The notes: generated from the letters alone by a model not told the origin. Counted from the first letter of the stretch, positions 1-46,016 are shown. The stretch: 46,016 bases of DNA from Candidatus Thorarchaeota archaeon SMTZ1-45 (GCA_001563335.1 LRSL01000061.1:1-46016); one strand, 5' to 3'. Made by a program: numbers and translations.

Positions 1-92
1 CCTAACTCTTTTAGTCCTCTGTAGAGCAGATCACCTTGGGTTGCCAATCCTCCGGGGGGAGGTGGATAGTCATATAGAACTAATACTTTCAT
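1..92 (-). CDS. GT4-family glycosyltransferase, N-terminus (runs off window)
   Basis: Manual translation from ATG at 92 gives MKVLVLYDYPPPPGGLATQGDLLYRGLKELG, a typical GT-B N-terminal YPPxxGG motif. ATGA overlap with the stop of the 89..754 gene. Confidence 0.75.
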   Translation of the reverse strand, partial: MKVLVLYDYPPPPGGLATQGDLLYRGLKEL

Positions 93-754
93 CGCTTTCT
101 CCTCTTGGTCTTTGACCATTCTCGGAATTCGTCAGGCGATTGGAAACACCAGAACGCTTCTTCTCTCACGACTATATGAGCTTCGTAGGTCTCGGGAGCA
201 AAACCATATGTGTCAGTAATGATGATATATTTCCTTCGCCATATATCCTCAGGTAAGTATGAAATCAGATGGGCCGTCTTGATTGCTTTAGGGAGATCAT
301 CCTTACCACCCTTTCCACCATCCTCATAAGCGAACATCCAGACCTCTTTTGCTATAATCACTCCGTTCTCCCATAGCGAGGCGACCGCCTTCCCGGTTTC
401 TTCGTGGCGGCGATGCCTTGTGTATTCTCCATGTGGACTGTGGGTTACGACAAGGTCAAAATGCGTTTCAGGCAATAGGGAGAGAACGATTTGCTGCACA
501 TCGACATCTGATAGAGGCAATTGCTCCGGTCCATCATCGAGGTCACCAATCTCGCCAACTGCACCAAGTTGCTGGACAGCACGGATGAATTTCGGCGCCC
601 GATCTATGTCGCTTGCACGACAGAGCGACACAATTGTCCAATGCCAGTTCGAGTGATTGAGTACAGTGCCGCCAGCCCAGATTGTTTCATCATCAGGATG
701 TGCGACTATCATCGCTGCCGAGATAGATTTCCTCTTTTTCATGCATACCAACAA
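89..754 (-). CDS. PIG-L/LmbE family deacetylase
   Basis: VAHPDDE motif and THSPHGEYTRHRRH metal-binding region; real start probably the ATG at 742. Confidence 0.85.
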   Translation of the reverse strand: MLVCMKKRKSISAAMIVAHPDDETIWAGGTVLNHSNWHWTIVSLCRASDIDRAPKFIRAVQQLGAVGEIGDLDDGPEQLPLSDVDVQQIVLSLLPETHFDLVVTHSPHGEYTRHRRHEETGKAVASLWENGVIIAKEVWMFAYEDGGKGGKDDLPKAIKTAHLISYLPEDIWRRKYIIITDTYGFAPETYEAHIVVREEAFWCFQSPDEFREWSKTKRRKR

Positions 755-892
755 CAGTGTGAAGTATAAAAGATGTAGCTATGTTATTCCTGTAATGAAG
801 ATGCGGTAAGTTCTACTTCAATTTTTTCACAAAAAAGAGAAATAGGCATATAGAACAGATTCTCATAGGTCCTTGATGATCAATCGACTCGG

Positions 893-996
893 CTCATCTT
901 GGGCTGTTATACCTTTGGACTTGAGTATCCGCCGTAAAGGCAAGAGAAACAGATGTAGATTGGTGTTCTGAAAAAGGGATTATGAGTCCATTTTTC
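893..996 (+). repeat. Dispersed intergenic element, copy A (near full)
   Basis: ctcatcttgg..ctttggacttgagtatccgc..ggcaagagaaacagatgtagatt, then hairpin gaaaaagggat/gtccatttttc. Confidence 0.7.
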
Positions 997-1086
997 ATTT
1001 TCATTTGTTTGAGAAAAAAGATTCCGACTGTTCTTTGCGATACTCCTTCGATCTTATTAGATTTGGCTAAGACCCGCTCCAGCAAA

Positions 1087-1824
1087 TTATGCATCAGCTA
1101 TGATAAACGACTCAGCAATAATGTTTTCCTCTTTTACTCCCATACTCTCTAACGTATTTTTCAAATCAATCACAAAGGGATCTGGGCCACAGATGTAAAA
1201 TTTCTGATTCAGGTCCTTGACATATTTTTGAAGCAGTTCCTTACCAATTCGTCCATGTTCATAGCCTGTTGCATCCTCACGGGTGAGTGTCAGTATGAGG
1301 TCTTTGCCAAGCATGTGACGGAACTCCTTCTCAAGAATGACGTCCTTAGATTCCTTGTTCGAGAAGATTAATGTATTACCCTTTAGTTGGTTGGTTTTAT
1401 AGAGATGCCTGAGCATTGCAATGAAGGGTGTGACCCCTGCGCCTCCCGCGAGAAAGACCCCTTTTCCTTGATATTGAATAGTGCCAAAGGGCTCGTGGAC
1501 CACAACTTCATCACCAGGCTTTAGTGTGTGTAGCTGCTTCGTGAATCCATTGTGATTGGGGTAGACTTTGACTGTGAACTCAAGAACCTCATCATCATTC
1601 AGAGATGAAAACGAGAATTCCCGAAACTCATTCTCCCAATCAGGCTTGGGAATCGACAATAGGGTCGCTTGCCCAGGAATGAATTTAAAATTCTTAGGTT
1701 TCTCTAGAATAAACCGCTTCACATCGTGTGTGACGAATTCTTTCATCAGAATTCTTACTCTGTTTGGATGTTTTTTTGATGGATTTTTAATAGCCTTAGA
1801 GGTTTCATTACTCATTTTCTTCAT
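1087..1824 (-). CDS. FAD/NAD(P)H-dependent oxidoreductase (ferredoxin/flavodoxin reductase family)
   Basis: FIPGQA, REFS, GPFG-like EPFG, AGGAGVTPF and YICGPDPF motifs. Confidence 0.9.
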   Translation of the reverse strand: MKKMSNETSKAIKNPSKKHPNRVRILMKEFVTHDVKRFILEKPKNFKFIPGQATLLSIPKPDWENEFREFSFSSLNDDEVLEFTVKVYPNHNGFTKQLHTLKPGDEVVVHEPFGTIQYQGKGVFLAGGAGVTPFIAMLRHLYKTNQLKGNTLIFSNKESKDVILEKEFRHMLGKDLILTLTREDATGYEHGRIGKELLQKYVKDLNQKFYICGPDPFVIDLKNTLESMGVKEENIIAESFIIADA

Positions 1825-2063
1825 AACCGTCTTGAAATCTATGTACCAATTGAAGTTTTGGTATTATTTGTTAACTATAATTATCCAATCTAATAAAACA
1901 TAATATGTAGCATTTCTCTCTTTACTACGCTTTGCTGAAAGGTAGGATAAAGAACCGAATGCGAATCTGATTAGCGACAACGGACTTTCGTAACAATGAA
2001 AAATAGTCATGACCATTATCTTTATACTCCCCTTGAGAAGTCACAGATTAGAGGAATGACTGA

Positions 2064-2453
2064 ATGAAGGTTCGACATTGGATTGATGAAGATGTAGCAA
2101 CTTCCTCGGGAGATATTTCTATCAAAGAAGCGATCAGTATTCTCTACAAAAGGCACATTGGTTCAATCATTATTATCGACAAGGATAAGAAGTGCAAAGG
2201 CATATTCACCGAACGTGATGCCATCCGTGTCATAGCTGATGATATTCCATTGAACACGCGGCTTGCTGAGGTAATGACGACGAATCTAAAGACAATAGAT
2301 GAGCATGCTACATTCTCGATGGCAAAAGAGATTATGAGAACTCATAATATTAGACATCTGCCTGTCGTCGATGAGCAAGGACGACTCATTGGTCTTCTTA
2401 GTCTTAGAAAAATTCTAGATGAAGTACATGAGATGCACAAAATCGGTCGTTAG
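2064..2453 (+). CDS. CBS-pair domain protein
   Basis: GIFTERD and IRHLPVVD...GLLSLR CBS motifs. Confidence 0.9.
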   Translation: MKVRHWIDEDVATSSGDISIKEAISILYKRHIGSIIIIDKDKKCKGIFTERDAIRVIADDIPLNTRLAEVMTTNLKTIDEHATFSMAKEIMRTHNIRHLPVVDEQGRLIGLLSLRKILDEVHEMHKIGR

Positions 2454-2485
2454 AACCCCTTAATTTAAAACAGGAGAAAAACACA

Positions 2486-3376
2486 ATGAAGCGCTTCGAT
2501 AACAATCCAATTCTTCACCCAGTACCAGGTCACTATTGGGAGAATCGAAATGTGTTCAATGCGGGGGTCCTCCACGCTGGAAACAGAGTCCACATTCTCT
2601 ACCGTGCTCAAGGTGACGATGGAGTATCACGAATTGGGTATGCGAGTTCATCTGATGGCTACTCAATCGATACTCGGCAACCTGAACCAGTATTCATTCC
2701 AAAGAATTCCTATGAGAACCTTGGTTGCGAAGATCCACGGCTAATACAAATGGATGGAGAGTGCTTGATGACATACACTGCTTATGGAAATAATCCAAGA
2801 GCAGCATACCAAGTTTCAATCACTGAGATTTCGTTAGAGGATTTCCTTTCAAATAATTGGAACTGGGGGGATAGATTGTTGCCTTTTGAGGGAATCCTAA
2901 ACAAGAATGCTGTAATATTCCCTCGGAAAATAAATGGTTCATATGTGATGTATCACCGCATAGAGCCCGATCTGTGTGTCGCGTATTCTGACGACCTCAA
3001 GCGCTGGTGTCAATTAAAGGCATTGATGCATCCCAGACTTGGTCATTGGGACAGTCTTAAAGTCGGATCAGCAGGACCCCCAATCAAGATCAATGAAGGA
3101 TGGCTTTTCATCTATCATGGCGTGGATCATGATTATGTCTATCGTCTTGGTAATCTTCTGATTGACAAGAAAAATCCTGAGAACATTCTCTATAGATCTG
3201 AAAAACCGATATTAGAACCTCAAGAGCCCTACGAGAAATTTGGATTAGTGCCAAATGTTGTATTTAGCTGTGGTAGTGTTCTTTTAGATGACAAGCTTCT
3301 TATCTACTATGGAGGGGCTGATTCGGTAGTATGCGGGGCTGAGTTTGAACTAGGCGAACTTCTCCCGAAGGCATAG
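2486..3376 (+). CDS. GH130-family glycosidase/mannoside phosphorylase-like protein
   Basis: NPIL, VFNAG, GCEDPR, YHGV, VPNVVFSCG and YYGGAD motifs. Confidence 0.9.
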   Translation: MKRFDNNPILHPVPGHYWENRNVFNAGVLHAGNRVHILYRAQGDDGVSRIGYASSSDGYSIDTRQPEPVFIPKNSYENLGCEDPRLIQMDGECLMTYTAYGNNPRAAYQVSITEISLEDFLSNNWNWGDRLLPFEGILNKNAVIFPRKINGSYVMYHRIEPDLCVAYSDDLKRWCQLKALMHPRLGHWDSLKVGSAGPPIKINEGWLFIYHGVDHDYVYRLGNLLIDKKNPENILYRSEKPILEPQEPYEKFGLVPNVVFSCGSVLLDDKLLIYYGGADSVVCGAEFELGELLPKA

Positions 3377-3381
3377 AAAAC

Positions 3382-4446
3382 TCATCTGAGCGAATTCTGA
3401 GACTCATGCTTGCTAAGTACCTCCATCTCAAGGCGTGCCAAGAGATAAGAGAGACCAGCCTCAGCTCCCTGGTTTTGATTTAGACCACGAGCTGAGATCC
3501 CGTCATAAGTGCCGCCAGTAACGGGATTATAGACCATTACACCATTGGAGTTTTTACCCAAATACCAAGCAAATGCAGTCCATGCCATTTTGGAGTACAT
3601 TTTCTTTCCTGTCACCTGATAGGCAATGGATGCTGCTTCTACCATACATGATGCTTCTAGTGGCTGTTGATCATAGAGTGCTTTCTTGCCACCTTTTTTA
3701 TACCAAGACTGATTGCCTACTGGCTGGTAGGTGCCCTTCACGATGTCGTTTGCCGCAAGAAACTTGAGTGTCCTCTCCGCAATCCTAAGATAGTCCTTTC
3801 TTCCAGTGACCTGATATGCTCTGAAGAGTGCATGAGGAAGACGCGGATTCGCGTAAGTAATATACGGCTCAAACCATTGCCATGTAGGAGTAGATGTCTG
3901 TCTAAAGAGTTCACAGAGCCGGTCTGCAAGGTGAATCACATTTAGTTGAGGGTTCTCGTCTTCAGGGAAGGCTTTGGCATAATGGTAGAGACCGAGGATG
4001 GTGAGTGCTTGAGCCCGAGGAGAACTCGAGTCCAACGCCCAGATAAGACTCCTGTCAAAGATTTCTATTGCAGCCATTCTAACGTCCTCAGGAATTGAGG
4101 TGTCTTGAGAATAGCCGCAGGCCCAGAGTACACGTCCAATAGAGTCATCCGAGCTCTTTTCATCAAAAAAACTATGATCGTACCCGATGAGGTTGTGAAG
4201 TCGACCATCTTTCTTCTGAACATAGAGGAGAAAGCCAAGATAGGTTCTGACAAGTCCCAGATTTTTTTCCCCGTCTTGCAGTTCATGGTATCTGAGAGTA
4301 GCTAGAAGTGCACGGGCATTATCATCGGTAGTATATCCTTCTCGTCGATCGCCTATTGATGACTTTGCATGCTGGAGGATGCCAGTGTCGTCAGTCATAT
4401 CATACAGCCATGTGCAATTAATTGGAGGGAGCTCGATGGGGATCAC
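3382..4446 (-). CDS. Six-hairpin glycosidase-like domain normally fused to GT4 glycosyltransferases
   Basis: DDTGILQHA, GYTTDDNARAL, YDQQPLEA and NQNQGAE motifs. Start moved to GTG 4446 to avoid overlap (ORF track starts at 4509). Confidence 0.75.
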   Translation of the reverse strand: MIPIELPPINCTWLYDMTDDTGILQHAKSSIGDRREGYTTDDNARALLATLRYHELQDGEKNLGLVRTYLGFLLYVQKKDGRLHNLIGYDHSFFDEKSSDDSIGRVLWACGYSQDTSIPEDVRMAAIEIFDRSLIWALDSSSPRAQALTILGLYHYAKAFPEDENPQLNVIHLADRLCELFRQTSTPTWQWFEPYITYANPRLPHALFRAYQVTGRKDYLRIAERTLKFLAANDIVKGTYQPVGNQSWYKKGGKKALYDQQPLEASCMVEAASIAYQVTGKKMYSKMAWTAFAWYLGKNSNGVMVYNPVTGGTYDGISARGLNQNQGAEAGLSYLLARLEMEVLSKHESQNSLR

Positions 4447-4454
4447 TATCCTAT

Positions 4455-5618
4455 CTACTGAGCGAATTCTTTGAACAGGCCAGCATACCTTGAGGCCACG
4501 CGAGGCCACGTCATATCTTGGCCGTGTTCGTATGCAAGCTTCTCAATGTGAGCTTTCTTTTCAGGATTGTCCAAGAGTTGCCTGATACCATCGGTAATGG
4601 AATTAGGACTATTAAATTTACAGAGGATTCCTCTGCCTTCAGCCAGAAGCTCTTCGGCATAATAGAAAGGAGTGGATATGATAGGCTTTCCAGCCCCCAA
4701 TGCATAAGTGACTGTTCCACTTGAGAGCTGTTCCTTTTTTAGGTAGGGACAAATGTACACATCTGTGGCTTGTAGGTACTGCATCAATTCATCTTTGCTG
4801 AGGAAACGATTGTGGAATCGTACATTTTCTACCAGATTTAGCTTATTTATCAGTCGTACGAGACGCTTCCTGTATTTCTCGCCCTCTCCCATCCTGACTT
4901 GTGGATGAGTGACCCCAATTATCAAGTAGAGTAAGTCAGGATGCTCTTTAACGATATCTGGTAATGCTCTGATTGCATACTGAATTCCCTTGTCTTTACT
5001 TAATAGACCAAAGGTTGACAGGACAGTCCGTCCTTCCAAGCCCAGATCTTTCTTTGCTGGTTCACTTGGTACAAATGGGAAGCTAGGGCTTCCATGCGGG
5101 ATGACCTTGATTTTATCCTTGTTAACATCATAATTCTCTTGTAGGATGTGAGCAGCCATATTCGTCATGACTACGATGGCAATGCTAGCTCGCCCTATTC
5201 CGCTCACTACTCTATTGTGGGCATCCGCACTCTCTGGCGTTTGGAATATCTTAGCGTCAGGAAAAAGAGTTGTGTGCATTGTAGTGATAATAGGCTTCTC
5301 CAGCTTTTCCAAGAATGTCAAGAGATATTCACCCCAAACCCCACCGAAGAGTCCAAACTCGTGTTGCACATTTACTAAATCAAAATCTGAGCTGTTAATA
5401 TACTCAGCAGCCTTTTCATGACTCGTGATATTGTCCTCATCAATCTGCCATAATACTTCTGTTCCATAGTTATAGGATGAACCAGGGTCATTGATGGCTA
5501 TAATGGTCGATGGCTCCAGCACTTTGAGTTTGTCTATACTCTTGGTCAGGTCTTCCGTGAAGGTGGCTATTCCACACTGTCTGGGGGAATAACTGCTCAC
5601 ATATGCCACTCTTAACAT
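4455..5618 (-). CDS. GT4-family glycosyltransferase
   Basis: PRQCGIATF, QHEFGLFGG, FGLLSKDKG and SSGTVTYALGAGKPIISTP motifs. Confidence 0.9.
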   Translation of the reverse strand: MLRVAYVSSYSPRQCGIATFTEDLTKSIDKLKVLEPSTIIAINDPGSSYNYGTEVLWQIDEDNITSHEKAAEYINSSDFDLVNVQHEFGLFGGVWGEYLLTFLEKLEKPIITTMHTTLFPDAKIFQTPESADAHNRVVSGIGRASIAIVVMTNMAAHILQENYDVNKDKIKVIPHGSPSFPFVPSEPAKKDLGLEGRTVLSTFGLLSKDKGIQYAIRALPDIVKEHPDLLYLIIGVTHPQVRMGEGEKYRKRLVRLINKLNLVENVRFHNRFLSKDELMQYLQATDVYICPYLKKEQLSSGTVTYALGAGKPIISTPFYYAEELLAEGRGILCKFNSPNSITDGIRQLLDNPEKKAHIEKLAYEHGQDMTWPRVASRYAGLFKEFAQ

Positions 5619-5775
5619 AGCTAATCACATCATTAGTAGGAAAAAGGATGTTATCCAGTTGGAATAGACGGCTCTTAGGCGGAGATAAGGTTTATGAAAC
5701 AACAGTGGGAACGTGTCGTCCTTTTCGACAGGACATAGTTATCACATCAGTCTGAGTTAGGTAGTGGAGGCTTGC

Positions 5776-7134
5776 TCAAACCAGCTTCTTTGCACGCTCA
5801 ATGAGTTCAACACCTTCTTCACTGAGATGATCAGCAGTTTCTTGTGTCTTTCCCTCAGCAAAACAGCGATAGAGGGGTTCGGTACCCGACGGTCTGATGA
5901 GAATCCAGCCATCATCACGGATTATTTTCACACCATCAATTGTGATACGATTCATGTCCTTGCTTAGGTCAAGGAGTGCCCCTAAGAGGGATTCTCTCTT
6001 TTCTAGGGGTACTGGCACTTTCACTTTTGTATTGAAATATATAGGAAGCTCACTGACAAGCTGAGAGAGTGTTTTGTCTTCTAACGTAATCATTTCAACA
6101 ATTTGGGAAGCAGTCATTGCACCATCACGAACTGGTTGATGATCTGGATAAAAGACTCCGCCATTTTCCTCACCACCCAATTCTGCACCAATCTCTTCGA
6201 TTCTGTGGGAAACTACAACACTTCCAACTTCAGTCCAGTCTATCTTAGCACCAGACTTTCGAGCTACGTCTTCTATAAGACGACCGCTTGAAATAGGTGT
6301 GACTAGAGTAGAACCACGTTTCTTAGCCAAAACTCTCGAAGCAATCAATGCGAAGGATTGGTCACCCCAAAGAACCCTCCCTGCATCATCAACAAAGGTT
6401 GCTCTATCTGCATCGCCATCATGTGCAATCCCTAGATCAGCGTCCATAGCAGTCACTGCGGCTGAGAGGTCCTTGAGATTCTCAGGGATTGGCTCAGGAT
6501 TTCTTCCCGGAAAAGAGCCGTCTAACTGAGAATTTAGGGAAACAACCTTGCATCCAAGTTCTCTTAGAAGGCGAGGAGTCACTAAGCCACCTACGCTATT
6601 AGCACTATCAACAACAACTTTCAGTTGCTTTTCCTTTATTTTATCGATATCAAGGTGTGATTTGATTCCCTCTAAATATACATCAATTGCAGTTGAATAG
6701 TGTGTGACTTCACCAATTTTATTCCATTCAGCTGTCTTGGACTGATTTGAGTGGTAGGAAATTTCAATCAGATTTTCAATTTCTCTAGTTACTTCGATTC
6801 CATTTGATCCAATCACTTTGATCCCATTGAACTGAGGCGGGTTGTGTGATGCTGTAACCATGACTCCAGCACTACATCCTAGTCTGGGAGTCATATATTG
6901 CAGTGTCGGAGTTGGTGCAGGACCAAGATTGACAACTGAGCAGCCTGTTGAAATCAGCCCAGACATCAATACATGTGTGAACATTTCACCGCCCATTCGC
7001 GAGTCCCGCGCGATGGCAATTTTGCCAGGCCCTAGCACAGCACCTATAGCACGACTCAGCTTGAGAACTAATTCAACGGTCAAGTCCTTGTTAATTATGC
7101 CGCGGACACCGTTTGTGCCAAACATTCTAGTCAA
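5776..7134 (-). CDS. glmM: Phosphoglucosamine mutase / phosphomannomutase (alpha-D-phosphohexomutase)
   Basis: FGTNGVRG, TASHNP, DGDADR, GGEENGG and RPSGTEP motifs; substrate specificity is not certain. Confidence 0.85.
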   Translation of the reverse strand: MTRMFGTNGVRGIINKDLTVELVLKLSRAIGAVLGPGKIAIARDSRMGGEMFTHVLMSGLISTGCSVVNLGPAPTPTLQYMTPRLGCSAGVMVTASHNPPQFNGIKVIGSNGIEVTREIENLIEISYHSNQSKTAEWNKIGEVTHYSTAIDVYLEGIKSHLDIDKIKEKQLKVVVDSANSVGGLVTPRLLRELGCKVVSLNSQLDGSFPGRNPEPIPENLKDLSAAVTAMDADLGIAHDGDADRATFVDDAGRVLWGDQSFALIASRVLAKKRGSTLVTPISSGRLIEDVARKSGAKIDWTEVGSVVVSHRIEEIGAELGGEENGGVFYPDHQPVRDGAMTASQIVEMITLEDKTLSQLVSELPIYFNTKVKVPVPLEKRESLLGALLDLSKDMNRITIDGVKIIRDDGWILIRPSGTEPLYRCFAEGKTQETADHLSEEGVELIERAKKLV

Positions 7135-7295
7135 AATAAAATCACTAAAGTAATTGAGAGCCTATTTTATCTTAAGAGTTATCTTAGCGGATTATTTAGT
7201 GGTATTTTTGATTATCTGACACATATGGAAACAACCGTGTTGGATAGAAATCAACGTATGTTTGCAATTGCATTTGACAATCCATCTAATTGGCG

Positions 7296-9341
7296 TCACC
7301 ATTGGATGTCTACCCAGTAGGCTGGATGGTCTGACTGTGGATCAGTAATATATTGACAGTCTGAAACAATTGTACCTGATGAAAGGAAGATGTGGTCAAT
7401 TCTCTGGCTATTATTCTCCCCTAGACTGTTCACCCCCGTAGGCCACTTGACCCACCACGAGTCTTCAAGTACAGATGTTGTGAGGTTGTATGGTTCGCTT
7501 TTTGGTCTAAAATTGAAGTCGCCCATGAAAATAACGTTGCTTTTCCCACTGGACATTTCAAGAACATCATTCTGTAGTGTCATCTTGGTTGAAATCCTTC
7601 CGTAAGTGTGAGTCACATATACCGTGTATGTTATCGATCCAATGGAGATCTCAGCCTCGATTGTGGCTGTTTGTTTCTGGTCGATATCCTCACTATAATG
7701 ATAGATAGTTCTAGGATTTTCAATAGGATATTTTGATAGTAATGCAACCCCTGTTGTCCCTGTGACTCCTTTTGGTCCAAAGTATGAATAGAGGTTCAAC
7801 TTGTCAGCGAAGTACCTCACAACATCACAGTTACCTGCAATTTTGCTCGTTTCTTGGAGTCCGATGATGTCCGCATCGATTTCTCTAAGGAGCTCCAACT
7901 GCCCATCATAGTTCTTGATCTGAGCATCACTCACTCCTTGTTGAAGATTGTAAGTTAAGATTCTCGCAGAAACAGCAGTGCCCGTGGGTTCGACTGGACG
8001 AGCATCGAGTGCTATTGAACTCACAAGAGTCCCAAGGAACATGAATATCAAAACTCCTGCGATGATAGTCACTTTTCTAGGAGGTTTGGTTTGATAATTG
8101 AGAGATGGTATAGAGCTCTTCATGAAGTAAACAGTTACGAAGAGCACCAAACCTGCAATGAGAAAGATGAACCAGAATAAGTCTCTTAGCAAGGGACCAA
8201 TAACAGGAACAAATCCCCAGACAGATGTGAGTATAAGTGTGAATAACAGAACAAGAATATACAATCCACCACCCAGCGTGAACGCGATGCCTGTTGCTCG
8301 CGAGGTTGGTACCAACTCAAGACTTGTCAGTCTGTGAGATAGAAGTATTAAATCAATCAGTATGATTGGGAATGTGGCTATCATGAGGTATAGCAGCAAT
8401 TCGTTCAGAAGAGTTGTTGGAGGTGCTACGATGGGATAGGCTGAGGGGACATCTGGGAATGGAATTTGATTAACATAGATCATCAAGACGAACAGAGTCA
8501 CGAACAGAAGATTCCAAATCCAGATTATTCTAGGAGTTAATTTTGAAAAGACGTGTGGACGACATAGCATAACAACTGCAAATAAGGTCGTCATCAGAGA
8601 AACTCCAGAAACAACAGATATATAGCTGCTTTCAGTCCACCTAGAAATAACTCCTGGGCTACTAAATGCGAAGCTAACAAAGAAGAGAATGCTTGTCAAC
8701 CCAAAGGTGATACCGGTTAGATATCTCTTGCGCACTGGTTTTGAGGTACTTGGTGTTTCATCGATGCTAGTTTGAGATTTTACTGATGCTACACCCTGCA
8801 AGCTCTTTGAAAAACCAACAAGCATGAAGACACCTATCGCAGCCAATACCCATCCAATCGCTTGACCCCACCCATATGTAGAGAAATCGATGGTGAAGTT
8901 TAGGGTCCTTAAAAAGACAGATGTTACTAGAGCTACAGCCAATGCGATACCAAATGTGAATGCCCTCTGATTCTTGTCCCCAGACCGCACTAACAGCAAC
9001 AGAGCAGGAAACAGAATGAAGAAACAGCCAACACCAAGTCCTGAAAGGATCATTCTTGCTGTAGTTTCAAAGAGCGGCTCAGCTACTCTGCTGACAATCA
9101 TGATTCCTCCGGCAGCAATCACCAATTTCTCTGGAATGTACCTCTTAAAGATGATGAGGATGATTGGCGAGAAAAGGAACAACAAGACCAAGGTGTTCTC
9201 GTTGAGTGACAATGTCATAAGTAGGAGAATGTAGGTGGATTCTACATAGTCAGAGAAAAGCTGGAGGAAGATTAGCAACATTATACTAATGAAAATGAGT
9301 TCAGAATAGTATTCTTCAAAGAGCTTGGCGTTTATTGGCAT
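7296..9341 (-). CDS. Polytopic membrane protein with C-terminal EEP (endonuclease/exonuclease/phosphatase) domain, CWH43-like architecture
   Basis: Many TM helices, then TYNL, IIGLQE, GDFN, IDHIF and SDH motifs. Confidence 0.85.
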   Translation of the reverse strand: MPINAKLFEEYYSELIFISIMLLIFLQLFSDYVESTYILLLMTLSLNENTLVLLFLFSPIILIIFKRYIPEKLVIAAGGIMIVSRVAEPLFETTARMILSGLGVGCFFILFPALLLLVRSGDKNQRAFTFGIALAVALVTSVFLRTLNFTIDFSTYGWGQAIGWVLAAIGVFMLVGFSKSLQGVASVKSQTSIDETPSTSKPVRKRYLTGITFGLTSILFFVSFAFSSPGVISRWTESSYISVVSGVSLMTTLFAVVMLCRPHVFSKLTPRIIWIWNLLFVTLFVLMIYVNQIPFPDVPSAYPIVAPPTTLLNELLLYLMIATFPIILIDLILLSHRLTSLELVPTSRATGIAFTLGGGLYILVLLFTLILTSVWGFVPVIGPLLRDLFWFIFLIAGLVLFVTVYFMKSSIPSLNYQTKPPRKVTIIAGVLIFMFLGTLVSSIALDARPVEPTGTAVSARILTYNLQQGVSDAQIKNYDGQLELLREIDADIIGLQETSKIAGNCDVVRYFADKLNLYSYFGPKGVTGTTGVALLSKYPIENPRTIYHYSEDIDQKQTATIEAEISIGSITYTVYVTHTYGRISTKMTLQNDVLEMSSGKSNVIFMGDFNFRPKSEPYNLTTSVLEDSWWVKWPTGVNSLGENNSQRIDHIFLSSGTIVSDCQYITDPQSDHPAYWVDIQW

Positions 9342-9402
9342 GAAAGAGGATATACTCCACCTATCTAAAATGTGTGTCTATAGAAGAAGGGATGATATTC
9401 TC

Positions 9403-9518
9403 ATCGTCATAGCCAAAGATGTTTTCGGACCGGACTATCTGCGTTATAGGCAAGAAAAGCGGATGTAGTTTCAGCTAATAAATCGAGAGGGGCTTCCTCT
9501 CTCCTCACTCTTTCTCTC
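9403..9518 (+). repeat. Dispersed intergenic element, copy B (full, reference copy)
   Basis: atcgtcatagccaaagatgttttcggaccggactatctgcgttataggcaagaaaagcggatgtagtttcagctaataaatcgagaggggcttcctctctcctcactctttctctc. Confidence 0.85.
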
Positions 9519-9667
9519 AAATAACAATTTGGTGATGTTTAACTTTTCCAATATATATCGATTTGTCGAAACTGAGCTATAATCAACTATTGAAGGTTTT
9601 TTATCAAACCCTTCTTGTATATAATAGCTGGAAGTTGTAGACTTCCAAATAGGAGTGATAATAGGAA

Positions 9668-10084
9668 ATGGAGAAAGAGAGAAAGGAAGACATCACTGCG
9701 ATTAAGGATATGTTGAATCAATATGCTATAGGCTGTAACACTGGCAATTTTGATCTTTGGATGTCCCTATGGGCTGATGAAGGCACACAAATGCCACCAG
9801 ACGCTCCAGCAAGAAAGGGGAAAAGGCAGATACGAGAAGGAATGAAACCAGTGTTTGATGACATGAAGCTCGATATAGCCATCAAAAGTGTAGATGATGT
9901 TGAAGTACATGGAAACCTGGGACTAACTAGATGTAAATACACATTGAAATTGACTCCAAAAGCAGGTGGCGACGCAATTGAAGCCATGCCAGATGGTAAA
10001 GCTTTGACCTTATTCAGAAAACAAAAAGATGGTTCTTGGAAAATTATTTACGATTGCTTCAACTCCAACTTGCCTCCAACTTAA
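9668..10084 (+). CDS. NTF2/SnoaL-like (DUF4440/YybH) protein
   Basis: MPPDAPARKGK and GKALTLFRKQKDGSWKIIYDCFNS motifs. Confidence 0.85.
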   Translation: MEKERKEDITAIKDMLNQYAIGCNTGNFDLWMSLWADEGTQMPPDAPARKGKRQIREGMKPVFDDMKLDIAIKSVDDVEVHGNLGLTRCKYTLKLTPKAGGDAIEAMPDGKALTLFRKQKDGSWKIIYDCFNSNLPPT

Positions 10085-10148
10085 TCAGAAACACAATATA
10101 TGACAATAGTAGTTGGTAAGACATCATCAGTTGTCTAAATCAGAGTAG

Positions 10149-10183
10149 ATTATCATAGCCTGAGAGATTTTTGGACCTGACTT
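10149..10183 (+). repeat. Dispersed element, copy C (left part)
   Basis: attatcatagcctgagagatttttggacctgactt aligns gap-free to copies B and D. Confidence 0.75.
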
Positions 10184-10309
10184 TACAATGCCATTCAGAT
10201 CAACCTGAGGGGCTGATTAAGATTTTCATTAATTGAGTCTATTTTACTTAGAAGAAGGGAATTATATTCAGAGTATCAGTAAGCTCAGTAAGAGTGGGTG
10301 ATATGACTC

Positions 10310-10813
10310 ATGTCTGAATATGACTCTTCAAATTATCAAAAACGAAAGACTAGAGTGGTTGCGGTCTCACTGATTATCGCTTTGTTCGCTCCTGTAGGAA
10401 TTACTCTGATTTCTCATCCTTATGGTGCATTTGCAGCAAATCTAATCGGTGTGTTTTGGATGGTCTTTATTGGCACTCCAATTCCAGTTGATGGAGGAGG
10501 GATGGTGCCACCCACTGTGGATCCAACAGCTGGGATTATGGTTGTGCCACTGATTGCATTACGGCTTCTGTTCGTATTTCTGCTGTATAGAGCATACAAT
10601 GGTCAGACATCGAGGAGATCTGCAATACTCTTGGGAGTCTTGAGTGAGCTATATTTAGTCATCATCAATATACCCAGCTACATAAGTTCAATTACAACTC
10701 TTTCAATAGGAGGACTCTATCTTCCCCTTCCAATCCTTCTACTGGTTGGAGCTCTGATGGTATGGAAATTCCCTCCATTTGTCCCTTCTAAACCATGGGA
10801 AGCGCCGGGTTAG
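10310..10813 (+). CDS. Hypothetical membrane protein, paralog of 12225..12827
   Basis: Hydrophobic helices; shared motifs AP.G, LRL.FV..Y..Y.G.T.R, SEL, PLPIL and PW. Confidence 0.75.
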   Translation: MSEYDSSNYQKRKTRVVAVSLIIALFAPVGITLISHPYGAFAANLIGVFWMVFIGTPIPVDGGGMVPPTVDPTAGIMVVPLIALRLLFVFLLYRAYNGQTSRRSAILLGVLSELYLVIINIPSYISSITTLSIGGLYLPLPILLLVGALMVWKFPPFVPSKPWEAPG

Positions 10814-10888
10814 TCTGAAATAACATCAGCTACTTCGATAGCTGGATGACATATTGATTTGCAGATACTCAAGTAGAGTCACTAAAAG

Positions 10889-11003
10889 ATCATCATAGCA
10901 CGAGGAATTTTCAGACCTGAATATCTACAGCGTTAACAAGAGGAATAAATGTAGTTTCGAAGTTTAATCTGAGAGAGGGGCGTCCTCTATTCCTTATTCT
11001 TTC
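10889..11003 (+). repeat. Dispersed element, copy D (full)
   Basis: atcatcatagcacgaggaattttcagacctgaatatctac..caagaggaataaatgtagtttc..gagagaggggcgtcctctattccttattctttc. Confidence 0.85.
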
Positions 11004-11029
11004 TTTAATTTATCAAGAAAATCAAATTA

Positions 11030-11069
11030 GAAAAAAGAAAGAGGGGAAGAGAGCAAATTAACTCTCTTC
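11030..11069 (-). terminator. Hairpin plus T-tract terminator of dps
   Basis: GAAGAGAG (11046-53) pairs with CTCTCTTC (11062-69), followed on the - strand by a pyrimidine/T run, just after the dps stop. Confidence 0.6.
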
Positions 11070-11086
11070 ACATCAATTTTCATTTG

Positions 11087-11641
11087 CTATTCAGGAAGGA
11101 ACTTACGTACAAATGGAGAGGTTTCACCTCTACGCATGAAATGTCCAGAAGGTCCCTCTCCAAGGAACTCTGAGAACCAAGACTCATGTTCCACCTCTTC
11201 ATGGAGGATGGCTTGTGATAATGCATAAGTCCGATGGTCTTTTCCTGCAGTCATGTTGCATATCTCAGAATAACCTCTTACCGCACAACGCTCAGCAGCT
11301 ACAAGCACTTTTAGAATTGCTTGAACATCCGTTGGATCCTTAGGGAGTTTGGCCGGGGGACATGCGGAAATGTTATGGAAATCGACCATATTCTCTGGGA
11401 GTTTGCCACCAAGCTCATAGATACGCGGTACCAACGCTTCGAAGTGGTTTCGATCTTCGATACGGGCAGCTTCAGCAATCTCCTTGATACCTTCACCCTC
11501 AAGTCCAATAAGGTTAGCTCGAAGAATTGTATAGTAGTAGTAAGTTGTTAACTCAGCAGCTGCATTTTTGACAAGAAGTTCAAGAAGCTTGTCAACATCA
11601 ATGCCTGCCTTCTCAACCATTTCTCTAGCAACTCGTGCCAT
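11087..11641 (-). CDS. dps: DpsL (archaeal DPS-like, thioferritin-type) protein
   Basis: AAELTTYYYY, IEDRNHFE, ISACPP, AERCAV (the two thioferritin Cys) and EEVEHE motifs. Confidence 0.92.
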   Translation of the reverse strand: MARVAREMVEKAGIDVDKLLELLVKNAAAELTTYYYYTILRANLIGLEGEGIKEIAEAARIEDRNHFEALVPRIYELGGKLPENMVDFHNISACPPAKLPKDPTDVQAILKVLVAAERCAVRGYSEICNMTAGKDHRTYALSQAILHEEVEHESWFSEFLGEGPSGHFMRRGETSPFVRKFLPE

Positions 11642-11670
11642 TATTAAATCACCTTAATTCTAAATAAAAG

Positions 11671-11690
11671 TAACTTCTATATAAAAGTTA
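11671..11690. promoter_or_regulatory. Palindromic operator overlapping TATA elements of divergent dps/fur
   Basis: TAACTTcTATATAaAAGTTA is a near-perfect palindrome in the 89-bp divergent gap. Confidence 0.6.
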
Positions 11691-11730
11691 TCTCAGATAG
11701 ATTTTTATTACTCCCTACAGGTTTTGAACT

Positions 11731-12117
11731 ATGGAAGAACGTCTGAGAGAGTCGGGCCTCAGGATCACTCCACAACGTCTTGAGCTGCTAAGAGTACTTG
11801 AGAAACACGGGAAGGACCATCCTTCATTCTCACAGGTATATGAAGCAGTCAGAACCAGACTTCAGAGTGTTAGTCAGTCCACAGTCCTGAAGAACATGGC
11901 CACATTTGAGGACATGGGAATTGTCCGCAGCTTTTCGTTCAGGGGCGAAACACATTATGAACTTAATCCCAAGCCACATGTGAATCTCATAGACGCGACG
12001 GGGAAGATAGTGGACATCGAAGGTGGGGAGATAAAGAAAGTACTCAATGAACTCATTGACACAATAAAGAGAGAAGCGGGTATTGAAACAAAGACTCTTC
12101 TTGTTATGGTTGAGTAA
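11731..12117 (+). CDS. Fur/PerR-family transcriptional regulator
   Basis: LRESGLRITPQR, HPS, SQSTV.KN..F...G.V motifs; divergent from dps. Confidence 0.88.
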   Translation: MEERLRESGLRITPQRLELLRVLEKHGKDHPSFSQVYEAVRTRLQSVSQSTVLKNMATFEDMGIVRSFSFRGETHYELNPKPHVNLIDATGKIVDIEGGEIKKVLNELIDTIKREAGIETKTLLVMVE

Positions 12118-12167
12118 TGTTTGACTATGCTCATAATAGAATGAGTAATGGTATTATTATCTTTAGA

Positions 12168-12207
12168 ATCGTCATGGTACGGAAAATCTTCGGACCAGAC
12201 TATCTGC
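12168..12207 (+). repeat. Dispersed element, copy E (left part)
   Basis: atcgtcatggtacggaaaatcttcggaccagactatctgc. Confidence 0.85.
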
Positions 12208-12224
12208 ATGATTTACTATGTTTC

Positions 12225-12827
12225 CTATTGGGAGCCTTTTTCAACCTGCAGCATACCCTTTTCATATTTGGATGACTTTGCCCACCAAGATTCAGAATCT
12301 TCAGGATTTTTCCAAGGAGTGGAAACTTCAAGAGGAGGTACCACCTTGATTGTGACTAGGGCAGCCAGGAATAGAATGGGAAGAGGAATGAAGAGCCGCG
12401 ATGATAGAGAGAACACAGGTATTATCGCACCTAGAATTCCAATTATCGCCATCTGTAATTCGCTTGCAGCTCCTACCAACATTGTACGTTTTCTTGTGGT
12501 TCTGCCTTGGTAGAGCTTGTATATCTGATAGACGAACACAAGTCTAAGAAAGGTGACCGGTAGATTTCCAATGAACACAAAAGGAGTGGGAATGGCTTCG
12601 TTGGGAACTGGAGATACATCTGCAAATGTGCCAGGAGGGTTGTTGATACCAAATCTGATTGGTAATGTCCACAGCATACATATCAAAGACATGTCTATAA
12701 TCCAGCCTGTAACTGGATCAAAAATGACATTAAGGCCAGCAGGAGCCAGAACTGCAATTATCGCCATTATTGCACCTGCAGCCCCAGACTTCAAAGTTCT
12801 ACTTTCACTTGTCTTCGCATTCTTCAT
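12225..12827 (-). CDS. Hypothetical membrane protein, paralog of 10310..10813
   Basis: Shares LRLVFVYQIYKLYQGRTTRK and FIPLPIL motifs with the paralog. Confidence 0.75.
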   Translation of the reverse strand: MKNAKTSESRTLKSGAAGAIMAIIAVLAPAGLNVIFDPVTGWIIDMSLICMLWTLPIRFGINNPPGTFADVSPVPNEAIPTPFVFIGNLPVTFLRLVFVYQIYKLYQGRTTRKRTMLVGAASELQMAIIGILGAIIPVFSLSSRLFIPLPILFLAALVTIKVVPPLEVSTPWKNPEDSESWWAKSSKYEKGMLQVEKGSQ

Positions 12828-12835
12828 CTATTACC

Positions 12836-13060
12836 TTACATCCATGATTGTTTTCGAAAATGTAGTTTCGCTATGACATAAGCCACAACTGCGACAGCAA
12901 GTCCCGTGACTCCAATCAAGAGGGTGGGATATTCCTGAGAAGGATCGCTTGGGCCAAAAAATGGTCTATAACTTAGGCTCAGTGCAACCAGAGTAGATCC
13001 TAGGACTGCACCTATAATGGCGGCACCAAGTATCTTGAAATTCAGACGTATTCTGTCCAA
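12836..13060 (-). CDS. Small 2-TM membrane protein
   Basis: Two hydrophobic segments, GGTGA RBS upstream, co-oriented with neighbours. Confidence 0.6.
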   Translation of the reverse strand: MDRIRLNFKILGAAIIGAVLGSTLVALSLSYRPFFGPSDPSQEYPTLLIGVTGLAVAVVAYVIAKLHFRKQSWM

Positions 13061-13138
13061 GTGGGATCACCATCGATTTACTTACAATCTGTTACAGTCA
13101 GTCATTGAATATAGTTCTAGGTTTTGAATCAAAGTGAT

Positions 13139-13594
13139 CTAGATTTTTACACGCCATACGTTTAGGGTCTCTCTCCAAGATGTGAAGGTTGCGAAAATCA
13201 GAACCGCAGCTAATAATAAGCCTGTGGAGTTCAGAAAGATTGGAATGTAAATAACCACCCCTATGAGAACAACAGAATAGAACACTGAGTAGAATAAGTA
13301 TCGTGGGACTAGAAATCTACCAGCACCAACGAAGAAACTGAGCAAACCTGCCTTGAACTCCTGAATCACATAGTACTGACCATTCTCATCAACATCAATC
13401 AAAGAGAGATTCTTTAGTTTGTTGAGGTGATAGATTGCGAGACTGGGACTGGAGAGACCAGAACCTCGTTGTATCTCTCTCATGCCCATTGGACGAAGAT
13501 GGCGAAGCATATAGAAGTACACGCGCTGGGTTTTCCCCTTCAGCAGCGACTCAAGCTCCTCATTAGTCAGCTCATCAGAAGATTTCCTTTCCAT
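13139..13594 (-). CDS. Winged-HTH regulator with C-terminal TM helices
   Basis: MGMREIQRGSGLSSPSLAIYHLNKL HTH followed by two hydrophobic helices. Confidence 0.8.
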   Translation of the reverse strand: MERKSSDELTNEELESLLKGKTQRVYFYMLRHLRPMGMREIQRGSGLSSPSLAIYHLNKLKNLSLIDVDENGQYYVIQEFKAGLLSFFVGAGRFLVPRYLFYSVFYSVVLIGVVIYIPIFLNSTGLLLAAVLIFATFTSWRETLNVWRVKI

Positions 13595-13731
13595 CTCTCA
13601 CGCCACGCGAAAAAGTAAGACACTTTGCTAACTGATGTTTCGTAATCTAGTTACAAATCTTTAGACCAAAGCAAAAACAGGCTTAAAGCTTCTACAATGG
13701 TGCTCCCCATAACTGGACTCTAGTTTCGTTT

Positions 13732-13826
13732 TAGGGGAAATCTTCCACACAGACTATTTGCTATATCGACAAGAAAAAAGTGTAGTTTCTAATCGAGAGA
13801 GGGGCTTCCTCACTCCGTTGCTCTTT
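13732..13826 (+). repeat. Dispersed element, copy F (near full)
   Basis: ggggaaatcttccacacagactatttgc..gacaagaaaaaagtgtagtttctaatcgagagaggggcttcctcactccgttgctcttt. Confidence 0.85.
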
Positions 13827-13846
13827 GAAGTATGGTTGTAATGATC

Positions 13847-14770
13847 CTATTTGGATAGCCATGGACAGCAGTCCCTATTTGTTCTGTGGAAGTCCTCCCA
13901 TGTGAGCCACCCTAACCTACCGCGAAGCTCAAGCCAGTTCAGATTTTTCCTATGAGGAAGGTCGACAGTCATAGATTCCTGATTCTTCTTGTAATCATTG
14001 AACTTGCATCCATATAACCTGCGGGAGGGATTGAGTTTGAACATCTCAGGCGTCAATAGGAGGAACAATGTTCTCTTAGGATCTCTCCTGCATAACGGTT
14101 CGCAGAGATGACTGTTTTCCTCCAACATGACATCGATGATTCTAGCCATCTGGTTTCTGGTAGAGTCATATGTGACCTGATAGCTGATATCAGATAGAAC
14201 CTTCGCTTCTACCATCACCGCAAACCCATTACTGGGGTTCATTAGTAAAGCGTCTATGTGTGTGGGACCTTCCAGATTCCTCTTTCCATATGCACTGTCT
14301 AAGATGTGAGGAATGAATTGTCGTTCATTCAAGTATTTGCCAAGCCAAGACTTGTATGAGGATGGTGAAGGTAGCGTGGTTTCAAAGAAAAGCTCTAAGT
14401 CTCCTTCCAAGCACTCTCGCCAAGAGTTTAGACCTGCGAGAGGAGGACTTGCACCAAAAGCATCAGTGAAGAGTTTCTGCAACATCTGCAGTCGTCGTTC
14501 GTCATAGAACATCGTCATCATACAGGAAGCAACCCAGAATCGTTCATCCTTCTCAAGCTGACAGGGACGTTTTATCTCAGTAAGAGACTTGCCTTTCATA
14601 TCTGGGTTATCAGCAAGATACTGATGATACCGTTGGATACTAGTCTTATAGTAGCTCAGATGCTTTTCATTGGTAACGCATTTTCCTCGATACTTGACTT
14701 TCGCAAAATGGTTCAATAGCTGCTTTTCTGTGAAGGGTAGATAAGTACTATCTAAGACCACGCTCATCAA
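13847..14770 (-). CDS. Putative PD-(D/E)xK restriction-endonuclease-like protein
   Basis: EGPTHIDALL...VMVEAKVLSD...RNQMAR motif and C-terminal GWLTWED. Confidence 0.6.
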   Translation of the reverse strand: MMSVVLDSTYLPFTEKQLLNHFAKVKYRGKCVTNEKHLSYYKTSIQRYHQYLADNPDMKGKSLTEIKRPCQLEKDERFWVASCMMTMFYDERRLQMLQKLFTDAFGASPPLAGLNSWRECLEGDLELFFETTLPSPSSYKSWLGKYLNERQFIPHILDSAYGKRNLEGPTHIDALLMNPSNGFAVMVEAKVLSDISYQVTYDSTRNQMARIIDVMLEENSHLCEPLCRRDPKRTLFLLLTPEMFKLNPSRRLYGCKFNDYKKNQESMTVDLPHRKNLNWLELRGRLGWLTWEDFHRTNRDCCPWLSK

Positions 14771-14820
14771 AAATCACTCCCTGTTTCAAGTATGATTCCT
14801 ACAATATGAATCTGCTGAAG

Positions 14821-14928
14821 GTCATCACGACTTAGGAGATTTTTTGGCTTGATTATCTGCTTTACAGGTAAAAGAAACAGATGTAGTTTCCATTCAGTAT
14901 CAAGGGGGTTTCTTCATCTCTCCTTTAC
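14821..14928 (+). repeat. Dispersed element, copy G (full)
   Basis: gtcatcacgacttaggagattttttggcttgattatctgctttacaggtaaaagaaacagatgtagtttc..caagggggtttcttcatctctcctttact. Confidence 0.85.
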
Positions 14929-15206
14929 TATTGATTTTGAGTTCACCAATATGAGAGACTGTATTTTCTCTCCAACAATTGAAGTGGGCACATTACTAGA
15001 TAGTAGAGTTCTAACAATATCAGAGAGTGGGAGCGAGATGATATTGACTACACCGCCCTCCGCTTTGCGCTATACTCATTGATTAATCGTTATGGCTCGT
15101 GAAGTGTTTCTTTGCGGTTTCAAGTGTAAGTGCTGATGAAGACCTTTTACGTCATCATCGTCACATTTATAACCATTTGATACATATGGTGATTATGGTG
15201 ACAAAT

Positions 15207-15509
15207 ATGACAAATGATGAGAAAACCAACGATGATAATGAAGTACGTGAACGAATGCGGAAAAGGTTCCAAGAGCTTGATGAGCGACAGCGAAAGAGAG
15301 AGGAGGCAAGCTCAGCATGGGTGTTTGTTCTCTACATCGGGTTCCTTATTACTTTCATTGGAGCGTTCATGATGCTATTCTTTCTCGGTATCATTCCCCT
15401 TACACTGGAGATAATCATTTCCACCGGAGTGATTCTCTTTGGAGTCTTCTTCATGGCTATAGCGGTCTTCCTGAGGAGAGCCCCAAGTCTAGTTCTGGAC
15501 GAGCTCTGA
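15207..15509 (+). CDS. Small membrane protein (charged N-terminus, 2 TM)
   Basis: Part of ORF 15099..15509; ATG 15207 follows GGTGA. Confidence 0.65.
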   Translation: MTNDEKTNDDNEVRERMRKRFQELDERQRKREEASSAWVFVLYIGFLITFIGAFMMLFFLGIIPLTLEIIISTGVILFGVFFMAIAVFLRRAPSLVLDEL

Positions 15510-15535
15510 ACTTGCATTGATAAGAGGGTGATCAT

Positions 15536-15925
15536 GTGACTGATGTGACGATACGAGGCATAGACGATCATGTCTATAGCCTCTTTTCTGCTGAGGCGAG
15601 AAGGAGAAGTGTTCCAATAGGAGAACTAGTGACACAGGTCATGCGCATCTTTCTCGAGGAAACAACTGAGAAGCGGTTTACTGTGGAGGGCTTGGATGAA
15701 TTGACCATTACAAGGGATGAACTGGAATCGGTCGGAGGCCGCATTGGGTTCAATAGTATTAAGACCCTTACAATCAGTGAAGATATTGATTGGGAACTGT
15801 TTGATCAATACGTCGATGAGATTCGGAAGTCCAAGACAGTAATTATCCCCGACTCCTTGACCAAGTTGCAGGTTCTGACAAAATGCAGGAATGTTGACAA
15901 GATAGTCAAAAGTAGTGTTTCGTGA
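15536..15925 (+). CDS. Hypothetical protein with N-terminal ribbon-helix-helix-like segment
   Basis: DVTIRGIDDHVYSLFSAEARRRSVPIGELV resembles FitA/CopG-type RHH. Confidence 0.65.
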   Translation: MTDVTIRGIDDHVYSLFSAEARRRSVPIGELVTQVMRIFLEETTEKRFTVEGLDELTITRDELESVGGRIGFNSIKTLTISEDIDWELFDQYVDEIRKSKTVIIPDSLTKLQVLTKCRNVDKIVKSSVS

Positions 15926-15970
15926 AATCTTCGGATCAGAATATCTTACTACGCGTATAGAGTAAGAGAG
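15921..15970 (+). repeat. Dispersed element, copy H (partial, overlaps upstream stop codon)
   Basis: gtgaaatcttcggatcagaatatctt matches copy E. Confidence 0.75.
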
Positions 15971-16254
15971 GTCAAGGTGAGGGGCAGGGTGGGATTGGGG
16001 TGGTTGGGAGACTTCAACGAAAAAGTCAACACAGGGCTTTTCAGACGTCCACTAAACATAAGATCGATAACCTGTATTATGATTGGGAAATATAGGGAGA
16101 ATCATAATCCATAACTCGAAGAAATATTGAAGACTTCATTTACGAGGGAATGTTAAGTAATAAGCTCTAAGGAGTATTTCCAAAATTCTAGAAACGGTTC
16201 ATTCTTGCTTAAGCCAGAGATATTATATTGGAAGATTGTCCTATACTAGGTTAC

Positions 16255-16272
16255 ATACCGACCAGTCGGTAT
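16255..16272. promoter_or_regulatory. TetR-type operator
   Basis: Perfect ATACCGAC-ca-GTCGGTAT palindrome just upstream of an operon ending in a TetR gene. Confidence 0.75.
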
Positions 16273-16309
16273 TGATTGATAGGTTGGTCTGAAAACGAAA
16301 AAGTGGGGA

Positions 16310-17830
16310 ATGACGACAGACTCCAAGGTAAATATACTGACTCGTCTTACATCATTTCGATTGATAAGAAGTCTACTAGTAGCCATTACCAAAATGTGCC
16401 CGTCTGATGGCGACACACGACTCAATGTTGCTCTAGACCTTATTGCTGAAAGAAGAACAAATGCATGTACAATTTGCAGGATTTCAGCAATTCTTACACG
16501 AGTGATGTTAGCAATTGGCTCAACGGTTTTTGGAACGACCTTGGATGTTGTGCAGAAAAGTCTCAATGACAATATTTTCAGAAGATCCATGTCAAGTGTT
16601 ATCAGTGGCTTGGCGAGATTTGGGGTAAACAAACCATTCACACCTGGAGCTCCCTTTCAAGTTGTATGGAATGTGACCAAATCCTGTAACCTGAGGTGTA
16701 AACATTGCTATGAGAGTGCAGGTCAGAAAGACCCTAATGAATTGTCAACAAAACAGGCGCTCAGGGTTATTGACAAGCTTGCAGATGCTGGTGTTGTGTT
16801 CCTAGCATTTTCTGGCGGTGAGCCAACAATCAGACCTGATATTCTTACTCTTATTCGTAGAGCGACAGAGCAGGAGATGTATGTCGCAGTTGCAACAAAT
16901 GGAATAGCTTTCTCCAATCCAGACAGAGTTCGGTTGTTCAAGAACGCAGGGATGAAGTTTGTTCAGATTAGTATAGATGGGGCTAATGCAGTAACTCATG
17001 ATGAGTTCAAAGGAGTTCCAGGAGCCTTTGCGCGGACAATTTCTGGAATAAGGAATTGTGTAGCGGAGGGATTGTTCGTTGAAGTATCCACAACTGTGAC
17101 AAGACACAACATTGCTGAGATTTATGATGTAATCAGTCTATGCGAAGGTCTAGAAGTTCGGTGGCTTATGTTTTACAATCTTGTTCCTGTTGGGCGAGGA
17201 AAAGAGCTAATTGACATGGACCTCACACCAGATGAACGTGAATATCTACTAGAAGTATTATGGGAGAGAATCTCCAGTGAACAAAAATCTTCAATGGAGG
17301 TGTTGACAACTGCACCCCAGCTTGGAAGGTTTGCATATGAAGCAAACGCCAGAAGTAATAGCAGAGATGAGATCATATCTCCAACGCACTTTAACAATGC
17401 ACGACTACCATCACAGATGATAGGATTAGCAGAGTTCATCGGTGGTTGTGGTGCAGGGCGTTTTTATGTTGCACTTGAGCCGAATGGTGATATCTATCCT
17501 TGTGTCTTTTTCCCCCATATTGAAACGATGAAAGTAGGTAACATTGTTACTGATGATTTTGAGGCAATATGGACTGACTCACCACTTCTCAGAAGACTGA
17601 GAAACAAGGACCTCCTGCAAGATGCATGCGGGAGTTGCGAAAAGAGATACGTATGCGGTGGCTGTCGAGCTCGAGCAATAGGCTACTTTGGAGATGAGCT
17701 TGCTCCAGATCCAGGATGTATCAACAATAGGGATATTTGGGACAAATTAGCTGGAATCTGCGTTTCAGAGCTAGAATTCCTCGTATGTATTTCGTCATCT
17801 GTTGCAAAAGCTAATTTTTCGGAGGGATGA
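16310..17830 (+). CDS. Radical SAM/SPASM protein (possibly GMGT synthase Gms-like)
   Basis: CNLRCKHC, SGGEP, GCGAG...PC and CGSC...CGGCRAR...DPGC motifs; about 110-aa N-terminal extension. Confidence 0.9.
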   Translation: MTTDSKVNILTRLTSFRLIRSLLVAITKMCPSDGDTRLNVALDLIAERRTNACTICRISAILTRVMLAIGSTVFGTTLDVVQKSLNDNIFRRSMSSVISGLARFGVNKPFTPGAPFQVVWNVTKSCNLRCKHCYESAGQKDPNELSTKQALRVIDKLADAGVVFLAFSGGEPTIRPDILTLIRRATEQEMYVAVATNGIAFSNPDRVRLFKNAGMKFVQISIDGANAVTHDEFKGVPGAFARTISGIRNCVAEGLFVEVSTTVTRHNIAEIYDVISLCEGLEVRWLMFYNLVPVGRGKELIDMDLTPDEREYLLEVLWERISSEQKSSMEVLTTAPQLGRFAYEANARSNSRDEIISPTHFNNARLPSQMIGLAEFIGGCGAGRFYVALEPNGDIYPCVFFPHIETMKVGNIVTDDFEAIWTDSPLLRRLRNKDLLQDACGSCEKRYVCGGCRARAIGYFGDELAPDPGCINNRDIWDKLAGICVSELEFLVCISSSVAKANFSEG

Positions 17831-17833
17831 AGA

Positions 17834-19219
17834 TTAGCTAGAGTTCTGCTCACAGTGCCTCATTCAAGCTGTGATATTCGGGACTCTTTCAACTACACAA
17901 GCCCTCCATTGGGACTTGGGTATATTGCTAGTTATCTCAGAGAAACTGGAGATCACCAAGTAAAAATACACGATGGGCTCCTTCAACACTCAAGGGCTTC
18001 AGATTTCGCAGAAACCCTTACTTCTTTCTCCCCAGATGTTGTAGGCATAAGTGGCCAAACGACTCCCTCCATTTACGACGTGTATCGAACTGCAAAGGCG
18101 GTCAAGAAACACGACCCTGCAACTCTTGTTGTAGTTGGAGGAGCCCACGTGACCTTTCAGGATGAGCAAGTACTCAAGGATTGCCCTGAGATTGATGTGG
18201 TTGTGAGAGGAGAGGGAGAAGTGACCATGAAAATGCTTCTAGATGAAATCAGCGAAAATAGATGTAACGTTAGAGTAGAGGGAACTACTACACGCTTGGG
18301 CACCAGCATATTGAGGAATCCAGACAGACCGTATATCGCTAATCTCAACTCTCTGCCGTTTCCAGCATACGACCTCCTTAATCTCACATCGTACTTTCCA
18401 CGAGGAAAGAGAATAGCTCCGATGATAACAAGTAGAGGCTGCCCATACCAATGCACATTTTGTTCATCATCAAGGATTACAGGAAAGCGCTGGAGAGGTA
18501 GATCAGCAGAAAATGTAGTGAGAGAAATCGAGCTGTTACAAGAAAGATATGGTGTTCGCGATGTAACATTCCTTGATGACTTATTCACATTTGACCATCA
18601 GAGAGTTGAGGAGATATGCTCACTGATAATCAAAGATGTGGACAACATTGGATGGACCTGCTCATCAAGGGCAGACATAATGACTCGTCATCCAGAGATA
18701 GCTGATTGGCTAAAGGACTCAGGTTGTCATACTCTCTATATCGGAGCAGAATCAGGCAGCCAACGAATACTTGATAAAATAAAGAAAGGGATTCGAATTA
18801 GCCAGATAATCAATGCTGTAAAAAGAGCCAAAGCTGTTGGTCTTGAAGTTGTCCTCTCTTTTATTCTAGGAATACCGGGAGAAACTCAAGAGGATATTCG
18901 TTCGACTATTGATTTTGCTTGCAGATTAGATCCTGACCTAGCTCAGTTCACTATCTGTACACCGTATCCTGGGACACCAATGTACGAGGAAGCGATTGAA
19001 AACGGATGGTTATCTGTTCCAGATTGGTCACTATTTACAGTTTTAGAACCGATTATGGATCTTCCAGGACTATCCAGAAAATGGATCAAGCAACAACTCA
19101 CGCGAGCATACTACAAGTTTTACACAAGGCCTAGCTTCATCTGGAGGCAAATCAAGATGAAGAATCTCGATATCTTCAAGGTCGCATTCAGGAGTATGCT
19201 GAACAAAATCAGGAAGTGA
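17834..19219 (+). CDS. Cobalamin-binding (class B) radical SAM methyltransferase
   Basis: PPLGLGYIA, GGAHVT, GEGE, SRGCPYQCTFC and TPYPGT motifs. The family-like N-terminus LARVLLTVP begins at TTA 17834 (ORF track starts at GTG 17855). Confidence 0.9.
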   Translation, partial: LARVLLTVPHSSCDIRDSFNYTSPPLGLGYIASYLRETGDHQVKIHDGLLQHSRASDFAETLTSFSPDVVGISGQTTPSIYDVYRTAKAVKKHDPATLVVVGGAHVTFQDEQVLKDCPEIDVVVRGEGEVTMKMLLDEISENRCNVRVEGTTTRLGTSILRNPDRPYIANLNSLPFPAYDLLNLTSYFPRGKRIAPMITSRGCPYQCTFCSSSRITGKRWRGRSAENVVREIELLQERYGVRDVTFLDDLFTFDHQRVEEICSLIIKDVDNIGWTCSSRADIMTRHPEIADWLKDSGCHTLYIGAESGSQRILDKIKKGIRISQIINAVKRAKAVGLEVVLSFILGIPGETQEDIRSTIDFACRLDPDLAQFTICTPYPGTPMYEEAIENGWLSVPDWSLFTVLEPIMDLPGLSRKWIKQQLTRAYYKFYTRPSFIWRQIKMKNLDIFKVAFRSMLNKIRK

Positions 19220-19842
19220 TGATGTTCAATATAAGAAAGCGTGAAACTAAAGAACAGGTCAGTGAATCAGAATACCTGGTTAATATGACAGAGCTTCACA
19301 CCAGAGAGAACATTGTGACTGAGTCTTTCCGCCAATTCATTGAGAAATCATATCATAAGGTCAGCATCGATAAAATATGCTCTGAGCTTGGTATATCAAA
19401 GGGTGCTGTTTTTCATTATTTCAATTCAAAATATGATCTTGCATGTGAATCACTACTTCAAGGATTCAATAAACTTTGGAGTCCTCATCTAAAGCAGATT
19501 ATCAGTAAGGGAACACCACAAGAGAAACTCATACAGTTCATTCGAAGCTCTGTTCAGATGTTCATGGAGCATCCAACGCTTCGTCGGTTTTCCTATGAAA
19601 TCTATGAGGAAGGTGCGGGCAGAAAGGATAGAAACAGTGAGTGGCTGAGATCCTATAGGGAGCATATGAACCTTGCAACCAAGTTATATGAGGAGTGCGG
19701 AGTTTCAAATCCAGAGGGGCGAGCTCGCCTTCTGATTGCATCCTTGGAGGGCCTTTCTTTCTTGTTTATTTCAGAGGATTCTGAAAGACAATTAGACGCT
19801 GAAACTATTTCCAAAGATCTCGTAGATATGTTTGTCCCATGA
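19216..19842 (+). CDS. TetR/AcrR family regulator
   Basis: SIDKICSELGISKGAVFHYFNSKYDL HTH motif. Confidence 0.9.
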   Translation: MMMFNIRKRETKEQVSESEYLVNMTELHTRENIVTESFRQFIEKSYHKVSIDKICSELGISKGAVFHYFNSKYDLACESLLQGFNKLWSPHLKQIISKGTPQEKLIQFIRSSVQMFMEHPTLRRFSYEIYEEGAGRKDRNSEWLRSYREHMNLATKLYEECGVSNPEGRARLLIASLEGLSFLFISEDSERQLDAETISKDLVDMFVP

Positions 19843-19849
19843 CAAAGAA

Positions 19850-19892
19850 CAGGATTATCGATAATATCGCCAGCAAAACAGATGTAATCCTG
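19850..19892 (+). repeat. Dispersed element, central bulged-stem part (copy S)
   Basis: CAGGATTA-TC...aaaacaGA-TG-TAATCCTG has the same fold as copies B and G, with compensatory changes. Confidence 0.6.
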
Positions 19893-19954
19893 AAATTTCT
19901 TTTTTCTCAACAAGGAACATTGTTTAAGAAGACTCGGTCGATAGAGTGCATATC

Positions 19955-20620
19955 ATGAATATTGATGAAGCAAAACAGATTGTCTGTGACGCTGGTAAGA
20001 AGCTCATTGCAAATGGTTTGGTAGGAGGAACGTGGGGGAATATTTCTTGCAGAATAAGTGATTCAAAGATGGCAATCACACCTTCAGGAATGAGCTACGA
20101 GAAGCTTGGTCCTGACGATATCGCTATTGTCGATTTTAGTTCAGATGATGTAACATGGGAGGGAAAACACAAACCCTCTGCAGAAATGAAACTTCATATC
20201 GCAGTTTACCGTGAACGAAAGAACATTGGAGCTGTCATCCATTCACATTCAATGAATGCCTCCACGGTTGCTGTTGCGCGACGTGAAGTCCCTCCAATTC
20301 TTGATGACATGGTTCAGATTATTGGTCCAACAATCAGGGTGGCAGAATATGCTCTGCCCTCTACAAAGAAGATAGTCAAGAAGACCATGAATGCACTCAA
20401 GGGGCGAAATGCAGCATTGATGGCAAATCATGGCGCTGTGTGCATTGGACGTGATATGGAGGAGGCATTCACTTGCACATTTGTGCTTGAAAAGACTTGC
20501 AAGGCATTCATAGAGGCTGAGTTCCTTGGTGGAGCTAAGACCATCAACAAGTTCGAGGCGTACTTGATGCGACAATATTATCTACGGAAATATGGGAAGC
20601 AGAAAGGTGAGTTCTCATAG
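19955..20620 (+). CDS. Class II aldolase/adducin family (L-fuculose-phosphate aldolase-like)
   Basis: GNIS, TPSG, PSAEMKLH, IHSHS and ANHG motifs. Confidence 0.9.
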   Translation: MNIDEAKQIVCDAGKKLIANGLVGGTWGNISCRISDSKMAITPSGMSYEKLGPDDIAIVDFSSDDVTWEGKHKPSAEMKLHIAVYRERKNIGAVIHSHSMNASTVAVARREVPPILDDMVQIIGPTIRVAEYALPSTKKIVKKTMNALKGRNAALMANHGAVCIGRDMEEAFTCTFVLEKTCKAFIEAEFLGGAKTINKFEAYLMRQYYLRKYGKQKGEFS

Positions 20621-20635
20621 AAAGGATGCATCCAT

Positions 20636-20670
20636 GTTATCATAAGTCGGGAAAATCTTCGAACTAATCT
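20636..20670 (+). repeat. Dispersed element, copy I (left part)
   Basis: gttatcataagtcgggaaaatcttcgaact. Confidence 0.65.
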
Positions 20671-20757
20671 TGGGAGTGAATATTCATCTCTGGATTGAGA
20701 AAGGAGAAATCTTATGTCAGACACACTCTGCTAAAAGGACAGGAGGTTTGCAGCAAT

Positions 20758-21573
20758 ATGACAATAAACACTGCAAGGAAGATTATCCTACTTTGTACAG
20801 GTTTTAATCTAATTGCCGAGTATTCTGCAAGAGGTCTTGTTGGTTTCTTCTATCAGCTTCTTCCAGTCTGGCTTTTTCTAGCGTATTTCACATTCTTTCA
20901 CATGATACTCCATGTTTCTTCTGTCACTGGAGGTTCTGACAAGGCTGTTCTCCTTTCAGCAATGACATTGGGATTGCCCTACATATTCTTCTCTACAGGA
21001 ACTGCATTTTTCACAAGCGAGATTGCTGGTTTTCTGATCATAACTTTCACAATCATGTTTTTCATGTGGGGGCTCACTCAGACTTGGCTCCCTTTATCAG
21101 CTGGAGGGCACATCTTTGGCTGGAATGTTTCAGAGTTTCGCTTGAGTCTTAGAGGGTGGGCAGTCTGTATTGCATACCTCATTCTTTTCATGGTCTTCTC
21201 GTTCCCCGGGGCAATCAAAGCACCTCTCTATCTCTACGCGGTTTCATTCGGAGTCATTCTGCTATTCGCATACCTTACTCTCAGAGAAGTAAATCGAAGC
21301 AAAAATGAATTCAAGTCTGTGGGGGACAATAATATAGTAAATGATGACACAATTCCAAAAAATCCGTCTATGTTCATACCTGTCTGGTTTATAATCACTT
21401 CAGGAATAGGTCTGATTAGTGGCACACTAATCCCGCTTTATTTTGAGTCATTAGGAACAGAGAGACTGTACTATCCAACTGCATTCATCCTGATGACATT
21501 CTGGACAATAGTGACTGGTGTTCTATTGCTCTTAGACAGGAAAAGGGTCGGAGCATTCCGTTTGCCCTACTAG
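20758..21573 (+). CDS. Hypothetical polytopic membrane protein
   Basis: About 8 hydrophobic helices; ATG 20758 follows GGAGG (ORF track starts at 20695). Confidence 0.7.
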   Translation: MTINTARKIILLCTGFNLIAEYSARGLVGFFYQLLPVWLFLAYFTFFHMILHVSSVTGGSDKAVLLSAMTLGLPYIFFSTGTAFFTSEIAGFLIITFTIMFFMWGLTQTWLPLSAGGHIFGWNVSEFRLSLRGWAVCIAYLILFMVFSFPGAIKAPLYLYAVSFGVILLFAYLTLREVNRSKNEFKSVGDNNIVNDDTIPKNPSMFIPVWFIITSGIGLISGTLIPLYFESLGTERLYYPTAFILMTFWTIVTGVLLLLDRKRVGAFRLPY

Positions 21574-21578
21574 TGAAA

Positions 21579-21626
21579 CACAAGAGATTTTCATACTGAA
21601 CTATCTCCTATACAAGCAAGAGGAAT
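21579..21626 (+). repeat. Dispersed element, copy J (partial)
   Basis: cacaagagattttcatactgaactatctcctatacaagcaagaggaat is closest to copy D. Confidence 0.7.
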
Positions 21627-21778
21627 CCAGACCACTGGTTTTCAATTGATCTACAAATGATTTCATCACGTACAAGCAATAATGAGCATAATTATTTCTC
21701 ATCCTTATTCCAAATCATCCAAAGGAAGATGTAACATAGTTTATCAAGATGGTAAACGATCATGAATGGGTTGTTTAG

Positions 21779-22057
21779 ATGGAGAGAGAACTGAAAGATA
21801 TGCTCAAGCACGGGAGGAAATTTGAAAGGTTGAGGACTGCTGAGCAGGGAGTATTCATTAGAAAGATACCTAAGTCAAAGGATGAGCCAGCCTATCTAGC
21901 TGTTGAGATCAATCCGATTGATAAAAGTGGATATCCAATGAATAAGATAGGGGTCATCATAAGAAACCAGTACGAACTAGATGCCATCAGGGCTATTTTG
22001 TCTCAGAAAAAGGTGGACGAAATACTCCAGACAATAGAGAAGATAAGCCATCAGTAG
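21779..22057 (+). CDS. Small basic hypothetical protein
   Basis: 92-aa clean ORF filling the gap between two repeat copies. Confidence 0.7.
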   Translation: MERELKDMLKHGRKFERLRTAEQGVFIRKIPKSKDEPAYLAVEINPIDKSGYPMNKIGVIIRNQYELDAIRAILSQKKVDEILQTIEKISHQ

Positions 22058-22065
22058 GGTATTAT

Positions 22066-22122
22066 TTTTTCATTACACTGGAGATTTTTAAACTAGAGAA
22101 TTGGAAAGAGGGCTTCCTTTTC
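22066..22122 (+). repeat. Dispersed element, copy K (internally deleted: left part joined to terminal hairpin)
   Basis: tttttcattacactggagatttttaaactaga...gaaagagggcttccttttc. Confidence 0.65.
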
Positions 22123-22173
22123 GCACCCTAAAATCTTAAAGTAGAGGAATACCAAGTGTAAGAGAATCATTGA

Positions 22174-23532
22174 ATGGTAGGAAAAAAAACGCCCATAGGA
22201 CGTGATAGTGTGAGTGAACAGAAATCGAAGATTCTAGAGAGAGTAAAGAAAGAAGAGATCAGCTTCATTGACCTAATGTTTTCAGATCTATCTGGTCAAC
22301 TGAAATGCGTGACCATTTCGCCAAGAGAATTGGAAAATTGCTTAGAAGATGGCAAATGGTTTGACGGATCGTCTGTAGAGGGGTTCACCAGAATCCATGA
22401 GAGCGACATGTTGTTGATTCCTGATTCAACGACCTATATCATGTTGCCTTGGCCGCGACATGGAAAAAACGCAGCGAGAATCATTTGTGATGTCTTTGAA
22501 CCTAATAAAATACCATATGAGGGTGCTCCTCGAAACATTTTGCGACGTATTTCTGAAACGAGTGAAGCAAAGGGATGGTTTTACAAGGTTGGACCTGAAA
22601 TCGAGTTCTTCCTTTTTGGATCAAAAGAAGAAGGGGATTATTATGATAGGGCGAGCTACTTCGATTTCTCACCAAGAGACCTAGGTATCGATATTCGGGC
22701 AGTCATCGTTTCTACGTTGGAAGGTCTGGGTATTCAAGTAGGAATGACACATCATGAGTGTGGACCCAGCCAACATGAGATTGATATTGAATACAGTAAT
22801 GTCTTGACTAGTGCAGATAACATCATGGTTGCAAAGCAGGCGATTAAGACAGTCGCTAGTAACATAGACCTTTATGCCTCTTTCATGCCAAAGCCCAGAA
22901 CCGGTGTGGCAGGTAGTGGAATGCATACACATCAATCCATATTTAACAACAATAGAAAGAACCTCTTTCATGACGATGATGATCCATATCAACTCTCCAC
23001 TCTAGCATACCATTTCATGGGCGGTCAGCTCGAGTATATCAGAGAGATGTCTGCCATCCTCTGCCCAACAGTCAATAGCTATAAACGGTTAGGTGGGTTT
23101 GAGGCACCGGTCTATATTTGTTGGGGACAACGAAATCGGTCAGCCTTAATCCGAGTCCCAAGGTACGGTAAGAATCGACAAGAATCTGCAAGACTGGAAC
23201 TTCGATGTCCAGATCCAAGCTGCAATCCTTACATTACATTTGCAGTTATGCTGGCAGCAGGAATGAAAGGTATAGATAAAAAGATAGAACCTCCAGAACC
23301 AGTAGAAGAAGATGTCTTTGACTTCGATGATGCTAAACTTGCGCAGTTTTATATAAAATCCATGCCCTCCGATCTTGGTGAAGCCCTTGATGAGTTTGAG
23401 CAGAGTAAGTTCATCAAGGACTGCTTAGGGGAGCAGGCTTTTAACAAGTATTTAGGGCTTAAACGAGCAGAATGGTCGGAGTTCAAGCGGAGTGTGACTG
23501 ACTGGGAAAGAATGTACTATATAGACTTGTGA
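22174..23532 (+). CDS. glnA: Type I glutamine synthetase
   Basis: FDGSS, GPEIEFF, HHE..PSQHEID, FMPKP, GSGMHTHQS, NSYKRL, NRSALIRVP and ELRCPD motifs. Confidence 0.95.
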   Translation: MVGKKTPIGRDSVSEQKSKILERVKKEEISFIDLMFSDLSGQLKCVTISPRELENCLEDGKWFDGSSVEGFTRIHESDMLLIPDSTTYIMLPWPRHGKNAARIICDVFEPNKIPYEGAPRNILRRISETSEAKGWFYKVGPEIEFFLFGSKEEGDYYDRASYFDFSPRDLGIDIRAVIVSTLEGLGIQVGMTHHECGPSQHEIDIEYSNVLTSADNIMVAKQAIKTVASNIDLYASFMPKPRTGVAGSGMHTHQSIFNNNRKNLFHDDDDPYQLSTLAYHFMGGQLEYIREMSAILCPTVNSYKRLGGFEAPVYICWGQRNRSALIRVPRYGKNRQESARLELRCPDPSCNPYITFAVMLAAGMKGIDKKIEPPEPVEEDVFDFDDAKLAQFYIKSMPSDLGEALDEFEQSKFIKDCLGEQAFNKYLGLKRAEWSEFKRSVTDWERMYYIDL

Positions 23533-23580
23533 ATAAATATGAAGAACACATTCTTAATGAACTTTGATAGCTGCTTTGAG

Positions 23581-23620
23581 ATTGTCATTGAGGGGGAGAT
23601 ATCCAGACAAGATTACCTAT
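23581..23620 (+). repeat. Dispersed element, copy M (left part, ends at convergent stop codon)
   Basis: attgtcattgagggggagatatccagacaagattacctat aligns gap-free to copy D at about 60% by eye. Confidence 0.6.
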
Positions 23621-24567
23621 CAATCCAAATTCGTCATGAACTCCTCAACAGCACGAATGTAAAGATCCGGATTATGACTGTGAATCACATGATCAGAGTC
23701 AATCCGTTTGAATAACATTTCTGGTGCAAGTTCTCTTGCCAATGCAGCATCATTATCATCCATAGCACCAACTAGCCCATAATCTGGATGACGTAACCAG
23801 TTTGCATGGAGAAGTATCATTGGACACTCAGCCTGTTTCAATGCATCGGCATGATTTAGCCCCTCGTATATCCGACCATCAACCCAAGCTTGTGAGAAGT
23901 CTGCATCGAAATCGACTAGTACTTCAACTATCTTTCTAAAACTACCAGGCAACGAGGGTTTACCCCGAAGCTTCTGGGACACTCGAATCAGAAATGAGAT
24001 GAAGTAAGTAGCAGAACGAGGAACCGAACGAATTTTTCCATTTGGTAGGGGTCGCTTAATCTTCATGAACATTCTCGCAAGTCCAGAGATGCTTCGAGAT
24101 TCATGTAGTTCCTTGCTCATCTCTACTGTGACTTGTAGAACATAATAGACATAGCTATCCTCCTTAATTCTTGGCCAGTCCGCTGAGAACAATGGGGGAT
24201 CTTCCATTATGATGCCTTTAACTAGACCAGGTCTGTTTGCTGCTAACCAGAGGGCAATGAGTCCTCCCGAAGAATTACCAGAGATGATCGTAGGTTCTTT
24301 TACAACAGATTGTAGAAATGCAGTCATATCTCTACCAATTGAGGTGAATGAGTAATCACCAGTAGCCCAGTCAGATTTTCCATGTCCTCGAACATCGATA
24401 GCATAGACATGAAATTTCTCAGAGAGCAGAGGAAGGACCTTTCTGTAATTTGTCCAGTCAGCTCCTTGACCTGGAATAAGAACAAGCGAAGGACTATTAT
24501 TTGGTCCAGCAACATAGTTGATCTCTAGCTCACCAGTGTTGAACCGTTTCTCTTCAAAAGCGTCCAT
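23620..24567 (-). CDS. Alpha/beta hydrolase
   Basis: DVRGHGKS, GNSSGG nucleophile elbow and C-terminal His (SDHVIH). Confidence 0.9.
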   Translation of the reverse strand: MDAFEEKRFNTGELEINYVAGPNNSPSLVLIPGQGADWTNYRKVLPLLSEKFHVYAIDVRGHGKSDWATGDYSFTSIGRDMTAFLQSVVKEPTIISGNSSGGLIALWLAANRPGLVKGIIMEDPPLFSADWPRIKEDSYVYYVLQVTVEMSKELHESRSISGLARMFMKIKRPLPNGKIRSVPRSATYFISFLIRVSQKLRGKPSLPGSFRKIVEVLVDFDADFSQAWVDGRIYEGLNHADALKQAECPMILLHANWLRHPDYGLVGAMDDNDAALARELAPEMLFKRIDSDHVIHSHNPDLYIRAVEEFMTNLD

Positions 24568-24597
24568 GGTTAGGATACAGACCCGAATGTTTATAAA

Positions 24598-24629
24598 TTT
24601 GCATTACTATGCAAAATATGCAAAATATG
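24598..24629. promoter_or_regulatory. Operator for the divergent MarR/GbsR regulator
   Basis: TTTGCAT-tact-ATGCAAA palindrome plus a repeated tatgcaaaa half-site. Confidence 0.6.
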
Positions 24630-24650
24630 AGATTTTTGAGAGAGTAAAAA

Positions 24651-25190
24651 ATGGCTGACGAAAAGTTCACCCGAATCAGAACATCCTTCATTCAGACTCT
24701 TGAGGAAATGGTGAAGTTTCGTGGTAACGACCCAATGATTGCGAGAATATACGCCATGATAGTCCTTTCACCAGAACCTCTGACTCAGGAACAGATAGCG
24801 AATACCACAGGTTACTCAAGGAGTCAGATATCACGTTATCTCGCAAATTTAGAACAGCGTCAAATGATCACGAAGGATTCTATGCCAGGTTCCAGGACCC
24901 AGCTCTATGGTGGAGAAACAATCCCTTTTCTCGATGGTTTCAGATCTGGAATGGAGGTTGCTGAGAGATTCATCAATAGCAGATTGGATGTGATGAATCA
25001 TATTCTATCAGCATGGCAAACACTCCCCAAGGATATCAAGGATAGTGCTGAAGGAAAGAAGCTGAAAGAAGTAGTCACTGTCTTTTCTGCATGGTTTGGT
25101 AGCTATCTTGATCTCCTATCCGAGTTCAATCAACGATTCAACGAGAGATTGAAGGAGAAAGAGAAAGACCTGCTACTTATCAAATTCTGA
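24651..25190 (+). CDS. GbsR/MarR-family regulator
   Basis: ARIYAMIVLSPEPLTQEQIANTTGYSRSQISRYL wHTH. Confidence 0.85.
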   Translation: MADEKFTRIRTSFIQTLEEMVKFRGNDPMIARIYAMIVLSPEPLTQEQIANTTGYSRSQISRYLANLEQRQMITKDSMPGSRTQLYGGETIPFLDGFRSGMEVAERFINSRLDVMNHILSAWQTLPKDIKDSAEGKKLKEVVTVFSAWFGSYLDLLSEFNQRFNERLKEKEKDLLLIKF

Positions 25191-25269
25191 TCTTTTTTTC
25201 TAAAAGGCATTTGGTTGATTTTCTATAGAGGAAATTCAAGCCACAGGAGCTATACGACCTGATAATATC

Positions 25270-25473
25270 CTAGGGAGGTTTTTCGTCTGCCATCACTTTT
25301 GAGGCTGGTTTCCCCCCAATTCCCCAATGAGTCTTTGGAATCTCATAAACAACAACTTCCACAGCTCGTTCTGGAATTCCTAACTCAACAAATACCTTCG
25401 TGATACCTGAGATGATCTGTTCCACGGCTTCTTTTGATGTGCCTTTCCACATCTTAACATCAACAATTGGCAT
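25270..25473 (-). CDS. 4-oxalocrotonate tautomerase family protein
   Basis: N-terminal Pro (MPIVDV) and HWGIGG; 67 aa. Confidence 0.92.
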   Translation of the reverse strand: MPIVDVKMWKGTSKEAVEQIISGITKVFVELGIPERAVEVVVYEIPKTHWGIGGKPASKVMADEKPP

Positions 25474-25754
25474 GAGTTATCCTTCAGTACTCGATATTAA
25501 ACAATTCTGATTTCTGGTTTTGCTTTCTTCTATCTCTTTCATGAGTGATATAGACACTGTGGTTATTCGAATTCGATGTAGCACCAGTCGAGAGGTGGAT
25601 GCAGCCTTCATTTGATGTTCATTCCAAAAAGACCTGTGAAGCATTCATTGCAGCAGAATTCTTTGAGGGAGTATGAGAACAAGTAAGTAGCTACTCAATA
25701 GATACAATATATCTGTACTTTTGCTTCTAAAATGCAAATATCTTTGGAAGCTGA

Positions 25755-27074
25755 GTGGAATCATTGAATCCTAAATCAAGGGTATTCATTTGTGTTTTAA
25801 CGCTAGGGTTGGTTCTATCTCCTATATTCGATTCCCCTGTTTCAACTACGCTCTTTGAACAAGATGATAATGACTATTGGCCAGATGATTCTTGGAGGGT
25901 GTCCAGTTTGCAAGAACAAGACATGAATGTCCAGAGAATTGAGAGTCTAGTGTCGCGAATTGAGGACGGGTCAGCCGTATATTCACTTCTTATCATCAGG
26001 AATGGATACATCGTCTATGAGAATTACAGACAGGGGAAGAATGAAAATTCACTCATGCACATTTTCTCTTGTACTAAGAGCTTCACATCTGCCCTTATTG
26101 GGATAGCAATTCGAGAGGGCTACATTGGCTCTATAGATGATGCAATTCTCCCATATTTCTCCAATTGGACGATTGAGAATGTTGATGAAAGAAAAGAGAG
26201 TCTCACAATTAGACACTTTCTGACAATGACGACAGGGTTGGATTGGAATGAACACAACATTTCATACACCAGTCCTGAGAACATGGTCAATAAGATGCTA
26301 GCAAGTTCGAATCCTGCAAAATATGTACTAGACTTGAGGATGGTTCTAGAACCCGGCGAGGTACACGTCTATTCTACGGGAGCCAGTCAAGTATTATCTG
26401 CACTCATCAGAGAAGTGACTGGAATGAGACCTCAGTCCTTTGCACAAGAGTATCTATTTGAACCCCTCTCCATCTCTGACTATGATTGGGCTTTAGCTGG
26501 TATGGACACGAATGTTGGAGGGTCCCAGTTATATCTCAGATCTGGGGACATGGCACGATTTGGCTATCTGTACCTTAGGAATGGCTCGTGGAATAATGAA
26601 CAGATTATTCCTGTTGCATATGTTCATGACTCCAAATCAGCAGAAGTTTCCACAAATTGGGCTCTTGATTATGGACTACATTGGTGGGTCAATGAAGCTC
26701 GCGAGTACTTCTGTGCGTTAGGTTCACAAGGTCAAGGGATATTTATCGACCTAGCATTCAATCTCCTGATGATTATTACTGGTGGGTCAGATTCTATCCC
26801 AATGGAGTCTTATTTTGAAGGCTATGTACGAAGAGCAGCCATTGAAGGGTACAGCGAGGATGAAGGTGAAGAAACAGAAACCTCCGGATTCGATATTAGA
26901 GTAGTAATGCTCTCCATTATTATCGCAACCGGTGGTTTCTCGATCTTGCTTATTATAATCTACCCGAACATTACTAAGAAATTCTCTAGCCCAGGCCAAA
27001 TGATGCATGGATTTCTATTGAAGAAACTTCATCACAACTCAAACTCCAATTATCAAACCATTGCTTCATTTTAG
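25755..27074 (+). CDS. Membrane-anchored serine hydrolase (beta-lactamase class C fold)
   Basis: Signal peptide, SCTK, LTMTTG, YST, YGLHWW and a C-terminal TM. Confidence 0.88.
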   Translation: MESLNPKSRVFICVLTLGLVLSPIFDSPVSTTLFEQDDNDYWPDDSWRVSSLQEQDMNVQRIESLVSRIEDGSAVYSLLIIRNGYIVYENYRQGKNENSLMHIFSCTKSFTSALIGIAIREGYIGSIDDAILPYFSNWTIENVDERKESLTIRHFLTMTTGLDWNEHNISYTSPENMVNKMLASSNPAKYVLDLRMVLEPGEVHVYSTGASQVLSALIREVTGMRPQSFAQEYLFEPLSISDYDWALAGMDTNVGGSQLYLRSGDMARFGYLYLRNGSWNNEQIIPVAYVHDSKSAEVSTNWALDYGLHWWVNEAREYFCALGSQGQGIFIDLAFNLLMIITGGSDSIPMESYFEGYVRRAAIEGYSEDEGEETETSGFDIRVVMLSIIIATGGFSILLIIIYPNITKKFSSPGQMMHGFLLKKLHHNSNSNYQTIASF

Positions 27075-27106
27075 AGAAACAATCCTGATACCATGAATCA
27101 GATGTC

Positions 27107-27439
27107 CTACTCTTGAAGCAGTCTGTCAGGGATGTCCGCCAGGAGACTTTTCAGTTTGAAGATGTACTTTCTGAAGATTTCCGCTCCTGACTGAGTAATC
27201 TCGACAACCACCAGAGGTCTCCATGATAATATCCTACGACTACGAATAAGACTGGACTCCTCAAGCTTACGAATGTGATGATCAAGATTCCCAGGTGTTA
27301 GACCTAGAAGCTGCTTCAATTCAATGAAACCAACCCGTCGCTTCATGAAGAGAAGATACATGATTGAAAAGCGCGGCTGTGACTGAAAGACCCTTTCCTC
27401 TTCACTCAGGGTCAAAGAGTCACTCACAGATAACACCAC
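27107..27439 (-). CDS. Winged-helix regulator (HTH_34/ArsR-like)
   Basis: FIELKQLLGLTPGNLDHHIRKLEE motif. Confidence 0.85.
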   Translation of the reverse strand: MVLSVSDSLTLSEEERVFQSQPRFSIMYLLFMKRRVGFIELKQLLGLTPGNLDHHIRKLEESSLIRSRRILSWRPLVVVEITQSGAEIFRKYIFKLKSLLADIPDRLLQE

Positions 27440-27451
27440 ACTAATTTGGAA

Positions 27452-28096
27452 CTACGTAGAAGACTGCAACATATGAGCAGCCGTCCGGTTCATTGCAATC
27501 CCTGCAACGATGAAACAGATGGAGAAGACAATCAATGTGAGATATCCAAGAAGCATTATGTCCGAAATGAGTAGAAGCGGAAACGAAATTAGACAAAGAG
27601 AAATTCCTAGATAGAAGAGGACACTGACTTTTCCATGTGAACCAACTGCTCTGAGAATTGCAAATGTAATCAAACATGATGCGCCAGCAGCCCAGAGAAG
27701 AGAGATTAGGCGTAGTGACTCAGGAAGCAGTCCAGTCAAAGTAAACGCAAGAAACCACACAATTCCAATCAAAGCCCCATGTTTGGCATCTGTGGTTTCT
27801 TCCTTAGATTTACTTTCTACTGTCTTCCAAGATTCAAAGAAGGAATATGCTATAAAACCAAAACACAGAAGCAAGGTCATCACATTTGCGAAAATAGAGA
27901 TGAGTTCTGTATCGAGTCCGATTATGCCAGCGACAAGGACTGCGTTCATACTGACTACAACGCCAAGGGGGAGCACAATTCCTAGAAATATCAGTACTCG
28001 ACCCCAAATCTTTCTGAAGAGATACTCTTCATATCGTTCAACAACGCTCAGAGCTTGTAGTACCTTATCAAATTCCTCCATAAGAGATCCCACCAT
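27452..28096 (-). CDS. Hypothetical 6-TM membrane protein
   Basis: Hydrophobic helices, co-oriented with the wHTH gene. Confidence 0.75.
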   Translation of the reverse strand: MVGSLMEEFDKVLQALSVVERYEEYLFRKIWGRVLIFLGIVLPLGVVVSMNAVLVAGIIGLDTELISIFANVMTLLLCFGFIAYSFFESWKTVESKSKEETTDAKHGALIGIVWFLAFTLTGLLPESLRLISLLWAAGASCLITFAILRAVGSHGKVSVLFYLGISLCLISFPLLLISDIMLLGYLTLIVFSICFIVAGIAMNRTAAHMLQSST

Positions 28097-28188
28097 TCTA
28101 TGGAGTATGAGCAGACATTAAATGATAGTCTGTTCTGCAATACAGAACTCATCCACTCCTTAAGTAGAATTGTATCTTTACTATACAC

Positions 28189-29139
28189 ATGAAAACTACT
28201 ACGATTGTATTGGAAGCTCGAGAAATATCGAAGAGCTATAATGGGAATAAAGTGCTAGACAACCTTAGCTTAGATATCAGATCATCTGACTTCTTTGTTT
28301 TGATGGGACCTAATGGCTCGGGAAAGAGTACTCTCCTGTCCATCTTGGCAGGAACAAACTCGTTTGATAGTGGGAGTATCAGGATTCTTGGACACGATAT
28401 TTGTAATAGTAGTCTGGAAGCGAGAAAGCACATCGGGTATGTTCCTCAGGAGAATTTCTGTTCAGACTTTCTTACTGGTAGGGAGAACCTTCAGTACTTC
28501 GCGGATCTGCTTGGACTCTCCAAGGCGCAAGCGAGAGAGGAGATTGAGCTGCTTGTACAGATGATGGATCTAGAGGAGGCTATAGACAGGCGTGTTGCAG
28601 AATATAGTGGAGGGATGAAGAAGAAACTAGAGGTCGCAACAGCGTTGTTGGGTGAGCCAGAAATCCTCTTCCTTGACGAACCGACGACAGGTCTCGATCC
28701 AACTGTGAGAAAGGACTTTCTCACTCTTCTTCGAGAGATTAACGAACAGGGGACTGCAGTCCTCCTTGTCACACACATCGGTGAAGACGCAGAGATGGCT
28801 TCTCGTGTTGGTTTCATGATTCAAGGCGAGATCGTCGCGGAGGGTGAACCTGATGAATTAAAGGAGATGAGTGGACTGAAAGGCTCGATCATCGTGGATG
28901 CGGCTCCAAGATCTGACGAACTCATGTTGCTCCTAGCAAGTCTCAGTGATGATTGTATGGTCATTGAAAGGGAGGAGTTGCTAGAGCTCATTTGTAAAGA
29001 CACAAAGAGAATGATTCCAAAGATTGTGGACATGCTCTACAAGTCCGGCTTTCACATGCACCGAGTTGATACAAGACCACCAAGTCTTGAAGATGTCTTC
29101 TACACGTTAACTGAATGTCCCATCCGAGGTGAGGTGTGA
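28189..29139 (+). CDS. ABC-2 exporter ATP-binding protein
   Basis: GPNGSGKS, YSGGM, LFLDEPT and SLEDVF motifs. Confidence 0.95.
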   Translation: MKTTTIVLEAREISKSYNGNKVLDNLSLDIRSSDFFVLMGPNGSGKSTLLSILAGTNSFDSGSIRILGHDICNSSLEARKHIGYVPQENFCSDFLTGRENLQYFADLLGLSKAQAREEIELLVQMMDLEEAIDRRVAEYSGGMKKKLEVATALLGEPEILFLDEPTTGLDPTVRKDFLTLLREINEQGTAVLLVTHIGEDAEMASRVGFMIQGEIVAEGEPDELKEMSGLKGSIIVDAAPRSDELMLLLASLSDDCMVIEREELLELICKDTKRMIPKIVDMLYKSGFHMHRVDTRPPSLEDVFYTLTECPIRGEV

Positions 29140-29915
29140 TGAGTAGAGTAAGTCAAGTCCGTGCATCATTTGTACGTTCAATGAGAATCTTTCTCAGAGA
29201 CAAGGCCATTGTTGGGTCCTCAATCTTGGTTCCAGTGTTTTTCCTTGTTGTACTACCATTAGTGATCTTCCAGAATGTGCCCGTGGAATTCATGCCAGCT
29301 TTGAGAGGCTTTCTTGCGATTGCCATGGTGACACTTCTGATTATGACTGTAGCAATGAGTAACCTCCCAGGGTCTATAGCTGCAGATAGAGATCATGACC
29401 TATATTCCAAACTCTCCTCCATGCCAGTCAATCCTTTGTATGAATGCTTGGGAAGAATCGTGACTGTATTTGTCTTCTCAGCGATTGGTAGTCTTGCCAT
29501 CATAATGATTGGTTTGGCGCTTGGAGCTGAGCTGATTATCACATCCTTAGATTTGCCACTTGTTGTTGGGGCAGCCTCTGGCATCGTACTCTTTTCAGCT
29601 GGTCTTGGATTGATAATTGCAAGTGTGGTAAAAAGCGAGTCAGCGGCAGCTCATATTGGGGTAGCTATTGTCTTGGTCAACTACTTCATTGGTATAGCAT
29701 TCCCATATGGTGATTTGCCTGATTTACTCAAACCAATGGTGCATGTAAACCCAGTATGCATAGGCAATAATATGATTGCAGTTCGCACAGTGGGAGAGGA
29801 GTTCGTAGGATATAATCCATTCAACTTCATGGATATCACAGTAATGCTTGTCTTGACCATTCTCTTATTCACAATTGGATTGTACATTTATTCACGATAC
29901 TGCTGGAGGAGGTAG
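29136..29915 (+). CDS. ABC-2 exporter permease
   Basis: Six TM helices, GTGA overlap with the ATPase gene. Confidence 0.88.
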   Translation: MMSRVSQVRASFVRSMRIFLRDKAIVGSSILVPVFFLVVLPLVIFQNVPVEFMPALRGFLAIAMVTLLIMTVAMSNLPGSIAADRDHDLYSKLSSMPVNPLYECLGRIVTVFVFSAIGSLAIIMIGLALGAELIITSLDLPLVVGAASGIVLFSAGLGLIIASVVKSESAAAHIGVAIVLVNYFIGIAFPYGDLPDLLKPMVHVNPVCIGNNMIAVRTVGEEFVGYNPFNFMDITVMLVLTILLFTIGLYIYSRYCWRR

Positions 29916-29960
29916 ATTCGCTATTGAGAGAGGATCTTCCTCTCTCCCTCATTATTTCTT
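29911..29960 (+). repeat. Dispersed element, copy L (right part; could act as terminator)
   Basis: ggtagattc..GAGAGAGGA-tct-TCCTCTCTC-cctcattattt; its GTAG supplies the permease stop. Confidence 0.7.
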
Positions 29961-30053
29961 CGTTCTCATTCGTGCCAATAAGGGAGAGTTTCGATTTTAT
30001 TTACTCATCCTTTGAGCTTTTTTGGTAGCCCGTAGTCTTTGTCATAGTTTGCA

Positions 30054-30626
30054 CTATTGTATGACTTTCTGGGTCCTTCGCTTCTTGACCTCATCAACAC
30101 CTGCAGCACCAAGACCAACCAACATACAAATCCAGAAGACAGCCATGACAAGGAATACAAGACCTATCAGTTCACCAGCATAGAATGCATGCAGCACGAA
30201 CTGAGCAACTGGTGTATGCGGTTGTTCTATGTTACCATTGAAGTTCTGTCCAATGACCTCGATGGAATATTGCTCTCCTGGAGTTAAAGTATAGTCAATT
30301 GTTTCATGGTATGAGAGGGTTTCAACAAGAGTACCAGGACTGTTCAGGTAGACATCTAAATGGGCAAGATAGGCACCTTCACTATCATACAGCGTGACTG
30401 TGAAGTCAACCTCTTCTCCAACTATATCGAAAGTATGGTAGCCCGAAATGTAAATTGGGAGGTCTGAAGCTGCAGTAAAATCAGCTGTGCCTTCCTCTCC
30501 ACTGAGTATCAGTGTGTGTGTAAACCCAAGACGCATAACCTGGTCTACGCCATGATAGAACAAGACGAAAGAGCCCAGAATTATGAGAAAGACCACTAGG
30601 AAAACCCCTACCGTTCCGCGTTTCAT
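30054..30626 (-). CDS. Hypothetical membrane protein (N- and C-terminal TM, extracellular beta domain)
   Basis: Hydrophobicity pattern. Confidence 0.7.
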   Translation of the reverse strand: MKRGTVGVFLVVFLIILGSFVLFYHGVDQVMRLGFTHTLILSGEEGTADFTAASDLPIYISGYHTFDIVGEEVDFTVTLYDSEGAYLAHLDVYLNSPGTLVETLSYHETIDYTLTPGEQYSIEVIGQNFNGNIEQPHTPVAQFVLHAFYAGELIGLVFLVMAVFWICMLVGLGAAGVDEVKKRRTQKVIQ

Positions 30627-30947
30627 AGCCTTGGGGAAAAGATGGTTTCTTAAATTATTTATTGTTTAGATGAATTATTTGTAAGCAAATGCAATCTTTT
30701 ATCAAACAACTTGAATTAGGGAAAAGATAGAACTTTTAAGTTGTAACTCTTTCTTTATGGAAAACTTCTTTTCCGTGAAAATACTCCCAGGTAGCTGCTT
30801 GTAGTGGAAAAGACCTGATGCGTACTTTCTTATGATAACCTCAGGTCTTCTTCATCAAAACCGTCGAGGGATTTTAGATCGCTCAAGACTAGTGAAGGCA
30901 TCAATCTCAGAGCTGCGTCCAAGTCATTCTTGAGCAAAACTTGAGAA

Positions 30948-32219
30948 TCATTTTCTGCGCTTTAAGACCAGCAAGAATGCTATTACAACTACTGCACCAC
31001 CAATCGAAAGACCTGAAATCAACAAAATATCAGGGGGAGGGGGGTTTGTTGTCGTGGCTGTTGGCGAGGTTGTTGTGGATGTGGTTGGAGTCGTAGTTGT
31101 GGCTTCGGGACAATATTGCGACAAAAGACTTTGACCTTCTGTTAGCAGAGCACTCCAGATGAGTGCCATATTGCCCATGTCCCAGTTTGTAAATAGGACA
31201 GCTCCCAGTTTTCCACATTCAGTTGTGAACTTTCCAAACTCAGCAGAATATCCTAACATAGATCCATACTGTTGAAGATATTGATTCATTATGGGAACAT
31301 ACTCAGGTTGGAATATTTGGACATCTCCATACCATCCCCCATTCGTTACAGCGATGATGAATTTAGAGAGGTCTGTAACAGTTGTCATTAGACCACCCGC
31401 ACCATATCCATAGTCTCGGTAGACAGGAAGTGCGACCAGAGTGCCATTGTCCAACTTCAAGTGGGGAACTGCTACAGGTTGCGCATACTCAGTCACATTG
31501 AACTTTGTTTCATTCATTCCTAATGGAGTAAGAATGGTGTCATGGATATAATCGCTCCATGTGTTGTTTGTAATGTGTTCTAAGAGGAAACTCAGGAAGA
31601 AATATCCGGTGTTTGAATAGGCAAAATCGCCTGTAGTTGGTAACCACAGGTCTGGGTCATTGATGTTTGTGCTATTGATAATATCCTGGAGTGGTAAACG
31701 AATACCATTCCAGCTTGGAACAGGAATCGATATTGTGTAATTGAGGTCATCAAGCAGCTGAAGCATCTCCGCACTAATCCAAGGTTGGTTGAATTGATGG
31801 TATATTTTCATTCCAGCTTTATGCTCTAGGACCATTCGAATCGTGATGATTGTACCAGGTTCATTCGGGTTTCTGACCTGAAAAGGGAGATAGTCGCTGA
31901 CATCGTCATCAAGATTGATTATGCCTGTTTCGTTGAGTTTGACAAAGGCTGCAGCGGTGAATGTCTTTGTGACTGAGCCAGTCCTGAACACTGTGTTCAA
32001 TGCGGGTTGCTCGCCATATCCCTTTGCCCAGACTAGAGCGTTATTGATGATTATCGCCGCTTGTATACTTGGAATTCCTGATGCATCAAAGGCGTTCTGT
32101 ATTGCAATTGCACCTTCTTCTGATATAGATCCAATCTCAGTAATTCCGTTGGCAAGCACGTTGGTTGGTAAAACCAAAAAAAGAATCAAAAATAGAAAAG
32201 TCGTTGACTTCAGATTCAT
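30948..32219 (-). CDS. Secreted serine hydrolase (beta-lactamase fold) with Thr/Pro linker and C-terminal anchor
   Basis: Signal peptide, GSVTK, YSN, GAGGL; TTTTPTTSTTTSPT linker, TM, then KRRK. Confidence 0.9.
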   Translation of the reverse strand: MNLKSTTFLFLILFLVLPTNVLANGITEIGSISEEGAIAIQNAFDASGIPSIQAAIIINNALVWAKGYGEQPALNTVFRTGSVTKTFTAAAFVKLNETGIINLDDDVSDYLPFQVRNPNEPGTIITIRMVLEHKAGMKIYHQFNQPWISAEMLQLLDDLNYTISIPVPSWNGIRLPLQDIINSTNINDPDLWLPTTGDFAYSNTGYFFLSFLLEHITNNTWSDYIHDTILTPLGMNETKFNVTEYAQPVAVPHLKLDNGTLVALPVYRDYGYGAGGLMTTVTDLSKFIIAVTNGGWYGDVQIFQPEYVPIMNQYLQQYGSMLGYSAEFGKFTTECGKLGAVLFTNWDMGNMALIWSALLTEGQSLLSQYCPEATTTTPTTSTTTSPTATTTNPPPPDILLISGLSIGGAVVVIAFLLVLKRRK

Positions 32220-32438
32220 CTTTCCACCTCATTTCCCTCACGCTAATAATATGCAGAGTTAATGAATGAAAACATCTTTTCTGTTTTAAAGCTCTATAGC
32301 CAATTTGCTATAGTAGATTTTGGATATACTGAGCTTTTTCTTCACATCATTGAGCACTTGATGAACTGTGGTTTTTCTTGTATCCAACTGAGTTCGCTTC
32401 GTTCTTTTGTGATGGCTCTAGTCCACTTCGCAAAATGT

Positions 32439-33437
32439 TTACACAGAAGCTAATCTTGGAAACAGATCTAAAGCACCCTCTCTTGCAATAGCCCTAAGGT
32501 CATCTTCATTAAAGCCATCGAAAGATTTGAGGTCGCTCAATACAAGTAAGGCCATCAACCTTGGTGCAGCACCCAGGTCAGTTCCGAGTACAATGTGAGA
32601 TGGATCCAACAGCTCTTTGAGGGTTCTTAGTGAGCTTGGAGTGGTCACGGCTGTTGTGTCATAATACATGTTCTTCAAGAGTTTCAACCCTGCTGCAGGT
32701 CCTTGCTTTCGGAGTATCAGGTCATAGAGTGACCGCAGTTTTTTGACCTTGTCACGTTGTCGATATTCCAAAATACTAATTCTCCAAGCAAGATATGGAA
32801 CTGCACCACCTCCATGTGGAAGTATGAATTTGATGTTTGGATTCCTATCGAGCACTCCGCTGTATACCATATTCGCAACAGCTCGTGTAGTATCAAAAGG
32901 CCACTCAATGTGGACAACGGGAACATCTGGTTTTTTCAAATCAGCAAATGGAGGGTCATCAGGATGAACAAAGACAACTGCTTTGCGTTTATTCAACTCA
33001 GCAAAGAACTCATCAAGCTCAGGATCTCCTAAATACATCCCATCAGCGTTTGATAGAAGAACCACACCATCAAGGTGAAGCTCATCAAAAGCGTACTCAA
33101 GCTCTGTAAAAGCCGCATCTATGTTAGGTAGTGGCACCGATGCCAATGCACCAAATCGAGTGGGATATTTTTTAACCATCTCTGCGAGATAGGTGTTTGT
33201 TTTTCTAGCTAAGCCTTGGAAGAAACCGTTATCCTTGATCTTTAAGCCGGAGGCGGGAATTGAGAGAATCGCCTTGTCTATTCCCACCTTGTCCATGTCT
33301 CTCAAGCATTCCTCAGGATTATATGTAGGAATAGGTACTCCCGAGAGCTCAGTAATTCCTTCCTCTGCAAGGGCTTTCACATAGAAATCTGGTATGAGAT
33401 GATGATGCAAATCAATCCAATCATAATCGTCCGACAT
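32439..33437 (-). CDS. Amidohydrolase-2 family (ACMSD/aromatic acid decarboxylase-like)
   Basis: IDLHHH, VFVHP, PHGGG and GTD motifs; start placed at MSDDYDW (33437). Confidence 0.88.
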   Translation of the reverse strand: MSDDYDWIDLHHHLIPDFYVKALAEEGITELSGVPIPTYNPEECLRDMDKVGIDKAILSIPASGLKIKDNGFFQGLARKTNTYLAEMVKKYPTRFGALASVPLPNIDAAFTELEYAFDELHLDGVVLLSNADGMYLGDPELDEFFAELNKRKAVVFVHPDDPPFADLKKPDVPVVHIEWPFDTTRAVANMVYSGVLDRNPNIKFILPHGGGAVPYLAWRISILEYRQRDKVKKLRSLYDLILRKQGPAAGLKLLKNMYYDTTAVTTPSSLRTLKELLDPSHIVLGTDLGAAPRLMALLVLSDLKSFDGFNEDDLRAIAREGALDLFPRLASV

Positions 33438-33454
33438 TTTTACCAACCATGTTT

Positions 33455-33533
33455 TTCGAATTCGACTCGAATTCATATTTACTATCTGCGCCAGTCCTAA
33501 TATAATTTTCGAATATGATTCGAATTCGAATTC
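33455..33533. promoter_or_regulatory. Pair of TTCGAA-rich inverted operators between amidohydrolase and TetR
   Basis: ttcgaattcgactcgaattcatat and atatgattcgaattcgaattc are approximately reverse complements. Confidence 0.65.
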
Positions 33534-33560
33534 TTTATTAACTGAGAGTCTAACAATGAG

Positions 33561-34172
33561 TTGAAGATGAGGAAATCAAAGGCTAAACAAGCAATAGTAG
33601 AAACAGGACAGAAACTGATTGAGAAGAAAGGGTATTCCGAGCTCAACATAAACGAAGTAGCTTACGTCGCAAAAGTGAGTGTGGGAACACTCTACTATCA
33701 TTTTCCAAAAGGAAAAGTAGACATCCTAGCTGAAATCATGTCAAGAAAGACTGAGGGTTTTGTAGAGGACTTCAACAGACAAGAAGGAATTGATAAGCTG
33801 CTTGAAATGGACATGAAACTGGATGACATACTTCGATGGGTCTTCACAAAGGTCATAGAGCTTCGTAGACCAGATCGACATTTTCTCTCGGCAATTCAAA
33901 GTGAGATGCTCGCCAATCCGTATCAGTACCAGGAGTTTGTGAAGAAATATCAGAGCTCTACCGGACTTCAACAAGCGATGGGAGTGCTCTCGGAGGTTTT
34001 AATGAAATCAAAAACAATCAGTCTGAGCAAGCTAATAGATAGGCAGGAAACGATTCAGAGACTCGTTGGACTTCTAATGAGCTATCAGATTATCTTCCCA
34101 GATTATTTTGGTAACGACGACGATTTTGTGGACTTGGCTGTTAGAGTGTTCTTTGAGATTTTGAAGCCGTGA
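33561..34172 (+). CDS. TetR/AcrR family regulator
   Basis: INEVAYVAKVSVGTLYYHFPKGKVDI motif. Confidence 0.9.
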   Translation: MKMRKSKAKQAIVETGQKLIEKKGYSELNINEVAYVAKVSVGTLYYHFPKGKVDILAEIMSRKTEGFVEDFNRQEGIDKLLEMDMKLDDILRWVFTKVIELRRPDRHFLSAIQSEMLANPYQYQEFVKKYQSSTGLQQAMGVLSEVLMKSKTISLSKLIDRQETIQRLVGLLMSYQIIFPDYFGNDDDFVDLAVRVFFEILKP

Positions 34173-34773
34173 ATTCAAAAGTGAGTTCAACTAAACGTAG
34201 CAGGTATTTTGCCAATATCTTATCATCTTCAAATAATGGGAATTTTATGTGGATATTTGTGACCCGGTCTACGATATTGAGAGTCATGACTATTCGACGA
34301 AAAAGTTCAGCCTCGGAGTAATCCTTCAACCACTCGACCTTCTTGAACCTTCTAGCCAACTCGTTATAGAATCCCGCAACCATGTTGGAAAACTCACGAT
34401 ATGTTTCATTACCCGCGGTCATGAGTGGTGTAGCCAGTTCTTCTACAAACAGGTTTGACCGTCTAATCTGAATAGCTTTGTCTATCATGTGAGCCCATAC
34501 TTGCATGAAACCGGGCAAATCCAAGTCATCTGGAACATCCAAGTCAAGGGTTTCGCGAATGTTTCTCCGCGTCATCTCTCTGACAATGTCTATCTTCCCC
34601 TTTGGAAAGTATCGATAGACAGTTCCTATGCTTAGATCGGCCCTCTCAGGAATATCCCTTACACTGGCTCGTGAAAGACCTTTCTCCCTGATGATCTCAG
34701 TCATGGATGTGATGATCTTCTCAATCTTCGCTTCTCTGTCGCGTGTGAACTTCTTCTCGTTTTGTTTCATCAC
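34141..34773 (-). CDS. TetR/AcrR family regulator
   Basis: VRDIPERADLSIGTVYRYFPKGKIDI motif. Confidence 0.9.
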   Translation of the reverse strand: MMKQNEKKFTRDREAKIEKIITSMTEIIREKGLSRASVRDIPERADLSIGTVYRYFPKGKIDIVREMTRRNIRETLDLDVPDDLDLPGFMQVWAHMIDKAIQIRRSNLFVEELATPLMTAGNETYREFSNMVAGFYNELARRFKKVEWLKDYSEAELFRRIVMTLNIVDRVTNIHIKFPLFEDDKILAKYLLRLVELTFEFTASKSQRTL

Positions 34774-34813
34774 AACTCGTTCCCTTCTTTGCTGATGTAC
34801 CTTATCTCTGTAT

Positions 34814-34859
34814 CTGAATTATTGTTCAGTTAGTAAAGGCTATATGAACATTTGTTCAT
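34814..34859. promoter_or_regulatory. Two TetR operators
   Basis: CTGAATTATTGTTCAG (34814-29) and perfect ATGAACA-tt-TGTTCAT (34844-59) in the divergent gap. Confidence 0.75.
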
Positions 34860-34881
34860 TTATTCTAGGATGTGATATCAT

Positions 34882-35499
34882 ATGGAAATTGATCTTGCTT
34901 TCAAAATCTCATATCTACTACTCTGGCTCCTGTACCTGCTATCTAGGCTCATTCCATCTCGTGGGCTCCCTAGTCTTGATAGTTCTCGTAAAGAACGACG
35001 CGCAGTCCTAAGAGAGGAGGGCTGGCACATCATCTTCACTTTCATCATGGCGTGGTATGGGAACATCATTGTTGCAGTTCTATACTTGTTTAATCCTCCA
35101 TGGATTGCTTGGTCGTACCTCAATCTTCCCTTAGAGGTCCGATTAGTCGGGTTCTTCTTCGCAATAATACTTGTACCATATACATACTGGATTGGGCGTA
35201 CAATTGCTCAGAACTTTTCTTATACCATCGAGATACAAGAGAGGCAACAACTAATCACTACAGGACCGTATAAGAGAGTACGACATCCGATTTATGCTTC
35301 AGCCATCTTTTTCCTTGGTTCACTAGTACTTGTATCGGACAACTGGCTCTTTCTTGTTGTTCTTTTGCTTATAATTCCAGGATTATATATCCGTATGAAA
35401 AGGGAAGAGCAGATGATGCTAGATGAGTTTGGTGACCAATACCAAGTATATATGGTTCGAACTGGTAGAATCTTTCCAAAGATTCGTCCATCGGATTAA
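34882..35499 (+). CDS. Isoprenylcysteine carboxyl methyltransferase (ICMT/Ste14) family protein
   Basis: LITTGPYKRVRHPIY and REEQMM..EFG.QY..Y motifs. Confidence 0.9.
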   Translation: MEIDLAFKISYLLLWLLYLLSRLIPSRGLPSLDSSRKERRAVLREEGWHIIFTFIMAWYGNIIVAVLYLFNPPWIAWSYLNLPLEVRLVGFFFAIILVPYTYWIGRTIAQNFSYTIEIQERQQLITTGPYKRVRHPIYASAIFFLGSLVLVSDNWLFLVVLLLIIPGLYIRMKREEQMMLDEFGDQYQVYMVRTGRIFPKIRPSD

Positions 35500-35676
35500 T
35501 TTCCTTCACCCTCAAATTCAGAAAGCTAGTGAAGACAATGCAAATCTGATTTTAGAGGTTTTTACAATTGTCTTAGGGAATACCTAGTCAAGGATATCAT
35601 GGAATAGGTAAATTTAGATTATTTGTACGGATTTTCAAAATAGAGATAAAGAAGATATCCAATAAGCATATACAAG

Positions 35677-35925
35677 ATGGCCACAAATAAACGCGAGATA
35701 GCTCGGAGAATAGCAATTTGTTATGTTATACTGGGAAGTACCTATTTCCTTTTGTGGTACTTTGTCATAAGTCCCTCAGGGAATATCGACCCAATTCTCA
35801 TTGCTCTATTCTACATCTCTCTACCAGCGATTCTTGTCGCACCATATGTCGTTTTCGAGATAGGAGCGCAGATAATTAGTGCCAGAATGAAACGAATCGA
35901 ATCTCCCGAGGAAACTGACTATTAA
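35677..35925 (+). CDS. Small 2-TM membrane protein
   Basis: Two hydrophobic helices. Confidence 0.6.
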   Translation: MATNKREIARRIAICYVILGSTYFLLWYFVISPSGNIDPILIALFYISLPAILVAPYVVFEIGAQIISARMKRIESPEETDY

Positions 35926-35956
35926 TGCTTTGAATTTTCAAATCAATGCGTTTTGT

Positions 35957-37063
35957 CTAGTGCTTTCTTTGACTTATGGCTCGTTCATAGACATTCACGA
36001 TTTGCTCGATTTGTTTCTTCCAAGAGTACTCATTCATTATTTTCTTTCGGCATCGATGTCCCATATCTAACCGTAGTTTTTCATCTGCTCCAAGTCGCCT
36101 CATTGCATCAACAACTTCTTGAACACTATGGGGTCTTACCAAGATTCCCTCCTTTTTTCCAAGTAACCGAACTGTCTCGCCAATGCCAGTTGTGATTATG
36201 GGAAGTCCGCAGCTCATTGCCTCTAGTACGCTGATTCCTAGCCCTCCAATATTTTGAGGAATCACGAATACATCCATCATCTTCAAGTATGCAGGGATCT
36301 TTTCATGATCTACAGAGCCCACCCAGTTGATTGAGCCATCACCATTATTATTGTCCATTCTTGCCTTGAGCATTCCATCACCAATCAGTGTCAGTCTAGA
36401 TGCAGGATTCTCATTGTGATACTCGGTGAATGCGTCTAAAAGAACGTCAACCCCTTTATCGAGACTAAGTCGACCAACATATACAAAATCAATTATGCCA
36501 TCTTCACGGATGTTCTTAGCAGGACTGAACATTGCTGTGTCGACACCGTTCCTGATAACCGTCAACTTGTGTTCAGGAAATCCATAGTTCAAGATGTATG
36601 GTTTCTGTGATGGGTCTACAAGAATGATTTCGTCATAATTCTTGCAAGCAAAAAGAGATGATTTCCATGCAAGAGCAAAAACAATTGTGTAGAGAGACAG
36701 ACCCGCGGCGTATGCAAGATGGAAGGTTGCGACAATTGGTGGGAGTGCTTTTTTGAAGTACTGAAGGAACGATTCTGTTGTTCCGGAGTTCATCTGAACA
36801 TGTAACACATCGATATCAAAATCTCTACACACTTCAACGATCCTTCGGGGGGCACTCAAGGAATCCAGTGAGAAATGCGGGTTAACATGTGCTGCGCGAA
36901 ATTGGTGAACATGTTCTTTTGGAACAACATCAACCTTCTCAGATGGGGTGAAGACATGCACTTCATGGCCATTCTCGATCAGCTCTTTAACAACAATGCC
37001 AACCCGAGTACAAAGGCCATCTGGTGCTCCAAACTTGCTAACCATCCCAATCCTCAAAGTCAA
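35957..37063 (-). CDS. GT4-family glycosyltransferase
   Basis: NGVD, VGRLSLDKG and SVLEAMSCGLPII motifs. Confidence 0.9.
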   Translation of the reverse strand: MTLRIGMVSKFGAPDGLCTRVGIVVKELIENGHEVHVFTPSEKVDVVPKEHVHQFRAAHVNPHFSLDSLSAPRRIVEVCRDFDIDVLHVQMNSGTTESFLQYFKKALPPIVATFHLAYAAGLSLYTIVFALAWKSSLFACKNYDEIILVDPSQKPYILNYGFPEHKLTVIRNGVDTAMFSPAKNIREDGIIDFVYVGRLSLDKGVDVLLDAFTEYHNENPASRLTLIGDGMLKARMDNNNGDGSINWVGSVDHEKIPAYLKMMDVFVIPQNIGGLGISVLEAMSCGLPIITTGIGETVRLLGKKEGILVRPHSVQEVVDAMRRLGADEKLRLDMGHRCRKKIMNEYSWKKQIEQIVNVYERAISQRKH

Positions 37064-37156
37064 ACCACCAGAGAGTTACTTATTGAGTTGAAGACACTTT
37101 AACATCTTTCGATTGAGTTCTCTTAATTCCTGAGATATGATATTTGTGATTGACAG

Positions 37157-37999
37157 TTACTCAGAAGGAGGTAGTCCAAGAGCAGATTCTATCATAGCAA
37201 TGAACCTCATCTGCCGTGACCATATTTGCCCTACACTCATGCCTCCATCAACAACCAGTGCATGTCCAGTGACAAAGCTCGAGTCATCACTAGCCAGCCA
37301 GAGTGCAGCCTTAGCGATATCCTCAGGGAGCCCTGCACGCTGAAGGGGTTGCGCTCTCTCGAAAAGACGTTTCAAATCCTCGTATTTGCTCTCACTATCA
37401 GCTGCGGACATTCCCTTAGAGGCACCAAATATGGAAGTTACAATCGAACCGGGACATATACTATTCACGCGGATATTGTATGGAGCCAATTCCATTGCTA
37501 CAGTATGAGTTAGCTGTATGACAGCTGCCTTAGCAGCACTATATGGGTGGTTTTGGGATATGCCACGTAGACCAGCTATGCTTGAGATGTTTATGATGTT
37601 ACCTTCACCTTGACGTTTCAAAATAGGTGCAGAATGTTTTATGCCTAAGAACACTCCACGAAGCAAGACACCTATTGTATGATCAAATCCAGAAACAGGT
37701 ATAGACTCAATTTCTCCTTGCACACCACCCATACCAGCGTTATTGACTACACAATCAAGGCGACCATAGGAGTCGACAGCATAATCAATCATACTCTTTA
37801 CGTCATCTTCCAGACTAACATCAGCGTGTACGAAGGTGGCGCTAGCTCCAAGACTCTCAGCAAGCTGTTGCCCCAGCTCATCTTGAATGTCAGCAACAAC
37901 CACTCGAGCCCCTTCTTTCACAAATAACTCTACAATTGCTTTTCCGATTCCACTTGCGCCGCCAGTTAAAACAGCGACTCTATTAGCCAACTTGCCCAT
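37157..37999 (-). CDS. Classical short-chain dehydrogenase/reductase
   Basis: TGGASGIG, NNAG, YSAAK and VDGG motifs. Confidence 0.95.
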   Translation of the reverse strand: MGKLANRVAVLTGGASGIGKAIVELFVKEGARVVVADIQDELGQQLAESLGASATFVHADVSLEDDVKSMIDYAVDSYGRLDCVVNNAGMGGVQGEIESIPVSGFDHTIGVLLRGVFLGIKHSAPILKRQGEGNIINISSIAGLRGISQNHPYSAAKAAVIQLTHTVAMELAPYNIRVNSICPGSIVTSIFGASKGMSAADSESKYEDLKRLFERAQPLQRAGLPEDIAKAALWLASDDSSFVTGHALVVDGGMSVGQIWSRQMRFIAMIESALGLPPSE

Positions 38000-38047
38000 T
38001 TTCTCACATCCTCTTGTCCATAATATCTAGGACATTTTGCTACAGTA

Positions 38048-38078
38048 ATGAAAATGGTAGATTCTACCATCATTTCAT
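38048..38078. promoter_or_regulatory. Inverted repeat upstream of SDR (probable operator)
   Basis: ATGAAA-ATGGTAGA-t-TCTACCAT-ca-TTTCAT. Confidence 0.55.
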
Positions 38079-38340
38079 CTTTTTGTAAAGACAGGGGGAA
38101 CCGAACATCTGAAATCTGCTTGAGGGTGATTCTATTGTCATTTTGCTCAAATAGAACGAGTCATGGAACGAGTCAATCAGTTTGATAAACTCTGTCTTGG
38201 GTTTGGAGGGAAACTCAGATATGACCATTAGGACACGGATGTGTGAAGGTCCCGATAGAATTAGGTTTCAACTTCACAACAGATTCTAGAGTCCCCTTAG
38301 TCAATAATTGGTAGACTGATAGATAGCGAAAGCAGAGGAA

Positions 38341-38790
38341 ATGAGTGTGTCGTCGTCTGGTTCCAACCAATGGCTTGTAGGTTATGGCACATTCATTACC
38401 AAAGGAACTTGGAAGAGATACCCATCTAGCAAAGTCTGCAAAGTTCCGGGTTTCCGTAGAGTGTATAATCCTGAAATGGCGTGGTATCCATTTGCAATAG
38501 TCGATGAGCAAGCTGAGATTCTCGCTGTCTGTTTCTTGGTCAATGACAAGCATTTAGAGCATTTTGATAGAATAGAAGGTGTAGAGTTAGGTCTGTATGA
38601 ACGAATAAAGAAAGAGGTGTTTATCAAGATGGATGATGCTTGGATAACTATAGAGGCATGGATCTATTTGCCCACCGGAGGTACAATGAGACATCCTCTT
38701 TTCCCGTGGGATGATTCAAAGGATCGATGGTTAAATGATGAGATTCGAAAGTTAGTTGAGTTGCAAGGCTGTTTCCCTGAGTTTTTCTAG
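38341..38790 (+). CDS. Gamma-glutamylcyclotransferase (GGCT/AIG2-like)
   Basis: GYGT, FDRIEG...LYER and AWIY motifs. Confidence 0.8.
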   Translation: MSVSSSGSNQWLVGYGTFITKGTWKRYPSSKVCKVPGFRRVYNPEMAWYPFAIVDEQAEILAVCFLVNDKHLEHFDRIEGVELGLYERIKKEVFIKMDDAWITIEAWIYLPTGGTMRHPLFPWDDSKDRWLNDEIRKLVELQGCFPEFF

Positions 38791-38816
38791 TCTTGTAAGT
38801 AAATTAGCTTAATGAC

Positions 38817-39794
38817 TCAAACATTCTGTGCATTCTTTTCGAGATCAAGTGCTTCTCTGAGTTTCTCAATGGATAGATTGCCGCCAGAGCAGATGAGTCC
38901 TACTTTCTTTCCTCTCAGACTATCCTTAATCTTGTAAGCTGCTGCGAGTGGTGCAGCACCAGCACCCTCGGCAAGAGTATGTGCATGTTTGATCATCCAG
39001 ACGGTGGCAATCTTGATGTCTTGTTCACTCACTAGAATAAAGTCATCCAAATGCTCTCTCAATATTCTTTGAGGAAGTTCAAATGCAGTGCCTGTCGAGA
39101 GACCCTCCACTGAGGTGCGATTAGGTCTCTCCACAAGAATCCCCTGTTTCCATGAGTCGTGAGCTGCTGGTGAAGCTTCTGATTGGACTCCAATGACCTT
39201 GATTTTGGGATTAATAGACTTGGCTACAATACATGCACCAGCGGCTCCACTTCCTCCGCCTACAGGAACAATGATTATGTCAATTTCGGGTTCATCTTGA
39301 AGCAGCTCAAGGGTTTCAGTGCCCACACCAGCTATAAGGTCTGGTTCGTCTCCTGAGTGGATATAGCGATAGCCATGTGTTTTGGCAAGTTGCTCACAGT
39401 GGATTCTTGCCTCATCGAATGTATCTCCATGAAAGATTATTTCAGCACCCAATGCCTTCATGGATGCTATTTTCCCAGGATTGGATTGTTCTGGCACAAC
39501 GATTGTTGCTTTAACCCCAAATAGTCTAGACGCATATGCGATTGACTGACCATGGTTCCCAGTCGAGGCTCCTATCACCCCACGCTTCTTCTCTTCATCA
39601 GAGAGCTGCGAAATTAAATTAATTCCTCCCCTGATTTTGAAAGCTCCTATCGGTTGGCAATTTTCATGTTTGATAAAGACTTCTGCCCCTATGAGTTCGT
39701 TAATGGATGGATAACTAAGGAGTGGTGTGGGCTTTAAATATGGGCGGATACGATCCTGAGCAGCAAGCACATCTATGTATGTTGGCATTTGCAT
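38817..39794 (-). CDS. PLP-dependent threonine/serine dehydratase (catabolic type, no ACT domain)
   Basis: KHEN.QP.GAFKIRG, STGNHG, PVGGGSG and SGGN motifs. Confidence 0.92.
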   Translation of the reverse strand: MQMPTYIDVLAAQDRIRPYLKPTPLLSYPSINELIGAEVFIKHENCQPIGAFKIRGGINLISQLSDEEKKRGVIGASTGNHGQSIAYASRLFGVKATIVVPEQSNPGKIASMKALGAEIIFHGDTFDEARIHCEQLAKTHGYRYIHSGDEPDLIAGVGTETLELLQDEPEIDIIIVPVGGGSGAAGACIVAKSINPKIKVIGVQSEASPAAHDSWKQGILVERPNRTSVEGLSTGTAFELPQRILREHLDDFILVSEQDIKIATVWMIKHAHTLAEGAGAAPLAAAYKIKDSLRGKKVGLICSGGNLSIEKLREALDLEKNAQNV

Positions 39795-39973
39795 CTACGC
39801 ATCATCTCCTATCTAGATGAATGTGTTCACAAAGACTCTAACATGTTAATGATAAGCGACTAGAGATGACTCTTTCGAAATAATGTAATGTTTTGATTCA
39901 TAGGGCTTGATATGGGTTAGTGCACTGGAGGTCTATTTACTGTTACTGGCTATATCTTAGTTTCGAGACTTGT

Positions 39974-40420
39974 TTAGTAGGTGATTACAACTTCCATCTC
40001 GTGACTGGTCACATCAGGTCTGCCCTTGACGCCAATAACACCTTTCATAACCCAAGTATTTCGAGCATTTTGGCTGCGATATGTCGGAGGAACATTTGAA
40101 GGCAGGGAGAGGCTAAAGGGAATGCTCTCGCTGTGACCATCAGTAAAGTGTCTTCCTCCAGCAACAGTAAGCTTGCCTTGGTGAAGAGTGCTGTTCTGTT
40201 CAGCGGTTACAGAAACTTGTTGCTGTCCAGTAGTCTTCTTTTCCGTGGCTCGAGTCCATTCATTGACCCGAATTTCAATACGAAGTTCATCAGCGTCGAA
40301 TTCTTCATTTGAAGAGATTTCAAACCTACCTTCCAGTGGCTCATTTAGACTGAATGTTCCCTTATCAAGAATCAATGCTAGACTTGCATTAGGCGCTTTA
40401 AGCCTACTTAGGAATCCCAT
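39974..40420 (-). CDS. Stand-alone arrestin-N/SpoOM-like beta-sandwich protein
   Basis: LEGRFEI...LRIEI..NEW...IPFSLSLPSNVPPTY...WVMKG pattern. Confidence 0.65.
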   Translation of the reverse strand: MGFLSRLKAPNASLALILDKGTFSLNEPLEGRFEISSNEEFDADELRIEIRVNEWTRATEKKTTGQQQVSVTAEQNSTLHQGKLTVAGGRHFTDGHSESIPFSLSLPSNVPPTYRSQNARNTWVMKGVIGVKGRPDVTSHEMEVVITY

Positions 40421-40615
40421 TTACTTCACCCACTTTTCTATATTGACTCCAGACATTGTCAAGAGTCACAGTTGTCTGTGTGGGATTTTATTTATCGTTT
40501 GTTTGTATTGTCTGGTATAAGCTAGTTCTAGCTCCTCCATATCCGATGTATAAATTCACACAAATCTCTATAAGAGCGCATACCTTGAGGTGCTTTTTAA
40601 CAAGGGATTGATAAT

Positions 40616-41173
40616 TTGAGTCAGACTATGTTGTTAGTAATCATTGGAGTGATTTTCCTAGCATTCCGAGTCTGGCTGGTTGAACTCAAGTTAATCAATG
40701 AGCTTCAATTTAGACGTAGATATCTCAGCCGATTTGTGAATTACTTTGCATGTTTCTCACTAATCTTTGGTCTGAGTTCTTGGTTTCTGAATTTAATTGT
40801 CATGATTGCGTTCCCAGTTCTAGTCGTCACACCTGGTTGGGATATAACATTCTATCGTCGCTTCAGAAATCGAAATTATTGGGAGAAAAACAGAAAATGG
40901 ATGCTTGTGGAACGACTCACAATGCACCCCCCGGTGATACTTTTAGGCGTTGTATTGCTAATTGTACGAGCGCGACCCTTTATTGAAGCACCCAATCTCC
41001 TATTCATTCTATTAGCAGGACTTGTACTATTATCGCCCTTCTTCATACTTGATGAACGTTGGAGGACTCGCTATAATTGGCCGCAGGCACCAACGGTAAT
41101 CGGTCTGATGCTATCATCAACATTTGCCATGATGATCGCGCAAGCACTTCTATGGGGTGTTCCATTGTGGTGA
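40616..41173 (+). CDS. Hypothetical membrane protein
   Basis: About 5-6 TM helices, translationally coupled to the next gene. Confidence 0.75.
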   Translation: MSQTMLLVIIGVIFLAFRVWLVELKLINELQFRRRYLSRFVNYFACFSLIFGLSSWFLNLIVMIAFPVLVVTPGWDITFYRRFRNRNYWEKNRKWMLVERLTMHPPVILLGVVLLIVRARPFIEAPNLLFILLAGLVLLSPFFILDERWRTRYNWPQAPTVIGLMLSSTFAMMIAQALLWGVPLW

Positions 41174-42435
41174 TTGGCGAATCTGTTGAAAGACCAGAGG
41201 TGGAGTTCCTATCTTATTTCAGAAGTTCACGCCTTCTGAAAGTAGGATTCGCATTCAACATGTTATACTACATCATAGTAGTTCTGGTATTTGTCATGTT
41301 GAACTGGAATGGGCAATTATCAACCACAGTCTATTCTTATGATTGGATTGTGTTCTATGAAGCAGGCCATATGTTCCAGATATCTCCAGGAGAGATTTAC
41401 ACTGTTAATCCAAATGGTCTGCCCTACAGATACTTCCCAGCTTTTGCCATGTTTATGTCACTCCTTCAATGGATGCCATTGGAGATTGCCTATATTCTAA
41501 ACGTATCATTAATGATGATTGTAAACTGGGCCATTCTCTGGACAGCATTTCATGTCTGCCTCTCAAGTGGACTAGCAACTCACACAAAGAACTTCGAGAA
41601 AACACTTCTTTTCGTCTATATAGCTCCGCAACACATTGTCAACATTATCCTTGGGCAAATCTCGCAAATTGTGATACTTCTTGTCCTCTCTGCTGCCCTA
41701 TTGCTTCAGAAGAGCCAAGAAGTTACGTTTAAAAAATATCTCTTGGTAGGTTTGCTGATAGGGCTGGCTTCCAATCTCAAACCCTTTATACTACTATTCA
41801 TTCCGTTTCTAGTTCCAGTGTATCGTTCGTCTAGGTTGTCATTTAAGGTTTCAATTCACTCTATACTTGGAGTAACACTAGGAGTTCTAGTTGCTCTGGT
41901 TCCGAATCTCATATATTTCGCATTCTTTCCAGAGGCAATTGGCGAGTTTATTCAGCTCAATTTTGTTGACACTCTTGATTATCATCATAGTACAAGCATT
42001 ACAAGACTGCTCAGTGCTTTAATACCAATTTTTCAGGAACCAATTTTAAAGTCTGTAGCGATGATTGTTATAGGTGGATCTCTATTAGTTATAAGCTACA
42101 GACGGTTTATAGTAACAGAAAATTCAGAGAAGAAATATGTACAATATTTTGCGGAGATGGCATTCCTACTCCTTCTTGTTTATCCTGATTCTTGGTTTCT
42201 CTTTTTGGCAATATGGTACACATTACTTGGTCCATCAATATTGATTCTCTATAAAGAGAACATATCGCAATCAAGAGAGGAGAAACTGATTGATACACTG
42301 TGGTCAGGGGCTAATAATCTTCTGGCATTCTTTACAATCGGAGTTGTTCTCCATTATCTGGTGTTAGGATTTGACCCAGTGATTCCCCTCTGGTTGGTTG
42401 TACTTTACATCTTGTACCAAAAGCTGTTGAATTAG
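41170..42435 (+). CDS. GT-C glycosyltransferase (GT87/DUF2029-like)
   Basis: YDW..FY, PYRYFP, ILGQ and NLKPF motifs, many TMs; GTG 41170 overlaps the upstream TGA. Confidence 0.75.
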   Translation: MIGESVERPEVEFLSYFRSSRLLKVGFAFNMLYYIIVVLVFVMLNWNGQLSTTVYSYDWIVFYEAGHMFQISPGEIYTVNPNGLPYRYFPAFAMFMSLLQWMPLEIAYILNVSLMMIVNWAILWTAFHVCLSSGLATHTKNFEKTLLFVYIAPQHIVNIILGQISQIVILLVLSAALLLQKSQEVTFKKYLLVGLLIGLASNLKPFILLFIPFLVPVYRSSRLSFKVSIHSILGVTLGVLVALVPNLIYFAFFPEAIGEFIQLNFVDTLDYHHSTSITRLLSALIPIFQEPILKSVAMIVIGGSLLVISYRRFIVTENSEKKYVQYFAEMAFLLLLVYPDSWFLFLAIWYTLLGPSILILYKENISQSREEKLIDTLWSGANNLLAFFTIGVVLHYLVLGFDPVIPLWLVVLYILYQKLLN

Positions 42436-42448
42436 ATTCTATCAACAG
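42424..42448. terminator. Hairpin between convergent genes
   Basis: CTGTTGA...TCAACAG spanning the GT-C stop. Confidence 0.35.
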
Positions 42449-42504
42449 TGATGGTCTCCACTATATGCTGGTGCAAGACCACCAATTATGTAATTGCAGG
42501 GAAC

Positions 42505-43707
42505 TCATATACCCCAGTATGCTTGAAGGAAATCCCAGAATCCTTTGTGTGGGAATTGCAATGCCAGGTAGACATCACCGTGCCAGAACGTATTGTGCAT
42601 AAAGGAACCATATGAGTTCGGGAAGAAGATTCCCATCCCTTCGGCTGTTTTCATAGACCAGCTAGCTCTTGAGTAGATTCCTTGCATAAGGGTGTCATAG
42701 AGAATGGCTGCATGATCGATTTCATTGTCACTCAATACCTTCACGAAAGTTGGCAGGTCTACATATCCCTCCCATCCATACTCTGACCAGCCCATATTGC
42801 CAGCCCCTCGTGCCGCCGCAACTTTTCCGTGATAATATTCTCGAGTAGCACCCTGTAAGAGCGGCTCTAGGTAATGTGCTAAATTGCTAAGCTGCTCAAC
42901 AATGAGATCCACATAGGCCATGTTGATTACACCCATCTGAACAAGTCGAGAAGCGGGCCGCATGGTTTCATAGAATGAAATGTATTCATCAACCATTATC
43001 GTTGAGAGCTCAAAGGCGCTCATCTCTGGGTTCTCAGTAAGTGCGTTCAAGAGTTGTGTATAGGGATATCCTGAGAAAGGCACATAACCTTCTGTTGCAA
43101 CAAAATAGTCAATTTGAGTCTCGGACCAAGCATATTCGTATACGACTTCAACCATTCCTTCTACACATGCATCAAACGCTAAAATATCAAGTTCAACGTC
43201 TGCTAGAGCTCCGGTAATTTCTTGGTGCGTTAGGTAGTCTTCTGGATGGTCATCCCAGCAACAACCCCTAAGGTCATCACCATGATCCCAGAGAATCAGA
43301 ACATAGTTTTCTGAACGAAACCGCTTCATTGAAAATTCAACAAAATACTCAAGCGTGTCTGGATCACCCATGTTCACTTCTTCTCCATTCAAGGAAAATC
43401 TTGGAATAATCTCAAGTTCATCCAATCCAACATAATAGAGATTAGCCACATCATCATATTTGTCCCATAGAACAACTATGTTTACATCTTTTGTAGAGCC
43501 AACTGCCTTCATGGCATCCATATTTTGGTAACCATAGAAATCTAAGTCGTTATCAGCATCTAGGTAGACCATGAAAGTCCATTCAGATCGGGAGCGTGCG
43601 GCATCTGATGACATAGGTAATACCATTGAAACGATAAGGACAGTGATTAGCAGTGGCATTATCTTCAAGTGAGGATTGGATCGCATATCTTTACGTTCTC
43701 TAATCAA
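42505..43707 (-). CDS. Clostripain-family (C11) cysteine peptidase, secreted
   Basis: WTFMVYLDADNDL, NMGDP, LWDHG and FDAC motifs; signal peptide. Confidence 0.92.
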   Translation of the reverse strand: MIRERKDMRSNPHLKIMPLLITVLIVSMVLPMSSDAARSRSEWTFMVYLDADNDLDFYGYQNMDAMKAVGSTKDVNIVVLWDKYDDVANLYYVGLDELEIIPRFSLNGEEVNMGDPDTLEYFVEFSMKRFRSENYVLILWDHGDDLRGCCWDDHPEDYLTHQEITGALADVELDILAFDACVEGMVEVVYEYAWSETQIDYFVATEGYVPFSGYPYTQLLNALTENPEMSAFELSTIMVDEYISFYETMRPASRLVQMGVINMAYVDLIVEQLSNLAHYLEPLLQGATREYYHGKVAAARGAGNMGWSEYGWEGYVDLPTFVKVLSDNEIDHAAILYDTLMQGIYSRASWSMKTAEGMGIFFPNSYGSFMHNTFWHGDVYLALQFPHKGFWDFLQAYWGI

Positions 43708-43828
43708 CTCTCTCCTACTCCAGTTATGCGATATGAAGTGACCATATCTATAGGTGTCCTTGGATATATTGCTTATGTCTTAGGAAACCGTGTCGACGAC
43801 TACAATGTGCTCTGATAAGGAGTGTTTT

Positions 43829-44170
43829 TCATAAGCCTCTAAAAAGTCTAATTTTCTCAACTAGTTCTATGGCTTTTTCATCTCCATGTTTTGCACGATA
43901 AGTCAAAACACCAATACGTACAACAGCATTCCTCTGACCAACCGGGTTATCGGGATCAAAATGTGTCGCTGATATCTTACAGGGAAAATCGCTACAGAGT
44001 CCGCAATGTGAAATGTTCTTCTCAAAAGCGCACTTGAATAGTCTACACTCTCCCCACCACGGGGTACCTTTGGTCTGCACACATCCGGTACAAGCATGGT
44101 TGTCCTTTCCTTGGTAGCTGGGACAGTCGTCGCAATAAGCCCCACACGCGTTTAGATCTGTTATCTTCAT
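43829..44170 (-). CDS. DUF3795 Cys-rich protein
   Basis: ACGAYCDDC, CTGC and C..EK.I.HCGLCSDFPC motifs. Confidence 0.85.
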   Translation of the reverse strand: MKITDLNACGAYCDDCPSYQGKDNHACTGCVQTKGTPWWGECRLFKCAFEKNISHCGLCSDFPCKISATHFDPDNPVGQRNAVVRIGVLTYRAKHGDEKAIELVEKIRLFRGL

Positions 44171-44318
44171 GATACCAGAAACATCAACATACCTCCTGAT
44201 AACAATTTCAATTGCAAAATGAGAGGTGTTTCATTATTGTGGCGTTTCTCATTCTTTCATGGAGAGAAAAACCCTATATCTATTTGTAACAAGTTATACT
44301 TGACAGTGAGAGTGATGC

Positions 44319-44942
44319 ATGTCGGTGAGTGAGAGGTCTGGTAAAATATTTGTAGAGTCAGAATACCTGACTCGATGTGAGTGGTGTGGGACTCCTTACA
44401 GTCCAGGGTGGGTGGGGACAGAGTCTGGAAGGATATACTGCAGTACAGAATGCCAATCTGCTGAACACACAGAGTATAGAAAAGCGGGTGGTGTCTTTGT
44501 CATGGTGCTTGGATTAGTCATGATCTTGAGTTCCATCTTTGCAGGAATTTCTAGCTATGGAGCAGTAAATGTGGTATCTCTTGAGTTGCTAGCTTATGGC
44601 GCAATGATATTGCTATTAGGTTTTTGTATCTTGGCTCAGGCAATTGAAGGACAAGGTTACAAAGACAGGAAAGATAAGTATCGAGACGCCCAACTTCTGG
44701 TGTGTGAGTATTGCAATCATATCTGTGCTCCAGGTGTTGTGGACTGTGATAATTGTGGAGCAACTCTTGTTGATGCACAGTTTGCTAAAGACCCATGGCC
44801 AGAGTGGTTTGTGCCACCAAAACCCAAGAAAAAATTTGGACCATGTAGAAACTGCGGTACATCATTCAAATATCCTGTAACCAGTGCTGATGGCAAAGAT
44901 AGATGTCCGAGATGCGGAAAAACAGTGTTCGAGAGAGAATGA
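44319..44942 (+). CDS. Multi-zinc-finger membrane protein (paralog 1)
   Basis: CxxC..YCSxxC, two TMs, then four CxxC pairs. Confidence 0.8.
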   Translation: MSVSERSGKIFVESEYLTRCEWCGTPYSPGWVGTESGRIYCSTECQSAEHTEYRKAGGVFVMVLGLVMILSSIFAGISSYGAVNVVSLELLAYGAMILLLGFCILAQAIEGQGYKDRKDKYRDAQLLVCEYCNHICAPGVVDCDNCGATLVDAQFAKDPWPEWFVPPKPKKKFGPCRNCGTSFKYPVTSADGKDRCPRCGKTVFERE

Positions 44943-45070
44943 TCGTGTATTTTAAAGGAAGAAAGAGTCAATCTCCGTTTCAGAAGCCTTCTCTGCCTTT
45001 TGAAAGAGGCATAATTAGGGAGATAAACCCTAAATCTCTTTGATGCCTATTATACGTGAATGTGAGTTAG

Positions 45071-45658
45071 ATGAGCGCTGCGACTGAGAAGTTTGATAGA
45101 GTACTAGTAAGGTCGGACTTCCTGGCTAGATGCAAATGGTGTGGAACTCCTCATAGTCCAGATTGGGTTAAATCAGAATACGGTGATTTGTATTGTAGCC
45201 GTGAATGCCAATCCGCAGCAGGTGCAGGTTGGAGACGTCAGGGAGGTGCTCTGGGCACGTTGATTGGAGCTGTCTTGCTTCTTTTGCCCAATCCTGCGTC
45301 TATATTGATTGGACTTAATCTCTTACCTGTGAGCTTATGTATCTTAATACAAGGGGTTTTAGGAAGAAGGTATGTCAACAGGAAAGACAGGTATAGGAAT
45401 GCAGAACTTCTAGTGTGTGAATACTGCAATCACATCAATACACCAGGCGTTGTTGTCTGTGATAATTGCGGAGCCACTCTTACAGGTGCAGATTTTTCCT
45501 CAGATTCATGGCCTGAGTGGTTCGTACTACCTCCTAAGGTGAATTCCAGTAGAAGAAGAAAGTATGGAACCTGTGGAAACTGTGGGAGACCATTCAATTA
45601 CCCTGCTCTTAGTGCAGATGGTAAGGATAGATGCCCGAAATGTGGAAGTCTAGTTTAG
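45071..45658 (+). CDS. Multi-zinc-finger membrane protein (paralog 2)
   Basis: Shares LLVCEYCNHI..PGVV.CDNCGATL, WPEWFV and SADGKDRCP with paralog 1. Confidence 0.8.
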   Translation: MSAATEKFDRVLVRSDFLARCKWCGTPHSPDWVKSEYGDLYCSRECQSAAGAGWRRQGGALGTLIGAVLLLLPNPASILIGLNLLPVSLCILIQGVLGRRYVNRKDRYRNAELLVCEYCNHINTPGVVVCDNCGATLTGADFSSDSWPEWFVLPPKVNSSRRRKYGTCGNCGRPFNYPALSADGKDRCPKCGSLV

Positions 45659-45879
45659 TAGAAAGTACGAGTAATTGATTCCTGAGCATCTTTGGGGAGG
45701 CATGTTTCTTGACACCTCCAATATGCATTTTCCAATCAACATTTTCGAAAGAGATATTGATTCTCATTCAATGCTTATGCAACAGGAGAATCAATGCGAG
45801 TGTAGCTAATCATGAATAAACAAGTAGCTACTGTATGAAGTCTTTTATGAGCTTGAGCCATCAGACCTTGGGGTTCTTC

Positions 45880-46016
45880 ATGCGGTCGTATCGGAAAGTA
45901 CCAACCTTAAGATTGACAACAGATGATAGCATCAGTGAAGATGATTTCGTTGCCATTGAAACAGCATTAGAAGTGAGATTGAATAAGGAGTTCATTGCAG
46001 CTTTTGTCTGCAGCCC
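45880..46016 (+). CDS. fdhD: Formate dehydrogenase accessory sulfurtransferase, N-terminus (runs off window)
   Basis: Manual translation MRSYRKVPTLRL...DDFVAIETALEVRLNKEFIAAFVCSP matches the FdhD DxVAxExPLxIxLN...CTP pattern. Confidence 0.7.
   Translation, partial: MRSYRKVPTLRLTTDDSISEDDFVAIETALEVRLNKEFIAAFVCS

Follow-up and report, generated by a model that had tools for sequence, protein, structure and literature searches.

The repeated element that divides this region of a Thorarchaeota genome into gene cassettes reproduces, in about 127 bp, the 3'-terminal part of an acyl-CoA dehydrogenase (ACAD) gene; the source gene lies on contig C113 of the same genome. We give roughly equal credence for and against the view that the window, by which we mean the whole stretch of 46,016 bases analysed here, represents the distal, decaying portion of a single long integron-like cassette array whose anchor is the 3' end of this Thorarchaeota gene, with cassettes recombining between copies of the element through a catalyst that is sequence-specific or supplied in trans.

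Structure and origin of the element

The element consists of the last 21 codons of ACAD, the stop codon, a hairpin and a T-tract. Its left arm comprises 16 codons with the consensus peptide IVMAREIFGPDYLPYR. The core of 18-22 nt, CAAGAGAAACAGATGTAG usually followed by TTTC, encodes QEKQM and the stop codon. The right arm runs from a short spacer through an 8-bp G/A-rich hairpin to a T-rich tract. The original prediction treated the element as anonymous, but its conserved part proved to be coding sequence, namely the tail of the ACAD gene on another contig. That is, the first copy on C113 terminates a 414-aa ORF with the domains Acyl-CoA_dh_N, _M and _1, and this intact gene heads an array in which all downstream copies have the same direction. 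The same gene with the same tail and a hairpin was found in 26 relatives (26 ACAD-attached copies), and the array copies use the same codons.

In the 127 array copies that are unattached to the gene, the variability by codon position was 0.096, 0.073 and 0.294, a coding-like pattern, and one position shows all six arginine codons. The 21-codon frame and its stop are kept in 91 of these copies and an ATG at codon 3 in 101, and the frames upstream of the copies are closed. Third codon positions had a variability of 0.142 within the core against 0.384 within the left arm, and the conservation of the core is partly a selection effect because the copies were picked by their HMM score. The ACAD-attached core of this genome itself has 4 of its 18 bases different from the array consensus, and a match to the core did not predict the presence of an array (p=0.125).

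Pairwise identity within and between genomes was 73% for the left arm and 82% for the core. The right arm is the least alike part, with 64% identity in 594 random pairs. Perfectly identical stretches between copies are about 20 nt long, and no homogenisation of the copies within one genome was seen in the alignments. An uninterrupted stem of at least 6 bp occurs in 103 of 166 copies; these stems comprise 38 distinct sequences, and the mean z is -2.5. Folded as DNA, one consensus-like copy formed several small stems on either strand, and its single 8-bp hairpin fell in the right arm only. The hairpin and T-tract resemble a transcription stop signal, and at a junction they would be expected to halt + strand transcription between cassettes.

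Copies and cassettes in the window and in related genomes

A profile of 127 positions (r3.hmm), built from copies of this genome and its relatives, was searched over the window by nhmmer with filters off. There were 11 matches of 13.2-83.1 bits. The features of the window are as follows.

893..994, +: first element copy in the window, with left arm, core and part of the right arm (50.9 bits, HMM 13-117)
1087..9341, no strand assigned: cassette DNA with genes for an FNR-like oxidoreductase, CBS, GH130, epimerase-like, GT1 and phosphoglucomutase (PGM) proteins and an EEP nuclease (Pfam)
9402..9513, +: full copy by alignment, with left arm, core, hairpin and T-rich tract (83.1 bits, HMM 12-125)
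10143..10184, +: remnant copy, only left arm (23.6 bits, HMM 7-48)
10882..11002, +: full copy (69.4 bits, HMM 6-126)
11087..12117, no strand assigned: cassette with a ferritin/Dps-like gene (-) and fur (+) (Pfam)
12163..12207, +: remnant copy, only left arm (33.5 bits, HMM 8-52)
13735..13826, +: copy without the first part of the left arm (48.4 bits, HMM 26-126)
13828..14808, -: single-gene cassette of 981 bp, with a 307-aa ORF without Pfam family (cluster 8)
14813..14930, +: full copy (68.8 bits, HMM 5-123)
15916..15946, +: weak remnant of the left arm (14.4 bits)
21580..21624, +: weak remnant from the left arm to the start of the core (15.3 bits)
22070..22127, +: possible decayed junction upstream of glnA (-0.1 and 2.0 bits, noise level)
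22174..23532, +: glnA cassette gene (Pfam Gln-synt_C and Gln-synt_N; cluster 4)
23578..23619, +: weak remnant of the left arm, downstream of glnA (13.2 bits)
29912..29957, +: last detectable remnant, only the hairpin and T-tract part (19.0 bits, HMM 75-126)

Fourteen sites had been claimed from the sequence. Eleven of them stand, because the best score in 20 block-shuffled windows, which set the noise level, was only 7.4 bits; the other three, at 19850 (2.9 bits), 20636 (no match) and 22066 (-0.1 and 2.0 bits), do not rise above noise. The claim that every copy lies on the + strand holds for 11 of 11 matches, and Pfam agrees with the gene calls for SnoaL, ferritin/Dps and Fur, radical-SAM and TetR, class II aldolase, GlnA and the EEP nuclease.

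The copies of the window are worn. Five of the 11 (10143, 12163, 15916, 21580 and 23578) keep only left-arm sequence, no copy was found by the HMM from the remnant at 29912..29957 to position 46016, and the mean score was 40.0 bits in the window against 91.8 bits on the ACAD contig. Within 1087..9341, no copy was detectable between the PGM and EEP nuclease genes; 2046-7146 corresponds to a 5.2-kb cassette with copies at both ends in L063, and 7296-9471 to a cassette with bounding copies in L053. Likewise, the side of the glnA cassette that matches 22070..22127 has an intact copy in L047, L053, L057 and L069. The glnA cassette measures 1423-1541 bp in four other genomes, where its neighbours differ, and the cassette at 13828..14808 is 982 bp long in L053 and L059, with copies on both sides and other neighbours. 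In L038, a homologue of the ferritin/Dps-fur cassette sits downstream of the ACAD gene at a distance of about 5 kb.

The source genome is a Thorarchaeota MAG that is 87.7% complete. It contains 39 matches (E<=0.01), 36 of which lie on five contigs (C61 10, C113 10, C12 8, C116 5 and C65 3) that total 99,402 of 3,544,182 bases, or 2.8% of the assembly. The orientation of the copies is uniform on each contig. Thus the clustering and strand bias that the original prediction proposed to look for were both found. The remaining three matches (C57 and C89) are weak, at 16.0-20.1 bits. Of the 86 genomes of the host's family, 72 have the same arrays, although these relatives are kin and counts across them are not independent. 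The arrays also occur on 74 metagenome contigs, where all 46 multi-copy ones are co-oriented. Across 83 sequences we counted 275 matches on the + strand and 6 on the - strand, 5 of which scored only 11-13 bits, and 53 of 54 multi-copy loci were co-oriented. One complete chromosome has a single locus with 5 copies, and the copy number in one genome reaches 32-38. No copies were found on viral contigs, plasmids or phages, and Rfam gave no match at the gathering score on either strand of the 46,016 bases, as the exclusion of a known RNA family had called for.

The DNA between two copies is a discrete unit that mostly consists of a single gene, which may face either way. The 157 non-redundant internal cassettes had a median size of 1192 bp, and 85 of them have one ORF; the start-to-start spacing of copies had a median of 1332 bp (n=185). 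The ORFs of at least 70 aa in these cassettes number 109 on the + strand and 124 on the - strand, with both orientations in 24 cassettes, and since the genes point both ways they presumably have promoters of their own. When 311 inter-copy segments were compared, we obtained 29 shared clusters, in which lengths are kept (1423/1423/1441, 981/982/982, 912/912 and 553/553), the neighbours differ, and the order varies among genomes. Small cassettes therefore recur at identical length in different contexts, which indicates that the small units themselves move. The other 196 of 225 cassette clusters are singletons. A homologue elsewhere was found for 1 of 13 first-position cassettes, compared with 64 of the 182 remaining ones (Fisher p=0.064), in line with fresher cassettes close to the gene. 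Neither an excised circle nor a clean skip joint was observed.

Site of exchange and candidate catalysts

Comparison of junctions between genomes suggests that exchange maps to the core of 18-22 nt over the stop codon, and not to a single fixed base. The right arm goes with the cassette that follows it on the right, and the core is where homology changes over. Among 15 pairs of homologous cassettes, right arms showed greater similarity at the upstream end than at the downstream end in 13 of 14 comparable pairs, and for left arms the greater similarity lay at the downstream end in 13 of 15. An independent comparison of all pairs found a right-arm identity of 76.2% where the downstream flank was homologous (20 pairs) against a background of 62.8%, and in the comparison of the L047 and L069 junctions the switch fell exactly at the core. 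The left arm variously follows the left cassette, the right cassette or neither. For example, cluster 24 has a body identity of 99% and a downstream left-arm identity of 73%, the left arm of the L047 junction matches neither parent, and 13 pairs that were homologous only upstream showed a left-arm identity of 73.6% against a background of 72.7%. There was no sharp breakpoint peak among truncated copies. The switch of homology falls within the element, though not at the fixed base for which the original check had asked. Taken together with the clustering, the common orientation and the mobile cassettes of constant length, this switch supports the proposal of a non-classical cassette-accretion system in which the copies serve as sites of recombination or insertion.

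We propose that cassettes leave and enter when two copies recombine, the exchange taking place at the core or immediately to its left. Exchange at this position would mean that insertion at the gene-proximal copy keeps the ACAD reading frame and terminator intact. This copy would be the insertion point, and older cassettes would be shifted outward to where junctions decay, as in the window.

The predicted recombinase outside the window did not appear. Searches with PF00589, PF00239, PF01797, PF01548, PF01867 and PF00665 gave no matches in the source genome, and the whole of this 88%-complete assembly yielded no tyrosine, serine, Y1-HUH, IS110, Cas1 or rve enzyme. A six-frame search with PF00589 was likewise negative in G000 (the source), G001, G013, G041 (the complete chromosome) and G042; the control search was positive in 14 of 14 named genomes. 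In the family, 29 of 86 genomes have PF00589 and 23 of 86 have PF00239, against 72 of 86 for the element. These matches lie on contigs other than those of the arrays, except for one about 20 kb from copies on G102:C51. No copy adjoins the tyrosine recombinase gene in 16 loci, and when 1.23 Mb of array DNA was searched by tblastn with 21 ORFs of 8 integrase loci, the matches were to beta-helix proteins alone, with no recombinase-type homologue. On our reading, the likeliest catalyst would be a sequence-specific recombinase or nuclease that belongs to a family outside those searched, or one that acts in trans from an element not binned with the genomes.

Because no recombinase was found in the genome, exchange by general homologous recombination remains a live rival and is the chief one, though we consider it rather unlikely. 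It accepts the same anatomy and array but has no dedicated enzyme. That is, the left arm and core, a block of about 70 bp, would be the substrate for RadA, and unequal crossing-over, looping-out of circles and Campbell-type re-insertion would let cassettes be gained, lost and reordered, either inside one cell or once relatives have exchanged DNA. Crossovers could fall anywhere in the block, so that left arms would swap with the functional ACAD tail and be filtered by selection on the protein. This would easily explain the coding-like variation of the 127 array copies, and it fits the variable exchange points, the mosaic left arms and the lack of any recombinase that co-occurs with arrays; the right arm, least alike between copies, would then always stay with its cassette. 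However, arms of 73% and cores of 82% identity with perfect stretches of about 20 nt are a poor substrate, and the copies inside one genome are not homogenised. Furthermore, homology alone does not predict the much stronger conservation of synonymous sites in the core than in the arm, and it offers no route by which new genes gain a copy, even though singletons make up 196 of 225 cassette clusters.

It is improbable that the array is what remains of whole mobile elements (proviruses, plasmids or tycheposon-like islands) that integrated serially at the ACAD 3' end, each bringing a replacement gene tail and since losing its integrase and most genes. Site-specific integration of such elements, in tandem, at the 3' end of a tRNA or protein gene has precedents. 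SCCmec integrates at rlmH. Thaumarchaeal integrated elements occupy 3'-distal parts of protein genes (PMC6563490), SGI1 integrates at trmE (PMC8409611) and tycheposon islands of Prochlorococcus integrate in tandem at 3' ends (10.1101/2020.12.28.424599), so that, in the parts of these sources available to us, 3'-distal integration and tandem re-use of a site are documented in both archaea and bacteria (PMC6563490; 10.1101/2020.12.28.424599). As in those elements, the repeat is a partial 3' end of the target gene, an intact gene stands at one end, newcomers displace older units outward and old junctions decay. The family also has sporadic tyrosine recombinases of 386-398 aa, including the one near copies on G102:C51. 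In contrast, those elements measure kb to tens of kb and have an integrase of their own now or had one recently, whereas the array units have a median of 1.2 kb (n=157; 1192 bp, 85 with one ORF) and none shows a recombinase. Array DNA contains no detected recombinase gene or fragment, small cassettes of identical length stand in different contexts, and viral contigs, plasmids and phages are without copies. Archaeal att sites span 13-69 bp in the available part of PMC6563490, against about 127 bp here, and the copy number in the arrays reaches 32-38 per genome.

It is very improbable that the copies are a dispersed functional module (a terminator or insulator, or a small peptide or RNA gene) spread by duplication with an incidental cassette pattern, since, for all the terminator-like hairpin and T-tract, the open frame in 91 and the codon-3 ATG in 101 of the 127 array copies, they keep to one locus and one orientation whatever the gene direction (109 + and 124 - ORFs), homology between genomes switches inside them, their upstream frames are closed and no Rfam family matches.

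Comparison with repeats and integrons, and biological meaning

Like MITEs and REP-like repeats, the element is a short, non-autonomous intergenic repeat with a hairpin. Those repeats are dispersed in either orientation, whereas the element is confined (36 of 39 matches on 2.8% of the genome), has one orientation per locus and derives from the coding end of a resident gene. No terminal inverted repeats were seen by eye.

The array also resembles integrons and CALINs (attC clusters without integrase). These, including the archaeal ones of Ghaly et al. 2022 (PMC9668308), likewise form one chromosomal locus with a long array of co-oriented sites of about 60-140 bp, which part mostly single-gene cassettes of about 1 kb whose order and content vary between relatives. 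Each cassette begins with one part of a site and ends with the remainder, new cassettes probably enter at the head of the array, and the integrase is usually not nearby. However, the original prediction was right that the attC ends are lacking: the pair of RYYYAAC and GTTRRRY core sites occurs in none of 112 full-length copies (+/-20 nt, either strand; 0-3 in shuffled sets). The site is a coding-gene tail with a terminator-like hairpin and, judging from the one copy folded, probably not an imperfect palindrome over its whole length, and the array is anchored on the ACAD 3' end and not on attI beside intI. Integron cassettes are mostly promoterless, one-way and read from a common promoter, whereas the cassette genes here face either way (109 + and 124 -). 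An IntI-type tyrosine recombinase is absent from the source genome and from 57 of 86 family genomes.

Our literature searches found no description of such a system, although the Asgard CALINs of Ghaly et al. 2022 (PMC9668308), as far as the available part of that work goes, might include these arrays. We think it possible, with somewhat less confidence than in our reading of the window, that this whole family of Asgard archaea (Thorarchaeota) runs a native gene-capture platform, an integron in function that was built independently. The stop-codon region of ACAD, a housekeeping gene, would be the docking site, the copies of its tail would be the cassette sites, and the catalyst would be an unrecognised recombinase family or the cell's own homologous recombination. 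If this is true, the platform moves surface proteins and ordinary metabolic genes, among them glnA, dps/fur and sugar-nucleotide operons, between lineages.

The repeat as a copied gene tail

A repeat search of the window revealed direct repeats of 31-48 nt, belonging to several families, at the sites of the original prediction, which had described the element of a candidate integron-like cassette system at 14 positions between 893 and 29960. A nucleotide HMM was built from the best copies and iterated over the whole source assembly (3.54 Mb in 119 contigs, 42% G+C, 87.7% complete). With the filters off, 11 of the 14 sites were recovered at 13-83 bits, all on the + strand (no match in 20 shuffled windows exceeded 7.4 bits), and the remaining three, at 19850, 20636 and 22066, were at noise level. 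At E<=0.01 the genome gave 39 matches, of which 36 were on five contigs: 10 on C61 (the window being this entire contig), 10 on C113, 8 on C12, 5 on C116 and 3 on C65. The other three (on C57 and C89) were weak, at 16.0-20.1 bits. The five contigs amount to 99,402 bases, that is, 2.8% of the genome, and all copies in any one of them share their orientation, so that the scan bore out the predicted strand bias and clustering. It was also correct that the element lacks attC ends, since its copies were negative in the integron core-site test. The search for known elements gave no Rfam match in the window at the gathering score, and no match of one copy to plasmid and phage collections by blastn.

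In the alignment of the element, the variation lies mostly at each third base. The conserved part reads in frame as IVMAREIFGPDYLPYRQEKQM, then a stop; 3' of the stop are about 12 variable bases, an 8-bp G/A-rich hairpin and a T-rich tract. The frame upstream was closed within 0-71 codons at all copies except the first copy on C113, where a 414-aa ORF (C113:8786-10030) that carries all three acyl-CoA dehydrogenase (ACAD) domains truly ends. The C-terminal domain model stops at residue 400 of this ORF. Because the frame is open upstream solely at this ORF, the element corresponds to the last 21 codons of the gene, the stop and the downstream hairpin. That is, these results show that the repeat is a copy of the ACAD gene tail. 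Relatives of the ACAD protein in genome contigs were from Candidatus Thorarchaeota (Asgard group).

We divided the element into a left arm (codons 1-16), a core (18-22 nt around the stop; CAAGAGAAACAGATGTAG, mostly then TTTC) and a right arm (the rest). In 127 copies not attached to the gene, the variability at the three codon positions was 0.096, 0.073 and 0.294, an excess at the third position that was reached in 0 of 10,000 permutations, and the whole frame and the stop were in place in 91 of them. All six synonymous codons of the arginine were present, both in array copies and in 26 gene-attached copies. The coding-like variation of unattached copies therefore indicates that the arms come from ACAD tails that functioned in many lineages, or that they pass through the functional position.

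The third-position variability of array copies was 0.142 in the core versus 0.384 in the arm, and that of gene-attached copies was 0.346 versus 0.497. The low value in the core hints at a constraint on the DNA itself, and is partly a selection effect because the copies were picked by score. No significant link was found between core mismatches of the ACAD-attached copy and the presence of an array (p=0.125), and an uncounted comparison by eye of a 5-bp inverted repeat around the core (ATCTG/CAGAT) gave no apparent compensation between copies. In 103 of 166 copies the hairpin stem ran for 6 bp or more without interruption; 38 different inner stems occurred, and the hairpin was also present behind ACAD genes without an array. 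It is kept as a structure, not as a sequence.

A single co-oriented array

With one copy as the blastn query, matches were obtained in 23 of the 24 other genomes in the genus, and in none of 16 genomes representing 13 further families in the phylum. A covariance model of the element matched 72 of 86 family genomes, spread over 15 of 16 genera and including 22 of 23 high-quality genomes, with 1 to 32 matches per genome; the number of cassettes, the stretches between consecutive copies, reached 32-38 per genome. We left out G078, a genome in one record with 77% completeness and copies scattered in both directions, which we suspect to be a joined scaffold. In several high-quality genomes (G047, G049, G053, G055 and G057) the only copy was the gene-attached one. 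A complete chromosome (G041, the same as G054) had five copies in one 5-kb locus and in one direction, with no intact ACAD gene upstream, and a 669-kb contig had five copies in one locus beginning at the ACAD gene.

In 83 sequences, consisting of five contigs of the source genome and 78 loci, 275 matches were on the + strand and 6 on the - strand, five of the latter scoring 11-13 bits. Because the loci had been oriented by the match itself, the tally within loci is the fair count, and 53 of 54 multi-copy loci were uniform in orientation. In an independent scan of metagenome contigs in stored orientation, we found 175 copies on 74 contigs, and all 46 contigs with at least two copies were uniform. 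These results show that the copies form a single co-oriented array. The sole strong reverse-orientation copy among the 281 matches was at 5084-5180 of L082, one of the 78 loci (83.5 bits).

The mean score of the copies was 91.8 bits on the ACAD contig versus 40.0 bits in the window, where the copies fade from 9.4 kb to 29.9 kb and none lies beyond. Of the cassettes immediately following the gene, 1 of 13 had a homologue elsewhere, versus 64 of 182 of the others (p=0.064). Both observations fit a scheme in which new cassettes would enter at the ACAD gene and older ones would age outward. When ACAD loci that appear empty (L018, L024 and L038) were compared with the far end of the window, there was no conserved far flank, and the neighbourhood was variable on both sides.

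Cassettes and the point of exchange

All sequences were cut at the copies, and the resulting 311 segments were clustered by blastn into 196 singletons and 29 clusters with at least two members. The glnA cassette was 1423, 1423, 1441 and 1541 bp long, and the cassette of cluster 8, which includes window 13828-14808, was 981, 982 and 982 bp; further shared cassettes measured 912/912, 553/553, 1200/1202 and 1814/1815 bp. The glnA cassette was flanked by clusters 20 and 21 in L047 and by clusters 5 and 3 in L053, and it followed cluster 2 in L069. Clusters 13, 14, 15 and 16 were adjoining in L066, and separated and reordered in L069. These results show discrete cassettes reshuffled among lineages, in agreement with the predicted cassette-accretion system: shared cassettes keep their length and their neighbours differ across genomes.

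The 157 non-redundant internal cassettes ranged from 208 to 6791 bp in length, with a median of 1192 bp. Counting ORFs of 70 aa or longer, 85 cassettes had one, 30 had two, 21 had three or more and 21 had none; 109 of the ORFs were on the + strand and 124 on the - strand. Cassette genes are ordinary or accessory ones and encode NosD/beta-helix and beta-propeller surface proteins, alcohol dehydrogenase, nucleotidyltransferase, beta-lactamase-fold proteins, TetR and PadR regulators, radical-SAM enzymes, Dps plus Fur, GlnA and a five-gene sugar operon. The most recurrent type (cluster 2) carries NosD/beta-helix surface-protein genes (L003:1544-3217, L004:3709-5808, L005:326-2017, L083 about 6333-9044, and others). 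At the upstream end of such cassettes in C116, C65 and the complete chromosome, a conserved stretch of about 25 nt lies directly 5' of the element. The following features were observed in the window.

16310-19842: one cassette-like block encoding a TetR regulator and two radical-SAM enzymes, one with SPASM and one B12-binding; perhaps a unit for peptide modification
22174-23532: glnA (glutamine synthetase), usually a core gene, here a cassette bounded by intact copies and with different neighbours in L047, L053, L057 and L069
25755-27074 and 30948-32219: beta-lactamase-fold (PF00144) paralogues, several of which lie in and beside the array, as at L005:7346-8569 and 8775-9920
44622-44818 and 45335-45531: a 197-nt direct repeat (71% identity) within two adjoining ORFs (44319-44942 and 45071-45658) that look like tandem paralogues

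We compared, segment by segment, the identity of 15 pairs of internal cassettes that are homologous between genomes. Of 14 comparable pairs, 13 had a right arm that was more alike upstream of the cassette than downstream (means 72% versus 44%), and one was a tie. For the left arm, it was the downstream copy that was more alike than the upstream copy in 13 of 15 pairs; the other two were a tie and a reversal. Cluster 24 gave the closest pair, with bodies 97-99% identical; here the identity rose sharply along the upstream copy, being 69% in its left arm, 95% in its core and 100% in its right arm. Cassettes 20 and 4 adjoin in L047 and have three cassettes between them in L069; the L047 junction matches the flank of cassette 20 in L069 up to the element, and the flank of cassette 4 from the core onward.

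An all-against-all test was performed with 139 full copies, leaving out 26 gene-attached ones. The right-arm identity was 76.2% when only the downstream flank was homologous (20 pairs) versus a background of 62.8%. Against a background of 72.7%, the left-arm identity was 73.6% in the 13 pairs with homology in the upstream flank alone, and 77.5% where the downstream flank alone was homologous; this shows that neither side holds the left arm firmly. In cluster 24 and in the L047 junction it matches neither partner. From the arm comparisons, a cassette in line therefore consists of the right arm, the genes and then, loosely, the left arm. These results show that exchange takes place within the element. 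As to whether breakpoints fall at a fixed base, the homology does switch at the core; the left arm is also exchanged independently, and the truncated copies (92 right-truncated and 54 left-truncated, of 412 matches) had broad breakpoint modes and no sharp cut site.

Among short Logan contigs from four sequencing runs (X1-X4), none skipped a cassette at two copies in window 7000-26000, low-cover parts in X2-X4 being discounted. In contig pieces of X1, the core end of the 14813 copy (14890) was joined back to the hairpin of the 9402 copy (9485) with 5 or 9 other letters between. The joint may reflect one more copy, a different arrangement or the junction of a circle, and we conclude nothing from it. 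An exact 16-nt core match lies near 19024 of C49 in the source genome (L231 about 1525-1542, - strand), in an unrelated unannotated ORF, where it encodes ...TQEKQMS...; it could be a chance match or a potential secondary site.

A putative catalyst and known systems

The original prediction placed a recombinase outside the window. Six-frame Pfam searches of the source genome (87.7% complete) gave no tyrosine recombinase, resolvase, Y1 transposase, IS110 transposase, Cas1 or rve integrase, and no recombinase was found among the gene contents of the cassettes. PF00589 was also absent from the complete chromosome and, in all, from 57 of 86 family genomes, and these archaea therefore seem to be without a Pfam-recognisable XerA-type enzyme. 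Tyrosine recombinases were present in 29 of the 86 genomes and resolvases in 23, and many array-rich genomes (G004, G013, G062, G085 and the source genome) had neither. The expected proximity to a recombinase was likewise not observed, as no copy lay beside a tyrosine recombinase gene in 16 fetched loci; a 12.8-bit match near such a gene in L097 was rejected as not element-like.

Five TnpB-like (PF07282) genes of the source genome (C15:25279-25512, C15:36864-37055, C36:2438-2671, C34:21779-21982 and C69:134465-134632) stand without a Y1 or serine transposase partner in the genome. We rejected them as the enzyme: they are on other contigs, and the DNA within 3 kb of them shares no 14-mer with any copy. 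A 24-nt degenerate pattern gave 0 matches in viral contigs. An 18-nt core pattern gave 36 loci there, which were rejected as chance matches since the HMM aligned the seeded core alone in all of them; no copies were thus found on viral contigs.

The enzyme is inferred, and we give an even chance to a sequence-specific recombinase or nuclease whose kind is unrecognised or was not binned. This candidate is favoured because the core is frozen, the cassette pool is open and very diverse, and half-copies are many; the half-copies look like scars of off-site events. The main rival is general homologous recombination over the 70-bp shared block. It accounts for the missing enzyme, for the wandering left arm and for the coding signature, and we consider it possible, if less likely.

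The textbook device for storing and reshuffling single genes is the integron, which IntI and attC define. The present array resembles an integron or CALIN array in function, but it was negative in those tests of the defining features that were run, namely IntI, the attC core site and cassettes running one way. It is also similar to tandem integration at the 3' end of a gene, as in tycheposons (preprint 10.1101/2020.12.28.424599) and thaumarchaeal elements (PMC6563490), 14 of 68 of the latter being integrated in 3'-distal parts of protein genes; in contrast to these, no integrases are borne by the units of the present array, which are smaller by an order of magnitude. Decayed whole integrative elements fit the array poorly, and we regard them as improbable. 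A module that does not recombine likewise fits poorly, and is hardly credible. Ghaly et al. (PMC9668308) report Asgard CALINs with canonical attC structure. In the literature searched on integrons, cassettes and integration sites of Thorarchaeota and Asgard archaea, we found no account of the present system; the supplementary MAG lists of PMC9668308 might include these genomes.

The arrays represent an integron-like genome architecture in an Asgard family, in 15 of 16 sampled genera, made of different parts and without a recognised recombinase. Asgard archaea are the archaeal group closest to eukaryotes. If the movement of cassettes is confirmed, it would offer a concrete and testable way to account for the high gene flux that has been reported for the pangenomes of Asgard archaea, and it would mean that cassette arrays can evolve convergently from the 3' end of a gene. 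There would then be a new recombinase to find, or else short gene-derived repeats and general recombination would suffice. It would also be of consequence for work on MAGs: the repeats break assemblies (five contigs here), and genes in the array such as glnA may vary between strains.
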